In this document: piece by piece, positions 1-64,000 of the stretch
Layout of the letters: each line of letters opens with the position of its first letter
Numbering within the stretch: the stretch's first letter is position 1
Source of the DNA: Azolla caroliniana
Taxonomy: Eukaryota > Plantae > Polypodiophyta
DNA length: 64,000 bases
Reading direction: 5' to 3'
Assembly: GCA_043228905.1 (NCBI GenBank)
Contig: JBHGNT010000011.1
Coordinates: forward strand, 19,964,001-20,028,000
Made by a program: the position numbers and the translations under genes
The notes under the pieces: model-generated
Seen by the model: the letters and a program-made list of their open reading frames with translations, nothing else
What the model was told of the DNA's origin: nothing
Database searches by the model: none

Positions 1-76
1 CTTCTGCATCACCATCATCAAAGCTAACTGTAGCGGTACTTATAGCAGTGATCCTTCCATTCGCCTCCTCTTCCTG
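1..76 (-). CDS. Probable second exon of the same gene, running off the window (QEEEANGRITAISTATVSFDDGDAE...)
   Basis: CAG/CAG tandem acceptor at 79-74. The frame is open to position 1 and in phase with exon 330-386. Confidence 0.4.
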
Positions 77-329
77 CTGAGCAATCCAATCCAATGTTTA
101 TTTTTAGTTGTTGAGATTAAACCGTAAGAAAGAAGGAGGCATTCTCCTCTTTTCTTTGAATCTTTTTTTGTTTGGTTTTTAAGACTTCTTTATGAGCCAA
201 CTGTTTGTAACACCTCTAAAATATGGCGACAAGAATGGCGGATTGAGCAGATGATTTTAATTATGAAGAGAAAAGGAGGGGCGTGTGTGGACCATAACAT
301 AAAAAGGTTTAGGGATTCATGCAGCCTAC

Positions 330-386
330 CATTGTGAGGAGGGTGTGCGGCTGCGGCTGCGGCTGCTGCATCTGCATGGTGGGCAT
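330..386 (-). CDS. Probable first coding exon of a host gene (MPTMQMQQPQPQPHTLLTM)
   Basis: ATG at 386-384, 19 open codons, then a phase-0 GTAGGC donor at 329. Upstream (421-570) is pyrimidine-rich on the minus strand, like a plant 5'UTR. Product not recognised. Confidence 0.45.
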
Positions 387-743
387 TCTTGGCAGGACCG
401 ATCCTTTCTTTCTTTAGTGATGGATGAAAAAGAAGAAGAAAAAAAGGGCTAATTGAAAGAAAAAAAAAAAAATAGGAAAGGAAAGGGAGGAGAAGGAAGA
501 ATGAATGAATGAGAGGGAGGGGAAGAATGGAAGGAAAGGAAAAAAGGAGATTGGATTTGGATTGGATTGGAATTATTAGTTTAGGATTGGATTTGGAGGC
601 TGTCTGTGGTTTTTGAGGAGGAGAAAGAGTTGTATGTGTCCACTGAACTCATTCCCATTAATATATATACATATATCATATGTATGTATTTCAGTTCATT
701 TAAAGAAGCAGAAAGAAGCAGGAGGAGGAGACACAGGCGATTT

Positions 744-746
<3 letters not shown>

Positions 747-806
<60 letters not shown>
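747..806. repeat. (CT)n/(GA)n microsatellite upstream of the minus-strand gene
   Basis: About 30 uninterrupted CT units. Confidence 0.95.
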
Positions 807-810
<4 letters not shown>

Positions 811-1176
811 CCTTTTTCCTGCTCTTGGCTCGTGTTCTTTTACGTTGGATTGTGTCGTAAAGCGTGGAAAGCCGCAAAGTGAAAAAGAAAAATCAATGGA
901 ATGGATGGATAGATTTGATGATGCAGAATACTACATTACATATGTATGTATGTCCCCTTCCTCCCCTCCTCATGTGCCTCGGCCAATTATGTAAATAATT
1001 CTCCAAACTATTCATTTTCCCACTCCTATCCATCCATCCATGGATCGATGTATCTAGATTCTATCTATAATTAGCTCTTTCTTACTACCCACACACCAAG
1101 CTCCTATTAGCCACACATCCTCCACACATGAATGAATGAGTGAGTGAGTGTGTACATAATATATCTACGGATCCAC

Positions 1177-1198
1177 ACCCCCCCCCCCCCCCCCCCCC
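1177..1198. repeat. Poly-C run followed by a short poly-A
   Basis: Direct reading. Confidence 0.9.
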
Positions 1199-4100
1199 AA
1201 AAAAAAATGCATCTAGGATGATGGATGAATCCGTAGCCCCACCACCATCCATTCCGTCCGAATATGTAGCCCTCCCCACACTTACTCGTATCTTCCTAAC
1301 CCCAAATCGTTAGTCAAGTCATATGTTGCGTGAACCAACATAATGTCTACCTTCGGTCTCTCATTTCCATATATATTCTAATCATATATGAATGATTGTA
1401 AAGCTCATGATAGCATCCATCACCCATCCATCCGCGAGCACAAACCGTGTATATATGTACATACTATATATTCGCACAATGCTTTGAGCATGTATATACG
1501 ACCTCGTCCATGTCAACGTACGCAAGGATATGGCGCTCCCCCCTCCCCTTCTTCCTTTTTGTGGGTCCTTGGGGATGGGGTAATGGTGGGGAAGTGTGCA
1601 ATATATTATCACCTCGTTTTCTTTCTCCCACAGGTCATCGTGACTTTATTAATACCTTCTCAGCACATCTGTTCCTACGACTTTCCTTTTTTTCTTTCTC
1701 ATCGTATCATTGTAGTACGTTTCGTAACATGACCATCACCAATTCCATTAAACCCCGTGTGAAAGTTGTTAACGATCACATGGACTCTATACCTTATTCC
1801 CCCCTAAAATGCATTGTGTGCATTTACTGTGTGCTTTAAATACGAAAGAACCATGTCTTCACTTCACAATCAATTCGTAGTGTACCTATCCCCCGAACTT
1901 TCATTCAATTAAATTTCTCGTTTCCATGACAAGGCACATACATGATAGAGTTCAAAAACTAGTCTATAAGTCAAATTGTTACCTCTTAATGTTTTTGGTT
2001 CATCCTTGAGTGCAAAACCCCAACAATCTTCTCACGATATAATGCAACCAACTATTAATGAATGTATCAATGTAAGCTATCAACTTTGCTTACAAATATT
2101 GTCAAGTTGGATCCTCCTTGATTATCTTAAACAATGAATTTCTTTTATGCTTAATAGTAATAAACTGCCTACAAAAGAAACGCGCGAGTTTATATAAAGC
2201 ACAAATAGTTGTTTGTTAGAGACTCAACATAATTTATCTCCCTTCTTGTTTGTGAGGATAGAGCCATGTGCCAATTACCTAGGGACCTCTGCGTGCAACC
2301 AAAGCTGATGTCAACATGAAAAACAATTATTGCCCCCTCTTGTTGGCAATAACAATGTGCCAAATTTGAGATTCGGCACGATGAATCATGTTAGATCCAA
2401 CAAGAAAAAAAGGTTAGGAACATTGGGTTAAGATGGAGAAAATATGAAAAGAATATTTAAAAAATCATGTGAGAGAACCTCTCCTCGTTCTTTGTAATCA
2501 TGTCCTATTTTAACTAATCCAGATATACATATGGGAGGGCTTCTTTGAAGGAATATAATACTAGCATACCAACATATATAGTTTAAAGTACATCTCAATT
2601 GCATGTATACTCTTTATTAGAACAAAACATTAGAACATCATGCGAATACTCTTTTGTTGAGTTCCCATACTTTGAAATGCTAGACGAAAGTTGAAATCTC
2701 CGTAAGCACAATAAATAAGATAATTGATTCATTCCTAATTCATCTCCAAGTGAAAGTGTTATGTTTTTGAGAATTTTGGGTGTTTACAACACCATAGTGC
2801 ATATTTGTATCATAAGTTACATCTATAAAGAGCAAACAAAATTGCATTTCTAAATTTGAAAGAAAATCTCAATTAGTTATATAACATCCACAAGAAAGTA
2901 TTTGGGTAGTGAAGAATAGTGCACAAAACGTCATATTTGGTTTCCACTACAAGCTCTTTGATACTTGCAACTCGTTGATGCTTATAATATGCTCATGTCC
3001 ACGATTAAGGTATTCTAGAAAGCTCTATACGCATTGTATCATAAATATATGGGTGACAGGGTTTACAACTTACTTGACACACTATTCCATTCCAAATGAT
3101 TGAACAACCCTGTTTTGAATAATGTAAATATCTAAATTGAACCATGTCTTATAAATAGAATCATAACTCCAATTTGGCTATATTTTGGGACGACAAAAAC
3201 AAGAACTTGTAACACCGATATTGTTACGATCACAATAATTAAAAGAACTCCCAAGCTTTTCTGTTTTCGTACACGTCTTTGCATGCACACATAGACAAGA
3301 TAGTGACTTGAGAACATGCATGCATCATGATATTGCAATATTCATATACAAAGGAACAAAGCATTGAACTTTCAACAATTGTATCTAGTTGTCATTATCC
3401 CGTTGGGTCTAATGAATTATTATTAACGTTTCCCTATTGACATCATGAATAATGATCTTTGCAACTTGTAGTGTCTTCTCTTTTTTGCCATATGTGTGTA
3501 ATGTGTCCCCAAGATGCTAATGTCATGTAGAATGTGTCTTAAAACAGTCTAGAGTCCCAACTCATGTTATCATTACATATTATTATCTGGACAAAATGCT
3601 AAAGTATGGAGGAAAAAGCTCCTTGCAAGTGGATAAAGTAATGGGCCCATTTAAAAGTGACCATCAAAACTTCTTACATTGGTTATTGATTAAAATGTAT
3701 TGCCATCTTTCTATTACCTTTCAAAGCAATATAATAAAAATAAAGTATTCTCAACTTGCAGTAGCTTCCATGATCATCAGAAGTGTGGTAATTTCTCCCT
3801 CGATAAACTTTGAAGCAACTTGGGGGTCTGCACCGGGTCTCGACCACCCTAAGCTACAAGTTATTTACAAATTCTTAGAGAGACAACATCATACAAAACT
3901 AATGACGCCGAATTGTAGGATACGTTAGTTATGTTACATTTGTATGCTTAAAACATACCCATAGTTTGTTTAGGTCTACCTCAAGGTGAAAAAAGGTTCC
4001 CCATATGATCTTTTAAATAAATGAAAACAAAAGTATGAAAGAGTGTAGGTTTAATCATGATAATAATTGGTGAGAGGCTCTATTAAAATCCTATGAACAA

Positions 4101-7100
4101 GTGACACCTTTGATAAGATGTTACAAGGAATCCTCTATAGTTGAGTCTGAGTGGATAACTATTTTCATTCTCACTATATACCCTAATTTGAGTCATCAAT
4201 ATCGACATATATATGTATGTACGTATTGGTGGATTTTATTTGTAAATAGATAATGGTGATTCGTGTTTAGCACATCATATTTTCCTCCTTGTGCCTAGAT
4301 AAAAAAACGATTAAATGCACGTAGGACGAGGGCAGGATTCCAAGGATGGGCCAAATCTGGGTTTGAATAAGGTTATGGAGGATTATTAAAGGGTGTGACA
4401 TCTAAGTGCATGTGTAACCATTTTTACATCCACCATGACTAATGAGTTTCTTGTTGTGGGACTCTCATGGTTGACATTTTGAGATGAGCCCATTAAGGAA
4501 TCATGGATCTAAGACCATTCCAAGGTGACCCTTTCCCATGTAAATCTATTTGAGCTTGCCAACTTTTGATAATGATTTGAAGCGTACCAAATAAGAGTTA
4601 AAATATGAGCGTGAGGGTTGAACCATAATGTAAAAGTTGGCAATCTAGAAACGGAGAGTGCATGGAAGATGGGGGGAGGGGGGCCACAACGACTCAAATA
4701 TGGAGAAAAACGAGTTTTGAAATATGCCAATTTCTATGACAAAACTAAATATATCTTAGCAGTATTTCAGTCAAAATATGTTGGTGGTATATTCCTCATG
4801 TCAATGTAATCAAATTGCATTAACAATGGCAACTAAATGTGCCATTTGGACCTACAATACGTTACTTGAAGCCTTTGCCTGTTGGAACATCGATATCTAG
4901 GCTACAATGTTAAAAGAAATAAGTATTGTGATAATTACGATAATGTTAAAAGCCTAATGCCAAATCAATCTCTTCGGTTCAATTCAGGCTATATCATTCT
5001 AAAAGTCATCAACCTTTTACCTCAATGTGAATGGGCACCTCATGATGTGAGACTTTTTGCGAAATATAATCATTTTTAATTTGTTTCCATCGATGTAGGA
5101 CATTGATGACTGCATGGCACTAAACTAAGCCACGCCCCATGTTATTCTTTGGAATGCCATGGGATTGACTTAATAGCAAGCAAAAAATTATGAAATAACC
5201 ACGTTTCTCCAAATGCCTATGGTTTTCAATGCCTTATCAACCATTTATGTATATGGTCAATACATACCCTTTTTCTCTCTACAGTGGTCATCTATGGAAA
5301 TAATAAAACTTTAGAGGAACTTTCATGTGTAATTTGGAGATTTTTCTTATAATATATGGCAAGCTAATTATGAGGAGATTTGAAGGGAAGTATCTGTGCC
5401 AAGGTGGGTTTGACTTATAACTATTTGTAAGGTAATTGGCAATGTGATGCATGTGTCACACAATCTCCTAGATGGGAGGAAAAGTGGAATGAGTGGTGAA
5501 GAAATGTAGATTATGGGTGTGGTGTGTGGAGTAAGTTAGTCACAAGGTAACCAACTTGTGAATATAAGATACCAAAGTAAGGAGTTGCCCTTGTTTTGAT
5601 AACGTTTTGAGCCTAATGGCAAGAGCTTTTAAGGCCCTTTTTAGCTACAAACAATGAAGATATATTTGTTTGTGCATTGACTCTCGATGATGTTACGGAA
5701 TCATGAGACGAATAATAGATAAATGTGCCAATAGCCCTCTTATAAGGTGGGAAAAAGAGTATAAATAAATTGGGTACCAAAATGTATGTGGGAGGAGTGA
5801 CCTAGGGAAAGTTTGTACCTTTTAAAAAGTTCTTGAATTTAATGAGGAGCTTATGTGGAGAGGGAGGGATGGAGGAGCACGTTAGGGAAATCGTGGCAAG
5901 TGGACAAATAAATCAATAAGAGCAGGTAGAAGTACTTATTTTGGCAACTTGGTGACATTTTTTACACAATTATATACACACACACATATATGCATGTGTG
6001 TGTAAACAATGTCCTCCCTCCCCCCCCTCCCCCCCCCACTTTTGTGTTCAGATGTTGGTTGTTTCCACTTGTTTGATCATGACATCCATTTATCCTCTGT
6101 TATGGGCAGGAGGGTATTTGTTTCTCAAAAGGCACAAGTGGCCTCTTCCTATCAATAAATAAAGTGGTAAATCCTCTCTCCTTCAACCTTTTAAAATCCA
6201 TGTGCATCCTCGTCATTGCCTATGTGTTCACCCCATAATACACTTCTCTTTTTTACCAAACATTCATTTGGTGTCATTCTTGTTGTAAGGTGCAACTGTG
6301 GAGTGAGGCTTGTCGCTCAACTAACTAATTGCATGTATATGTGGGTTCAGTTCATCAATTGTCTTACTTTTTATTGGTGCATGTATTGATTTTTGCTCTC
6401 GTAACTTGATTTACTTGTTGTAGGTGCATGTGTCATAATTGGCTCCTTGCTTGCCTCCAAGTTACCAACCCATATAACCTCAAATACTCGTGCTAAGATA
6501 TGTTTATTTATTTTCTTAACTAATTTTCAATTCTATCTTTCTCTCTCTCATGGAATTTAACTAATCACCTCACAAAATTGTGAACGATCAATGTATCTAT
6601 CATATTGATTACCTTCCAAATTTGAAATAGCCTTGCTAACTATCACTGCCTTTTAGACTTCATTAATTCATTCCAACTCTAATAAGAAGACAACTTTGAA
6701 TGTCAATGCTTTTATAGCTCAATATCTAATCGTACCATGGAGAATCAATATTTTCATGAGGAATTTATATGAGTCATTTCACTTGAGGATGGACAGAATG
6801 TAAGTAAATACTATGTGAAATCAGTCCTCTCCAATTTCTTTCAAACCAAAGAATGTTATGATCACTCTATCTCTCTATTATTCAACACAAAGTTTGTCAC
6901 TCTCTTGGTAGTTTGGACTCTATACCACTTGAAGCATTTAAGACCCTCGTAAATTTCAATATATTAACCATAGAATAACGATCTACAATATAATAAATTA
7001 CTCGAGTGATATTTCGCCCCTAACTAGAACTCGTATGCTGATGTTGCAAAATTAGTGAGTTCAAACCTCCTCTTTGCTTCACCTAAATTCATGTTCATAA

Positions 7101-7437
7101 AAACTCTATTTTGTTGTGGCATCGAGGTTCCCTAAATAACTAGGAGAGGCACTATTTCAAATATTTGATTCTCTTTCTAATGTTTGTGAAATCATGGTTC
7201 ATGTTTTGTTTCACTCCTTCATTAGGGTTTTTTCACCTTTTGCTCACAATATTACTTCACCAATCACTCAATAGTATTTAGTCTTGCAAGGTAATGCTTG
7301 CTTATTTATATGGAGTGTGTGATTCATGCTACTCGAGATAGAGCATGAGCCAAAGTAGTGTAACTTTGGTTCAATTTATGTGATACAAATGTGCAATGTA
7401 ACTGACAACACCTCTCGCAAGTTGATATACATGGACT

Positions 7438-7440
<3 letters not shown>

Positions 7441-7478
<38 letters not shown>
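7441..7478. repeat. (GA)n microsatellite
   Basis: Direct reading. Confidence 0.9.
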
Positions 7479-7481
<3 letters not shown>

Positions 7482-7843
7482 ACCGATGCCTCATTTTCAA
7501 ATTATTTTTGAGTTCTTGAGGTATTGGGGGCTATGGTTCAATTGGAATATGCGGAATGCTTTCATTTTTTATTTGCAAGTTGGGGTGAGAAAATATGTTC
7601 TAAAGTTAAAGGACTTCTTTTGTGGCAATTGACAGTGCTAGAGAAGTCACGAAATCTTAACCAAGAAGAGAGAGAACTCTGCAAGGTCACATATCATCAT
7701 ACTCGCCATTTGAATTGGTGTGTAGGGTGGCATTGAGTTTGGTGTCGTAGTATTCTTTAGATCGCTAGATAGAAGGGTTCTATACTTTGTAGTATGTTAG
7801 TCATGGTGGTGTTTTTTGTTTCGTAATGAAAGCCATTATTTAC

Positions 7844-7846
<3 letters not shown>

Positions 7847-7874
<28 letters not shown>
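7847..7874. repeat. (GA)n microsatellite
   Basis: Direct reading. Confidence 0.9.
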
Positions 7875-7879
<5 letters not shown>

Positions 7880-8251
7880 TAACGTCCACAAGAGTATGAT
7901 TACAATGTGTGGCATGGGGTTGAGCCCATAGTGAGGGTGAGGAGTTCTCTAAATTACTTTCATAGTGTAAACCACTAGAGAGATGCAGAAAGAATAAGTA
8001 TATTTTTAATCTCCATGGAAAAGAGAGACATGATGTTTTTTTAAATATTCACAAGAGAGAGAGGGAGAGCTTGATCATTGGTGAAGGTATCATAGGTTAG
8101 GATGGTAGTGTCAAGTGTTGTACACATAATGACTATTTCATCTTCCATTCCATGTGAAAGTATTTTCTTTGGTAGGAAATGGTGGGGAGAAAGAAAGAAA
8201 GAAAGAAATATTAACATATTCTAAATGGCTAAAGCTTATTAAAATGGCCTA

Positions 8252-8649
8252 TAAGTAACAATCGGCATGTTGAAACCTAAACCAAACCACGAAACCGTTA
8301 AACCAAACCATTAAAATAAATTCAAACCGTTAAGCCATTAAACTGGTAATACCGCGGTTTCGTGGTTCAGTTTCGGTTTTCAGCTTAGGTCAATTTTTTT
8401 AATTTTTACAAAATTCATTATTTAAAATTTTTAAATTTAGAATATTTTCCCAAAATGTGAGAATGAGGCATGAAAATGAAAAGATGATTTAAAAACAAAA
8501 TTTTAAACTTTTTTTAAATTAAAAAAAACTGTTTAAACTACGGTTTTGAACTGTTGAAACTGAACTGAACCGTTTAAACCATTAAGCTGTTAAGTTGCGG
8601 TTTCGCGATTCAGTTCGGTTCAAACCGAACTGTTGCCGATTGTTACCTA
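8252..8649. mobile_element. Non-autonomous TIR DNA transposon (MITE-like), ~400 bp
   Basis: 16-bp TIRs TAAGTAACAATCGGCA / TGCCGATTGTTACCTA (1 mismatch), TA on both flanks, subterminal AAACC(G) repeats in both orientations and an AT-rich core. Confidence 0.75.
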
Positions 8650-9290
8650 TAAGGCTAAACGAGAAATTGCATCTTAAGAGTTGTCTCGTCTTTGAGAGCA
8701 ACAAACCAAAATAAATGTTATTAAGTAGAAACAAAAAGTTAAATAAGATAATAAGTGACTAAAGAATCGTGTTATGGGTACAAGTAAGGTTCTCAAGTTA
8801 GATAGATTGTAATGTTTGTATTCAAAAAGGTCTCGAGCATAGGCTCCAAAGCGAGTGAAGCACTTGTAGTGGTGGGAGATAATGGCCTTCATGTGTCCAT
8901 GACAACGGTGGTGAGATTGTGGTCCATGAGGTCGGCACCTACATGTGCAAAAAATTGCCATTGCCTTATCTATTGTAACGGTCCTTTTATTATGTCCTTA
9001 TTGGGAGACCATTTGTGTTGCTCTTGATTGACTTGTAGCATGAGTAGGACAAATGGGTCTAATGAAAGTTGTAATTGTTCTTTGTTGATTAGCTAGTGTA
9101 CTTTTGTTGATAGTCTAATAATAACTACAAATGAGTTAACTAGGACTAAATAGATATAGATAGATAGAGAAATAGATAGATAGATATATATTTTTAGCGT
9201 CCATAGAGAGGCCAATATTAACCATGGGACCTAAGTACAAAAGTTATCTCCTTCCAAAGAATGGATATTCATATTTTGAAGCATCGAGTA

Positions 9291-9291
<1 letters not shown>

Positions 9292-9357
<66 letters not shown>
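9292..9357. repeat. Compound (AT)n(AG)n microsatellite
   Basis: Direct reading. Confidence 0.9.
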
Positions 9358-9361
<4 letters not shown>

Positions 9362-11327
9362 ATACTAGAAAGATCTTAAGAGGAGCATCCCCACGAAATT
9401 TGGAGGATCATATGGTTGCTCAAAGATAGAACTCATCCTTAGAGGGAGATAATATGTTATTTCGTGGAGAAAGTTGGTATACAACATGGAAAAACAACAA
9501 TTGTAGCTTCATGATGGTTTGTCATCAACAGTGACCGATTGTGTAAATGCTCAAAATCTATTATATATGGCTCAACAATTAGTGTGCTCTTGGCAAAAGA
9601 GTTTTGAAATGGTCAAAGTGGCAACCATCTAAATGTATAAAAGATATTACCAACATAGGTGTGAGGATGGTGTAGAAAAGTTATTAACCCTTTATTAGCA
9701 TAGGTGATCGCATCCTCATGACTTCCACATTGGGATGGAAAGGAAAATCTCAAGTGTGATTTCAATCATATGGCAAGGCTTGAGTTGGTAATTGTGCAGC
9801 AAATGTTAATTTAGAGTCATGCAAGCATATCGTGCCCTTTAGGACAATGCAGATCAGGCTTTATATAACCATTGGGTATGACTATATTTGGCAACTCGTA
9901 GTTGAAATGCCTATTCCTATGACACCTATTCCAAATTTGGTGCTAGAGGAACTGTGGAATTATTGGTTATTTGATGGTAAGAAACTAGTACTAGTAATTT
10001 CAAAGAAAAATGTGTACAATCTAATGTGGGCATGAAAGTCAAGTCATGAACCCAAGGTCTTGTGTTGATAGTCTAGCTTACAACTAGGGTAAGCTAAGAG
10101 AGAGAGAGATATTAACGTCTTCTAAGTCCAAAATTGGCCCATCAAACAATTGGTGTACAACGAAACATGGTATTTACCCAATCATTAAAAATAAAAATAG
10201 AACTTGAGCTAAAAGAGTTCTAGTATTGTACAAAACGTGTTATGATGTAACATATTCGATAAAGGAAATGACTTTGTACTAGGCCTAGTTTCATTTCCAT
10301 CCAAGCCTCTTGAAAAGAAATGGGAGGTCAAAGGGTTTCGGTGTGGGTGTGACCCATGGTCCCGGTATAGAAGGTCCCCAACCATGGCTTCTAGGCGGTG
10401 TAGGTCACATTCCCTTATTTTCTTAATTGCTTCAAGAACAATAATTTTGGATTGAATCCTTGTTCTCATGTTGAATGAGAGAAATAGGTGGTTCGATGAA
10501 TATTTAGAGGTATACCCACAACTTGTTAATTAGGACACTAACCTCGATGCTCCAAATATACATTGATTGATGATGTAACTTGCCAACATCAAGGGCACCA
10601 ATGCCCTCAATCCTTCAAGTAGGCATGATAGATGATACATAGTGGTGTATTAGACAAAAGACATTACATGCAAGTTGTAGATTATATAGATCCACAAACT
10701 AGTAGAAAACCATCTTATGTCCCATGTCATAGGAGAGCTTGTAGCTAGGGAAGGAGCTATGCATTTGAATAAGTAGAGTTCTATTTTTGTTAAAAAAACT
10801 TGAAGGTGAGAATAAGTTACCACAATAGTGCCTCCAAACATTTCAAGTATCTAGAAGAGTTGTACACCATGTTTGGTATCCCTAGATATATTAAAACATC
10901 CTAATTCTATCTTCCCCACAAGCTCATGGGTAAATCTGACCACTCATGGGAATAGTTAGAATTTAAAATATTCTTAAATTATTATGGATTGGAAACATGC
11001 TTTTATTGGGAAACTTTTGGTGTAGATTTTTAGAGAAAATGTTGTAACTTTCACACCATTATAGCAAAAGGAAATACCTTGGTGTATTGGAATTGGTTCA
11101 TTACCATTCTTTCTAGTGATGCAGTTTTGCAATTATCTACTTAACTTTAGTCTCCTTAATTGAGAAGCATATCTATCACATGCCATTTCTTACAAGGCCC
11201 ATACTTTAGTCTAATTTCTTTCTAATGCATTAACTTCTTTTTTTTCATAAAAAATATCCTCCATTGGTATTAAAATTAAAGTGGCCAAAGACAATATACA
11301 AAATAATCCACTATTACAATGAATATT

Positions 11328-11709
11328 GCATATCCTGTTACCTTTTTCTATATCTATTGAGCTACCACAAGCCTTCAAGATGCATATGAAGGTGATAATG
11401 TCTAGGGAAATGCCCTCATTTTGCATCTGATTGAGCAGGAACTAAAGCTTCATGAACTTCATTATGATTAGTATACCCACAAATGAGCACATTCCAAGAG
11501 ACAATATTTCGATCAGGAAGCCCTTTCAACACTTTCTCTGCTTTTGCTAGTATCCCACATTTGACATATATATCCACCTAGGTGGTACCAAGTACAATAT
11601 CCCCCTCCTGTAATTGCGTACTCATGATTCTCTCATGAATTTGCTCTCCTATGTGCATTGTTTATGTGCTTCTACAAGCCTTCAATGTACAAATGAAGGT
11701 GATTGCACC
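11328..11709 (-). pseudogene. PLS-class pentatricopeptide repeat (PPR) gene fragment
   Basis: Manual translation: AITFICTLKACRST*TMHIGEQIHERIM...DIVLGTT*VDIYVKCGILAKAEKVLKGLPDRNIVSWNVLICGY..., a frameshift, then MQNEGISLDIITFICILKACGS. These are L-S-P-L motifs with two stops and one frameshift. Confidence 0.85.
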
Positions 11710-12021
11710 AAAATGGTGGTTTATTAGGGATTTTAGGCAACATACTTTTAGTGCCATGCCAATTACTTCAAATTTAAAATCCTCAAACAAAGTAGTTTCC
11801 AATTGTTGATAATAAAGCTTAAATGACATACATAGGACATAAAGTCAAGGTTACAACTTAAAGTCAACCCTTTACTTCAAAACCATGGGTTTGATATTCT
11901 TGAACAATGTATTCATGAAGTTCAAGTCTCCATATTTGGATATTTGATTGGTGGAAGGACTAAGGAACAATACAATCCACTAAATGTGGAACTTGGTAAA
12001 TGCCTACATTGGATGGTAAAC

Positions 12022-12203
12022 ATTGCCATTGTTTTTTATAATAGTAATGTCCTTGTAATGACCATGCTTATGTCATGCATACTATAAATATTGCCATCCT
12101 TTTTATAACAAGAGTGTCCTTGGGATGACCATACTTATGTAATGCATGTTATGAAGATTGCCATCCTTTTTATAACAAGAGTGTCCTTGTGATGACCATA
12201 CTT
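12022..12203. repeat. ~67-bp tandem repeat, ~2.7 copies
   Basis: ATTGCCAT...TTTTATAA...TGTCCTTG..ATGACCAT.CTT recurs three times. Confidence 0.85.
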
Positions 12204-13130
12204 CGACATATAAGGTCACCGTGCATTTTTGCCTAATTCTCCCACATGCAATAAATTAACAAGAAGGTGGCCGTTGAATCTACAATGACAGTTATAAATT
12301 GAATTATCGTACAATAACTTTTCCTCGTCTCTTTAAACCTTTTACTATCTAATGCTCTCATAAAGTACGTCCTCTAAATGGTCTTGACTCCTTACTTAAG
12401 GAGATTTCCAACACCTTTTGTATTTTTCATACTCTTAATTCTCATAAGGAAATTTATCCCATAAACTAAATATTGGTCAAATCTCTAGCTTGAATTACCA
12501 ATCTATTTTCCACATCTACACTCACATTAAACTGGCGGAAAACCTTTTCAAGAATGAGATGGAAAGTCTCATGTACCATCATATACAATTCTTATTGACA
12601 CATATACACAAATTTGCACATATTTTTGACACATTAAAGAAGAACATGGTTCTTTAGATTATGAACCTTTTGATGGTACTCCCTAGCCCAAAATTATAGG
12701 GCAAAAGATTTAGAAGGACGAAATTTCTATTGCTTCTACGGATATAAATATGAATGGGGCTATTGGATTGCATACAAGTGAATAGAGAAACATGTTATGT
12801 ATGCTCGTTTAATAATACAATTTGAATCCAACCTAAATTCAGAGAAAGAATGGCACTTGATAACGTCTCTATCCAATAATTGTTGTCCTATAGTACTTTA
12901 AAATTCTGTTTGAATATTTTGCAAATTGTTTAAGTGATTAGTGACAATAAGTTGTTTCTAGATGCATAGTAATTTTCCTTTTCTCTTTGTGCTCCAAAAT
13001 GAATTTTGTCAAGCTAATAACTCTTAGAATTAGTTGCACACAAAGTCATGGGGCCTTTATAAAAAAGGCAATCAAAAACATAATGAAATTAATGATATAG
13101 TGAAAAACGAAATCAACCCGACATGCAAGC

Positions 13131-13400
13131 AATATTTATCAACCTAATATACTATGTGTGATTTATACACTTCCATTTTCTGTTTGGTCTATTTCAAGTA
13201 GTCGTCATGTATTGACTTTTGTACATTATGCTTCTTCATGTCTTTAAGGACAAAATTGTTGCCACAATATTTATCAACCTAAAATACTATGTGTGATTTA
13301 TACACTTCTACTTTCTCTTTGGTCTATTTCAAGTAGTCGTCATGTATTGACTTTTCTACATTATGCTTCTTCATGTCTTTAAGGACAAAATTGGTGCCAC
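13131..13400. repeat. 135-bp tandem duplication (2 copies, few mismatches)
   Basis: 13131-13265 and 13266-13400 both run AATATTTATCAACCTAA...CAAAATTG.TGCCAC. Confidence 0.9.
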
Positions 13401-16400
13401 TGTTGTTATGGACCTACTACTATTCATTATAAACTTTTAGCACACTCCCATATTGCAGTGGCGTCAGCAATCATGTCCCATAATAGACTTAGGGAGTTTG
13501 TTATTATTTATTATTCAGCACTACATATATCTGAAAAGCTTGTGAGACAACTTGTGAGCCTTGACTATTATCAATTTAGTTTATATATCTTTATGCCCAA
13601 TGATACCATTAGGACATGAAGAAACATCTGCGAAATTGGTTGTACATTCAAGTGTAAGTCAACAAAATGTTGTTACAAATGCTTCATTTCTAATATTTAA
13701 TCATGAAGACGCAAACATTACACCCATTGACAATAAGTTTGATTGTGAAAGTTTAACTATGTATTTTTGAAGATTTTCATTGAGATCATTGCCTAGTTGT
13801 ATACATACATGAGGAGAACTGTCAAGTGTTCAATACTTGACAAACTTTGTTGTTCCTATGAGAAATTGTGGAATGAGACAAAGAAAGGTTGAATTATGAA
13901 GAGTTTAAGTCTCATTCCACCAAATAACAATAGCTTTACACACTAGGATACAAAACTTTTAAGTGTTTGACATTTTTATAATGAGAATCGCCACATCAAA
14001 TAATTGAAATGTCATGCGTGTCTACTAGTCCAACTAGGTGGTTGTCTCTTTTCTTCAAGGTCAATGAATAAAGATAAACTTGGATGGTAGGGTTCTCTGA
14101 ATGTATGCATTGTTGTGGGGTTCTTCCCTTATGTAGAACCAAGAGTACACTGTAGTACATAACAATATGCATTCTTCTTTTTTGGGGGGGTTTGACCTAG
14201 CTTTTAAAGCAATAAGATGTAGCCATCCTAGGTTAATGGGAAATAATATGAGCTTTTTTTGGAAAAAAATAAAAAAGATGAGTATTTAGAATGACGTGCA
14301 ATAGGAAACACTATGTCCACATTATATTTTACCTTTGGATTGATACTTCCGTTGGTCCAACAATATGCAACTTTTTTTGACAATTTTGAGGTGAAAATTT
14401 ATCTTCCATGATTGTAATGTTTCATAGTAAATAATAAACTCTCCTTATCATTTTAAATATGAGGCACACACATAGTTTCATATCATGGGATCTTTTGAGT
14501 ATTTATTTTGCATATGTATATTACAATTTACAAATCCAAGCTTCAAAAGTTGGACCATACACATATTGACTTCATTTATAAAAATATCCAATCTCATTCC
14601 AATGGTCCTCAAAGATTATCTACTTTACTTTTTAATCAAACTCAAAGCTCTAGTTGTACGCATGTACACATGAGAATAGGTCAAAGCATTCGGTACTTGG
14701 GCAATATTTTGTTGTCACAAGTGCAAATTTTGCAATGGCATAAAAACAACTTCCATTATGGAGATTCTAGATCTCATTCCAACAAATAACAAAAAAAAAA
14801 TGTGAGAAAGTTAGTAGCAATGTAGAAAACAACAATAAAAATCTTTTGTATATTTAACATAGTTTTAGGGAGTCACAACAACTAAATAATATTGCATGCA
14901 TATACATGAACTCAACTAAGAGTCACTCTCTCTTTTCTTTATTTTCTTTCTGGATACATGAATATTGAAAAACTTAAAACAATGAGCAAAGGTTTGCCTG
15001 AGTACAAAGTGGTACATGTGCATTCTTATCATTTTTAGTGTTTGATGTAGATTTTTAAGGTGAATAAGATGTAGGCACATTAGCTAAGGAGAAGTATCAT
15101 AAGCCGCGAGGACCAAATAAAAATAAGCTACAAGGTAAAATGTTACTGCCAATAATTGTGTTGATGCAATAATCTAGACACAAACACACGCATACAAACA
15201 GAAACCAACAATCACGTTTGGTTTGCTCAAAAAGTATTCATGGGGGACAAAAATTTGGGGATTGATGCAACTCGTTTCTTTTGAAGTGAAAAACTCGTGA
15301 TTTCAAACATACATATATTGATTATTTTCTTTTTGTCGAACTAGCGTGAATTCAATAATGGAAGTGCCGTACCTTATAAATTAATATTCATTGTTTTGGA
15401 AGCATCGTATATTTTTGCGCACAGAAGTGAGTCAAGATGTGGAAGAATATTTCCATGATTGTGATGCCAAACATGCTTTACACAAGATGTGTATATGTGT
15501 GTTTTCCTATGAGTTTTGCTCGTGGGAAGAGCAAAAAACCTAGCAGTTCATTAACTCTTTTCGTATTCACATTTTTACATGTATGGAGAAGAGAACAACA
15601 CAAAAGCATTTAAGAAGGGGAAAAGGGTATGTATGAATATCATTATTTATCTTGTAAGTAGTTGGTTGATACAACATGTAAACAAAAGCATTACACGCAT
15701 GGGCACATCATTAAGTTACTTTTGAATGGGAAAAAGCAAAAGAAAAGAAGAAAACGAATTATAAAAGGTGTAGCATACGCTAACTTTAGTTGATGGTTAT
15801 CTTGCTTTTGCTAGAAATAATTTGAACTCCAAGGTTTTTGTAGGTCTAAAATTAGACACGTTTTTATAAATAGCCCTTGTGCCCAAGGTGTGCATTAGGA
15901 GGCATGGAGGCTAAATTATTATGTGGCCACCACCATTTATTTCTTTATGGAATAATGTAGAATATGAGCTTCAAACACTTGGGTCTTATTTTAGATGCCA
16001 CCAAGATCATGAGACCACAAGTCTTTAAGGATTGAATTGTTCCACTCAAAGTTATTGCTTAGATGTTAACAATGACTCTAGAGACGTGTTTCCATTGAGA
16101 TGGTGTATCCACGCATGATAAAAGCGTGGAATTCTTTTGGTGATGTTTGGTTAGGGAGCCCAGAGGATTTTATGTTGAACAAAACATTAACAATGATCAA
16201 GTGGTCCTATAAGATGTGTGAAATGCATTGGTCTTTGTGTATATGCACATGATGTCACAACATTTATTTTACAAGTGGGCCAACATCCCGTTATTTCTCT
16301 AAACTAATCACATTGTTTGAGGTATGCATTACCTTTGTAAGTTTTGAGGCTCACAATCATGGATTCCTCAACGTGTTTGAAAAGGGAGTTCTTAAGTGAT

Positions 16401-18902
16401 GAGGATTAGATTTTTTTGAGGTGTATAGACCAGTAAGTATCTCATGTCCGGAGCAGCCTTATTTGAGATGATAATGTTTGAAATCTCATTCGCATATGGA
16501 TAATGGACACTCTTTTAGGAAATTTGCCAAACCTAAATTTGAAGCAAATTGCTAGGCTAGCTAAAAGTCAAATTGTTTGTTTTAATTAGAATTTTAATTA
16601 ATTATTCATGGCTTCCTTTATTAGACCATCCCTAAGAGTATCTTAAGTATAGGTTTAATTGTTTGCCAATTGTGGTTTGTGGACTATCTCTAGGATATCC
16701 AACAATGTTGCATACAATTTAAGGGCCACATGTATAGTCTAGTTTAGATCCAAATCTAGTATCAATTGATTGGTCTTTATGTTTCTTATTATGCCTTCAT
16801 CACCCAAGTGGTATGTATAGGTTAGCATGTTGCCTCGTTAATGTAATATTGTTGCCAACATTTAGGAAAGAAAGACGCAATTATCTTTAGATTAGAATAG
16901 AAATGCATGTATTTCTAGGTGATTGTACTCTTTTAATAGTAAAGCTTAAACCATCTACTTTAATTCATCCATACACCATTTTCAACCCATGGTTGTGACA
17001 CAAAAACATTTAAAAATATCAAGCACCAAAACACCAAAACAAAATATCAATTTACAATTAAAATTAAGGTGTTCTTGCGGAGATATGTCTCTTACAATAT
17101 GTGCACTGGATATAATGTCAATAGAATCTCGACTAGAGAAAATCACAACAATGATGCATTCATTATGAACTTGTCCATTAACTCAAGAGGAATCTTGGAC
17201 CCAGGTTCCAAAACATGTACTTTGGAAAAATCTTTGGTTGTCTCTTACCCAATAATGTATATGGGGATGCCCTCTTTTTCCATCGTATCCACTTTTGGGC
17301 ACGATGCATCATTTGATATCTCAAAATCACGTGTTATTTGGCCAATCGCGTTTTGGTGACTTTCATTTTGTCGCCTCTTTGAGACAATTTCCTTAGGATT
17401 GTCTAAATTTGATGAAATCCTTCTAGAAATATTTTAGCTTTATTTTAATTGTTTTTGAAAGATAATGTTTTGCATATCCATTGATTTTGTGGGTTTTTAA
17501 TGAATTGAGCTTTCTCACTAATAATATATATATATTGCAAAAAAAGTAAAACAAAATATCAATTTAAATCAAGTTTTTTTTAGTGGACTGAAACCAAATA
17601 TAAAAAATTTATAGGCACATAACCTAGAAGAGCAATTGAACGTTCTTATGTAGACATAAATAACATTTTTTGCCTTGCTTAGATCATAAATTAGTCCATG
17701 ACGCTTTTTGACCTATTAAAAGGTAAAATCCATAGGGATCTCCTAAAGAAATAGAAGTCGTCATTTATTAGGAGAAACATCTGGTTGAACATTATTTACA
17801 TTCTGTATAAGGTATTTGGTGCAATTAATGTGTTACGATGGAAAATATTGTTTTGATTTTCAAATGAGATGTAAACCTCCATAGAGTACACCATATTATA
17901 TTATAAATAAAAATTATGTGTGTGTTTGTACTAACACACATTGTCACGTTCCATGCATTCATTTTTTATACAAATAAAGGAGACTAATAAGAGCTTAAAT
18001 GCTACATGATTTGCAAGATCTAACTATAAATCCATTTTTCTTGAGAATCCAAGGTTGACATTGTATTGTAGTTCCATCAATCCCATCACCCTTTTTAATA
18101 AAACATCGCAAGAAGATTTTAATACTAGTGAAGAAAATCTTTCAAGGAAAAAAAAAACATCCCAAGATGTTTACTAGTGTCAATGTGAAGCAACTTGTGA
18201 AGGGTGTGGCCACAAGTATATAAATTTATAGTGTTAGAAGGCTTGAGAAGTTGAAGAAAATTGACATCCACCTACTCTTTGTAGTTTCATCTAAAGTTTT
18301 GATATATGTAGTTATGCTCAAAACCTCAACAAAGTGGACCAAGGGACTCAAGCAATTGCCATGCATCAATTCTTGTATTTGCAATGCTACCTTATGCTCA
18401 AGCTCAAACTAAGGACAAAACCATACGGCTTCAATTGAAAAACAATTTGAACATTGTACACCAAACTCACAATTCACAAAATAAAGACACCCTTTGGGAG
18501 GTGGGTGGTAATTTATGTTTAGATAAATATGTTTAATAAGGAATCTTAGGCATAAGCATATACTAGATCCACTCATAGAACAATGGGATGGTATGGATTT
18601 GCCCCCAATTAAAAATCTGGATGCGGAAGTTGATGTCACTTTGTTTCATCAACTCCTAACTCTTGAAGTGACCTTACTCATCTAAACTCTCATCTACGAG
18701 TTTAGTAGATTGGAACGCCATATCATCCTTATGACCCAAGGGAGCTTAGATAATCTGTGGTGCTAGGATCAAAGCAAAGAACAAAATAAAAGGGATAAAG
18801 AGAACAACGAAAGAATGTGATTGTATTGACAAGAAGAGTAGGATTGCAAGAATATGTTGAGTTGAATGGGAATGATTCATCAATAACTAGCTTACATACC
18901 AT

Positions 18903-18985
18903 GGTTGGACATGTCCATGCTTGCCACCTCACATCTAGGAATGAACACCACATTGGCATTCATGCAAGCATGCCATTTTGCAATC
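18903..18985 (+). pseudogene. Possible SWIM zinc-finger remnant of a Mutator-like transposase
   Basis: WTCPC...GI(P)CKHAI-like motif readable only across stops and a frameshift; no other transposase motifs confirmed. Confidence 0.25.
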
Positions 18986-19884
18986 GTGCATTAGCATGTG
19001 TGAGATGGCAACATCTCATAATAAGTCTATGTCAAACATAAATAAAAGGATAGTCTATTAGTTAAAGCTTTGATATAAACAATGGAGACTATGGGTTTAA
19101 GTACCCCTACAAGAGAAAGAGTCTTACGAGTCACAATGCATGAACTAGGACTCGACTTACTCGTTTATATCAAAGAGAAAATTCAACGACTACTTCAATG
19201 TCGTTAGTGAGTGTGAAAGCGTTTTTAGAATTCAAGCTATTGAACTCTAGAATAATATAAGGTATGGGGCATCAGCATTTGGAGGGCAAGAACACGACCC
19301 AATATCTTAAGGAGAAGTCAAACTAAAAGTATGAGACACGGAGAAAAGTGAAAAACGAAAAAGCGGGCCACCTAAAAATAGTTCGAAAAGAATGGTCATA
19401 ACTCTTTCATTTGTAGCCAAAATATCATGTTCAAATATAGGTTAGAAAGCTGGTAAAGAGAGCTATCTTTAGCTTTTTATATCTCTAAATTTGGATCTCA
19501 AATAGGGAGATATGAGGATGAGAAGGGTGTTGTGCCATAACTAAAAATAGGATTCGATGAAAAACTTCTATAAAAAGCGTGAAAAAGAGAGGAAGTATAA
19601 GTGAAAAGAAGGAGATGATGGAAGGATTTGTATGAGTTTGGGTGATAGGAAATCAAGTAGTTCTTTAGTTTTCTGGTTGTATTTGGAGTTTATCTAGTGG
19701 GTATTGTTTCCATAATAGAATATTAGAAGCATTCTTGTCTCTTTCTTTTCTCTTTATTTATCTTTTCTCGATAATCTATTATTGTCAAGAATAGTACTCA
19801 AAACAGAGAGAGAATTAGTATTAGAGAAGGAAAGTACTATGAGGATTAGTACTAAGAGGAAGGGAGTGTGTAAGACTCACGAGA

Positions 19885-20383
19885 GATAGGTAGATAGATA
19901 GATTATATTATCGTCTTCGGAGGTCAAATATGACCTATGAGACCAAAAAATATTATATTTCACGTGATACGTGTGAAAGTGAGTAGTGACTCTCGATGTT
20001 CAAGAACTTTACCAATGAATGTTGCAATCGAGAGTGCACATTGTGGTTGTGAGAGGAATTCATGCAAAGATTGGGCTCGGTCGAAGAGATATGGAAAGCA
20101 TGGTCGAATATGATCAAAGGCAGAGCATTGTATCAAAGTGTGATACTCAGACTTGCGAACTTGTTTAGGGCAAAGTGTGCATAGCTGACCACTCTCATCA
20201 CTTGTGCCCCAACGCCCTGTTTCACATCGCAATGCATGTGAGCTAAGTCGCATGGAAGCAATGGTTCGAATGGCAGATAATGGTATGGGCTCTAACATGT
20301 ATCGATGTGTACGATTTCCCTGTTCTGCAAAGAATATGGTTTTGTAGTTAGGTGCAACATGTGTAGTATAATGTGTGAAGCGT
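19885..20383 (-). mobile_element. LINE fragment 3 of 3: ORF C-terminus with CCHC knuckle, 3'UTR and tail
   Basis: RLSSHALRCETGRW...CTLC...EYHTLIQC, stop at 19960, AGGTCA-TATT-TGACCT hairpin, (TCTA)n-like tail. The frame rejoins fragment 2 as KCGGSRFTHY once G1 is removed. Confidence 0.85.
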
Positions 20384-21848
20384 TGTCGCGAAGTTTCGCG
20401 CACGTGTGTTACTTGGGCGGGACCACGGGGGTCTTGGACTAGGGAGTACTCAAGGGATAGAGAAGACCCGAGGTTTGATTTACGACAATACTACTTCCCG
20501 ACCCCTTCCCGAGCAAGGTCTCGTTTCCCTTTATTTTGTGAGGCCGGTGGCTCTCGTTGATCACGACTCGTCGACCTTTCGAGATCACCGCACGAGCCAA
20601 GTGACCAAACGGGTACAAACAAGATGAGCACGCAACATGAACGCACAAGGGGACGATAACACAAACACGAATGTCCGTACGTCTTTATGACGAGGAGAGG
20701 TGCATGGGCATGTTCGAACGCTCCCTCGTCACAAGACGTCGAACGTACGAGGAAGACACAAAACACATGCACAAATGCTCGTACGCCTTTATGAGGAGGA
20801 GAGGTGCATGGGCAAGCCCGAACGCTCCCTCGTCACGAGACGACTGAACGTACAAGGAAGACACAAACACAAGCACAAAATGCTCGTACGCCTTTATGAG
20901 GAGGAGAGGTGCATGGGCAAGCCCGAAACGGTCCCTCGTCACGAGACAACCGAACGTACAAGGAAGACACAAACACACGCACAAAATGCTCGTACGTCTT
21001 TATGAGGAGGAGAGGTGCATGGGCACGCCCGAAACACCCCCTCGTCACAAGACGGTCGAACGTACAAGGAAGACACAAACACACACACAAATGCTCGTAC
21101 GCCTTTATGAGGAGGAGAGGTGCATGGGCAAGCCCGAACGGTCCCCTCATCACAAGACGACCGAACGTACAAGGAAGACACAAACACACACACAAATGCT
21201 CATATGCCTTTATGAGGAGGAGAGGTGCATGGGCAAGCCCGAACGGTCCCCTCGTCACAAGACGGCCGAACGTACAAGAAAGACACAAACACACGCACAA
21301 AATGCTCGTACGCCTTTATGAGGAGGAGAGGTGCATGGGCAAGCCCGAACGGTCCCCTCGTCACAAGACGACCGAACGTACAAGGAAGACATGAATAAAG
21401 AAAGAAGGAGAGAAAGAAACACAAATGATATCGACCAAAGAGATAAATACGTGTTCGATTCCAACGCAAGAGGACCCTTTATAAAATAGGGTTTTGTTTA
21501 CAATGGCAACTTATAGTTAACCACAAGCTCAATCAAAACATAAATATTAAATGCCCTTAGAGACAAAAGCAAATCCGAACACGGCGAAGATGAACACACG
21601 AGCACCACCAAAATGCCAATCCCAACGAACCACGACCACCCGAACGGCGAGCACATGGGCTCGCAACGACGAACGGGGCGGAGCAACGTCGAACCAACGA
21701 AGCTTGGGCTCACGAGCACTTCGAGTGCCGACACGAAGAAGACGAGCATGTGGCGATGGGGGGATGAAGGGGTATGAGATGAAGAGAAGTGGTGAATAAG
21801 GAGATGAAGAGCTTCGAAGGAAAATTGACGATAGTCTCCTCCTCCCTA
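20384..21848 (-). repeat. G1 3'LTR (U3 side deleted) containing 7 copies of a ~105-bp tandem unit
   Basis: Collinear with the 5'LTR up to AGTCTCCTCCTCCC. TTTATGA unit anchors at 20684, 20788, 20893, 20999, 21104, 21209 and 21315. Confidence 0.88.
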
Positions 21849-24587
21849 GGCAATAGGAAGCCATCCCCAACAATCTGGAGCTTCTGTCGCGTCTCGTCGG
21901 TGAACCGGTGCCCTATGCCTCGTGGGTCCCGCAAGCTAGGATCAACCGCTACCCCCTTTATCCAATCCCAACTATCGTTAGGCAATGGGGCAGCCACAGG
22001 CTTCACCTTCTTGTCCACGGTCTTGTACTTTGTTTGCACCTTGATCGTCCTTGCTTCCTCAATCAACCGCCCAAGCTCTTCGATGGCGGTGTACATGTCA
22101 ACTGAGTTGATTGGAATTACCTTGTTTTCATTGAGGCTCGAAACGACACTACCCTCTCCATCTCTCTGAGAGTGTCGTCGAATGAGACCGCCTCCATGGC
22201 GCCGCTTATGGTGTCATCTTCCCCCAATAAATTACATTGTTTGAGATACCTTTCGTATCTCTTGGCCCTAGACTTATCTCTATCACTTAAACTAGTAATT
22301 TTACAAGCTCCATTTTTGGAGAACGAAAATTGTTTCGTATTACATTTAATAGTTTTACAAGGGTTTAGGGTCTTAGTTTGCCTCGGGATATTGTGGCCCC
22401 ACTCTTTAATAGCCCGAATAAAAAATCCTCTTGGCTATCCTCTTGGCTATCCCCTTTGAGGGAGGCTCGATTGCGCTCATGGTTGGGCCTCACTATAAGG
22501 AATTGGACCGAATGCTTCCCATCTTGGCTCTTGACCCTCGCATATGCCGACCCGTTGTCCAGCACCTTCGTCTCCATGCGAGCCGCCGTGATGTATGGTT
22601 CACCCAAGATGACTGGGTGCGAGGACGTCTCTTGAACAAAGAAATGTTGATCTATTTCTACGTCCCCCACCTTCACACGTACATTCGGGCAAGCCCTGTA
22701 TAGCTCCTCGGTTGCTCAGGTCGCCGCTCTAATCTTCCACCCGTGCTTCATGTTGATCGACCACTTTCCCTTTTTATAAAAGTCCATGGACAAAAGGTTG
22801 ATCTCAGAGCCATGGTCGATCAATGCTACCACCGGCTCTTTTACATCTCCGACCCGTACCGGTGTCTCCGTTGTCGCTCTCACCCAATGCGGCCTCGTGT
22901 AGTGACTGTCCGCATAGTCTTTGTCTTCCTTGGGGACCTCAGTTGACAATGCATTTACAATCGCGGGTTTTGCCACTTCTTGCTCCGTTGAGAGCCGCTT
23001 CCTCTTCATTAGGTCAATGATGACCTCGTGGAATTCTTTCTTGGCAATTCCGAGGACCTCTCGCAGAGTAAACTCTACGCGACTATTGAGGATCCTCTCC
23101 TCCACTACCTTCTTCAAGTCCGTTGCTTGTTCGATCTCCGAGCAAAGCTTGAAGTTGGGGGGTTCCCCTTCTCTTTCCATCTTTCGTCGCGTGCTTGAGA
23201 TTGGTTCGGCTCTTCCCTTCTTCGTGCACCTCGAGCGTCGTATTTCCTTGATGGACCGGCTCCCTCGTCATTTCCTACCTTCTTCTCTTCTACCATTACT
23301 TCGTAGTTTTGGCAAGCGGGTTCCACTAAGCCTGTCTTTTCTTCCACCGGATCCATCCACCCGGTTGCTTCTTGAACCCTTCTTTCTGCTTCGTCCGCTT
23401 CTTCTCTTTTGAACTTCCCCTTAGAGAGGCTTCCAAGGATTGTCGGCTAAAAGTCAAACTCTTTCTCCTCTTGCCTCCTCACCTCTTTCCCCACTCGGAT
23501 CCCCGCTGACGCCGAGTAGTGGACGGCTTCAACATGTCGTGCTTCGGCCTCCTCCATTAGCCTTCTCATGCCCCCTCGGCCTTGATTCAATCCCAAGGGA
23601 TGCCTTGTCTCCGTCGAATAGACCCTATTGTTCCAAAGATAGACAATATCCTTTCTTAGGGCCTCTTGAAAGTCTCCACACTCCCTTCATAGGTGGTCGG
23701 GGTTGTCGCACCACATACATCTTTGCGCGAACGGGGGACGCCGATCTTGAGGGCCGCCACTCTCTCTCCTAGCTTGCGCTATTTGGAGATCTCGCACCAT
23801 CTTTGTGAGCTCGTCTATTGCCGACCCTCCCAACGGTGCTTCAACCACGTTTCTCTCGGGGATGAACCTTGCATTTACTTGCTCTCTTTCTTGAGGTATT
23901 CTACCACCCCTGGGTTCGTGTGTCTCACTAATGGAGCCTGTGGATGTTTGGCCGCTCAACGGAGACATGTCATTCCATTCCCTTCTCTTATCGAAGCGGC
24001 TACAAACCCGTTTTACCCTAGCCCAATCCGTCGTGAGCCCATCATCAGTTTCGAGGAGGGACCCCACCTTCTCTCGGTCTCGTGCATCAACAATCTTTAT
24101 GAATAGTAGGACCTTGCTTGTGTCAAGCACCATCCTATCGAGCGTCGAGCGTCAAGAGTTGTGCGAAGCGCTTCTCAAATTCTTGTAAAAGTACCATAGT
24201 ATTTCTCACCTTGCCGGGAAGCTCAACCCACTCCATTGGATCCCTTTTCGAAATTCTGAGTGAGTCATCAAGGCCGTACTTCTCAAGGAGTCTTTCTTTG
24301 AACTCCACCCAATTGCAACAGTCCGCTTGGATCTCGAGTACCTCCGTGTGGATACTCGGCGTTACCACTCTAGCGAATCCGGTTAGCTGCCTATCTTCGG
24401 GGACGTTTGGCATAAGCATTTCGGCCTTATAGGCATCCAAGTAGCTCGTGATATCTCTTCCATTGAACCGACCCATTGTGCTGACCACCGTCTCTATGGC
24501 CTGGTCTAGGCCGGTGATGCCTTCTCGGGCATTTACCAAGCGGTCCACCACCGCCGCCATCGCTTCAGCGAGTTCTCCTCCTCGCAT
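21849..24587 (-). pseudogene. G1 degenerate gag-PR and start of pol
   Basis: ORF pieces homologous to G3: CMWCDNPDHL knuckle, LIDHGSEIN protease, TKYKTVDKKVKPVAAPLP. Several stops and frameshifts. Confidence 0.88.
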
Positions 24588-24669
24588 CTTGGTTCTCCCT
24601 TGCTGCCCTTTCACGTCGAGTTCACCAATTTATGTCGTGACGTTTCGCGCACGTGTGTTACTTGGGCGG

Positions 24670-25539
24670 TGTCGTGCCTTTCGGCTCCGGATCGTTTGCG
24701 TGAGTCGGGTGGGAACCACCGGGGTTTTGGACTAGGAGGAGGAAGAATTTGAGGCTAATCTAGTTATGAATATGAATAGATTATAAGAAAGAGATATAGA
24801 AACTTGTGAATCCCACAAGTATAATTGTTTTAGTTTATCTAAATCGTAGTAATAAATTGAAATAATTTAGAATAGATTAGAGTAGATTGAGAAAAGAGAT
24901 CAAACCTTGTGAATCCCACAAGTATTACATTAATCAATATTTATGTAAGAATATGAATTTAGATTGAAAGAGATAGATTATCTTAAACTTCGTGAATCCC
25001 ACGAGTATATTTTATTGATTGTTGGTGTTTTAGGAAATATATCCAATTTCCCAAATATTTTTCACACACCTATTACATTGTGCTCCCCATCCTTATGTAG
25101 TGATGGGAGAGACTAAGCATAGCTACATGCTTTTTTTTCTAATATGTTCATGCACACTAAATGTGCATGTGATGCTTTTCTAATCCTTGCTTTTATTTGC
25201 TAAATATAGTGCTCATGCACGCTAGATGTGCATGAGTCACTTTTTAGTCGCTTGCGTTTTTCTATAAAATATTCACGCACTCTAAAAATACATGATTTAC
25301 CTTTTAATAAAGGTAGGCGCAAATAAAGCACTTATAGTTATTAAATCTATTTATAGAACACTAAAGATAAGGTAGCATAATGGTAAAGTTGAGGTTTGGC
25401 TACGTGGAGGTACAGGGTTCGAATCCTGCCATATGCACGTGATAAATATCTTGATATATTATTTTATTTATTTATATGTAATTAAATCGGTTATATTATT
25501 TTTTACTTTTTCACGTAGTGTACGAAATACACTACGACA
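24670..25539 (-). mobile_element. S1: solo LTR (870 bp) of the same Gypsy lineage
   Basis: TGTCGTG...TACGACA with perfect 4-bp TSD GCGG; the empty site is visible in the G1 3'LTR (CTTGG GCGG GACC). Related to the G2 LTR, which gives the orientation. Confidence 0.92.
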
Positions 25540-25971
25540 GCGGGACCACGGGGGTCTTGGACTAGGGAGTGCTCAAGGGATAGAGAAGACCCGAGGTTTG
25601 CTTTACGACAATACTACTTCCGAACCCCTTCCCGAGCAAGGTCTCTTTGCCCTTTGTTTCGTGAGGCCGGTGGCTCTCGTTGATCACGACTCGTCGACCT
25701 TTCGAGATCACCGCATGAGCCAAGTGACCAAACGGGTACAAGCAAGATGAGCATGCAACATGAATGCACAAGGGGACGATAACATAGACACGAATGTCCG
25801 TACGTCTTTATGAGGAGGAGAGGTGCATCGGCAGGCCCGAATGCTCCCTCGTCACAAGACGTCGAACGTACGAGGAAGACACAAAACACATGCACAAATG
25901 CTCGTACGCATTTATGGGGAGGATAGGTGCATGGGCACGCCCGAAACGCCCCCTCGTCACAAGACAACCGG

Positions 25972-27224
25972 TGTCGTGCCTTTCGGCTCCGGATCGTTGC
26001 GTGAGTCGGGTGGGAACCACAGAGGTCTTGGACTAGGAGAAAGAAGTTCGTGAGATAGAGATTAGTTATGAGTAAATAGCAAAGAGAAAGATAAGAAACT
26101 CGTGAATCACACGAGTATACTATATTAATTGGTACTTAGGGTGTTAAGAGAGAAGTAGATGTATAAATCGTGAATCCCACGAATAATTTTTGTATTGATT
26201 AATACTTAATCCAAATAATCAACAACCCTTTATATATTTCTCTCCTCCTTATATAAGGAAGGAAGAGCTAAGCATGGCTTCATGCTTTTACAAAAAGTGT
26301 TCATGTCCACTAAATGTGCATGTGATGCTTTTTTTTTATTTCCTAACGCTAGATGTGCATGAGTTATTTTTAGTGTCTCGTGTTTTTTCTTTTTCATATA
26401 TTAAAAAAATACACGATTTACCTTTTAATAAAGGTATGCATAAATAAAGGTCTTATACGTATTAAATCTATATTTAAAACACTTAAGATAAGTTAATGTA
26501 ATGGTAAGGTTGGGGTTTGTGTTCGAATCACGCCCTGCGCAGTAGTGAGTATTTCCTTTTTTTTTTTTTACATTTATGTCTCTTTATCCGGCTCTTCCTT
26601 GCCGGTATGCCGTTTTCTTCCTTGCCGGTATGCCGTTTTCCTCCTTGCCGGTATGCCGTTTTCTTCCGGTTCTCACCGAGCACTCCATTCTCTATCCGGA
26701 GGGACAAAAATATAATTTCCACATAGTGTGCAACCTACACTACGACACTCGCCCCCTCCAAACCCGCACATCCTCCGGTATGTGCCGAAGTTCTTGATTC
26801 TTCGTATCCGTCTTCATCCGAAGATTCCTCCGATTCTCCCCTTATGTCGACTATGAGTTGTAATCCACTTTCTTCGCTTCCCGCATCATTGTGGTCTTCG
26901 TCCGATTGCTCCTCGTTGTCGGCCTCGACTTGGATCACATAAGGTTTGTCGTCGATCCGCTTCTTGAAAATCTTCACCCGCTTCCCGGCTATAGGCACTC
27001 GTAGTATTGTTCCATCCAACTCGGACAGTCGGTACGTCCCGTTGTCGAAGACCTTCCGAACCTCGTACGGCCCGAACCACCTTTTCGTGAATTTCCGCAT
27101 CGTTGTATGCCGTTTTCCTCCTTGCCGGTATGCCGTTTTCTTCCGGTTCTCACCGAGCACTCCATTCTCTATCCGGAGGGACAAAAATATAATTTCCACA
27201 TAGTGTGCAACCTACACTACGACA
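25972..27224 (-). mobile_element. G2: Gypsy deletion derivative (full 3'LTR 25972-26747, PPT, integrase tail, first ~120 bp of 5'LTR)
   Basis: Perfect TSD CCGG, KFTKRWFGPY (GPY/F) integrase tail, PPT AGGGGGCGAG next to the LTR, duplicated LTR end at 27104-27224. Confidence 0.9.
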
Positions 27225-28721
27225 CCGGACGTACAAGGAAGACACAAACACACGCACAAAATGCTCGTATGCCTTTATGAGGAGGAGAGGTGCATGGGCA
27301 AGCCCGAAACGGTCCCTCGTCACAAGACGGCCGAACGTACAAGGAAGACACAAACACACACAGAATTGATCGTACGTCTTTATGAGGAGGAGAGGTGCAT
27401 GGACACGCCCGAAATGCTCCCTCGTCACAAGACTGCCGAATGTACAAGGAAGACACAAACACACACACAAATGCTCGTACGCCTTTATGAGGAGGAGAGG
27501 TGCATGGGCAAGCCCGAATGGTCCCCTCGTCACAAGACGGCCGAACGTACAAGAAAGACACAAACACACGCACAAATGCTCGTACGCCTTTATGAGGAGG
27601 AGAGGTGCATGGGCAAGCCTGAACGGTCCCCTCGTCACAAGACGGCTGAACGTACACGGAAGACACAAACACACACACAAATGCTCGTACGCTTTTATGA
27701 GGAGGAGAGGTGCATGGGCAAGCCCGAACGGTCCCCTCGTCACAAGACGACCGAACGTACACGGAAGACACAAACACATGCACAAATGCTTGTACATCTT
27801 TATGAGGAGGAGAGGTGCATGGGCACGCCCGAAACGCTCCCTCGTCACAAGACTACCGAACGTACAAGGAAGACACGAATAAAGAAAGAAGGAGAGAAAG
27901 AAACACGAATGATATCAACCAAAGAGATAAAATAGGGTTTTGTTTACAATGACAACTTATAGTTAACTACAAGCTCAATCAAAACATAAATATTAAATGC
28001 CCTTAGAGACAAAAGCAAATCTGAACACGACGAAGATGAACACATGAGCACCACCAAAATGCCAATCCCAACGAACCACGACCACTCGAACGGCGAGCAC
28101 ACGGGCTCGCAACGACGAACGGGGCGGAGCAACATCGAACCAACGAAGCTTCGGTTGACGAGCACTTCGAGTGCCGACGTGAAGAAGATGAGCATGTGGC
28201 GATGGGGGGATGAAGGGGTATGAGATGAAGAGAAGTGGTGAATAAGAAGATGAAGAGCTTTGAAGGAAAATTGGCGATAGTCTCCTCCTCCCAAAATGTC
28301 CTCCCGAATGAGCCCCCTCGACCTCCTTTTATAGGAAAAAGAAGAAGGGGGGGTTGCCAAATTTGTCTTCAATGAAAAAGGAATAAAATTCCTTAAATCA
28401 CGCTGCACTGTAAGTCCAAATTCAAACCGTGCACCTCTAGCTAGTAGTCAATGTGACTATCCACTAGCCCACTAATTCTCTCTTAAATAATATATAATTC
28501 TATCTCTATAAATTTATAGCTTGTCTCCCCTCTACCTTTTATCTTTGCTCTCTCTTACTTTTTGCATGAGCTTCTATACCTCCTTTTCACCCTTTCTTTT
28601 CCTTTTTATTTTGCATATGCACAATTATTCGTTTTTGTGTGCACACACATTGCACATGCACATTTTTGACCCCCCCCCTTTCACCAGTTTTTCCCACTCT
28701 CGAGCACACCACATCACGACA

Positions 28722-30901
28722 ACGTGAGCCTCCACATTTGTCCCATATCATGATACATTGACATTGCAAGAAGGCCTCATTTACAGAGGAATCTAATGAT
28801 GCAGCATGAAGCAAGTGTCTCGCATCCCATCTACCAAACCATTTTTCTATATCTTGCAGATAACCGGATCCGGAACACAAATTTTTTCTTTTATGCGTCT
28901 TTTGGATCTTTTTGCTTGCTTCCCACGCAATTCTAGGAAGTTGATGTGAGGGACTTTTTTGAACCTTAAGCATGTATTCAACAACCCTTTCCATGGCCAT
29001 GATCTCAATGGGAAGCGATCCCGTCTTAAGGAGGAGGGTGTAGGGCGTTTGTTTCTTAACTTGTCAAAACTTTGTAAGAAAATGTTTTTGGACATTTTCA
29101 AACTCTTTCCACATAGATTTAGGGATGCTACCGCCCCATACTTCCACCCCATAGAGAAGTACCAATGTCACCAAAGTGTCAAAAAGATATTTCTTGAGGA
29201 CCCAACACTTAATATCTTCGAGATTGCATGTGTTCTCAAATGCATAGTATGCTCGCTTACCCGCTTCTAAGCGGCGTGTAGTACATTCATTCCATCTATG
29301 ATTTGAAGGAACTTCAAGGCCAAGATATTTGAAGTTTTCCACACATTCAAGTGGCTCATTGTTGTACATAATGCATGGTTTATCTCTTTTTTGGCTCTTC
29401 ACAAGCATAATCTTTGTTTTAGAGCTATTGACACTTAATTTAATATGCATGGAAATTTTTTCCAATGCCTTCATAAGCTTTTGTGCATCTCCTAAAGTAT
29501 TTGCAAAAAGCACTACATCATTTGCATATAGCAAAAGCATAATCACAACATTCCCAATGGCAACTTCTTCAACACATTCTTCCTTTGCAAACTTGGTAAC
29601 CATTTCTTCCAATTCATCAATGTATAGACCAAATACTGTTGGTGAGAGTGGGCATCCTTGCTTAACACCAATAGTGCTTTTGAAAAAATTTGAAAGTTTA
29701 TCTCTCATGCACACACAACATATGACCTTCTCATAAAGTCGGGAAATTGCAAGCATATATTCACCTGGTACTTCAAGTTCTTCCATTCGCCTCCAAAGAT
29801 GCTCACGAGGTACCATATCAAAAGCTTTCTTGAAGTCTACAAAGCAACAATATAAACCTTTACCTCTAAGGCGACTTTCCTCCATTAATACTCGAAGGGT
29901 GATAAGGTGATTAATGGTGCTATGGTGTTTCCGAAAGCCAGCTTGTCCATAAGCTCTCTTACCATTTTTTTCAGCCCATACACTTATCTTTGATTCCATT
30001 ATACATCCAAATAGTTTTGCCATTAATTAGCCAACCATGATGGTTCGATAATTGTTTACATTATTTATATCTCCACCTTTATGTAAAGGTTTGATCCAAT
30101 TTGTAGTCCAATCATACTGCATACCATGTTGCAATGCATCATTAAACATATCGCTTATCCATATATGTGCTTCCTTTCCCGTCCATTTGAGCATTTCAGC
30201 CTTTATACATTGAAGATCGCTTGCCTTTCGAGAGGCCAATTTCTTAAGTCCTATGCATATATATCTTCAATTGTAAAGAAAGGAGGCATATGTGAAAGAG
30301 AACCATAACACATCATCTTTCCAGCAAGAGATAACTCATATAAATTCTTACAATGCATAGACAAGTCGTGAAGAGTTAGTTAAGTCACCATAACTCTCAA
30401 CACATTTCCTCTTTAGATTTCCCCAAAATTTAGCACATGCATGTGCTTTCTCTTGCATTTGGATAAATTGTTGAGTAACTTCCCATATTCTTCTCTTTCT
30501 TTGAATAAGCCTTTTATACTCATGCAAATGCTTTTGGTAATTCTCTTTATCCTTAACTACATTCAAAACCATAAGGCACTTTCGAGCTTCACGACATTCT
30601 TTATCAAACCATTTTTTCCTAAGTTTCTTGGTGCATTTCCAAGATGTGCGGTTGGTCGAAAAATATTTGTTGTATCTTTGTCATTTGTAACATATCCTCA
30701 ACCATCTTGGAATACATGGGTGCTCGCTTAAGGTTCATGCTCAAGTGCGGTTGTTTATTATCTTCAATAGCCTTCTCAAAATCAAACCTATGCATACATT
30801 TGAGATCAATACATAAAGGCCCATGATCGGATTCCGGTGTCCATTCACCAAGTGAGAATTTATGTATACGATCCAAAATACCTTCGGAAAGTAGCACATA
30901 G
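28722..30901 (-). mobile_element. LINE fragment 2 of 3: end of APE endonuclease plus reverse transcriptase (degenerate)
   Basis: ESDHGPL, NNYRTIM, QAGFRK, FVDFKKAFD, GVKQGCPLSP, LLYANDVVL, FKYLG motifs with stops and frameshifts. Confidence 0.92.
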
Positions 30902-31510
30902 TGTTGGAATTGCGGTCCCTTCGGATGGGATGGTCGGATGTCGGAGATGAATGCCGACAAGCCCGGTTTCGGTTTCGGAACCGGATGATGAAGACCCCGA
31001 CTTCGGAGCCGGATGACGAATGTACCCGGAGAGCGATCCGAATACAGGGACATATCCGTGAATATGTCTGCTATGGGCCCCTGAGGCTATAGTTGTAAAT
31101 AGCCCCAAAGTCATATATGTATAAATATGACTTAGGGCAAACAGTTTTACTGTTGCTACCCATTTTTCTGTTTTTCCACTCAAGAGGAGTGAAGAGGGAG
31201 CAGCCGTGAGAGAGAGAGAGAGATAGAGCGCGAGAGAGGAAGAGGTAGACGCCTCTGTGTATTTCCGCCGCCTGTGGCGAGGACAGCGAGCTCTAGGTCG
31301 TTGCCTTGCAGCTCGCCATTGTATATTTCTCTGTGCATAGTTTGGTTTGGAGTCTCGCACTCCCGTGGTTTTTCCCGTATAGGGTTTTCCACGTTAATCC
31401 CTGTGTATCGTGTCTTTCTCTGTATTTCCTATTTTCTGCTGCATTGATCCGTGATTACTCGGTTGTGGCCGAGGGAAGAAGGTGAATCGAAGCGTTGATT
31501 CCCAACAAAC

Positions 31511-31522
31511 TGGTATCAGAGC
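31511..31522 (+). promoter_or_regulatory. C1 primer-binding site for initiator tRNA-Met
   Basis: TGGTATCAGAGC, 3 nt after the 5'LTR. Confidence 0.92.
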
Positions 31523-31536
31523 GACTGTTGCAGAAA

Positions 31537-34500
31537 ATGGAAGGCGGCGGCAGCGGGCAGCCGATGATGATGGTGCTGAATGCGCAGAATTACGCCGACT
31601 GGAAGATCAAGATGGAGGATCTTCTGATTGTTCGGGACCTGTACGAACCGATTGACAGGTCGGAAATACCGAAAGGGGTACTTGAGTCGGAGTGGAAGCT
31701 CCTGAACCGGAAAGCCGTAGCGACGATCCGACAATATGTCGATGTAAGCGTCCTACAACATGTGGCGAACGACACCAACGCATATGAGATGTGGAAGAAG
31801 CTGTCGGGCCTCTATGAGAGGAAGAATGCGTTGAACCGGACCTCCCTGATGAGGAAGATAGTGAATCTCAAGTACCGGGACGGCGAGAGTATGGTTGAAC
31901 ACGTAAGCACGTTCATGGGATTCGTGAATCAACTTGCGGCGATCAAGTTCCCGTTGGAGGATGCAATGCAAGCCATCATCCTGATGTGTACATTGCCGGA
32001 AAGCTGGGAGAACTTGGTGGTGACTCTCAGCACCTCGTGCACCGAAGATAACTTGTCCTTACAAACGGTAAAGACAAGTATTCTGAATGAAGAAGCGCGT
32101 CGGAGAGATAAGGAACCGGCCTCCGACCCGAAGATGCTGTTTACCGAATCGGATCGGGGAAGACAATGGAACCGGAGTCCGCAAAGACGGGAGAAGTCGG
32201 GGACCCGGTCGCAGTCAAGAGGAAGGCCCACATGCTTCCACTGTGGGAAGCCGGGGCACTTCCGAAAGAATTGTCGGCATTACCGAAAAGACAATGGAAC
32301 CGACAACACCGATTCGAAGAAGTCACCGGAGAGAAACGGTGCATACCGGGGAGCCACGGACCGGAATGGTTCGGATCGGCGAGGACAGGACCGGAAAGGA
32401 ACGACGGCACTCGCGGCAAGTGAAGAGGAGATCATGCTCATCACCGAAGAAGGTGAACTAAACATTGCCGGCGATGAGACGACCTGGGTGGTCGATTCCG
32501 GAGCATCGTTCCACCTGACCCCGGAGAGAAGATACTTCTCATCCTACACAGCCGGTGAGCATGGCTGTGTTCGGATGGGAAATGAAGGTACGTGCCGGAT
32601 TGCCGGCATCGGAGACGTGTGGTTGACAACCCCGACCGGATGCAAAATGCTGCTGAAGGATGTCCGACACGTTCCGGAGGTTCGATTGAACCTGATTTCG
32701 GCCGGGAGGCTAGACGATGAAGGCTACACAGGTAGCATCCGGAACGGCGTAATGAAGTTCAGCAAGGGGAGCCTGATAGTGGCTCGGGCCCGGAAGGTCA
32801 ACACACTGTACCTGATGAATGCCCGGTTATGTCCGGAAGAGCTGAATGTGGCAACCGACACTGCCGGTGAGCTGTGGCACAAAAGACTGTGCCACATGAG
32901 TGAGAAGGGGATGAAGAGGCTTGCAGAAGACAACCTTATTCCAGTGAAGCATGTGCACCTGGAGAAGTGCACCGATTGCCTGGCCGGTAAGCAGAACCGA
33001 ACCTCCTTCCACTCAAGGCCACCGACGAGACGTAGCGCACCATTGGAGTTGGTGCACACTGACGTGTGTCAGGTAGAGACGAAGTCACATGGCGGAGCCC
33101 AGTACTTCGTAACATTCATCGATGATCACAGCCGGAAGCTGTGGACGGCACCGTTGAAGACAAAGGACCAAGTGTTGTGCGTCTTCAAAGAACTCCACGC
33201 GAGAGTGGAAAGGGAATCCGGCAAGAAGCTGAAAGCGATACGAGCGGATAACGGAGGGGAATACCGGGGGCAGTTCGCGGAGTACTGTCGCTCGAAGGGA
33301 ATCCGGCTCGAGTTTACTGTGCCGAAGACGCCGGAACTGAACGGGCTGGCTGAGAGGATGAACCGGACCATAATGGAGAGGGTCCGGAGTATGCTGGCGC
33401 ATGCGAAATTACCCAAGGGGTTTTGGGCTGAGGCAATGTCGACGGCGACATACGTGATAAACAGATCACCCTCAGTACCTTTGGACGGAGACACGCCGCA
33501 GAAAGTGTGGACCGGTAAGGAAGTGTCCTACCGGCATCTGAAGGTGTTCGGGTGTCTCGCATACGTGCATGTGGCAAAGGACCGGAGAGGAAAGCTAGAT
33601 CCAAAGACCCGGCCATGCATATTCCTCGGTTACGGCGACGACGAGTTCGGCTACCGAGTATGGGACCCGGTCGACAAGAAGATATTCAGGAGTCGAGACA
33701 TCATCTTCATGGAGGACAAGACACTCGCCGACTGGGAGTCGGAGAAGAAGGTAAAGAGCTCCAAGTCGACCGGTGAGGATCAACTCTACAAGGAGCAGTC
33801 CCGACCGGCAAGGGACCGGTTAGCACTCGAGGATCCGGCCGAAGACGGTGAAGAAACAGAACCGGCCGAAGAAGATGAAAACGATACCGGAACCGGCCCC
33901 GATCCCAAAATGGATTCGGATGAAGAAGAATCGGAAGAACCGGTTACCGAAGCTCCGGAACGGAGATATCCTCTAAGAGAGAGGAGGGCCCCCCGGAGAT
34001 TTCCGGATCCAGAGCACGTGCTGCTAACCGACGAGGGGGAGCCGGAGAGCTTTGAAGAAGCAAAGCACGACACCCAGAGCCGCAGGTGGTTGAGTGCCAT
34101 GCAGGACGAGATGGATTCCCTGCATGAGAACCACACATATGAACTTGTGGAGTTGCCGAAAGGAAAGCGGGCACTTCGAAACAAGTGGGTGTTCAAGCTG
34201 AAGCCGGGAGATGCCGGAAACCCCCCGAGATACAAAGCCAGGATCGTGGTGAAGGGGTTTCAGCAGAAGAAGGGCGTCGACTTCGACGAGATATTTGCCC
34301 CGGTAGTGAAGATGACCTCCATCCGGACGGTGCTGAGCATAGCGGCAAGCATGGACCTCGAGGTAGAACAGATGGATGTGAAGACGGCATTCCTTCACGG
34401 TGACCTCGAAGAAGAGATCTACATGCAGCAACCGGAAGGATTCGAGAAGGAAGGGAAGGAGCACCTGGTATGCCGGTTGAAGAAGAGCCTTTACGGACTG

Positions 34501-35610
34501 AAGCAGGCTCCCCGGCAATGGTACCGGAAGTTCGACTCCTTCATGACCGACGAAGGGTACCTCAAAACGCAGTCCGACCACTGCGTGTTTGTGAAGAAGT
34601 TCGAAGGAGGAGACTTTCTAATACTCCTCCTGTACGTGGACGACATGTTGATCGTCAGACGGGACCAGGTCAAGATACAGATGCTGAAGAAGGCTCTTCA
34701 CCGAACCTTCTCAATGAAGGACCTGGGTTCGGCAAGGCAAATACTAGGGATGCACATCATCCGGGACCGGAAAAAGAAGCAGTTGTGGCTGTCACAGGAG
34801 AAGTACGTGACGAAGGTGCTTCACCGGTTCAACATGTCGGAAGCAAGACCGGTCGGATCGACCCTCCCGGCAAACTGCAAGCTGTCCAGCAAGCAAAGTC
34901 CCAAGACAAAGGCTGAAAAGGAGGATATGATGAATGTGCCGTATGCCTCAGCCGTCGGGAGCTTGATGTATGCCATGGTGTGTACGAGACCGGACATCGG
35001 ATATGCAGTCGGAGTGGTGAGCCGGTACATGAGCAATCCCGGCAAAGAGCATTGGAACACGGTCAAGTGGATACTCCGATACCTGAAGGGCACAACGAAT
35101 GTGTGCCTCCGATTCGGCTCCGGTAAACCCGAACTCGACGGTTTCACCGATTCGGATATGTCGGCTGATACAGATACCAGCCGGTCCACATCAGGGTATG
35201 TGATGACGTATGCAGGGGGAGCTGTTTCGTGGCAGTCGAGGCTGCAGAAGACGGTTGCGTTGTCAACCACGGAGGCGGAGTACATGGCGGCTGTTGAAGC
35301 CGGCAAGGAAATAATATGGATGAAGGACTTCATTAGAGAGCTCGGTATCCGGCAGGAGGAGTACCGACTCTACTGCGACAGTCAGAGTGCAATCCACCTT
35401 GCGAAGAACGCGGCCTATCACTCCCGGACGAAGCACATCCAGCGAAGATATCACTGGATCCGGGAAAGGATAGAAGACAAGGAGTTCGTGCTGACAAAGA
35501 TCCACACGGACGAAAACGGGTCGGATATGCTGACCAAGGTCCTCACACCCGACAAGCTGGAAGCATGCCGGAAGAGGATCGGATTGGAGAGACATCCCAT
35601 GCCGAAGTGA
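31537..35610 (+). CDS. Copia Gag-Pol polyprotein (gag, CCHC knuckle, PR, IN, RT, RNase H), uninterrupted
   Basis: First ATG after the PBS at 31537. CFHCGKPGHFRKNC, WVVDSGAS, LWHKRLCH, IRADNGGEY, LLYVDDML, FTDSD and YCDSQSA motifs in Copia order. Confidence 0.96.
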   Translation: MEGGGSGQPMMMVLNAQNYADWKIKMEDLLIVRDLYEPIDRSEIPKGVLESEWKLLNRKAVATIRQYVDVSVLQHVANDTNAYEMWKKLSGLYERKNALNRTSLMRKIVNLKYRDGESMVEHVSTFMGFVNQLAAIKFPLEDAMQAIILMCTLPESWENLVVTLSTSCTEDNLSLQTVKTSILNEEARRRDKEPASDPKMLFTESDRGRQWNRSPQRREKSGTRSQSRGRPTCFHCGKPGHFRKNCRHYRKDNGTDNTDSKKSPERNGAYRGATDRNGSDRRGQDRKGTTALAASEEEIMLITEEGELNIAGDETTWVVDSGASFHLTPERRYFSSYTAGEHGCVRMGNEGTCRIAGIGDVWLTTPTGCKMLLKDVRHVPEVRLNLISAGRLDDEGYTGSIRNGVMKFSKGSLIVARARKVNTLYLMNARLCPEELNVATDTAGELWHKRLCHMSEKGMKRLAEDNLIPVKHVHLEKCTDCLAGKQNRTSFHSRPPTRRSAPLELVHTDVCQVETKSHGGAQYFVTFIDDHSRKLWTAPLKTKDQVLCVFKELHARVERESGKKLKAIRADNGGEYRGQFAEYCRSKGIRLEFTVPKTPELNGLAERMNRTIMERVRSMLAHAKLPKGFWAEAMSTATYVINRSPSVPLDGDTPQKVWTGKEVSYRHLKVFGCLAYVHVAKDRRGKLDPKTRPCIFLGYGDDEFGYRVWDPVDKKIFRSRDIIFMEDKTLADWESEKKVKSSKSTGEDQLYKEQSRPARDRLALEDPAEDGEETEPAEEDENDTGTGPDPKMDSDEEESEEPVTEAPERRYPLRERRAPRRFPDPEHVLLTDEGEPESFEEAKHDTQSRRWLSAMQDEMDSLHENHTYELVELPKGKRALRNKWVFKLKPGDAGNPPRYKARIVVKGFQQKKGVDFDEIFAPVVKMTSIRTVLSIAASMDLEVEQMDVKTAFLHGDLEEEIYMQQPEGFEKEGKEHLVCRLKKSLYGLKQAPRQWYRKFDSFMTDEGYLKTQSDHCVFVKKFEGGDFLILLLYVDDMLIVRRDQVKIQMLKKALHRTFSMKDLGSARQILGMHIIRDRKKKQLWLSQEKYVTKVLHRFNMSEARPVGSTLPANCKLSSKQSPKTKAEKEDMMNVPYASAVGSLMYAMVCTRPDIGYAVGVVSRYMSNPGKEHWNTVKWILRYLKGTTNVCLRFGSGKPELDGFTDSDMSADTDTSRSTSGYVMTYAGGAVSWQSRLQKTVALSTTEAEYMAAVEAGKEIIWMKDFIRELGIRQEEYRLYCDSQSAIHLAKNAAYHSRTKHIQRRYHWIRERIEDKEFVLTKIHTDENGSDMLTKVLTPDKLEACRKRIGLERHPMPK

Positions 35611-36226
35611 AGGGGGAGTTTGTTGGGATTGCGGTCCCTTCGGATGGGATGGTCGGATGTCGGAGATGAATGCCGACAAGCCCGGTTTCGGTTTCGGAAC
35701 CGGATGATGAAGACCCCGACTTCGGAGCCGGATGACGAATGTACCCGGAGAGCGATCCGAATACAGGGACATATCCGTGAATATGTCTGCTATGGGCCCC
35801 TGAGGCTATAGTTGTAAATAGCCCCAAAGTCATATATGTATAAATATGACTTAGGGCAAACAGTTTTACTGTTGCTACCCATTTTTCTGTTTTTCCACTC
35901 AAGAGGAGTGAAGAGGGAGCAGCCGTGAGAGAGAGAGAGAGATAGAGCGCGAGAGAGGAAGAGGTAGACGCCTCTGTGTATTTCCGCCGCCTGTGGCGAG
36001 GACAGCGAGCTCTAGGTCGTTGCCTTGCAGCTCGCCATTGTATATTTCTCTGTGCATAGTTTGGTTTGGAGTCTCACACTCCCGTGGTTTTTCCCGTATA
36101 GGGTTTTCCACGTTAATCCCTGTGTATCGTGTCTTTCTCTGTATTTCCTATTTTCTGCTGCATTGATCCGTGATTACTCGGTTGTGGCCGAGGGAAGAAG
36201 GTGAATCGAAGCGTTGATTCCCAACA

Positions 36227-36818
36227 CATAGTCAATCACACTATTTCCGTTGTGTTTTCTACATGTAAAACCATTAGTGTTGGGCCATAAGGAAATATCA
36301 TTTGCAATAAGCAATCCGGTACTATTGCACATTTGTAGGAGTAACTTCCCAAATTGGTCCGAATCTTTTTCATCGCTAGAAGGGCGGCTATACATTTGCA
36401 TATCCTCTTGCATCCTTGAGATATGTGGCATGAAAGATTCTTGTGAATCAAGTAGGAAACTTCTTGTACTAGCATTCATGTCACCAAAGACAATAACTTC
36501 CCCTTTGGATTTGAAATAAGCAATATCATCTTCTAGATTGGCAAACGGTTGATCTTTATCCAAACAAGCATAAAAATTAGAATCTTGATGAGGAATGTAA
36601 CATCCAACTACAAAAGTGGGCAAATCATTAGGTGTTTCTATTTTGAGCCATATGTAGCATTTATGTTCATCATTTTTTATGATTGACACATATTTCTCTA
36701 TTTCCTTCTTAATCAAACATGCCACCCCTCCTTGTCCTCTTCTTTGTCTTGGATTTTTTCTTCCATATCAAAGAGTGTACATTATAGTTTCCTAAACCTT
36801 GAATCCTTTGAGTATCAT
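36227..36818 (-). mobile_element. LINE fragment 1 of 3: APE endonuclease
   Basis: GGVACLIK, GCYIP, VFGDMNA, SVIDYV; joins LLSEG...SDH in frame after removing C1 and one CATAG. Confidence 0.9.
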
Positions 36819-37211
36819 TGTTATTCCTTAGGGCCGGACAATGGCCTAACACACGGTGTCTACGGAAGACACTTCACCAAAGGGTGTTACGGCGAGATAA
36901 CTTAAGACACAACGATTAATTAGACTTAATTGGTTACTTAGCAATATGGCATTAGATTTGATACACGCGTATGATAGAACAATTAGTACAAAACGGTAAT
37001 CAATACTTAAAGATAAAACAAGAAGCTCTATTAATTATCCGTCAAAGTTTTACATTGTAACCGGGCCTTTATATAGGTCACCGATGCTGAGTACAGAACG
37101 ATGCCAACTGGCACCTGTTCGGAATTGGTCTGGATCTGAATCGGCATACCGATTCCGGTCCGTCCGTTCACGTCCCATAAACTACTTAATTATAATCTAT
37201 TCCGAATAACC
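36819..37211 (-). repeat. A1 3'LTR (~390 bp)
   Basis: TGTTATTC...GAATAAC(C) terminal inverted repeat (last base mutated), abutting a PPT and interrupting the LINE endonuclease. Confidence 0.75.
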
Positions 37212-37312
37212 CATCCCTTTCACATTCTGGTCTTTAACTCCTTTGCCGGTCGGGTAACACATGGCACGCTCGTGGGACAATACCTTGTACGTCGAATCCC
37301 ACCATCTGGCCC

Positions 37313-40286
37313 TTAGCCTTCGTCCAAGATATCCAGAATACTCTGCTCTAGGGTATCCAATGCTTCTTCGGAAATATGTTGTTGCTGTGGCCGCTGCTCC
37401 GGATCCTCCGACTCTTGCTCCTTGGATGGCGTCTGATCGGCTCCCGGTACCGGTGGTTGTGGCGGTAATTCCTTTGTCAGCTGCTTTGCTGGATTTGACT
37501 CCGGTTGACTCGCCTCGGCCTTGTCTCCGTCTAGTCCTTGCCTCGGCGATGGCTCCTCATTGTTGAGGTTGACGGTCGCCGCCTGCTTTGCTTCTGCTTT
37601 CCGTAGCTTGGTCTGCTCATAACTTTCAAACTGGATTTGAGCATCCAGTCGATCATCGTCCAACTGTGCTACCAGTTGCCGGACCACTATTGACTGTTCC
37701 TCCGCCAGAGTTACAAAATCTTCTGCTAACTCATCTCTTACGGCGGTGAAGTCCTCCTTTGTTAGCATGTCGCAGTCGTCGCCCTCCTTCTGCCGGTTTT
37801 CCGCGTCCGCCCTTAGCAAGTGGAGCTCGGCTGTGTGCTTTGCCCATTTGTCCCACCATTGCGCGGAGCTTTCGTCAATCAAGCGTTTTGTCTTGTTCCT
37901 CCATGCCTGGACAATGAATTGGATCCGCTCCAGTCCCATCTTCGATTTGTCCTCCGCGACTTGTCGTTCTTCCTTCAATTGCTTGATCAACGTCACCGTG
38001 TTCGCCTCCTGCTCCTAGTAATGTGACAATTGGTTTTGGTATGTGATCTGCAACCTCTGCAATACCATTGCCGCTCTTTCCTTTTCTTCATAATGCTGCT
38101 TATGGAACTCCATACGTTCCTACGCGGCTTCCTCCAGTAGCGTGGTTCTTTCAGCTCGTTCCTCCGCTAGCACTGTTTTAGCTCGATGAACCTCCTGCCG
38201 GAGCTCTGTCATCTTCTCCTACCGCTTCTTATGCTCCGTATCCAGGTGCTTGTAGTCCCGGTGCAGGTGCTCAAAATCATCGGTCTTCAACTTCAGCTTC
38301 TGGTTGAGTTGCCGGCGAGCGCGGTCTTCCCGATCCTTCTGTTGACGGAGTTCTTCTTTAAGTCTTTCAATCTTCGTTTCCGCCATCCGTCGCAACTTCT
38401 CCTTTTCTTGCAGCACTTTCTCTTTCTCCTCCTTAAGCCGGTGATATGCCTGATGTCCTTTCTGCAGATTCTTTTCTGCCCGACGGAGGTTCTCAACAGT
38501 CTTTCTTTGCTATTCTTCTGCCGCTTTCTTCAAGTCCCTTTCCCGGTTGCGTAATGCTTCTTGTGCGGCCAATTCATCTTTCAATTCAGCAAGCTTGCGC
38601 CACCACTATCTTCGGGATTGGTTCTGTCTCCGGGGTCTTATTACTATGTACAAGTGCTGGAGTGTCTTCATTTTGTACCTCTACCAGAGTCACCAGTGCT
38701 TGGAGCCGTGGTCCGGTTAAGGCCATTTTGGCCAATTCTTCTGTGGCCAGGTCCAAGTCTTGTTCTAGGCTCCGGATCCTCGACCGGGCCGTCTCTAGTT
38801 CTCCGATTGTGACTAGCAACCGGTCCATCTGCGCTTTCTCTTCCGCCTCTATGTAGTGCACCACTCCGGCAATCTGTTCTCCAATCCACCGGAGCCATTG
38901 GCTGCCGGTGCCCTGTTGTTGTGTCTGCCCGGAGGGTTGGCTATTGGTGTCGCTGGCCAGTGGTCGGTTTTGTCTGGTTGCGCCGAGCTGCAACTCTGTC
39001 TCTGGTTGGTGACCACTTTCCTGTTCTGGTTCCGGTTGCGGCTCCGTTGGCCACTCCGCCTCAGATTGCTCTTGACCTGCCAGTGGGGTAGGCAATTGTA
39101 CTTCCGACACTTGCATTTCGGGTCTTGCTGTATCCTGACCCGCCGGTATAGTTTGTTGTGCAGGGAGCTCTGTGACCGGTTTTGTCTGAATCGGTTCCAG
39201 TTCCACCCTTGGTGCGGGATGCTCAGTGCGGGGTAGAGGCGTTCCATCCTTCTTTGGGTCTGACCGCTCCCTGTCCTGTTCAGAGGTGCTTGCCTTCTGG
39301 TGCTACTGGAGGTGCTGTAACGGTTCCTTCTCTGCTTTCTCCTCCTGAGTCCCGATGTTGATTTTTGCTGCCAAGGGGTCCGACTCTTGTTGAACCGGTC
39401 GGTGAAGTCTGATCTTGATTGGCCGTGCCGATGTCTCCTCCTGCGTTTCCGCCTGCCGCTTCCTATTGGCGCACTCCTTTGCCGCCTAGTCCGTGTCGGC
39501 CGCCTTCCCTTTGGTTGCCTTAGAGGCCAACAACTGCTGCCGTTTCGAGGCCATTTTCGGGGTGCCTTCGTTTGTTCTTCCCTGCTTCGTGGTCTTGACG
39601 GGTTTGATAGGTGGTGCCAATAGGGTGAGCCATTGCGCCACTGCTGTCCATATCTTCCGACCCTCCTTGCCTCTTACGGAGTTGATGGCCGCACAAAGGC
39701 CATCCGCAATCAGTATCGGCCAGTCCACCTTCACGCCTTCATATGTTGCTATGATTAAGCCGGCTCGGTTCTGAGGCATGCAAGGGGGTCGAGGGTATAC
39801 ATGTCCAAATTCATGGAGCACATGGGCAATCTCTCGAAATAGTGGATCTTCGCCGCCCTATGTCCGGTAGGCCTTGCTGGCCAAAGAGTATTCCCAAAAA
39901 TATTTTCGGAGCTGCTCCGGGGTAGGGTTGTCGATAGTGAAGATGCCCCCCTCTGGAAGGCCAATCAAAGCATGGATGGCCTCCTCCGTGATCAGTTCCG
40001 TGTCGATTTCATTTACTATCTTCTCCGCCTCTCGGTGCGGTGGCGCCTCCATGATTGTGAGGAAACCTTCTAACCCGTGTTACCTTAGCCACTTCTTGGC
40101 TGCTTCAGAGAGTGCTTGGCAGTCCATGGCTTCTTCGAGGTCGGTGAGCGCTGGTGAGGGGTGTGTTTGAGGAGGCTTTGTGTGCGTGGGCTCATGTCTG
40201 ATGATCTTCAATCACATGTGCTCGTTTGTGCTCCTCTGTTCGCGAAATGTGAAGGCTTCCATACGGTGGGAGTTTTCTTGTTGCAT
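37313..40286 (-). pseudogene. A1 extra sense ORF downstream of pol (~990 codons; globular N-terminus, Pro/Glu/Gln linker, long coiled coil)
   Basis: ORF pieces 39858-40052, 39486-39821 and 38586-39206 share a frame with an ATG at 40286. Pieces 38219-38416 and 37313-37996 follow after one frameshift. Confidence 0.7.
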
Positions 40287-40588
40287 GTTGGTGCCTTTTT
40301 TCTGACTCGCGCGTGTGCACGTCGTGTACTAAAATGATGTGCCATGTGGCGGCGGTTTAATATCCTATTAATAGCCCGTTTCGTACCTTTTCAAGTGCCT
40401 GTTCACTCCTTGTTCTTGCATGTGTCCGTTCACACCTCACCCTTGCATGATTTACTTTGATTTTTTTTATTTTTATTATTAATATTATTATTATTATTAT
40501 TTTTAATTTTTTAATAAAATTGTTTGGTTAGTTCGCATCCAGTCCCGTCGGACCCCTATCCAAATTGTGGGACTTGCCGACCGTGGGA

Positions 40589-42579
40589 CTACCTGCCATC
40601 GCGGCGTTCTTGCCGTTTGCCGGCTCGTGCTCCCTCTTGCCGATTGCTAATTGTGGTGTCCGGTTTTGTGTCGGCCTTTACTTGTTCAAATGGGTTCCTT
40701 GGCATGGGTCCATTGTATGGTTTGAGTTGGAACCCATTGACCCATTTACCCATAACCTCGGCGGTGAGTGTCCCTAACTGGTACAAACCGTTGAACTCAC
40801 TTGTAATCCAGTATGGTTCGGTCCACTGAAACTGTAGCTTCCCCGGCATCTTACCCATCCGGGTTTGGAATACTAGTACCGGCTTACCGATTCCGAACAT
40901 CTTTTCGTTCCCTTTTCGGTGACGATCCACGAACGCTTTCCTTCGTCGCTGCTCTAGTTCTAGGTGCATGATGCTGGCTAGCCGGTGTTCTTCCAATTTG
41001 CACAGCACGGCTAACCGGATAGCTTCCGATTCCTTCTCATTTAGGGGTTCCCGAATCTGTATTCGTAAACTCGGTACCTGGAACTCGACCGACATCACTG
41101 TTTCCAATCCGAATGCTAGGCGAAACGATGTTATGCGAATACTTGTCTTATATGCCGTTCGGTAGGCTGAGAGTGCACTGTGTAGCTTTGTATCCCAATC
41201 CGTCCGGTTCTCATTGATGATTTTTCGAAGGATGTTCTGTAGTGTTTTATTTGTTGACTCGGCTATTCCGTTGGCTTGCGGATAATAGGGAGTGCTCCGT
41301 TTGTGCACCACTGCATAAAATGTCGTCAAACTTTCCACTACTTGCCCTAAGAAGTGCCCACCTTGGTCACTTATTAGCTCTATCGAACATCCATACCGGC
41401 ACCAGATGTATTCATATAAATTTTTTTTCGTGGATGCCGCGGTGTTGTCGCGTAGTGCTTTGGCTTCCACCCATTTTGTGCAATAATCCGTAGCTACAAT
41501 TACGTACTGGTTGCCGGTTCTCATTGCTGGTGGTTTGAATGGACCGACAAAATCCAGCCCCCATTTCTGAAATGGTTCTAACGGTAGCACGGGCTGGTGA
41601 GGCATCCTGGCTTGTTCGGTTGGTTGGCCCATTCGCTGACATAGGTCACATTCTTTAGCATACCAAACTGCATCTTTCAATGTTGTCGGCCACCATAGTC
41701 CACTCTACCATATTTTCCTTGCCGTAGCGTCTCTGGCATAATGTCCTCCAACCACTCCGTAGTGTGCTCGAAAATATTATTTCCTTTTCGTCGTTGCGCA
41801 CTGCACGCCGCCATATGCCATCTGCGCCTTTGTGGTACAATGTGTCCTGTAATAGACAGAAGTGCCGGCTTTGAACCGCTAAGCGTTTCCTTTCGTCTAT
41901 GTTCATCTCCTCCGGGGGTAAACCAGTGTTCAGAAATTGGTGCATGTTGGTGAGCCACTTGTCTTCCTCTGCGACCGTACCATCCGTTGCCGTTTCTAAT
42001 GTAACTCTAAACAGCTCTACATCCGGAAAGTTGTCTGGGATGCCGTCACCGGTTTCGCCGGAATCTAACCGGCTCAAATAGTCTGCTACCGCATGTTGTA
42101 TGCCGGGTCAGTGGAAAATCTCGAACTCAAATTCTTGTAATAGTAATGTCCACCGGGCCAGCTTACCAGTGAGTGATGCTTTGGACACCAAGTAGAGGAG
42201 CGCTGAATGATCTACGTGAAAGGAAAATTTCCTTCCCAACAGATAGTGCCTAAACTTGGTGACACTGTAGATCATACCCAAGGCCTCCCTTTCCATTGTG
42301 GAATAATTACGTTCTGCTTGGGACAACTCCCGGCTGGCATAATACACTAGTCGGTACCATTTCGGTTCTTTAAGTTGCATAAGCGCGCTCCCGATTGCGA
42401 TGTCAGACGTGTCAATGAACACATGGAACTCTTTAGACCAATTCGGAGGTTGCACCACCGACGCTTGTGACCACAATACTTTTAGTGCTCGGTAAGCTTG
42501 GTCTTCTGTGTCCGTCCATTGGAACGGTGTCCGATGTACCGCGGCATGCAATGGTGTAGCCAGGTCTGCCAGATACCGG
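40589..42579 (-). pseudogene. A1 pol: RT C-terminus, RNase H and integrase
   Basis: FHVFIDTSDIAIG, NYSTMEREAL, VDHSAL, CDLCQR, WGLDFVGP, LISDQG, YPQANGIAE motifs. Confidence 0.92.
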
Positions 42580-43449
42580 TGTCGAGATATTACGCAAGTG
42601 CGTGTGGAATAGAGGCGGGACCGCGGGGGTCTCGAACCAAAGAGCAAGCGAGGGAGGAGAAAGAGAGAGAACCGGCTACGCAGGACCGGGGATACACAGG
42701 GACACGGCCCTTCAGCACGGAGAACGCGAACAGACACCGACACAGACGGATGCGAATGACTAAATATGTGTATTAACAAAATGGCTAACACGACTACAAC
42801 CCCCGATGGGGCACAGGTTGGTTGCAACCGAACAGGCCGGCGAACAGATGCCGATGCCTGTTCGCTTCGACGCACAAACGGGGAAATGGGGGGGGGTAGC
42901 AGGTCGGAGGTGCTGCCGGAAGCACTCGGGCGTTCCTCGAAACAGCGCGAGCCTCCCCGGAACCCTGCACAGAAAGCTTTGGAGCTCAAGAAGGAAGGAA
43001 ACAGAGAGAGCGAAGCGTCCAGAAACGGTCCGACAGCACTTCGTCCTCTCCGCGCCAGATCCCTGCAACAGCTCTTTCCCGCTCCTTATATAGGCCGACG
43101 AACAGGCCGTCGTGTCAGCTTTATTCCTTGTCCCTTTTGGACAGGGATCCGCTCCGTTTTTCACGGATCCGCGTAGTTACGCCGCCGACTCGTACAGTTC
43201 GCGCGCGCGACCGAAAAGACTGTTCGCGCGGTCTTTGTCTCCACTTGAGTTAGGGCCCGTTCCTGCCGATTATCCTCTCAATTCGTTTCTATGTACAACT
43301 CGGAGCGTGCGCGCGTGAAGAACCGGTTCCCACGCCTTGGTGCGCCGATTCCGCCTATGGACGGTTTTCTTCACGACATCCGCCCCCACCTAACCGCGCA
43401 TCCTCCGGTATGCGCCAAGAGAGTTGGGACGGAGAAAACCGGCCCGTCT

Positions 43450-46400
43450 TCACTCCTCGCCCGTCGGTTCTTCTTCATTTTTGGATCGTTCGTCACTGCC
43501 GACCAGGAGAGCCGGGTCTGGCTCGTCGTCGTGTCGCTTCTTGAACGCTTTGATCCGCTTCCCTGCAACCGGTATCGCCATTCTCGTGCCGTCAAGTTCC
43601 GCCAGGTGATATGTCCCGTTGTCATTGGCGCTCCGTACCACGTAAGGCCCGAACCACCTTCGTGCGAACTTCCGTGTGGCTCGGTGCTGGTTGTCGAGGC
43701 TGCTGTCGTAGACGAGCACCCAGTCACCTTCTTCGATTTTCTTCGGTCGTAGCCGGTGCGTTCGGTCGAACCGGGCTTTGTTCTTTGTCCTCGCCACCCG
43801 GAGCTTCTCCGTAGCCAGTGCCACGTCCTCCGGCCTCCGCTCGAGCTGTCGTATACGTGCGACCAACAACTCCTCCCGGCTCATCTCGTCCCTCCAGTCG
43901 ACCGTTGCCCACGAGGAGATCGTCCGTTCAATCGGCATGATCGGCGTCTGGCCGAACATGAGCTCCGTCGGCATGTACCCGGTTACCGAACTGTGCGTGG
44001 TCCGGTCTGCCCACAAAGCATAAGGTAGCAGCCGCGGCCAGTCACCGGCTCGGCCTCCGCATGCCCGAACCAACGCCTTGACGATCGGTCCGTGTCCGCG
44101 CTCCACCTTTCCATTCGCCTCCGGATTGTACGCAGTGGTGAGCGAGAGCTGGACTCCCAGCCGGTCGAACAGCTCCGCGGCTTCTTCGGCGTCCAACTCC
44201 CCTCGGTCAGCCACGATCTTCCCGACGCACCCGTACCGGCATATCACGTCCTCGATTAGGAACCGGCATACGGCCGCGGTCGTTTTGTTTGGAAGGGCCC
44301 GGCCTTCCACTTGGTTCGTCAGATCCTCCCGCGCTAGGACCAGGTACCGCATCTGTCCTACCCCCATTGGCATCGTCACCAGATCTACCATCCATTTGAA
44401 GTGGATGGTCGGAGGGTACGTGGGGTGAAGCTCGTCCCGATGTCGGACTATGGAGTGCATCTGACAGCTCCCGCAAGTTGTCACGAACCGATGCACGTCC
44501 CGGTACTGCCCCGGCCACCAATACTTCCCCTTTAGTTTCTCAAACGTAGCCCATGTTCCACGGTGTCCAGCCCAAGGGCTGTCGTGGTAGGCCGTCAGCA
44601 GTTCCTCCTGTTCTTCCTTCATCGCCACCACTCGGAGCGGGACGCCGTCCCTCTTCTTCGGGTGCTTCCATAGATGCCCATCTCGGAGAAAGAATCGATA
44701 TGCTTTCTTCCGGATCCGGTTGGCCTCGTCCTTCGTCCATGACGCATCGGGCGTCATCGTCTTCAAAAACCCGCCGATCTGCAGCCATTCCCCGTCGTAC
44801 TTGCTCGCGTCGAACTCGTTAAGCGCCGGAGTGCTCATCCCGTCGGTCGTTATGTATGCCGCCTCGAAGAAATCCACGCCGACTTCTTCGTCTTCCGAAA
44901 CCATGCCGCCCTCGTCGTCGAACCTCGCCCTCGAAAGCATGTCGGCCATGGCGTTGTCTTTCCCGGAAATGTGTCGTATTTCCGGGTCCAGGGACTTGAT
45001 GTACGCTATCCACCTGAGCATCGCCAGGTCCGGAGTCGCGCATCCGGAAACCATACCGAGAATCGGCAGGCAATCCGTCTCGATGATCACTTCCGTCCCT
45101 ATCAGGTAGTCTTTGTCGGCCTTAACCGCCGAAACAATACCCCAGAGTTCGCGTTTAACCTGGGCGTATCCTCGCTGCCGTTCACTGAGGACTTTCGCGC
45201 CGAATCGGATCGGAAACCGATTGCCGTCCTCGTCTTCCTGGTTCACGACCCATCCGATCCCGGTCGGACTGGTATCCACCGTTATGAATACCGGGGTACC
45301 CTTCCCGTAAACCGCCTTCCGGAGTGCCGGTGCCGCTGCAAGGGCCTCTTTCAGCTTCCGGACCGATTCCGCGTGCTTGTCTAGCCATTCGAACCTTCGC
45401 CCCTTTTTCAGCAACCCGTACAGTGGCTCCGCGACGTGTGCGTAATGCGGGATCCATATGTGGTAGAACGCGCATGCCCCCAGGAATCTCCGTACTTCCG
45501 TGACCGAGCTGCAGTCGGGCTTCATCGCGGAGATGGCTTCTACCTTCGCCGGAGACGGTTTCCGGCCATATGGTCCGCACAGGTGTCCGACCACCATGAT
45601 TTCTGACTGCCCGAAGGCCGACTTCTCCCCGGAGAAGGTGAGTCTCGCATCCTCTAGCCTTTGCAGCACCTTCTCGCAGTCGTCGACGTGCGTCGCCACG
45701 AATCGCCGGCATCCGTCCGGCCCGATCGTCTCGTCCTTTTCTTCCACCGGGCATCCCTTGATCGGGATGTCGTCCAGAAACGGCATGGTAATGTCCGGGA
45801 CACAGTCCCTCAGAACCTTGTTCATCGCATTCACCATGTGGGCCACCGAGTTGGTCCCTCCTTGCGGCAGTGTACACATCCGAACTAGGCCGAGGGGAGT
45901 TCGCATCGTCGTAAGGTCTCTGCTCTCCACGGCCAGCTGGAACTGGTCGTACCCTGAGTATAGATCCCCGACCGAGTAAATTGACCTTCCGGCGAAGGCC
46001 TCCGCGAACTCGTCTATGGTCGGTCCGATTCCTGCGTTCCGAATGGTCACTCGATTGACCGGCTGCAGGTCCTGGATGAAGCGCAGCGAACCGTTTTTCT
46101 TCGGTACGGTAAACCATCGATTCGAATATGGGGCGCTCGACGGCTCGAGAATTCCCATATCAACTTTCTGCCTCAGCAGCTCCATCAACTTCGGGATGTG
46201 AGCTCTCGGAACCGGGATTGGCTTGAGATTCCATGGTACATGCGGTACCGTGAATATCACCATCGGCTCCACGATCGTCGGGTCAACGCACCCGATTTCC
46301 TCCGGCGAGAATGCGAAGGCTTTCCCGTGCCTTCCGAGCATTCTCCGAAACCGGTCTTCCTCCGCCGGCAGTAGGAACCCGCCCCCACCGATTTTGAGCT

Positions 46401-46941
46401 CTCGGAGCGTCTCGTCAGTGAAGGTGTGCCCTATGCAGGCCGGATCTCGTAGACTAGGGTCTGATGCAACCCCTTTGATTCTCGACGCGCTGTCCTCCGG
46501 TAAGGGTGCCGCTACTGGCCTTACCTTCCGGTCCACAGTCTTGTACTTGGTGTTTACGTGGGCCGTCCGAACTGACTCGAGCCCTCGACCGAAGTCCGCG
46601 ATGACTTCGTACATCTCCTCGGAACACACCGGTATCGTCCGGTCGTCGTTAAGGCCTTCTTCGACTACCTTTCCCAGCATTCCCAAGGTGTCGTCGAATG
46701 AGACCGCCTCCACGGCTCCGTTGATTTCCTCGTCCGGGCCGAGAACTCCGCACGCTCGAAGTCTCGCCTCCGTCTTTGTTTTCTCTCGGCCGGCGATGCC
46801 GACCATCGCACACGCTCCGTTGTCGGAGAACAAAAATTCCCTACCTATGGTACAAGGTTTCTTCGGTTTTATCGTACAGGTGTGGGGTTTTCCCGGGGTG
46901 TCCGGACTGTCGCGGCCCCACGCCTTGGCAGCCCTCTCTAA
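43450..46941 (-). CDS. G3 pol ORF (RT-RNase H-integrase), probably reached by -1 frameshift from gag-PR
   Basis: Open from just after TAA 46956-46954 to the stop at 43450. DLYSGY, LPQG, PFLDDI, TVDTS, ETDC, H-H-C-C, VADRG and GPY motifs; no chromodomain. Confidence 0.93.
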   Translation of the reverse strand, partial: LERAAKAWGRDSPDTPGKPHTCTIKPKKPCTIGREFLFSDNGACAMVGIAGREKTKTEARLRACGVLGPDEEINGAVEAVSFDDTLGMLGKVVEEGLNDDRTIPVCSEEMYEVIADFGRGLESVRTAHVNTKYKTVDRKVRPVAAPLPEDSASRIKGVASDPSLRDPACIGHTFTDETLRELKIGGGGFLLPAEEDRFRRMLGRHGKAFAFSPEEIGCVDPTIVEPMVIFTVPHVPWNLKPIPVPRAHIPKLMELLRQKVDMGILEPSSAPYSNRWFTVPKKNGSLRFIQDLQPVNRVTIRNAGIGPTIDEFAEAFAGRSIYSVGDLYSGYDQFQLAVESRDLTTMRTPLGLVRMCTLPQGGTNSVAHMVNAMNKVLRDCVPDITMPFLDDIPIKGCPVEEKDETIGPDGCRRFVATHVDDCEKVLQRLEDARLTFSGEKSAFGQSEIMVVGHLCGPYGRKPSPAKVEAISAMKPDCSSVTEVRRFLGACAFYHIWIPHYAHVAEPLYGLLKKGRRFEWLDKHAESVRKLKEALAAAPALRKAVYGKGTPVFITVDTSPTGIGWVVNQEDEDGNRFPIRFGAKVLSERQRGYAQVKRELWGIVSAVKADKDYLIGTEVIIETDCLPILGMVSGCATPDLAMLRWIAYIKSLDPEIRHISGKDNAMADMLSRARFDDEGGMVSEDEEVGVDFFEAAYITTDGMSTPALNEFDASKYDGEWLQIGGFLKTMTPDASWTKDEANRIRKKAYRFFLRDGHLWKHPKKRDGVPLRVVAMKEEQEELLTAYHDSPWAGHRGTWATFEKLKGKYWWPGQYRDVHRFVTTCGSCQMHSIVRHRDELHPTYPPTIHFKWMVDLVTMPMGVGQMRYLVLAREDLTNQVEGRALPNKTTAAVCRFLIEDVICRYGCVGKIVADRGELDAEEAAELFDRLGVQLSLTTAYNPEANGKVERGHGPIVKALVRACGGRAGDWPRLLPYALWADRTTHSSVTGYMPTELMFGQTPIMPIERTISSWATVDWRDEMSREELLVARIRQLERRPEDVALATEKLRVARTKNKARFDRTHRLRPKKIEEGDWVLVYDSSLDNQHRATRKFARRWFGPYVVRSANDNGTYHLAELDGTRMAIPVAGKRIKAFKKRHDDEPDPALLVGSDERSKNEEEPTGEE

Positions 46942-46947
46942 AAATCC
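46882..46947 (-). promoter_or_regulatory. Putative -1 programmed ribosomal frameshift signal (G_GAU_UUU, 6-nt spacer, stem/pseudoknot)
   Basis: Heptamer 46947-46941, stem GGGCUG/CAGUCC, loop GUGGGG complementary to CCCCAC at 46887-46882. Same architecture in G1 and G5. Confidence 0.8.
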
Positions 46948-49064
46948 TCTCGGTTATCGGAACCGAGGGAGTCGCGGTTACGCTCGTGGTTCGGCCTAAC
47001 CGTAAAAAACTGGACCGAATGGCGGCCGTCCTGGCTCTTGACCCGCGCATAGGCCGAACCATTGTCCAGCACCTTGGTCTCCATTCGCGCCGCCGTGATG
47101 TACGGCTCTCCCAGTATGACCGGATGCGAAGACGTCTCCTGCACGAAGAAGTGCTGGTCAATCTCGACGTCGCCGATCTTGACTCGCACATTCGGACAGG
47201 CCCCGTGCAGTTCCTCGGTGGCGCGCGTTGCTGCCCTTATTTTCCACCCGTGCTTGGTGTTGATCGGCCATTTGCCCTTCTTATAGAAGTCCATGGACAT
47301 CAAATTGATCTCCGATCCGTGGTCCACCAAAGCTATCACCGGTTCCTGGACATCGCCGATCTTCACCGGGGTTTCCGTGGTCGCTCGGGCCCAGTGCGGT
47401 CTCGAATAGTGGCTTTCCGCCCACTCGTCTCCCAGCGCCATGTCGTCTAGGTGCGTCGTCCGCACTTCCACCGGTCTTTCCGGTTCTGTCTCCGTTGACA
47501 GCCTCTTCCGTTTCACCAAGTCCACGATGGAGTCGTGGAACTCCTTCTTGGCGATTCCAAGCACCTCCCGTAGCGACAGCTCCACCTTGCTGTCGAGGAT
47601 CCGTTCCTCCAGGACCTTTCGTAAGTCCGTGGTTCTTTCTATCTCCGTCCCCAGACGGTACCCGCCCTTCTGGGGTTTATCTTGCGTACCGGCCCTGCCG
47701 GCTTCGTCCCGTCGTGGCCCGGACCGGGTCTCGTATCGTTGTGAGGGCCCGGTCGTCCCGGGTTTTCCCACCCGCTTCTCTTCTACCAGAGCCTCGTAGT
47801 TCCGGCAAGCGGCTTCCACGAAGCCCGTCCTTTCCTCGACCGGGTCGCTCCACCCGGTCATCTCCCGTACCCGTTTCTCCGCACGGTCCGATTCCTCCCT
47901 TTTAAGCCCTGCACCGGCAAGGCCTTCCAGCATCGTCGGCCAGAATCCGGCTTTGCTTTCCTTTCGGGCCTCGCCGCCCCCGACTCGAATGCCGGCCGAC
48001 GCCGAGTAGTGGACGGTTTCCGCGTGTCGGGCCGCCGCCTCTTCCATCAACCTTTTCATACCACCCTTTCCGTCGTTTCGGCTCAGGGCCCTTCGGGTGT
48101 CGCTGGCATGCACCCGTCCTTCCCACAGGTACACCACCCGGTCCCTCAGCGCCTCCGCGAAGTCGCCGCAGTCCTTCCGAACGTGGCCGACTTCATCGCA
48201 CCACATGCACCTGTTTCCTGCCGCCGGCCGTCGGTCACGAGCCGGTTCGCCTCCTTCCCTTCGGGCCTGCGCGATTTGGAGGTCCTTTATCGCCTTCGTC
48301 AATTCCTCCAGCGCCGCTCCTCCGGTTGAGCCTCTGACTACGCCGGTCGAAGCCGAACCGGTTTCCAACCACTCCCGGGTCTCTTCCTTGCGCACCTGTG
48401 GCGCTGGTTCGAGCTTCCTTGCTGCGACCGAGCCCGACCCAGTCGCCCCGTTATCCGCCCATTCTCGCCGTTTGTCGAAACGGCCACAGACCTTCCTGAC
48501 AGCCGCCCAGTCGGTAGTGAGCCCGTCTTCGGTTTCCAGCAAGAGGCCCACTTGCTCCCGATCCCGCTCGTCGACCGACTTGACAAACAGCAAGACCCGG
48601 CTCGTGTCCAGGATGGTTCGGTCGAGCGCCGAAAGGCGCGCAAAGTTTTCCTCGAACTCCCGGAGGAGTGCCGACGCGTTTCTTCCCTTCCCCGGGGACT
48701 CCACCCATTCCATGAACCTTCGCTTCGAAAGCCGGAGCGCGTCGTCCAGCCCGTATTTCTCTAGGAGCCGACCTTCGAACTCCTCCCAGGTACGGCTCTC
48801 CGCCCGCACCTCGAGCACCTCCGCATGGATGCTCGGCATTGCCACTCGGGGAAAACCGGCAAGACGCCTTTCTTCCGGAATGTCCCGCATCAACATTTCT
48901 GCACCGTAGGACGCCAGATACTTCGTGGCATCCCTCCCATCGAACCGGCCGATCGTGCCGACGACCGCCTCAATAGCTCTGTCGAGGGCACCGGTACCCT
49001 CGCGCGCGTTTACGATCCGATCCACGGCCGAAGCCATGGCCTCTGCGAGATCCGACCCCCTCAT
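46938..49064 (-). CDS. G3 Gag-protease ORF
   Basis: First ATG ~23 nt after the PBS, CMWCDEVGHVRKDC knuckle, LVDHGSEIN...ILGEPY aspartic protease, ends REDF*. Confidence 0.93.
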   Translation of the reverse strand: MRGSDLAEAMASAVDRIVNAREGTGALDRAIEAVVGTIGRFDGRDATKYLASYGAEMLMRDIPEERRLAGFPRVAMPSIHAEVLEVRAESRTWEEFEGRLLEKYGLDDALRLSKRRFMEWVESPGKGRNASALLREFEENFARLSALDRTILDTSRVLLFVKSVDERDREQVGLLLETEDGLTTDWAAVRKVCGRFDKRREWADNGATGSGSVAARKLEPAPQVRKEETREWLETGSASTGVVRGSTGGAALEELTKAIKDLQIAQARREGGEPARDRRPAAGNRCMWCDEVGHVRKDCGDFAEALRDRVVYLWEGRVHASDTRRALSRNDGKGGMKRLMEEAAARHAETVHYSASAGIRVGGGEARKESKAGFWPTMLEGLAGAGLKREESDRAEKRVREMTGWSDPVEERTGFVEAACRNYEALVEEKRVGKPGTTGPSQRYETRSGPRRDEAGRAGTQDKPQKGGYRLGTEIERTTDLRKVLEERILDSKVELSLREVLGIAKKEFHDSIVDLVKRKRLSTETEPERPVEVRTTHLDDMALGDEWAESHYSRPHWARATTETPVKIGDVQEPVIALVDHGSEINLMSMDFYKKGKWPINTKHGWKIRAATRATEELHGACPNVRVKIGDVEIDQHFFVQETSSHPVILGEPYITAARMETKVLDNGSAYARVKSQDGRHSVQFFTVRPNHERNRDSLGSDNREDF

Positions 49065-49086
49065 CTTCTGCTCTTCTGCCGCCTCT

Positions 49087-49104
49087 TTCACGTCGGGTTC
49101 ACCA
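49087..49104 (-). promoter_or_regulatory. G3 primer-binding site complementary to tRNA-Trp(CCA) 3' end
   Basis: TGGTGAACCCGACGTGAA matches the plant tRNA-Trp 3' end TTCACGTCGGGTTCA-CCA (recalled sequence). Same PBS at 24611-24627, 53954-53971 and 63047-63064. Confidence 0.85.
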
Positions 49105-49907
49105 AAGATGTCGAGATATTACGCAAGTGCGTGTGGAATAGAGGCGGGACCGCGGGGGTCTCGAACCAAAGAGCAAGCGAGGGAGGAGAAAGAGAGAGAA
49201 CCGGCTACGCAGGACCGGGGATACACAGGGACACGGCCCTTCAGCACGGAGAACGCGAACAGACACCGACACAGACGGATGCGAATGACTAAATATGTGT
49301 ATTAACAAAATGGCTAACACGACTACAACCCCCGATGGGGCACAGGTTGGTTGCAACCGAACAGGCCGGCGAACAGATGCCGATGCCTGTTCGCTTCGAC
49401 GCACAAACGGGGAAATGGGGGGGGGTAGCAGGTCGGAGGTGCTGCCGGAAGCACTCGGGCGTTCCTCGAAACAGCGCGAGCCTCCCCGGAACCCTGCACA
49501 GAAAGCTTTGGAGCTCAAGAAGGAAGGAAACAGAGAGAGCGAAGCGTCCAGAAACGGTCCGACAGCACTTCGTCCTCTCCGCGCCAGATCCCTGCAACAG
49601 CTCTTTCCCGCTCCTTATATAGGCCGACGAACAGGCCGTCGTGTCAGCTTTATTCCCTGTCCCTTTTGGACAAGGATCCGCTCCGTTTTTCACGGATCCG
49701 CGTAGTTACGCCGCCGACTCGTACAGTTCGCGCGCGCGACCGAAAAGACTGTTCGCGCGGTCTTTGTCTCCACTTGAGTTAGGGCCCGTTCCTGCCGATT
49801 ATCCTCTCAATTCGTTTCTATGTACAACTCGGAGCGTGCGCGCGTGAAGAACCGGTTCCCACGCCTTGGTGCGCCGATTCCGCCTATGGACGGTTTTCTT
49901 CACGACA

Positions 49908-51315
49908 CCGGAGCATTCGGCTATGCCACCGAATTTGTCCTAAGAACCGGTTTAGTGCCTTTGCCGTGGTTGGTGCCGGTGCCTCCAAAATAGCTTTGAC
50001 CTTGTCCGGATCTACTGCAATACCGTCCTTGCTCACGATGTGGCCAAGTAATGCTCCGCTGGCCACTTTGAACACGCATTTTGCCGGGTTTAGGCTTAGT
50101 CGGTAAACCCTACATTTCTCCAAACATAGTCGGAGGTGCTAAAGGTGATCCCCTTTCCAGCTATAAACATCGAAGTCGTCCAAGAACACCTGCATGAATG
50201 CCGGAATGAATTCTCCGAAAATCTCCATGATGATCCGCTAGAAGGTTGTCGGCGCCGTTTTCAGTCCGAACATCATCACTACGGCAACAAAGACTCCCCA
50301 TTCGGTGACAAAAGCGGTTTTCTCCTGGTCGGCGGGGTGCATCCGGATCTGATTATAGCCGCTGAAACCGTCCAGAAAACTGTACACCTCATGACCGGCG
50401 ACCGCATCCAGGACTCCATCCGTGAATGGAAGTGGGAAGGCGTCTGTTACCGTAGCCGCATTCAATTTCCGGTAGTCGACGCACACTCTTATATTACCGT
50501 TCTTTTTCGGTACTACAACTATCGGACTGAGCCATGTGGCTTTCTTTACCAGTCGGATGAAGCCAACCCTTAGCAACTTGTCGATTTCTTCTTTGACTTT
50601 TGCTGAGTAATTCGGGTTCATCCGGTAACATCATTGCGCTACCGGTTTAGCGTCTTTACTCAGATGTATCTAGTGTTGATACAACTGAGGATTGAGTCCC
50701 CGCATGTCCTCGTAGGACCGGGCGAACACATCGCGAAATTCTTTTAGGAGTGTGATGATTGCCGTTTTGTTCTCCGGGGTCATTTCCTTGGCGATGTGCA
50801 CCGGTCTTGTGTCCTCTGTGGTACCTAGGTTTACCTCTTCTAGTTGGGATGCTTTTACGCGCTGCGACACCGCCATGTCTCTTTCCAGTGCCTCCTGTGC
50901 TTGTCGTAACTCCCGGATCGCTTCTTTATCCGGTTCCTCGTCGGTCCCGTCCGGTTGCAGTATGTACGATGATATTGCTTCGGCTACATCAATTTCGAAT
51001 AGAGGTACGATTTTCCGATTTTCTTGTAAGTATTGATCGACCTCTTCGTTTGCCAATCCTTCCAGCATGTTGACACATTCCGCATATAGCGGCGTCAATT
51101 CCTTGCCGGTACCGGACCGTGGTTGAGTCGATACTCACACTTTTGCTTTTCCAAACTGGAACGTAATTATATTCTTCCTTTAGTTTTGCTCGATGTGTGT
51201 TGTTTTTAACCAAGGGCGTCCCAACAATAGTGGGTAAGCTCCTTGAGCCTGTAGCTGGAGGACTACTGCCGAAATGCGAAATATGTGACCCTCGATGGTC
51301 ACTTTCAGATCGCGT
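49908..51315 (-). pseudogene. A1 pol: protease C-half and RT
   Basis: WLSPIVVVPKK, CVDYRKLN, FLDGFSGYNQI, MFGLKTAP, VFLDDF motifs with stops. Confidence 0.92.
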
Positions 51316-51375
51316 TGTCGCGTTGTTACACGCGTGCGCGTAGAAGGGCGGGACCACGGGGGTCTTGGATCGAGG

Positions 51376-51412
<37 letters not shown>

Positions 51413-52064
51413 TTCACAGACACGCAGAAGCGAGAAGGAGAGATATAGAACGGAACACTCGATTACAATAACAAGAGATTACAATAACACTTGATTACAA
51501 TAACTCCGACGGTTACAACCGGCAAGGCGGCGACGGACCCGACACGGGGACCCTACCCACGCACACAGACGGAACACACTGGACCCAGAGAAACGCAGAA
51601 GGAAAAGCCTATGCTGGCAGCGCACGGGCTACCCACGAAGCAGAGGCGTCGAACTCCCCTGTACCCACAGAGAATGACGGTCGAAGTAGGAGAGAGAGTT
51701 CGGCTCTCGGTCTTGCAGCACTTTGTCCTCCTTAACGCGCGATCCCTGTTCCTTCCTTCTCTCCCTCCTTAAATAGTTCCCCAAAAGGGGGTGCCCCTTT
51801 TTCCTTAGCCAAACTGCTTTATTCCCTGTCCCTGTCACACAAAATCCCCTAATAAATGTACACTACCTAGTATTTACACCAGTCGCCCTAATTACGAATT
51901 ATGTACAATATATCACTCCTTGCGTCCACCCGTGTAAGAGCCGGTTCATGCACCTTTTTCTTCGATTCTGCCTATGGCCGGTTTCCTTCACGACATCCAC
52001 CCCCACCAAACCGCGCATCCATCGGCATGCGCCAGAGACGGGTAGACACCGAAGAAAACCGGCT

Positions 52065-52874
52065 TCACTCGTCGTTCTCCGATTCTCCGCCGAACCCGAA
52101 CTGATCGTCGTTGTTACTCTTGCTCGCCGGCTCCGGCTCGTCTTCGAACCGCTTCTTGAACTCTTTGATCCACTTCTCGGCCACCGGCACAGCTAACCGT
52201 GTACCATCGAGTGCCGCGAGGTGGTACGTGCCGTTGTTGTTCGCACTCGTCACCATGTAGGGCCCGAACCACCTCCTAGCGAACTTTCGCACCGCCTTGT
52301 GCTGATTGTCGAGGCTGCTATCGTACACCAAGACCCAATCGCCTTCCTCGATCTTCTTTGGTCGCAACCGGTGCGTCTGGTTGAACCGGGTCTTGTTCTG
52401 CTCCCTTGCGGCCCGCAGCCTTTCCTTCGCCCGTTTCATGTCCTCCGGCCTCCGCTCGAGTTGCCGAATCCGCGCCGCCAGCAACTCCTCCCGGCTCATT
52501 TCGTCCTTCCAATCTACCGCCACCCATGAAGAAACCGTCCGTTCCACCGGCATGATCGGCTTATGTCCGTACATCAACTCTGCCGGCATAAACCCTGTTA
52601 CCGAACTGTGCGTAGTTCGGTCCGCCCATAGTGCGTAAGGGAGGAGCCGCGGCCAATTCCCGACCTGCCCTCCGCATGCACGCACCAACGCCTTTACGAT
52701 CGGCCCGTGCCCACGTTCTACCTTCCCGTTCGCCTCCGGATTGTACACCGTAGTGAGGGAGAGTTTAATGCCTAGCCGGTCGAACAACTCCTCAGCTTCC
52801 CGCGCATCCAGCTCTTCCCGGTCTGCCACGATCCTCCCGACGCACCCGTACCGACACACTACCTCTTCGATCAA
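52065..52874 (-). pseudogene. G4 truncated integrase (core second half plus GPY/F)
   Basis: CRYGCVGRIVADRE, YNPEANGKVERGH, RRWFGPY; homologous to the G3 integrase. Confidence 0.88.
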
Positions 52875-53324
52875 GAACCCTAGGTCTCACCCGGTTCGTT
52901 ACCCTAGGTCTCACGCGGGCACTCGGCCCGGCCGCCGGGGTCTCTTGAACCGGTGCGTGTAAGGTAGCAATGCCGCCGCTCGTCGATGCTATGCCCGTAG
53001 CCACCTCCATTCGGACATCGTCGTCCGTGGCTACCCCGCCTCCGTATATGCAAGCATCAATTATGCTTGCCGCCTCCTCTTCCACGGTCTCCATACCGTT
53101 GTCTCGGTTGCCCGCCTTGCCGCCGCCACCGCCCGTCGCTCTAGGTCTCACGCCGGCAATCGGGCCGACCGCCGGTGCCTCTAGGGCCGGTGTGTGTAAG
53201 GTCGCGGCATCGCCGCTTGTCTCCTCCTCACTCGATGTTTCGGGCCTCCATGCCTGAACTCCCTCATGTCACCGTCCCCGACCTCGTCCTCGGTCGATCT
53301 TTCTCCGTATGTCGAGAGGGTGGC

Positions 53325-53931
53325 TCACTCCGCACCCTCTCCCGTGGTACCGATGTACCATTCTCTCTCGGCCTCCTCATCCTCCGATCCGCTCGGGCCC
53401 GACTCCGCAATAAGCCCTTCTTTGGCTTCGATTTGTGCCTCTACGATCTCGTACGCTTCCCGCACCAAGGCTTCGATGTCGAGCTCCTCCGAACCTATTT
53501 GCGTTGAGCTCTCTTCCGACGGTAGTGCATAGTCGGTCACCGCTCTCTCTTCTACGCCGCTCGCGGGCCACCTTGTGGCCGACCGCCTCTCATCGCATTG
53601 TATGCACGCCCATTCCACCTCGTTCCAATCTTTAGTGAGGCCGTACGCCCCTTCATCGTCTTCGAGGTAGGGAAAAATGGCCATTCTCCCCCTTTCGTTG
53701 ACCGACTTCAAGAATAGTGGGACCTTGTCCGCCCCCATCGATTCTTGATCCCGGACTGAAAGTTGGGAAAACCGGAGATCGAACTCCCGGAATGCCTTCA
53801 TTGCGCTTCGAGGAGCCTTTGCCGACGACACCCATAGATCGAACTCACGTCGATCGTACTTGTATGCCTCTTCCTGTCGCGTAATCCCTTGCCATTCTCG
53901 TAATTACTTCTGCGATGTCTCCGTCTTCCAT
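53325..53931 (-). pseudogene. G4 shortened, frameshifted gag
   Basis: REFDLWVSS...FREFDLRFSQLS...LFLKSVNER aligns by eye to G3 gag. Confidence 0.7.
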
Positions 53932-55078
53932 CTCCTTCCTCCCTTGGCGCCTCTTCACGTCGGGTTCACCAAATATGTCGCGTTGCTACACGCGTGCGTG
54001 GAGAAGGGCGGGACCACGGGGGTCTTGGACTAAGGAGTAGAGGAGAAGGAATCGGACATGGAATGGAAGCTTTGCTCAAGAAGAAGAAGAATGAACAAGA
54101 GATTAGATCGAACAAGAGGAAGATGGAGACAAGATTATCAACAAGATATATTTAAAATGAAATGAACGATTACAAAATGGTGGCCGCACCAAACGACTAC
54201 TCGAAACCCTAACCGACAAAGATGAAGATAAAGATAAAGATAAAGAAACCCTAACCCTAACCCTAACACTCGACCTATGTGGTATACCTCACACACTCCA
54301 AATAGGCAACCCTCACAATGGTGCCTTCCCTCTCCTTTTATAGCACAAGGAGGGAAGACCGTTTACAAAAGTGAGACTAAAATGTCCCCTTTCATTCAAA
54401 GGGGATATTTGCCTTGATTTGGGGAGGGTGAGATTGATGGCCCCTTAACTCCCACCTCCACACAAACAACTAGGTACCTATGTACCGCATAGTACCTCTC
54501 TCTCTCTCTCTCGCGTGGATGTGCGCACAAGACCACATCACCTTTATACCTTAGGGATCCTATGGGGCATTTCTAGCACCATACACTTTACCCTTATTAC
54601 TATTACAAATACATTATGTACGTGTGCAACGTTGCACATCACTCTTTGGCTCTTGTTGCTAGGGTTTCCGCTTGTGGACGAAAATCTTCACGACAACGGG
54701 CTACCCACGAAGCAGAGGCGTCGAACTCCCCCGTACCCACAGAGAATGACGGTCGGAGCAGGAGAGAGAGTTCAGCTCTCGGTCCTGCAACACTTCGTCC
54801 TCCTTAACGTGCGATCCCTGTTCCTTCCTTCTCTCCCTTCTTACATAGTTCCCCAAAAGGGGGTGCCCCTTTTTCCTTAGCCAAACTACTTTATTCCCTG
54901 TCCCTATTGACAAAGATATGCACAAAATCCCCTAATAAATGTGCACTACCTAGTATTTACACCAGTCGCCCTAATTACGAATTATGTACAATATATCAAT
55001 CCTCGCGTCCACCCGTGTAAGAGCCGGTTCATGCGCCTTTTTCTTCGATTCCGCCTATGGCCGGTTTTCTTCACGACA

Positions 55079-57442
55079 ACGTATTAATCAAGTCGGCCAT
55101 ACTGAGCTTGTGTCTGCCATCTAAAGCCAAAACGGGCAGGGTTCCCAGTCATGGATTCCTAGAGTGTTACACGTTCGGAGGCTGATCATGTTCATGCCGG
55201 ATCCTCCATCAATAATCGTGCCGAGTAGCTCTTTTCCTTTCACGATGACTGTGATTGCCAGACTGGTCGTGTCTACCACTGTCGGTCCTTCCTCCGGATT
55301 TGAAAAGAATGCGGGAGCCACTGGCGTGTCGGCTGCCGTCCTTCCTATCTTCAATCCTTACGCGAAGCGTGGTACCATTTGCAATAGCCGGCCTAACGGC
55401 AACATTATTTGGCATTCTTGTAACGCTTGCCATGTTGGGTTTTCGGGCTGCCCTATGCCGGTAAGTTCTTCAACATTCTCCTTTTGTTGTTTGAGCTCTG
55501 CCACCTTTCGCTCGTTTGCCTTCTTTACCCATTCGGTTGCCTGCTTCCGGATGGCTTCTTGAGTTTCCCACTCCGTGGCTTTGCCTTTTAATCTTGTAGT
55601 GACTTGTTTACCATGTGTACCGCTGGTCGCTTGTCGTAGCTCTTCGTTGGACATTGGTTACTATAGTGGCCTTCTTGCCGGCAATAATAGCAGTACGCCT
55701 TCTGGGTGTTGCTGGATTCAGCGTTTGTGCCTGCACCCGGTTGAGGTCCTATGGTAAGTGCTTGGTTTTGGTCCAGTTGGCTGCTTGGAGCGCCCTTTTC
55801 CAGTTCCCGTGGATGACCCCCCTTTTTGTTGAAATGTCGTTTCTTGTTGAAATTCTTTTTGTGTTGGTAACCTTGACGGGGATGGTCGTCCTACTTGCCA
55901 TAGTCGTCCCGTCGTTGGTTGTAACCAGGGGAGTGATCCCGGTTGTATCCCTCGCACCGTCCATTATAGTCTCGGTATCTATCTTGTCTGTCATACCGGT
56001 CATAAGCGTCTCTTCGATCGTTGTACCGGACATCTTGTGCCGGCCGGTATCGCTCCTCTCGCCACCAACGTTCTTCTTCTTCCTCCCAGTTGCTTCGTGG
56101 TTCAATTTGCCAGACCGGTGGTGCTTGCCGATTTAACAAGTTATACTCACACCGTTCCATTGTGTGACTTTTGGAGTGGCAGAGCAAGCATTGGGAATGC
56201 ATGGTGCATTCCAGCGCCGAATGTCTAGCATTCAGGCATGTCGTACATTGAATTGCTTGCCGGAAACGAAGGTCCTCATCTGTCGGTAGTGCACGATGAA
56301 GTGCGCCCATGGTTAGCCATGAACTTGAGTTTTCCATTTCCCGCACTCGGTCGATTACTTGATCTATGTTGTTGGTGCGGAAATCAATGACGATGCACAC
56401 AGTTCGTAAGGGTTCCCGGAGTGCTGCTAAGAATATGGCCTTTATTTCTTCCTCCGGTGGTGTTTGGCTGAGCTAACTGTGGATCCGCTGGAACCGGATG
56501 ACAAACTGTTGAATGTTCTCCGTTGGTTCCTGCTGGATACTGTAAGTTAAGCCTACCATTTCCCGTTGGTCCATCTCCTTGTGAAAGAAATGCAAGAATT
56601 TTGTTTTTAATGTTTCAAACGTGGGGATGGTGCTGGGATCTTGTGTTCGGTGCCATCTGGCGGCCGGTTCCTCTAGGGTCATGCCGAACTTTGCCCTTTT
56701 TGAGCGTTCCTCTTTGGCCGCATTTAAGCGTTGGGACACATGGTTTGCCTCCCACGTTTGCTGAAACGCATGGACGTGAGCTTCCGCGTTCGGATCATCC
56801 CGGTATCTGGGATATTGGATCGACATATCGTCGTCTGGTGTCGGTACGCGGGTTGGTGGTGTCAGTGGTCTTTCCTCCTCCTCTGTCGGCGTCAGAGGTC
56901 TTTCCCAGTCTTCTATCGCCGTCAGAGGTCTTTCCTGCTCCTCTTTCGGTGTCAGAGGCTTTTCCTCGACTTCCGGTGTCGGAGGTATCTCGTCCTCGAC
57001 TTCTGGTTCCGGAGTGTGCTCGACTTCTGGTGCTGGAGGTTCCAGCGTTGTCAATTCTGGTTCTGGTGTCGGCAAGGTATCCAACTCCTCGTCCTCCGGT
57101 CCGTCTGGGGTGTCATTACTGTTGTGGTAGTTCGTCTGCGCAATGTATTCCCCGTCCGAACCCGATTCAAAAGCTGAAAATGCTTTGGATTCGCCCTTGG
57201 CCTGCTGCCAATGCCTAGAGAAGGGAATCCGCTTCCCGGAGGCTACTTAGGCTGCTTCCTTCGTCTAGGTAGTCGTTTTGTTGTAAACGAAGTGACTCCT
57301 TGGCAACTCTCCGGATCACTTTGGAAAATGAGAGATCCGCTCTGATTTCTTCTACCGCTTGCTGGAAAGCCTCTCGCTTCCTCATCCGTTCAGCAAGTCT
57401 CCTTGGTCGTTCCGTAACCGGGTCGTTCGTTGGTCGCGTCAT
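55079..57442 (-). pseudogene. A1 gag and protease N-half
   Basis: Retrotrans_gag-like AHVHAFQQTW...AARWH, two zinc knuckles (CTTC..H...C, CLLC..H...C), IIDGGSG protease; multiple stops and frameshifts. Confidence 0.85.
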
Positions 57443-57751
57443 CCATTCCCGCCGTTGTTCGCTGCTTATATAGCCAGGGCCTTAACTTTCCTATCTATGT
57501 GGGATATTTCACAGTTTGTTTTTTCTTTTTTTTCTTTTGCAAAACTTTATACCCACATAAGTTGACACTTACATGTCTGTTGCGGCTGTAGTAAAGTGCA
57601 TCCACAAGCTCTTCAAGACCTCCATCCTTTTATAGTTTTATGTGATTTTCACACCATTGCCGAAAATCTTCACGAAATCTCCACCCCCACCAAACCGCAC
57701 GTCCTCTGGTACGTGCCAAGAAGAGAGAGTGTGAGATTTCGGCTACGGTGA

Positions 57752-60324
57752 TCAATAAGATTCCTCCTCGTCTTGTCTTTTCTTGAAAACCTTTACTCTT
57801 TTTCCCGCAATGGGTATGGCCAACCTTGATCCATCTAGTTCCGCAAGGTGGTATGTGGCATTGTCGTTGGCAGTTATCACCACATACGGTCCGAACCATC
57901 TTCTTGTGAACTTTCTTGTTGTACTGTGTTGATTGTCAAGGCTACTGTCGTAGACCAATACCCAATCTCCTTCTTCGATCCTCTTAGGACGTAGTTGATG
58001 CGTCTTGTCGAACCGAATTTTGTTCTTCACTTGGGCTGCCTCCATCATTTTTCGCGCATGTTCTAGATCTTCAGGTCTCCTTCAAGTTGCCTTATCCGTG
58101 CCGCTAATAATTCTTCTCAGCTCATCTCATTATCCCATGGTATCGCTACCGAAGAGGCGATCGTCCTTTCGATGGGCATCACCGGCTTTTGTCCATACAT
58201 AAGCTCCGTTGGCATATACCTTGTCACCGAGCTATGTGTCGTTCTGTCAGCCCACAAGGCATAGGGCAATAGTCGTGGCCAATTCCCGACTCGACCGTTG
58301 CATGCTTGTACGATGGCTTTGACGATGGGTTCATGCCCTCGCTGGATCTTCCCATTTGCTTCTGGATTGTAGGCAGTCGTGAGGGAGAGCTTCATGCCTA
58401 GTCGTTCGAAAAGCTCAGTTGTTTCATGTGCGTCCAACTCCCCTCAGTCAGTGACTATCTTCCCCACACATCCGTATCGGTAGACAATCTCTTCAAGTAG
58501 AAATTTGCAAACAGCTGACATCGTCTTATTTGTCAAGGCCCGCCCTTCCACTTGATTTGTCAAGTCTTCTCTTGCCAGCACTAAGTACTTCATTTGTCCC
58601 ACTCCCATTGGCATCAAGACCAGATCAACCATCCATTTGAAGTGTATGGTGAGCGGGTATGTCGGTCGTAGCTCATCACGATGATGTATGTTGGAATGTA
58701 CTTGGCAAGTTTCGCATGTGGACACGAAATGGAGTACATCTTTGTACATGCTTGGCCACCAATACTTTTCCTTCAACTTTTTGAACGTCGCCCATGTTCC
58801 TCTATGACTTGCCCAAGCACTCTCGTGGAATTCGGTCATCAGCGTCACTTGCACTTCTTTCTTCACCACCACTCGGCATGGTATTCCCATCCTTCTTTTA
58901 GGGTGTCGCCAAAGGAAGCCTCCCTTCAAGAAGTATCGATAAGCTTTCTTCTGGATTCGTAGAGCCTCCTCCTTTGTCAACGAATGCGGATTTCTGGTTG
59001 CCCGAATGCGGATTTTTATCCCGAAAATGTTAAATTCGCATCTTCGAGCCTTTGAAGCGCCCTCTCGCAATCTTTCATATGATTCGCGACGAACTTTCTA
59101 CACCCTTATCTTTTGATTCATCTTTCTCCTCATCCGAACATCCTTTTATCAGAATATCAATTAAGAATGGTATCGTGATGTCCGGGATACAATCCGTCAA
59201 GACTTTGTTCATGGCATTCACCATATGAGCCATCGAGTTCATTGCGCCTTGAGGTAAGGTACACATCCGCACAAGCCCGATCAGAGTCCTCATGGTTGTA
59301 ATGTCACAACTGTTGATCGCCAATTGGAATTGGTCATATCCGGAGTAGAGATCGCCAATGGAGTAGATGGATCGGCCCGCAAACGCCTCGGCAAATTCGT
59401 CCACGCTCGGACCGATTCCGGCATTTTGAATTGTCACCTTGTTGACGTGTTGAAGATCTTGGATGAATCGCAATGATCCATTCTTCTTCGGCACCGTGAA
59501 CCACCTATTGGAATAAGGAGCATTCGATGGTTCCAAAATTCCCATATTCACCTTCTCCTTTAAGAGCTTGATCAGCTTCGATAGGTGTGCTCTCGGAACC
59601 GGTATCGGTTTCAAATTCCAAGGTACATGCGGCATCGTGAAGATCACCATCGGCTCTATCGCCCTTGGATCAGCACATCCGATTTCTTGTGGAAAAAAAG
59701 CGAAAGCCTTCCCATGTCTCTCAAGCATGTCGCGAAACTTTTGCTCCTCTTCAAGGAGAAGGAAATCCTCCCTTCTAACTCGTAGCTTTCCCTTCATCTC
59801 TTTGGTGAAGACATGACCTATTGTCTTCGGATCTCTTAAGCTTGGATCGTTAGCGACTACCTTCATCTTTTGCCAGCTATCTTCCGGTAGCGGAACCGCA
59901 ACTGGCTTGACCTTCTTTTCCACTGTTTTATATTTTGTGTTGACGTCAGTTTCCTTCATCAAGATGCTTCGATGATATTCATCGATGATAATGTACATGT
60001 TGATGGAGCTAACCGAAATCACGTGATGATCGTGAAGATAGCTCAAGTCCACGACGTCCTTGATTTCGCCGATGGTGTCGTTAAATGAGGCTTCTTCCAT
60101 AATATGAGTCACGAACTCTTCTTCTTCTATTATGTTTTCTTCTTTCAGCATCTTCTCGAAGTTTTGTATCCGATGCTTGTCCTTCTTGTCGGGTAGTACT
60201 AGTTTACATGCGCCACTAGGTGTGACACATGTTGCTTCTCCTCGCAATCCACGTGCTCTACTTTCTTGTGGGGACTTGCGATTGCTCGGACTATTTGTGC
60301 CCCATGCTTCAATAGTCTGCTCTA
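57752..60324 (-). pseudogene. G5 pol (RT plus integrase; RT thumb and RNase H deleted)
   Basis: YSNRWFTVPKKNGSLRFIQDL, LPQG, then a jump from SAFGQPEI to LTKEEALRIQKK, HRGTWATF, GPY. Confidence 0.88.
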
Positions 60325-63000
60325 AAAATCCGGGGATTCGCCTCCAAGACTATCTCGATTTCTTTCATGATTAGCTCGCACCATTAGGAATTGGAGCGAT
60401 CTTTGGTTGTCAAGACTCTTTATTCGTGCGAAGGCTGCTCCATTATCGAACACTTTGGTCTCCATCCGAGATGATGTGATATACGGTTGTCCTAGGATGA
60501 TAGGATGTGACGTCGATTCTTGCACGAAGAAGTGTTGATCCATCTCCACATCCCCGATCGTGATTTTAACATCGGGACAAGCTCCGTACAAGTCCTACGT
60601 AGTCTTTGTTGTCGCACGAATCTTCCATCCGTGATTTGTATTGATTGGTCATCTTCCTTTTTTGTAGAAGTCGGTTGACATGAGGTTGATCTCCGAGCCG
60701 TGGTTGATCAAGGCTACCACGGTCTCTTTCTTCTCCCCGATCTTCACTGGCGTCTCCGTTGTCGCTCGTGCCCAATGAGGTCAAGTATAGTGGTTGTCCA
60801 CCATATCTTCATCGACTTCGTCTCTTGCCATCGTTATGACATTCGTTTTTGCTTTTTGCGGCTTCTCTTCTTCCTCATCCGATTGTTGTCTTTTCCTCTT
60901 TACAAGGTCCACGATCATGTCATGGAACTCCTTCTTTGTAATGCCAAGCAATTCCCTCAAGGACAAAGTCACGTGGCTATCAAGAACACGTTCTTCGAGA
61001 ATCTTCTTTAGGTCCGTCGTCTGCTCTATGTCTGACCTTAGCTTATAGGTAGGCATAGCCCTTGTCCTCCGAGCGGGGTCTTCAACACCAATCTTCACGG
61101 GCCGAACCGTTTCTTCGACTCGTTTGCTCGACTCTGCTTTTTGGCTTGCATCTCCTTCCTCCATTTGCAAGGGTCGACTCGTCTCTGCATCTTCTTTCTT
61201 TTTTGTGTTCCTTGTTTCATGTCTTTTTGATGGGCCTTGCTCTTCTATTCTTTTGCTCTTTTCTTCGACGAACACCTCGTGGCTGTCGCACATCACTTCC
61301 GCGAGTATAGTGTTGTCATCTACCAGATCCGACCACCCGGTTATCCTTTGCACACTTCGGTCCGCAAGCTCCACCTCATTCGATGTGACCTTCCCCATCT
61401 TCTCATACTCGAGAATGGAAGACCAAAACTTTGCTCCTACTTTCGCAGCTTCATTGTTGTCTTTCCCGATCTTATTCCAGCCGTTGCAGCATAGTGCATC
61501 GCATCCACATGAGTCGCCTCAGCATCTTCCATAGATTTCTTCATTCACCCTCTTCCAAAATTCACCCGTAGGGGTCTTCGAGTTTCAGTCGAGCAGATCA
61601 TGTTGTCCTCTATGTATACGATATTTTGTCGAATCGCCTCTCAAAGGCTCGCGCAATCCCTTCTCATGTGGTCCATGCTATCGCACCACACTCAACTAAA
61701 GGGTTCTTTTCTTTTGGGGCCCCGACGATTGATGTTGGCTAGCGTGACCTTCTCGAACTTCTTCGCTAGCTCTTCGATGATGTCGTCATCAATCTTCTTT
61801 TCTTCTGGGCTGCTTTGTTTGGGCGGCTCAGCTACTTTCGGTTGTCTTGTTTTCTCCACAACAGTCGATCCCGCCAAGTCGGTGTCATCAACCCACTGAC
61901 GACGCTTGTCGAGCCTATTGCATGCTCGCTTTACCGCAACCTAGTCCGCCATAAGCCCATTTGCTTGGGTATCGTCTTCGAGAAGAGTCCCCAATTCTCG
62001 TCTATCCTTCATGTTCACAGCTTTCAAGAAGTACAAAGTCTTGTCTTCTTCAAGCAACACTTGGTCCGTGTTGGGGAGACGACTAAACATCTGGTCGAAT
62101 TTGTCGTACACCCTCGAGGCGCTCATCTTCTTATTCTTCTTTGACGTGAAATACATGGATTAATCTCCGGCCACAACCGAAGCGTAGATCACTTGATGAC
62201 AATCAAAACATAGACGAAATAGGAATGGAGGTTTCAGGCTATTTACAAATATAGCCCTAGTGGGCTCTCTGGAACATATTTACATATAGGTCCCTTCCAT
62301 CCGATGAGAGGTTCTCATCAAGCCTACAACATCTGGTTCTCACCGGGTCTTCCTTGCCAGGTACTCGTCATCCGGTTCTCACCTGGTCTTCCGTTGCCGG
62401 GTACTCCACATCCGGTTCTCACCGGGTCTTCCGTTGCTGGGTACTCGTCATCCGATTCTCACCGGGTCTTCCTTGTCGGGTACTCGTCATCCGGTTCTCA
62501 TCGAGTCTTCCATTGTTGGGTACTCCACATCCGGTTCTCACCGGGTCTTCCGTTGTCGGGTTTGCTCATCAACATTGTTCTTCTCACTTCCCATCCGGAG
62601 GGACCTGTTTCCTAACATTCTTTTCTATCAACTTCATCAAGGCATGTCAAGTCATCCTCGTTGAGTCTTCAGTCCCGAACTCCGCTAATATCGCTTTCTC
62701 AAACTCGAACCATGTTATCTTTCCTTCTTGAAGCTCGATGACGCGTCTTTGGATGTTGTTGGCGACCACCCTCTTGAAACTCGTGATTTCCCGTGCTTCA
62801 GACACGTCTCTTTGATTCATCTCCCTTTTGTATGCGTTAAGGAACTTCGTAATGTTCCTTCCATCAAATTGACCCTCGAGCTCTACGACACGGTCGACGG
62901 CCTTCTCCACACTCGCATCGTTGTCTCAAGATCTCATAATTTGTTCGACGATTATCATCATCCTTTCGAACTCTCCCACTTGGTTGCTTGAGGATGCCAT
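60322..63000 (-). pseudogene. G5 gag-PR, degenerate and interrupted by S2
   Basis: FDGRNITKFL, LSLRELLGI, HFFVQE..HPIILGQPY, ends ESPDF*. Confidence 0.85.
62142..62617. mobile_element. S2: 476-bp solo LTR of an unrelated family, with an internal ~40-bp tandem array
   Basis: TG...CA ends and 5-bp TSD TTCTT; host gag restores to IEKKNKKM. About 6 copies of CATCCGGTTCTCACCGGGTCTTCC...GGTACTC at ~62330-62560. Confidence 0.85.
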
Positions 63001-64000
63001 CTCCAAGTATCTGTTGATCCTCGATTTGATCCTTCCTGCCGCCTCTTTCACGTCGGGTTCACCATTTAATTATGTCGTGAAGATTCGTCACTACGCGCGG
63101 ATCGTGAGGCGGAACCATCGGGGTTCTGGACCGGAAGGACTCAAAGTTGGCGCTAGCTTTAGCGAGAAAGGTTTTAAGATAGATTGAAAGAGAGAGATTG
63201 AGATAAGATAGAACACTTGATTTTTAGATTGAGAGAGAGTTTTTCAGAGACAAGATATATCAACAATTGGATAACGAATTTCTTACTTTTAATTTTAATT
63301 TTAATTTTACATTAGTCCTTTCATCTTTTTCCTCCCCTCTTTTATAGATGCCCTCATGCATTTGAGGGTACAAGACATGCATAAAATGCATGTTTGCCAT
63401 TTGGCACTCATGTATTACATGTGGTGCATGATAACCACGTCACTCATTTAAGGTCTCATGTATGAGAATTTACATGTAAAATTATAATGACAAAATAATT
63501 ATTTCATGAAAATGTCTTCGCTTAGTGGTAAGCCTATAGACTCTCAACTTGGAGGTGCAAGGTTTAAATCCACACTTGCACTCCTTGTGTGTGTATATAT
63601 ATATATATATGTATACATAGATTTATTTATAATCTATCCGGTCGCTAGATGCTGGATGCTGTTGGTTATCGTCGGTCGTCGGATGACGCCGGCTCCGCCG
63701 CGAGTTGACACCTCTGTCGTCGGATCCGCCGCCGACCGTACGGTTCCGGTTTGCTTACCGACCGGTCCCGATTTGCTTTCCGACAGGTTCCAGTTTGCTT
63801 ACCACCGGTCCCAGTTTGCTTTCTAGTTTATGGACTGATTCCAAATTGATTTCCGGCCGATTCCGGTTTCATTACCGGTCGGTTCCATTTTATTGTCAGT
63901 CGGGTTTTGGGAATTTGGCCACATTCATCCATCTAGACAAAGTGGCCAAAGTGCTCTTAGCACAAATGAGAAAATAAAGGATCTCAATGTGATTATATAG

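What the first reader, a model, noticed from the sequence alone, without database searches (positions are those of the whole stretch)
20380..55082. Gypsy lineage inserts with 4-bp TSDs always centred on CpG, without a chromodomain
Seen: all five complete insertions have 4-bp TSDs of form [G/C]CG[G/T]: G1 GCGT/ACGT, S1 GCGG, G2 CCGG, G3 CCGG and G4 GCGT/ACGT. Three restore host reading frames and S1 matches a visible empty site. G2 hit a repeat unit reading CCGG where neighbouring units mostly read CCGA. The Copia and S2 have ordinary 5-bp TSDs. The G3 integrase ends after GPY/F in a short acidic tail. Established: plant LTR elements typically make 5-bp TSDs with weak sequence preference. Inference: the integrase recognises (possibly methylated) CpG, steering insertions into other TEs.
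Basis: partly seen in the sequence, partly recalled or inferred. Interest (0 to 1): 0.8.

Follow-up and report, generated by a model that had tools for sequence, protein, structure and literature searches.

The report
Moss-type retrotransposon that inserts at CG
These nested jumping genes all landed in the middle of a CG pair and duplicated four bases, a habit already published for the moss "Phygy" group that they likely belong to; their enzyme likely reads the CG sequence itself, and nothing here shows that it needs the CG to be methylated.

Summary
All five insertions have 4-bp target duplications centred on CG (three perfect, two 3/4); a sixth half-site fits. Local chance is about 4e-7. Outside the window, 16 of 19 LTR flanks in related contigs are CG-centred against a 3% background, and LTR-end flanks read ACGT by majority in 4 of 4 sequencing runs. 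Neumann et al. 2019 (PMC6317226) report this for the Physcomitrella Phygy clade: 4-bp NCGN duplications (100% of 186), tRNA-Trp primer site, no chromodomain. The window elements share these traits, and named relatives are liverwort and fern proteins; placement with Phygy reference sequences could not be tested. Added here: the target is V-CG-B (21 of 22), a special case of the VYRB rule of 4-bp retroviral integrases, and V-CG-B density alone (19-55 per kb in LTR elements, 5-7 elsewhere) would favour nesting. Most likely mechanism: the integrase kinks a central pyrimidine-purine step and reads CG directly (inferred). Reading of methyl-CG is untested, about 15%.

The parts
20384..28721 (-). G1: internally deleted Phygy-like element inserted in a LINE ORF; 3' LTR 20384-~21846 (inner end lost), gag and start of pol 21836-24629, 5' LTR 24633-28721 with ~105-bp tandem repeats; TSD GCGT (20380-20383) / ACGT (28722-28725)
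24670..25539 (-). S1: solo LTR of the same lineage inside the G1 5' LTR; TSD GCGG/GCGG
   Evidence: empty site GCGG at 20417-20420 in the sister LTR
25972..27224 (-). G2: deleted element (3' LTR 25972-26747, PPT, integrase C-terminus, last 120 bp of 5' LTR) inside a tandem-repeat unit of the G1 5' LTR; TSD CCGG/CCGG
42580..49907 (-). G3: intact 7,328-bp element; LTRs 42580-43378 and 49109-49907 (2 differences in 799 bp); TSD CCGG/CCGG in the RT-RNase H region of a host Gypsy
46938..49118 (-). G3 ORF1: Gag (DUF4100 match) plus aspartyl-protease-like region, 726 aa stop to stop
43450..46953 (-). G3 ORF2: RT-RNase H-integrase, 1167 aa stop to stop, overlapping ORF1 in another frame; integrase has H2C2, DDE core, GPY/SH3-like domain, acidic tail, no chromodomain
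49087..49104 (-). G3 primer-binding site, read as complementary to the 3' end of tRNA-Trp (tRNA identity recalled, not tested); same motif at G1, X and G5
51316..55078 (-). G4: deleted composite element in the host Gypsy protease region; 3' LTR 51316-51995, integrase 3' half 52101-52877, distal 5' LTR 54696-55078; TSD GCGT (51312-51315) / ACGT (55079-55082)
53976..54695 (-). X: 5' LTR (with PBS and gag remnant to its left) of a sixth element of the lineage, inserted in the G4 5' LTR; one-sided target ACGG at 54696-54699
   Evidence: sister LTR reads ACGG at 51624-51627
57655..64000 (-). G5: older, broken element of the same lineage; its outer ends were not resolved, so no TSD
30902..36226 (+). 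Control: intact Copia, 5-bp TSD CATAG/CATAG, in the same LINE
36857..37259 (.).

Best explanation
These are non-chromoviral Ty3/gypsy retrotransposons, likely of the moss Phygy clade, whose insertions duplicate a 4-bp V-CG-B target, likely because the integrase kinks the target at a central pyrimidine-purine step and reads CG directly, likely without needing methylation. Shown: 4-bp stagger, central CG, avoidance of T at the first and A at the last position, no chromodomain. Established for 4-bp retroviral integrases: the central YR step is unstacked and the edges follow VYRB. Inferred: narrowing YR to CG needs base-specific contacts; candidates are the core-domain loop DRG[E/D]L (where PFV carries Ala188) and the conserved C-terminal loop L[E/D]xQHSTxRKF. 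Nesting in other LTR elements would follow passively because they hold 3-10 times more V-CG-B sites per kb.
For: Five of five TSDs plus one half-site CG-centred, P about 4e-7. 16 of 19 outside LTR flanks CG-centred, background 0.032, P 1e-21; one exception (CCTT) sits where 25 of 33 homologous empty sites read CCGT. Majority flank ACGT in 4 of 4 runs, 14-35 contigs each. 21 of 22 CG sites are V-CG-B, expected fraction 0.48-0.49, P about 4e-6. PFV consensus VYRB, T/A disfavoured at TSD edges, local preference largely independent of chromatin (PMC4422553). Nearest solved integrases are PFV and Ty3. Phygy: 4-bp NCGN, tRNA-Trp, no extra domain. CG-centred targets exist in Drosophila ZAM-group elements (CGCG) and Ginger1 (CCGG/CCGT); that Drosophila has almost no CpG methylation is recalled. 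Acidic residue in the loop in 96 of 99 integrases. V-CG-B density 18.6-54.9 per kb in LTR elements versus 5.2-7.0 in the LINE and the first 19.8 kb.
Against: No Phygy reference sequence was available, so clade membership rests on structural traits; G3 (7,328 bp) is just below the published Phygy range of 7,656-9,968. All six window sites lie in TE DNA that is presumably methylated, so methylation dependence is not excluded. The Ala188-equivalent contacts bases outside the TSD in PFV, the alignment there has a one-residue gap, and an acidic residue is also common in distant relatives (44 of 132 under 45% identity carry E), so the candidate residues are weak leads. Two of 19 outside flanks (CCAT, TCCA) stay non-CG. 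The outside loci seem to come from one series of assemblies, and two of three two-ended loci have non-matching flanks (collapsed repeats).
Confidence: 0.7

Rival explanations
1. The integrase prefers or requires methylated CG (symmetric mCpG at the kink), using DNA methylation instead of a chromodomain to home in on heterochromatin.
For: All 6 window sites are in TEs; 11 of 19 outside flanks have some TE match. In bryophytes CG methylation is mainly on TEs and low in gene bodies (PMC10952607 passages). Phygy domains are reported enriched at centromeres of a liverwort (PMC12885004). The LINE target shows CpG depletion (o/e 0.34-0.77), a sign of past methylation.
Against: No methyl-binding or chromodomain match in 17 proteins scanned or in the model. 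Target density explains nesting without it. The loci were selected for holding pol, which inflates self-nesting. CG-centred targets occur in insect elements. A search for all five of LTR retrotransposon, integration, methylated CpG, target site duplication, preferentially insert found 0 papers.
Confidence: 0.15
2. Two layers: CG is read as plain sequence, while a host factor bound by the acidic integrase tail or by Gag tethers the complex to heterochromatin.
For: An acidic tail follows the GPY domain throughout the lineage; reported centromere enrichment; Phygy nested in Tcn1 was the commonest recurrent nested pair in P. patens (PMC6911290).
Against: The tail is not conserved in sequence or length and is predicted disordered; no regional bias beyond target density was measured.
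Confidence: 0.12
3. Chance or GC background, or DNA bendability alone.
For: Young elements are GC-rich with CpG o/e near 1; CG is a flexible YR step.
Against: P about 4e-7 in the window and 1e-21 outside; 11 of 12 CpG-poor flanks still carry the CG. No TA-centred site among 25 sites and half-sites, and one CA, although these steps are also YR.
Confidence: 0.02

Closest known systems
Phygy clade, non-chromovirus Ty3/gypsy of Physcomitrium patens (Neumann et al. 2019, PMC6317226; passages, section 9, supplements 5 and 6 read)
   Same: 4-bp NCGN TSD, tRNA-Trp-type PBS, no chromodomain, no aRH or extra ORF, coding region filling the internal part.
   Different: Another host (LTRs and species differ; host not determined); G3 is 7.3 kb, below the published range; the refinement to V-CG-B and the many subfamilies are not in the passages read.
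Prototype foamy virus and other 4-bp-TSD retroviral integrases (Serrao et al. 2015, PMC4422553; passages read)
   Same: 4-bp stagger, central YR step, VYRB edges; nearest solved structures.
   Different: Their preference is weak and admits TA and CA/TG; here the centre is nearly always CG.
Ginger1 DNA transposons (Bao et al. 2010, PMC2836005; passages read)
   Same: Gypsy-type integrase with GPY/F, TGT ends, 4-bp TSD CCGG (75%) or CCGT/ACGG (24%).
   Different: DNA transposons of animals with TIRs and no RT; narrower target.
Drosophila ZAM-subgroup errantiviruses (Nefedova and Kim 2017, PMC5408687; passages read)
   Same: Gypsy-group elements with a CG-centred palindromic target (CGCG).
   Different: AGT ends, no GPY/F motif, env gene, insect hosts.

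Membership tests
Phygy | Clusters with P. patens Phygy RT-RH-INT sequences | not testable with these tools
   REXdb element table and FASTA were too large to read; no protein named P. patens among hits listed. Integrase tree of 40 rows puts G3 and G4 with Riccia elements (98/94), Chara and a fungal protein outside.
Phygy | 4-bp TSD with NCGN motif | tested here: met
Phygy | PBS complementary to tRNA-Trp | tested here: inconclusive
   One conserved PBS motif in 4 window elements and in related loci; its match to tRNA-Trp is recalled, no tRNA gene was found to compare.
Phygy | No chromodomain, no aRH, no extra ORF; coding region spans nearly the whole internal part | tested here: met
   ORFs 43450-49118 against internal part 43379-49108
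Phygy | Element size 7,656-9,968 bp (authors call size of little weight for classification) | tested here: inconclusive
   G3 is 7,328 bp, 328 bp under the range of another species
Chromovirus (Tcn1, Galadriel etc.) | Chromodomain at the integrase C-terminus | tested here: not met
Tat (incl. TatI: 4-bp TSD, tRNA-Trp) | Additional archaeal-type RNase H domain | tested here: not met
   Single RNase H between RT and integrase, pol 1167 aa; judged from Pfam layout, no aRH profile on hand
Selgy | tRNA-Ala PBS, 4.4-6.7 kb, 4-bp TSD without motif | tested here: not met
   Motif present and size 7.3 kb
Fungal Ylt1-like clade | RT/integrase clustering with Ylt1 | not tested
   No Ylt1 sequence on hand; one named fungal protein at 38% integrase identity; passages of PMC2864245 and PMC5014426 gave no Ylt1 target motif

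The most novel reading that the evidence does not exclude
A chromodomain-free Gypsy lineage, spread over mosses, liverworts and ferns with relatives in Chara and fungi, whose integrase reads methylated CG at the kink of the target and so uses DNA methylation itself as a heterochromatin address.
Probability: 0.13. Interest if true: 0.75.

Novelty: new member of a known kind. Interest (0 to 1): 0.24.

Why it matters
As it stands it extends a published one-line observation (Phygy, NCGN) to another genome and many subfamilies, sharpens the motif to V-CG-B, and ties it to the known geometry of 4-bp integrases. G3 is intact and very young, so it is a ready source of integrase for asking how a Gypsy integrase gains near-absolute dinucleotide specificity. 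If the enzyme preferred methyl-CG, it would be a new route to heterochromatin targeting; this was not shown.

Tried and rejected
No whole genome is held, so a genome-wide TSD logo could not be built. Viral contigs gave no relative. First read-laying on the whole LTR hid the junction rows among 350 unshown rows. The protein Atlas gave only generic RT clusters for a Riccia homologue. No tRNA or Rfam hit in the window. No host gene identified in 57 of 78 short ORFs of the first 19.8 kb; two sub-threshold Pfam hits only. A blind scan for further TSD-flanked TG...CA inserts gave only chance-looking pairs. Empty-site look-ups for L054, L025 and L067 were uninformative. Extended target preference outside the TSD: only a weak T two bases outside (14 of 30). 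The whole-word search 'NCGN' returned no transposon paper among the 20 of 93 listed. PMC7466625 passages do not link RLG2/RLG3 to Phygy or to a target motif; GingerRoot has a 6-bp TSD without motif. Three rows were dropped as matches inside LTRs (L018 7502, L020 6403, L026 534); keeping them gives 17 of 22. Two rows seen only by the looser scan (L011 ACGT, L038 ATGT) were not counted.
Full report
Observation. The window has an AT-rich first third (GC 0.32-0.41, CpG o/e 0.18-0.58) and a nest of retroelements from 19.8 kb on. Self-comparison, ORFs and Pfam resolve a LINE, a Copia, a host Gypsy, and a second Gypsy lineage with TGTCG...CGACA ends. The 4-bp length is fixed independently: translating each flank on its own, the host frames are in phase when one 4-bp copy is discounted for G1, G3 and G4, and one 5-bp copy for the Copia; the S1 empty site is visible in the sister LTR. 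Only G3 is intact (LTRs differ at 2 of 799 positions); G1 and G4 have LTRs about 5-6% apart, which fits their imperfect TSDs. Both mismatches are the same change, a C to T on the element strand at a base that the junction with the LTR's TG puts in a CHG context; methyl-C deamination is my inference, and S1 has the same context unchanged.

More than chance. The product of local CG-centred 4-mer frequencies is 4.4e-7. To enlarge n, 73 related loci were fetched, LTR termini were called from similarity to PPT- and PBS-anchored termini without looking at the flank, and 22 flank-type rows outside the window were found; 3 were dropped as matches inside LTRs, leaving 19 half-sites in 16 loci. 16 of 19 are CG-centred against 3.2% in their own flanks (P 1e-21; 3e-13 at 11%). 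One exception, CCTT, lies where 25 of 33 homologous copies read CCGT. 12 of the 19 flanks are CpG-poor (under 0.035 per base) and 11 of these still carry the CG. In public contigs of four runs (three studies, three organism labels; one may be the window's own source), LTR ends that do not run on into the PPT have majority flank ACGT in each run, from 29, 28, 35 and 14 contigs; per-position frequencies are not given and 102 rows were not shown. Among the 22 CG-centred sites, 21 avoid T at the first and A at the last position, where about half would by chance (P about 4e-6). This V-CG-B rule, not the CG, is what G2's choice of CCGG among CCGA, TCGA and CTGA units fits.

What it is. G3 has Gag (DUF4100) plus protease in ORF1, RT-RNase H-integrase in an overlapping ORF2, a conserved PBS, and no chromodomain. 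Named relatives are Riccia proteins (up to about 64% over most of pol), Adiantum and Calypogeia fragments, then Chara (43-44% in integrase) and a fungus (38%); the tree groups G3 and G4 with the Riccia elements. The host is therefore probably a moss or another non-seed plant; it was not determined. Neumann et al. 2019 state that Phygy elements prefer NCGN, the one exception among plant lineages, and list 186 elements with 4-bp TSD in 100%, tRNA-Trp PBS in 81% and no extra domain (PMC6317226). Jedlicka et al. 2019 also report mostly 4-bp TSDs for Phygy and GC-rich centres in 4-bp TSDs (PMC6911290 passages). The element table and protein FASTA of Neumann et al. could not be read; they would settle membership and may already show the V-CG-B edges.

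How it likely works. Shown: 4-bp stagger and V-CG-B target. Established: integrases with a 4-bp stagger unstack a central YR step, PFV's consensus is VYRB, T and A are disfavoured at the TSD edges, and local preference is largely independent of chromatin (PMC4422553). The G3 integrase is closest to PFV and Ty3 among solved structures; its model (pLDDT 82) shows H2C2, core and SH3-like domains and a disordered tail. Inferred: bendability explains the edges and YR but not the exclusion of TA and CA/TG, so base-specific contacts to the central CG are needed. Two lineage-conserved loops are candidates: DRG[E/D]L after the second catalytic Asp (acidic residue in 96 of 99) and L[E/D]xQHSTxRKF before GPY. 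They are weak leads. V-CG-B sites are 3-10 times denser in LTR elements than in the LINE or the first 19.8 kb, so nesting would follow without any chromatin reader.

Methylation. No methylation data could be examined. For: all window targets are in TEs and bryophyte CG methylation is concentrated on TEs. Against: no reader domain, a sufficient passive explanation, and CG-centred targets in Drosophila ZAM-group elements and Ginger1 transposons. A 1992 paper on CpG methylation and retroviral integration in vitro was seen only as a title in a reference list. An earlier unchecked note of this scan describes NCGN TSDs in a fungal genome (e1-10582392); it led me to Ginger1 and hints that the habit may be older than land plants, which I did not test.

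Verdict. Real and well supported, but a published property of a known kind of element; small additions are the V-CG-B refinement, a further host and an intact young copy. Interest 0.24.

Noticed in passing
window 47200-47330 (G3 ORF1), 22800-22830 (G1), 60690-60720 (G5): The protease active-site motif reads D-H-G-S in G3 and G1 (N-H-G-S in broken G5) rather than the usual D-[S/T]-G (usual form recalled); it seems a lineage trait.
   Followed up: no
window 20638-21391 and 25762-27890: The G1 LTR carries an internal array of ~105-bp tandem repeats, with different unit numbers in the two LTRs.
   Followed up: partly
window 37313-39673: The host Gypsy has a long degenerate coding-like region downstream of its integrase, rich in predicted charged residues, with no Pfam match; may be an Athila/Tat-type extra ORF.
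   Followed up: no
window 31486-35610: Intact single-ORF Copia (1374 aa) with LTRs differing at 2 of 606 positions, i.e. as young as G3.
   Followed up: partly
window 30902-57400: Young LTR elements show no CpG depletion (o/e 0.86-1.2) while the LINE and the first 19.8 kb do (0.34-0.77).
   Followed up: partly
window 62330-62561: A 39-40-bp tandem repeat interrupts the gag of G5; a similar short repeat lies in the G2 LTR near 26590-26670. It may be a piece of a related LTR.
   Followed up: no
L011:1-12351: Tandem arrangement of elements sharing LTRs (PPT-LTR-PBS at 187-978 and 6664-7496), or a collapsed assembly.
   Followed up: no
window 11214-11441 (-): Sub-threshold PPR repeat match (E 0.003) in the AT-rich left part; possibly a decayed gene fragment.
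   Followed up: no

What the first reader, a model, noticed from the sequence alone, without database searches (positions are those of the whole stretch)
42580..49907. Intact, young, tRNA-Trp-primed Gypsy that does not fit the usual seed-plant clades
Seen: two intact ORFs, 799-bp LTRs with only two differences found, an 18-nt Trp-type PBS and gag starting ~23 nt after it. The RT reads YSNRWFTVPKKNGSLRFIQDLQPVN and FLDD. Established: common plant PBS types are Met-i, Asp, Lys and Arg. Inference: the RT signature and 4-bp TSD recall fungal Ylt1-like elements rather than chromoviruses, Athila or Tat. Several divergent families coexist here, implying an old radiation, and this copy may be transposition-competent.
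Basis: partly seen in the sequence, partly recalled or inferred. Interest (0 to 1): 0.72.

Follow-up and report, generated by a model that had tools for sequence, protein, structure and literature searches.

The report
Fern retrotransposon with protease-RT frameshift
A young, intact jumping gene, likely from a water fern, shares its primer type and target site with the already known moss 'Phygy' group, and likely makes its reverse transcriptase by a one-base backward ribosome slip at a conserved signal placed after the protease gene, a layout I did not find described for plant elements.

Summary
In detail: 7,328 bp, 799-bp LTRs with 2 differences, CCGG duplication, 18/18 match to the genome's own tRNA-Trp, two open ORFs. 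The claim that it fits no described plant clade is weak. REXdb's Phygy clade has a tRNA-Trp PBS, a 4-bp NCGN duplication and no extra domain; 33 of 33 copies with a TSD here are NCGN. No Phygy reference could be put in a tree, so membership is likely, not shown. The host is likely a water fern. The fungal link is partly supported: the nearest named RTs outside land plants are fungal and Chara, and chromovirus and Tat-like elements fall outside. New here: ORF1 is Gag plus protease and ORF2 (RT-RH-IN) lies in the -1 frame. The junction carries G_GAU_UUU, a stop and a covarying stem with a likely pseudoknot (42 of 51 relatives have the heptamer at the stop). REXdb lists Phygy's ORF layout as not determined. 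Frameshifting itself was not measured. An earlier scan note also named Phygy for related elements in this genome; none on the frameshift was found.

The parts
42576..42579 (.). Target-site duplication CCGG (left copy), NCGN type
   Evidence: family-wide NCGN
42580..43378 (-). 3' LTR, 799 bp
43379..43391 (-). Purine-rich tract abutting the 3' LTR (11 of 13 purines), likely plus-strand primer
   Evidence: same tract in 34 of 35 delimited copies
43450..46953 (-). ORF2, 1167-aa open frame: RT (FLDD), RNase H, integrase (HHCC, DDE); no chromodomain, no additional RNase H
45583..46107 (-). Reverse transcriptase core (RVT_1)
   Evidence: E 1.2e-12
44998..45387 (-). RNase H
   Evidence: E 1.4e-17 and 7.9e-16
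44122..44619 (-). Integrase zinc finger and core
   Evidence: E 1.7e-17 and 9e-05
46882..46947 (-). Predicted -1 frameshift signal: heptamer G_GAU_UUU (46947-46941), ORF1 stop (46940-46938), 6-nt spacer, stem 1 (46934-46927 with 46911-46904), likely stem 2 (46921-46916 with 46887-46882) forming an H-type pseudoknot
46938..49064 (-). ORF1, 708 aa: Gag (CCHC knuckle at aa 286-299, DUF4100) plus C-terminal aspartic-protease domain with a DHG motif
46950..47357 (-). Protease domain at the end of ORF1 (weak Pfam matches, below curated cut-off)
   Evidence: Asp_protease_2 in 18 of 22 aligned relatives at E<=1, best 5e-4; its profile hits the Pfam-labelled protease of fungal and Chara relatives
49087..49104 (-). 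Primer-binding site, 18 nt, complementary to tRNA-Trp(CCA)
49109..49907 (-). 5' LTR, 799 bp, TATA-like box at about 49621
49908..49911 (.). Target-site duplication CCGG (right copy)

Best explanation
This is a young, structurally intact Ty3/gypsy LTR retrotransposon, likely of the Phygy clade and likely from a water fern, whose family inserts at NCGN sites and is predicted to prime on tRNA-Trp and to make RT-RNase H-integrase by a -1 ribosomal frameshift after the protease. Shown: structure, PBS complementarity, NCGN duplications, the -1 offset of ORF2, and conservation and covariation of the junction signal. Inferred: one genomic RNA from the 5' LTR is translated mostly into a 708-aa Gag-protease; a minority of ribosomes, slowed by the stop codon and the downstream stem or pseudoknot, slip back one base on G_GAU_UUU and read on (...EDF then LER...) into a fusion of about 1,870 aa, which fixes a high ratio of Gag and protease to RT and integrase. 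Integrase cuts with a 4-bp stagger around a central CG.
For: Phygy traits in REXdb Additional file 5: TSD 4 bp 100% NCGN, tRNA-Trp 81%, no extra domain; the text names Phygy as the only plant group with a sequence preference. Own genome: 33 of 33 copies with a TSD are NCGN (35 of 40 fetched copies delimited) against 6% CG in flanks. PBS 18/18. Frame: 47 of 51 metagenome loci with both PR and RT hits have RT in -1; 42 of 51 have GGATTTT directly before the ORF1 stop; 35 of 35 delimited own copies carry it; 3,585 pattern matches in the genome against 2 for the reversed control. Stem 1: 96.2% of 288 cells paired, 6 of 8 pairs with two-sided changes, slid controls 22-44%. Stem 2: 5 or more Watson-Crick pairs in 28 of 36 sequences against 19 of 180 control windows; mean 5.39 against 4.74 (maximum 5.19) when loops and partners are swapped. 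Pairwise identity is 0.73-0.79 in the stem arms measured and 0.31-0.43 in loops and flanks, while the encoded amino acids vary. G_GA heptamers are known -1 sites in umbraviruses and dianthoviruses, and a nearby stop matters in PEMV2 (PMC5009743 passages). RNA reads of a related species show no joint or indel at the junction. Host: 4 phytochrome loci, best hit Pilularia 89%, other top ferns 85-86%, mosses 78% or less.
Against: No REXdb Phygy, Selgy or Ylt1 sequence was in my trees (the FASTA supplement is too large). Length 7.1-7.3 kb is below the Phygy range of 7,656-9,968 bp. Frameshifting was not measured. A single-sequence fold of the signal is not exceptional (z 0.32) and does not form stem 1 (the method cannot draw pseudoknots); the window copy has one mismatch in stem 1. 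The 36 aligned signals were picked by their heptamer, and most come from one series of related metagenomes, so they are not independent. 16 of 118 proteins with at least 60% RT identity have protease fused to RT: 15 Riccia gene models with inconsistent junctions and one unnamed ORF, so the split may not be clade-wide. RNA depth at the junction was low (about 6-17 per run) and from another species. The protease fold was not confirmed (pLDDT 45).
Confidence: 0.75

Rival explanations
1. The family is not Phygy proper but a separate, unnamed fern-and-liverwort lineage that shares Phygy's primer and target site.
For: No Phygy reference was tested; REXdb calls Phygy specific to Physcomitrella; elements are shorter than the Phygy range; no hit named Physcomitrium appeared among 120 listed Pol and 18 Gag homologues.
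Against: Three traits coincide, one of which (NCGN) REXdb finds in no other plant group. REXdb treats size as weak for classification. Phygy is already reported from a liverwort (PMC12885004 passages), and liverwort proteins are the nearest named hits (58-65% over the best full-length matches).
Confidence: 0.13
2. RT-RH-IN is made without ribosomal frameshifting, by splicing across the junction, internal initiation or transcriptional slippage; the stem has another job such as packaging or dimerisation.
For: Riccia gene models join PR and RT. Ogre elements separate GAG-PROT from RT-RH-INT by a spacer that is removed by splicing (recalled). Frameshifting was not measured.
Against: Fixed -1 offset, near-invariant slippery heptamer ending at the stop, 6-nt spacer and covarying stem match the standard -1 signal; no joint or indel at the junction in RNA reads of three runs (low depth).
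Confidence: 0.1
3. It is a TatI element or an aRH-less Tat (Z1/Z2), since TatI also has a 4-bp TSD and tRNA-Trp PBS.
For: TatI: 4 bp, tRNA-Trp 75%; aRH-less Tat lineages exist in non-flowering plants (PMC10508981).
Against: No additional RNase H; aRH-bearing elements of the same genome share only 27-30% RT identity and lie on the other side of a 100% branch, while fungal RTs share 40-43%.
Confidence: 0.02

Closest known systems
Phygy clade, non-chromovirus Ty3/gypsy (REXdb; Neumann et al. 2019, PMC6317226: passages and Additional file 5 read)
   Same: tRNA-Trp PBS, 4-bp NCGN TSD, no chromodomain, aRH or extra ORF, internal region almost wholly coding.
   Different: Described from the moss Physcomitrella, 7.7-10 kb, ORF layout not determined. 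Here likely a fern, 7.1-7.3 kb, intact copies with Gag-PR and RT-RH-IN overlapping in -1 frame.
Fungal Ylt1-like / SN_1006 elements (PMC2864245 passages; Tca3 in PMC4139406 passages and section 9)
   Same: No chromodomain; Tca3 has a 4-bp TSD and two long ORFs; fungal proteins (Tilletia, Phenoliferia, Zalerion) are the nearest named RTs outside plants and two share DUF4100 above cut-off.
   Different: Only 36-39% RT-RH identity; Ylt1 and Tca3 themselves were not compared, so 'Ylt1-like' for these fungal rows is my inference; their protease motif is DTG/DSG, not DHG.
Alpharetroviruses (RSV/ASLV) and umbra-/dianthovirus -1 signals
   Same: Works like ASLV in putting protease with Gag and shifting -1 into RT-IN (recalled). 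Uses the G_GAU_UUU heptamer with a nearby stop as in pea enation mosaic virus 2 (PMC5009743 passages).
   Different: Unrelated by descent; no env; the stimulator here is predicted to be a local H-type pseudoknot, not the long-range pairing of those plant viruses.
Ogre and Retand (Tat)
   Same: Also split the polyprotein after the protease.
   Different: They use a spacer or a single stop, have aRH, 5-bp TSDs and Arg/Lys primers; no overlapping GAG-PROT / RT layout is listed as prevailing for any Ty3/gypsy lineage in that table.

Membership tests
Ty3/gypsy superfamily | LTRs with TG...CA, PBS, PPT, domain order PR-RT-RH-IN | tested here: met
Phygy | RT/RH/INT phylogeny grouping with REXdb Phygy references (primary criterion) | not testable with these tools
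   REXdb FASTA and element table too large to read; no named Phygy protein retrieved
Phygy | 4-bp TSD with NCGN motif | tested here: met
   33 of 33 TSDs among 35 delimited of 40 fetched copies; 15 of 15 with boundaries set by the window LTR alone
Phygy | tRNA-Trp PBS | tested here: met
   18/18 to own tRNA-Trp(CCA)
Phygy | No chromodomain, no additional RNase H, no extra ORF; coding region fills the interior | tested here: met
   Pfam at E<=0.1; ORFs span 5,615 of 5,730 internal bases
Phygy | Length within 7,656-9,968 bp (descriptive; REXdb calls size weak for classification) | tested here: inconclusive
   7,122-7,338 bp in 34 of 35 delimited copies, slightly below the moss range
Chromovirus | Chromodomain at the integrase C-terminus and RT grouping with chromoviruses | tested here: not met
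   no Chromo hit; chromodomain-bearing own elements fall outside
Tat (TatI, Ogre, Retand, Z1/Z2) | Additional RNase H and/or RT grouping with Tat | tested here: not met
   no RVT_3 hit; own aRH-bearing elements 27-30% RT identity, other side of a 100% branch; published Tat Z sequences not tested
Selgy | tRNA-Ala PBS, about 5 kb, GAG overlapping PROT-RT-RH-INT | tested here: not met
   Trp PBS, 7.3 kb, split after the protease
Fungal Ylt1 clade | RT/INT tree grouping with Ylt1 and Tca3 | tested here: inconclusive
   groups with named fungal proteins at SH-aLRT 100, but Ylt1 and Tca3 were not among the rows
-1 programmed ribosomal frameshift signal | Slippery heptamer in the right frame, short spacer, conserved downstream structure | tested here: met
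-1 programmed ribosomal frameshift signal | Measured -1 product | not testable with these tools
   needs a reporter assay, ribosome profiling or proteomics

The most novel reading that the evidence does not exclude
Phygy is the land-plant branch of a fungal and charophyte gypsy supergroup, reaching from liverworts and mosses into ferns, and it expresses its enzymes like an alpharetrovirus: protease is made with Gag, and RT-integrase comes from a pseudoknot-stimulated -1 frameshift at G_GAU_UUU-stop; it also uses a non-canonical DHG protease and a CpG-centred integrase.
Probability: 0.45. Interest if true: 0.62.

Novelty: new variant of a known kind. Interest (0 to 1): 0.45.

Why it matters
What remains would fill two stated gaps. 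REXdb could not determine Phygy's ORF layout and calls the link between plant non-chromoviruses and non-plant elements unclear. The review read here says a 2003 survey found separate frames in only two plant element types, both +1. A conserved, covarying -1 signal between protease and RT gives a compact, directly testable plant recoding element, and a young family with strict NCGN targeting is a good case for studying sequence-specific LTR integration in plants.

Tried and rejected
IMG/VR scan: no relative. Literature searches that found no description of a -1 protease/RT frameshift in Phygy or fern gypsy elements: (listings only, except the papers named in the report); DUF4100 gave 0 papers. 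The library lacks most subscription journals, so absence is weak. Naming the nearest unnamed proteins failed: no organism names for 10 clusters, and only 4 of 20 more distant ones had organism names. ESM Atlas gave generic RT/RNase H clusters. AlphaFold of the protease: pLDDT 45, not used; its profile found no PDB sequence at E<=10. Single-sequence RNA fold of the signal: z 0.32. DNA contigs of four runs contain the empty-site join, but the flank is a repeat family with many copies, so this is not evidence of insertion polymorphism. A moss host was my first guess and was rejected by the phytochrome hits. The careful ML tree did not finish; both trees are quick searches with SH-aLRT only, midpoint-rooted, on rows chosen as search hits.
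Full report
1. Observation. The element lies on the minus strand at 42580-49907. Its LTRs are 799 bp with 2 differences, it is flanked by CCGG on both sides, and a purine-rich tract abuts the 3' LTR. ORF1 runs 708 aa from the ATG at 49064 and ORF2 is a 1167-aa open frame overlapping the end of ORF1. Pfam finds RT, RNase H and integrase in ORF2 and DUF4100 in ORF1, with no chromodomain and no additional RNase H at E<=0.1. The CCHC knuckle, FLDD, the RNase H acidic residues, the HHCC finger and the DDE triad are present. The window has no tRNA gene. A pattern for the tRNA 3' arm gave 63 places in the genome against 0 for the control; 6 of 8 loci scanned hold tRNA-Trp(CCA), and the PBS pairs with its 3' 18 nt without a mismatch. 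With the moss rate quoted in PMC7466625 (9e-9; passages), 2 of 799 differences give about 0.14 million years; no fern rate was checked.

2. Host and family. The window lies in a 523-Mb assembly. It has four phytochrome loci; for the one tested, the best hit is the water fern Pilularia (89%), then other ferns (85-86%), with mosses at 78% or less. The host is therefore likely a water fern. An RT query returned 150 scored matches, all 98-100% identical, of 17,305 first-look candidates. I fetched 40 of the top copies with open pol frames, which favours young ones. Of these 35 could be delimited, 33 had a 4-bp TSD, and all 33 were NCGN (ACGT 12, GCGT 5, CCGT, CCGG, ACGG and ACGC 4 each); median LTR identity was 99.86% and 7 pairs were identical. 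That script preferred boundaries giving a TSD, but, which set boundaries by the window LTR alone, gave 15 of 15 NCGN. CG makes up 6% of flank dinucleotides. This copy sits inside the RT-RH region of an older, broken gypsy element of another lineage. PolyA RNA runs of a related species laid 332, 196 and 698 reads of about 12 million across the element, in both orientations, with none on the outermost bins: low-level transcription of relatives, not of this copy.

3. Classification. In REXdb (PMC6317226; passages; Additional file 5 whole; Additional files 1 and 3 unreadable) Phygy has 186 elements, TSD 4 bp 100% NCGN, tRNA-Trp PBS 81%, 7,656-9,968 bp, no extra domain, ORF layout ND, and is the only plant group with a target-sequence preference. 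TatI shares the TSD length and primer but always has aRH. The present family matches Phygy in all these traits except a slightly shorter length. The nearest named Pol homologues are from the liverwort Riccia, and Phygy has been reported in a liverwort (PMC12885004 passages). PMC6911290 (passages) confirms 4-bp TSDs for Phygy. No fern paper appeared among the 18 titles holding the word Phygy (listing only); the fern genome paper read (PMC6786969 passages) gives no lineage names in the passages seen.

4. Fungal link. A search of 1.84 billion representatives gave a second tier at about 35-42% identity; 4 of 20 looked up carried organism names: Tilletia, Zalerion, Phenoliferia and Chara. In RT-RH (68 rows) and RT (40 rows) trees the window element and Riccia rows form a clade, inside a larger group with the fungal and Chara rows (SH-aLRT 100), apart from chromodomain-bearing, aRH-bearing and host elements of the same genome (labels). 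DUF4100 is above cut-off in Riccia, Tilletia and Phenoliferia proteins and weak in Chara. PMC2864245 (passages) and PMC3248453 (passages) describe Ylt1-like elements as the main non-chromovirus gypsy group of fungi, and Tca3 has a 4-bp TSD (PMC4139406). Limits: quick trees, midpoint root, rows chosen as hits, no Ylt1 or REXdb reference. PMC5014426 (passages) added nothing decisive; PMC10508981 (part 1 of 3 and passages) supplied the Tat Z rival.

5. The frameshift signal. The protease is at the end of ORF1: weak Pfam matches in 18 of 22 aligned relatives, and its profile hits the Pfam-labelled protease of fungal and Chara relatives. ORF1 ends GAG GAT TTT TAG. Of 80 metagenome loci, 51 had both PR and RT hits; RT was in -1 in 47, and GGATTTT stood directly before the stop in 42. 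Two of the four other-frame cases are contigs whose PR lies downstream of RT, and two are broken. A pattern for heptamer, stop and stem start matches 3,585 places in the genome against 2 for the control. For structure I aligned 36 distinct signals (3 window, 33 loci; duplicates, near-duplicates and loci without the heptamer left out, L137 among them). Stem 1 (columns 14-21 with 37-44) is 96.2% paired with two-sided changes in 6 of 8 pairs; slid controls give 22-44%. A G-rich loop run pairs with a downstream C-rich run (5 or more Watson-Crick pairs in 28 of 36 against 19 of 180 control windows; swapping partners lowers the mean from 5.39 to 4.74), with clear compensations in divergent members. 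A stop follows the heptamer directly in 31 of 36, using all three stop codons. Identity peaks in the stem arms while the encoded residues vary. This is the standard anatomy of a -1 signal; G_GA heptamers and a nearby stop are documented for umbraviruses and dianthoviruses (PMC5009743 passages from the 300,000 of 449,034 characters held). At protein level, 82 of 118 hits with at least 60% RT identity start 100-300 aa before RT without protease, and 9 of 18 Gag homologues end in DF.

6. Against. Frameshifting was not measured. The single-sequence fold gives no support. Most aligned relatives come from one series of metagenomes; only L132 and L152 come from other sources. Sixteen close proteins have protease fused to RT, 15 of them Riccia gene models whose junctions disagree (possibly predicted introns, not checked) and one unnamed ORF. 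The signal was not tested in moss, liverwort or fungal DNA. The protease carries DHG in 21 of 22 aligned relatives instead of the usual DTG or DSG, and its fold could not be confirmed, so its activity is assumed.

7. Verdict. A real, young, intact element of a large family, most likely Phygy in a fern, so not a new lineage. The value lies in the predicted protease/RT -1 frameshift with a covarying structure and in the supported kinship with fungal elements. Earlier scan notes: one names Phygy for related elements in this genome; a word search for the frameshift and a sequence search found none. Interest 0.45.

Noticed in passing
window 47324-47316 (minus strand), ORF1 aa 581-583: Protease motif is D-H-G rather than D-T/S-G; kept in 21 of 22 aligned relatives and in several Riccia proteins, while fungal and Chara relatives have DTG or DSG.
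   Followed up: partly
L049-L072 versus window LTR: LTR subfamilies (about 717, 800 and 810 bp) are only 67-80% alike while internal regions are 94-98% alike, suggesting rapid LTR turnover or exchange.
   Followed up: partly
window 30902-36226 (+): Intact young Ty1/copia element: 606-bp LTRs 99.67% alike, 1374-aa ORF with gag, IN and RT.
   Followed up: no
window 37616-42575, 49909-51307 and 55080-57465 (-): Older broken gypsy host element, interrupted by this element and by another insertion; its family groups with aRH-bearing elements but has no aRH. It may be the family for which earlier notes report a tRNA-Arg copy in place of the PPT; not checked.
   Followed up: partly
window 21836-24610, 51624-55078, 57764-63047 (-): Three further Trp-PBS relatives, broken or internally deleted; two keep the junction signal (22428, 60331).
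   Followed up: partly
window 20640-21450 and 27224-27940: Arrays of a 105-bp tandem repeat next to one of the Trp-PBS relatives.
   Followed up: no
G000 C8:17.80-17.82 Mb, C16:4.99-5.11 Mb, C5:10.10-10.11 Mb: Clusters of tRNA-Trp 3'-arm matches, some at regular 0.9-1.3 kb spacing: tandem tRNA genes or tRNA-derived repeats.
   Followed up: no
PBS of window and loci L074-L151: The gap between the LTR end and the PBS varies among families from about 1 to 5 nt.
   Followed up: no
window 45182-46159 (-): A 325-aa open frame overlaps RT in another frame and recurs in most near-identical copies; probably a by-product of high GC.
   Followed up: no

Follow-up and report, generated by a model that had tools for sequence, protein, structure and literature searches.

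We asked how the LTR retrotransposon G3, which lies in a 64,000-nt stretch of the Azolla caroliniana genome (contig JBHGNT010000011.1; hereafter the window), produces its enzymes when its first open reading frame closes behind the protease and reverse transcriptase (RT) follows in the −1 frame. The element is made up of the following parts.

49109..49907, minus strand: 5' LTR, 799 bp, sharing 99.75% identity with the 3' LTR
49088..49104, minus strand: primer-binding site for a host tRNA-Trp, whose 3' end it complements
46938..49118, minus strand: ORF1, 726 codons stop to stop, Gag and a C-terminal aspartic protease (DHG motif)
43450..46953, minus strand: ORF2 in the −1 frame, 1167 codons, a linker of ~130 codons followed by RT, RNase H and integrase
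42580..43378, minus strand: 3' LTR; the target-site duplication CCGG stands at both flanks of the element

The two ORFs fill the inner region and there is no extra ORF in G3. Gag carries DUF4100 and a Cys/His knuckle-like motif read from the sequence, and a fold search assigned the C-terminal domain of ORF1 to the retroviral-type (retropepsin) protease fold; when the protease alignment was searched against PDB sequences, nothing matched. Neither a chromodomain nor an aRH was found in either ORF by Pfam scan. The complement of the primer-binding site falls within host genes called tRNA-Trp(CCA) at all three loci examined, and a 4-bp NCGN target duplication flanks 11 of 11 copies (G3 of the window and 10/10 further G3-like copies). 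With its LTR pair, target duplication and domain order PR-RT-RH-IN, G3 is a Ty3/gypsy LTR retrotransposon, and it is a young element of the Phygy type, a non-chromovirus plant lineage defined by Neumann et al. 2019 (PMC6317226). NCGN duplication, tRNA-Trp primer site and a short, coding-filled element are common to both; at 7328 bp, G3 is slightly below the listed Phygy sizes of 7656-9968 bp (PMC6317226). Its closest named protein relatives are from Physcomitrium, and named homologues also occur in Riccia and Adiantum. The Phygy polyprotein organisation is entered as 'ND' in the table of PMC6317226, with no recoding signal in the accompanying text as excerpted; the available part of PMC5890265 likewise holds nothing on a recoding signal of these elements, and the word 'frameshift' is absent from PMC7466625.

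The sequence-only reading had ORF1 ending at G_GAU_UUU and a stop codon with pol in the −1 frame, and every coordinate checked out, the −1 frame being open for 1167 codons (46953-43450). It had also placed the same heptamer and register in two further copies, G1 (22428-22422) and G5 (60331-60325), where we found them.

46954..46956, minus strand: TAA closing the −1 frame upstream in G3, which confines the shift to 13 nt
46941..46947, minus strand: slippery heptamer G_GAU_UUU of G3, the Asp-Phe codons of ORF1
46938..46940, minus strand: ORF1 stop TAG directly 3' of the heptamer (TAA or TGA in kin)
22366..22428, minus strand: G1 cassette in an older, broken element, with one mismatch in stem 1 and a G-U pair in stem 2
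60269..60331, minus strand: G5 cassette in an older, broken element

The site is thus an X_XXY_YYZ-type heptamer in the 0 frame inside the ORF overlap, which narrows to 10 nt in subfamilies L140 and L192. The window holds ten GGATTTT words on its minus strand and five on its plus strand, so the word by itself is common; what stands above chance is its position at the protease end in all three copies and their kin. Indeed, the heptamer is in register in 30/30 G3-like, 28/30 G5-like and 25/30 G1-like copies, in agreement with the predicted conservation. No stop directly follows the heptamer of G1 in the window; the same is true of 8 of the 27 heptamer-holding G1-like copies, the other 19 having TGA.

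A protease-end pattern that does not include the heptamer has at least 3661 matches in this genome, and our heptamer count rests on the first 30 places: the heptamer stands directly before the ORF1 stop in 24, one place belongs to a clade with pol in the −2 frame, and five carry lesions at the site. Among 80 metagenome loci, pol was −1 and open across the stop in 56, +1/−2 and open in 2 and broken in 3; another 17 were without RT match and 2 were cut off. Clustering left 24 non-redundant subfamilies, 23 of which are represented by short-read metagenome contigs, mostly of one sample series and maybe collapsed repeats. In the 22 subfamilies of −1 type the codon preceding GAU always ends in G, although nine different codons are used (background 28% third-position G); the Asp codon is GAT in all 22 (background 62%), and the Phe codon is TTT in 20 (background 40%), the two exceptions carrying G_GAU_UUC. 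At the protein level, DF is the C-terminus of 66/120 homologous ORF1 proteins, with named proteins of moss and liverwort among the 66, and PL that of 21/120, many of the latter being DF or GF plus five residues; GF and NF ends occur as well. Searches for distant lineages in the same genome gave only subfamilies already known, and relatives were absent from viral contigs (viral_contigs).

Downstream of the heptamer we delimited two helices.

46927..46934, minus strand: 5' strand of stem 1, starting 6 nt after the heptamer
46916..46921, minus strand: 5' strand of stem 2, GUGGGG, in the stem 1 loop
46912..46915, minus strand: interstem segment of 4 nt between the stem 2 5' and stem 1 3' strands, as follows from the pairings
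46904..46911, minus strand: 3' strand of stem 1, from the pairing analysis
46882..46887, minus strand: 3' strand of stem 2, CCCCAC, separated from stem 1 by 16 nt (by 11-16 nt in kin)

A covariation check on the 24 subfamilies, retained from 32 clusters after L046, L078, L091, L102, L144, L234, L253 and L280 were dropped as decayed or near-duplicate, revealed that both stems covary. The proposed stem 6-7 nt downstream does covary and lies at 6 nt, within the 5-9 nt expected of a 3' structure, but its length of six pairs fell short of a family helix of eight, in which G3 has one C-A mismatch. In a gapless, codon-anchored alignment of the 24 subfamilies, stem 1 was paired in 186/192 cells, compared with 46-87 when slid; on a MAFFT alignment (A2, from which L198, part of the codon-anchored set, is absent) 97.3% were paired, with double changes in 5/8 pairs. 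The suggestion that the stem 1 loop pairs with CCCCA(C) further on was borne out by double-sided changes at five positions across subfamilies (loop positions 27, 28, 29, 31 and 32). Cognate loop-downstream pairing averaged 5.58 bp versus 4.57 once partners were swapped and 3.79 in background windows, with the stem 2 register fitted per sequence and permutation tests that ignore relatedness; on the unfitted MAFFT register 78.3% was paired. Because each of the three codon phases is represented among the 3' strands of stem 2, what is constrained is the RNA. CCCUA in G1 had been taken for decay, which does not hold: 28/30 of the best G1-like copies carry it, and it makes a G-U pair. Since single-sequence nested folding gave no significant z-score (−0.18, −0.82 and +1.12), the structure rests on covariation and not on folding energy. 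Rfam returned no match at E up to 10.

Programmed −1 frameshifting at G_GAU_UUU, with a two-stem 3' structure between protease and RT, is the best explanation (probability about 0.88, judged from sequence) for the frames, the site with its adjacent stop, the pol-frame selection on the linker and the stems that covary at a fixed 6 nt. The two stems are predicted to form a pseudoknot, the likely stimulator of the slip. A ribosome pausing there would hold tRNA-Asp and tRNA-Phe on GAU_UUU, the A-site tRNA would re-pair perfectly on UUU in the −1 frame, and the junction peptide of G3 would then read EDF-LERAAK. Most ribosomes would end at the adjacent stop codon and release Gag-PR, while a minority would slip back one base to yield the full polyprotein with RT, RNase H and integrase. 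Protease would then be as abundant as Gag, as in Rous sarcoma virus (RSV), and Gag-PR would be abundant and Gag-PR-RT-IN rare, as the sequence-only reading had proposed.

Ulysses and Osvaldo have the protease in ORF1, and the RSV heptamer is A_AAU_UUA. A junction behind the protease is less unusual for LTR elements than had been implied, as RSV/ASLV provides a precedent (PMC12789967). The Gag-PR/Pol layout is the same as in RSV, so position alone is not new; RSV/ASLV also has the protease in Gag, the site directly before the 0-frame stop and a 3' pseudoknotted stimulator (PMC12789967, PMC12002268), and shifts at ~5% (PMC5009743). In contrast to G3 it is a retrovirus whose heptamer differs and whose double pseudoknot is larger, and we claim no homology of the signals. 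GGAUUUU is, as stated beforehand, a slippery site of dianthoviruses and umbraviruses (PMC5009743). These viruses, including pea enation mosaic virus (RNA 2) from the umbraviruses, share the heptamer, plant ribosomes and a close stop with G3-type elements; theirs is a stem-loop with pairing kilobases away (PMC5009743), whereas here both stems lie within 60 nt. Our data propose an expression mode for Phygy-type enzymes, so far listed as 'ND' (PMC6317226), in a group that reaches from the thousands of protease-end matches in this genome to relatives in moss, liverwort and fern. They describe a plant LTR element with a virus-style −1 signal and a covarying, compact predicted pseudoknot, in contrast to the plant survey of 2003, which according to a 2016 review knew +1-frame cases only (PMC5009743).

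The new point is not the Gag-PR/Pol position but a sister clade. It carries G_GUU_UUU and the same two stems with a spacer of 5 nt instead of 6 nt, and its downstream ORF is in the +1/−2 frame. The clade is monophyletic on the RT tree (100/100), where the −1-type L179 is its sister, and has 95 exact junction matches in this genome. Pol is in the +1/−2 frame in 28 of the 30 best genomic copies; a second, more decayed copy set keeps this register in only 17/30. In one genomic copy the two frames are both open, for 739 and 1181 codons, and pol is under purifying selection (dN/dS 0.07 over 852 codons). A −1 slip would hit a stop at once (L171 family) or after five codons. The same fold probably drives a −2 slip in this clade, judging by site, frame and spacer. 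We also lean towards a natural switch from −1 to −2 through G_GAU_UUU becoming G_GUU_UUU and the pseudoknot moving one base closer, as the mRNA-tension model predicts; the −2 clade consists of two subfamilies of one origin, so the link between spacer and direction counts as one event. In HIV U6A reporters, the best spacer for −2 shifting was 1-2 nt shorter than that for −1 shifting (Lin et al. 2012, PMC3458567); those reporters were engineered, whereas the spacer change in the sister clade is natural and has become fixed in a lineage that transposes.

G_GUU_UUU is also the −2/−1 site of PRRSV (PMC6675879). With arterivirus nsp2TF the sister clade shares the heptamer and perfect A-site but poor P-site re-pairing in −2 (PMC6675879, PMC7939443), and the L171 family shares the immediate stop in −1. 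Arteriviruses use no RNA structure and depend on nsp1beta and PCBP at a C-rich motif that lies 10 nt downstream, whereas the sister clade has a covarying fold at 5 nt; inspection of its aligned sequences by eye revealed no CCCANCUCC at that position. The sister-clade site, with a stem from 5 nt downstream, may work like the arterivirus site without being a member of that class. If the −2 reading is true, a eukaryotic element would here use RNA structure only for a natural programmed −2 frameshift, and the mRNA-tension model would have a living test. The sister cassettes are matched, with the same fold, a different site, one spacer base less and the downstream gene in the other frame, so that −1 versus −2 direction is directly testable on plant ribosomes with sequences found in nature.

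Less likely, in our view, is access to sister-clade pol through a +1 shift or splicing to CAG/G rather than −2 slippage. +1 and −2 are one and the same frame, +1 elements are known in yeast and were the sole split plant elements in the 2003 survey (via PMC5009743), and almost no RNA-seq reads cover a −2-clade copy. Re-pairing of UUU to UUG in +1 is poor in the L171 family, however, while a −2 slip gives the A-site tRNA a perfect UUU, and compensatory changes preserve the stimulator fold, which lies exactly 1 nt closer. Both −2-clade subfamilies read CAG then GU at the junction, an acceptor-like word, but CAG before the site is also found in the −1-type L174, L183 and the RT-tree sister L179.

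For the −1 class, tRNA-Phe in the P site could instead slip alone on U_UUU at the adjacent stop, coupled to termination, which would leave the product unchanged. The ORF1 stop adjoins the heptamer in 20/22 −1-type subfamilies, and shifting at G_GAU_UUU in pea enation mosaic virus needs a nearby stop (PMC5009743). We nonetheless regard this as improbable: site and fold are retained in L174 and L199, whose stop lies 15 nt downstream, and a slip in the P site only has no need of an invariant upstream G and GAU.

We give a similarly low probability to the two stems being alternative hairpins of a switch instead of one pseudoknot, or to RNA polymerase slippage on the U run. In nested ensembles the two stems are mutually exclusive, the winner differing by subfamily, and the nested minimum-energy fold of G3 (ViennaRNA) keeps stem 2 and puts a third, rival hairpin in place of stem 1; yet exclusion is imposed by the nested model itself, and the geometry (5-nt loop 1, 4-nt interstem, 11-16-nt loop 3) fits interstem-element pseudoknots such as that of Visna-Maedi virus (PMC5009743). 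Against polymerase slippage, the RNA reads have no indel listed for the U run, and a C interrupts the run in the two G_GAU_UUC subfamilies.

A spliced or subgenomic RNA as the source of pol, or internal initiation at a semi-conserved Met ~110 codons into ORF2, with site and fold serving packaging or dimerisation, is very improbable, although splicing often sets the Gag:Pol ratio in plants (EVADE, BARE1, Ogre; PMC12786077) and a Met-Tyr-like motif lies near ORF2 codon 110 in many subfamilies: it leaves the fixed G before GAU unexplained, we reject a splice acceptor at the site for the −1 class on account of 14/22 subfamilies that have no AG there, and three poly(A) RNA-seq runs of low depth showed no splice joint over the junction, with few reads at the G3 junction, mostly 90-99% alike. 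The first Met of ORF2 falls anywhere from codon 6 to 111, and purifying selection in the pol frame acts on the linker upstream of the Met at about codon 110 (dN/dS 0.12-0.38 in nine of ten measurable pairs and 0.8 in one, with one further pair saturated), on which ground we rejected internal initiation there.

The sequence-only reading had proposed a -1 frameshift signal in G3, the young Ty3/gypsy element of the window. G3 has 799-bp LTRs of 99.75% identity and a CCGG target duplication, and its ORF2 (pol) carries RT, RNase H and integrase domains. We found the G3 junction as it had been described, and the heptamers of G1 and G5, older broken relatives, were confirmed in position and register.

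49118-46938, minus strand: G3 ORF1, ending GAG GAT TTT TAG
46956-46954, minus strand: TAA closing the G3 -1 frame, with 1167 open codons beyond
22428-22422, minus strand: heptamer of G1, register as in G3
60331-60325, minus strand: heptamer of G5, register as in G3

Pfam gave no protease match in G3 ORF1. For the C-terminal 134 residues of this ORF, a structure model (mean pLDDT 71) had the Ddi1 retroviral-like protease domain as best fold match (E 6.7e-6, TM 0.61), followed by the EIAV, XMRV and HIV proteases, which places the junction between protease and RT, as had been claimed. Both marks of the Phygy lineage, an NCGN target duplication and a tRNA-Trp primer site (Neumann et al. 2019, PMC6317226), are present in G3: NCGN duplications occur in 10/10 further G3-like copies, and the primer site agrees with host tRNA-Trp genes. 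The supplementary table of that study enters the Phygy polyprotein organisation as 'ND'. Named homologues come from Physcomitrium, Riccia and Adiantum, which makes a non-seed plant the likely host. G3 sits in the RT/RNase H region of a decayed gypsy element of another lineage (40600-42579 and 49908-51300, minus strand). Clusters of tRNA-Trp-like sequences lie at G000:C8:17796786-17823371 (spacing about 1.2 kb) and C16:4989495-5105657.

The word GGATTTT is common, with 15 occurrences on both strands of the window together, and the significance of the heptamer is its placement. When each junction was aligned with its best 30 genomic matches, the window's own copy included, the heptamer was in register in 30 (G3), 28 (G5) and 25 (G1). 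A protease-end pattern not containing the heptamer matched 3661 genomic places; GGATTTT stood directly 5' of the ORF1 stop in 24 of the first 30, the remainder being one sister-clade copy with pol in the +1/-2 frame and five damaged at the site. Among 80 metagenome loci, pol lay in the -1 frame and was open across the stop in 56 and lay in the +1/-2 frame in 2; 3 were broken, 17 had no RT hit and 2 were cut off. DF is the C-terminus of 66/120 homologous proteins, including Riccia and Physcomitrium entries, and PL that of 21/120; in many of the latter, DF or GF precedes the stop by five residues. Distant homologues ending in GF (P0080, P0092, P0109) or NF (P0094, P0107, P0122) may use other heptamers or frames.

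From 218 usable loci we formed 32 clusters and took 24 subfamily representatives. In 22/22 -1-type subfamilies the codon 5' of GAU, nine different codons in all, has G as third base (background 28%) and the Asp codon is GAT (background 62%); the Phe codon is TTT in 20/22 (background 40%). As the frames overlap by merely 10 nt in two subfamilies, these two have no alternative place for the shift.

The stems noted earlier are present, except that stem 1 is an eight-pair helix in the family. With the sequences lined up at the pol-frame codon of the slippery site, without gaps or fitting, 186/192 stem 1 cells were paired versus 46-87 when slid; in 23 sequences aligned with MAFFT, 97.3% were paired, with double changes at 5/8 pairs. 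For stem 2, whose 5' strand lies in the stem 1 loop, a fitted register gave 5.58 Watson-Crick pairs between a loop and its own downstream region, versus 4.57 with that of another subfamily and 3.79 in background windows; on the MAFFT alignment, register unfitted, 78.3% were paired. Loop variants were matched on the opposite strand (GAGGG/CCCUC, CAAGG/CCUUG, GGGAC/GUCCC, GCGAGA/UCUCGC). CCCUA in G1, taken for decay, is instead a family trait carried by 28/30 copies. The stem 2 3' strand was found in all three codon phases, a pattern that protein constraint would not give. For the whole structure on the MAFFT alignment, observed values were reached by 0 or 1 of 500 shuffles, which ignore relatedness. 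Single-sequence folds of the junctions gave no significance and Rfam no match to the junction. Judged from the comparisons between subfamilies, the predicted junction structure is selected as RNA, although the fitted stem 2 register with its lower unfitted pairing, the single-sequence folds and a competing hairpin in G3 count against it. The distant subfamily L198 (L198:2758-2841) retains both stems with nearly all letters different and offers an alternative helix of longer range, AGAGUACC/GGUACUCU. A G3 hairpin, UCCGG/CCGGG (46895-46909, minus strand), rivals stem 1 in the nested fold; it may modulate the shift or be there by chance.

Most likely, ribosomes would halt at the predicted pseudoknot, a minority would slip to yield Gag-PR-RT-RH-IN, and the remainder would terminate at the stop and release Gag-PR. 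An adjacent stop helps shifting in pea enation mosaic virus (PMC5009743) and may do so here.

One clade has pol in the +1/-2 frame.

L168:2497-2580 and L171:2835-2918, also L098, L201-L260 and L311: sister-clade junctions, G_GUU_UUU with a 5-nt spacer

L168 and L171 group together (100/100) as a single clade inside the -1-type subfamilies, and pol is open over at least 983 and at least 981 codons, respectively. It is in this frame in 28 of the best 30 genomic copies, and in 17/30 of a second, more decayed set. There are 95 exact matches to the junction in this genome, and in one genomic copy both frames are open; an assembly slip is therefore not the cause. Pol dN/dS between L168 and L171 is 0.07 (dS about 1.3), which makes expression of pol since the frame change likely. 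The site reads CAG_GUU_UUU, and a -1 slip would meet an end at once or after five codons. Both stems are retained, with compensatory changes, at a spacer of 5 nt versus 6 in -1-type subfamilies. G_GUU_UUU is also the -2/-1 site of PRRSV, where re-pairing is perfect in the A-site and limited in the P-site (PMC6675879), and the optimal spacer for -2 shifting is 1-2 nt shorter than for -1 (Lin et al., PMC3458567). We therefore favour, at a probability of roughly 0.6, a switch from -1 to -2 frameshifting. Pol could instead be reached through a +1 shift or by splicing to CAG|G, which together seem less likely; the RNA reads do not cover this clade.

Internal initiation or splicing as the route to pol in -1-type subfamilies seems very unlikely. 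Between shift site and RT lies a linker of 120-155 codons (start of G3 ORF2, 46853-46550, minus strand) with no Pfam match. Over roughly 130 codons it has 0 stops in the pol frame and 2-24 per other frame, in representatives selected for an open pol frame. A semi-conserved Met could serve as internal start; however, the linker upstream of it has dN/dS of 0.12-0.38 in 9/10 measurable pairs, which argues against this route and shows moderate purifying selection. Splicing to the site is opposed by the 14/22 -1-type subfamilies without AG there and, as weak evidence, by poly(A) RNA-seq: three runs of related origin, thin in cover at the junction, listed no splice joint or indel there.

The junction feature is real, and in its predicted working the -1 signal resembles the standard viral -1 cassette. 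As had been stated, G_GAU_UUU is common to umbraviruses and dianthoviruses, and Visna-Maedi virus has a pseudoknot with an interstem segment, as predicted here (PMC5009743). RSV likewise has its protease within Gag and the site directly 5' of the stop (PMC12789967, PMC12002268). Given the shared heptamer and the RSV layout, neither the slippery site nor its position is new in kind. In our search of open-access literature, with most hits judged by listing, we found no account of the signal in Phygy elements and no retrotransposon -2 shift. A 2016 review names phage Mu, arteriviruses and Trichomonas vaginalis virus 1 as natural -2 cases and cites a 2003 survey in which split plant elements were of two kinds only, both +1 (PMC5009743); a 2025 review mentions frameshifting in general and, for plants, treats only splicing in detail (PMC12786077).

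The window also contains the following features.

52100-53900, minus strand: related element without the protease-RT part and hence without the junction
30902-36226, plus strand: young Ty1/copia element, one open 1374-codon frame, 606-bp LTRs 99.67% identical
20658-21391 and 27225-27876: a 105-bp unit repeated in tandem, 7 copies in the first array and 6.2 in the second, with roughly 90% similarity
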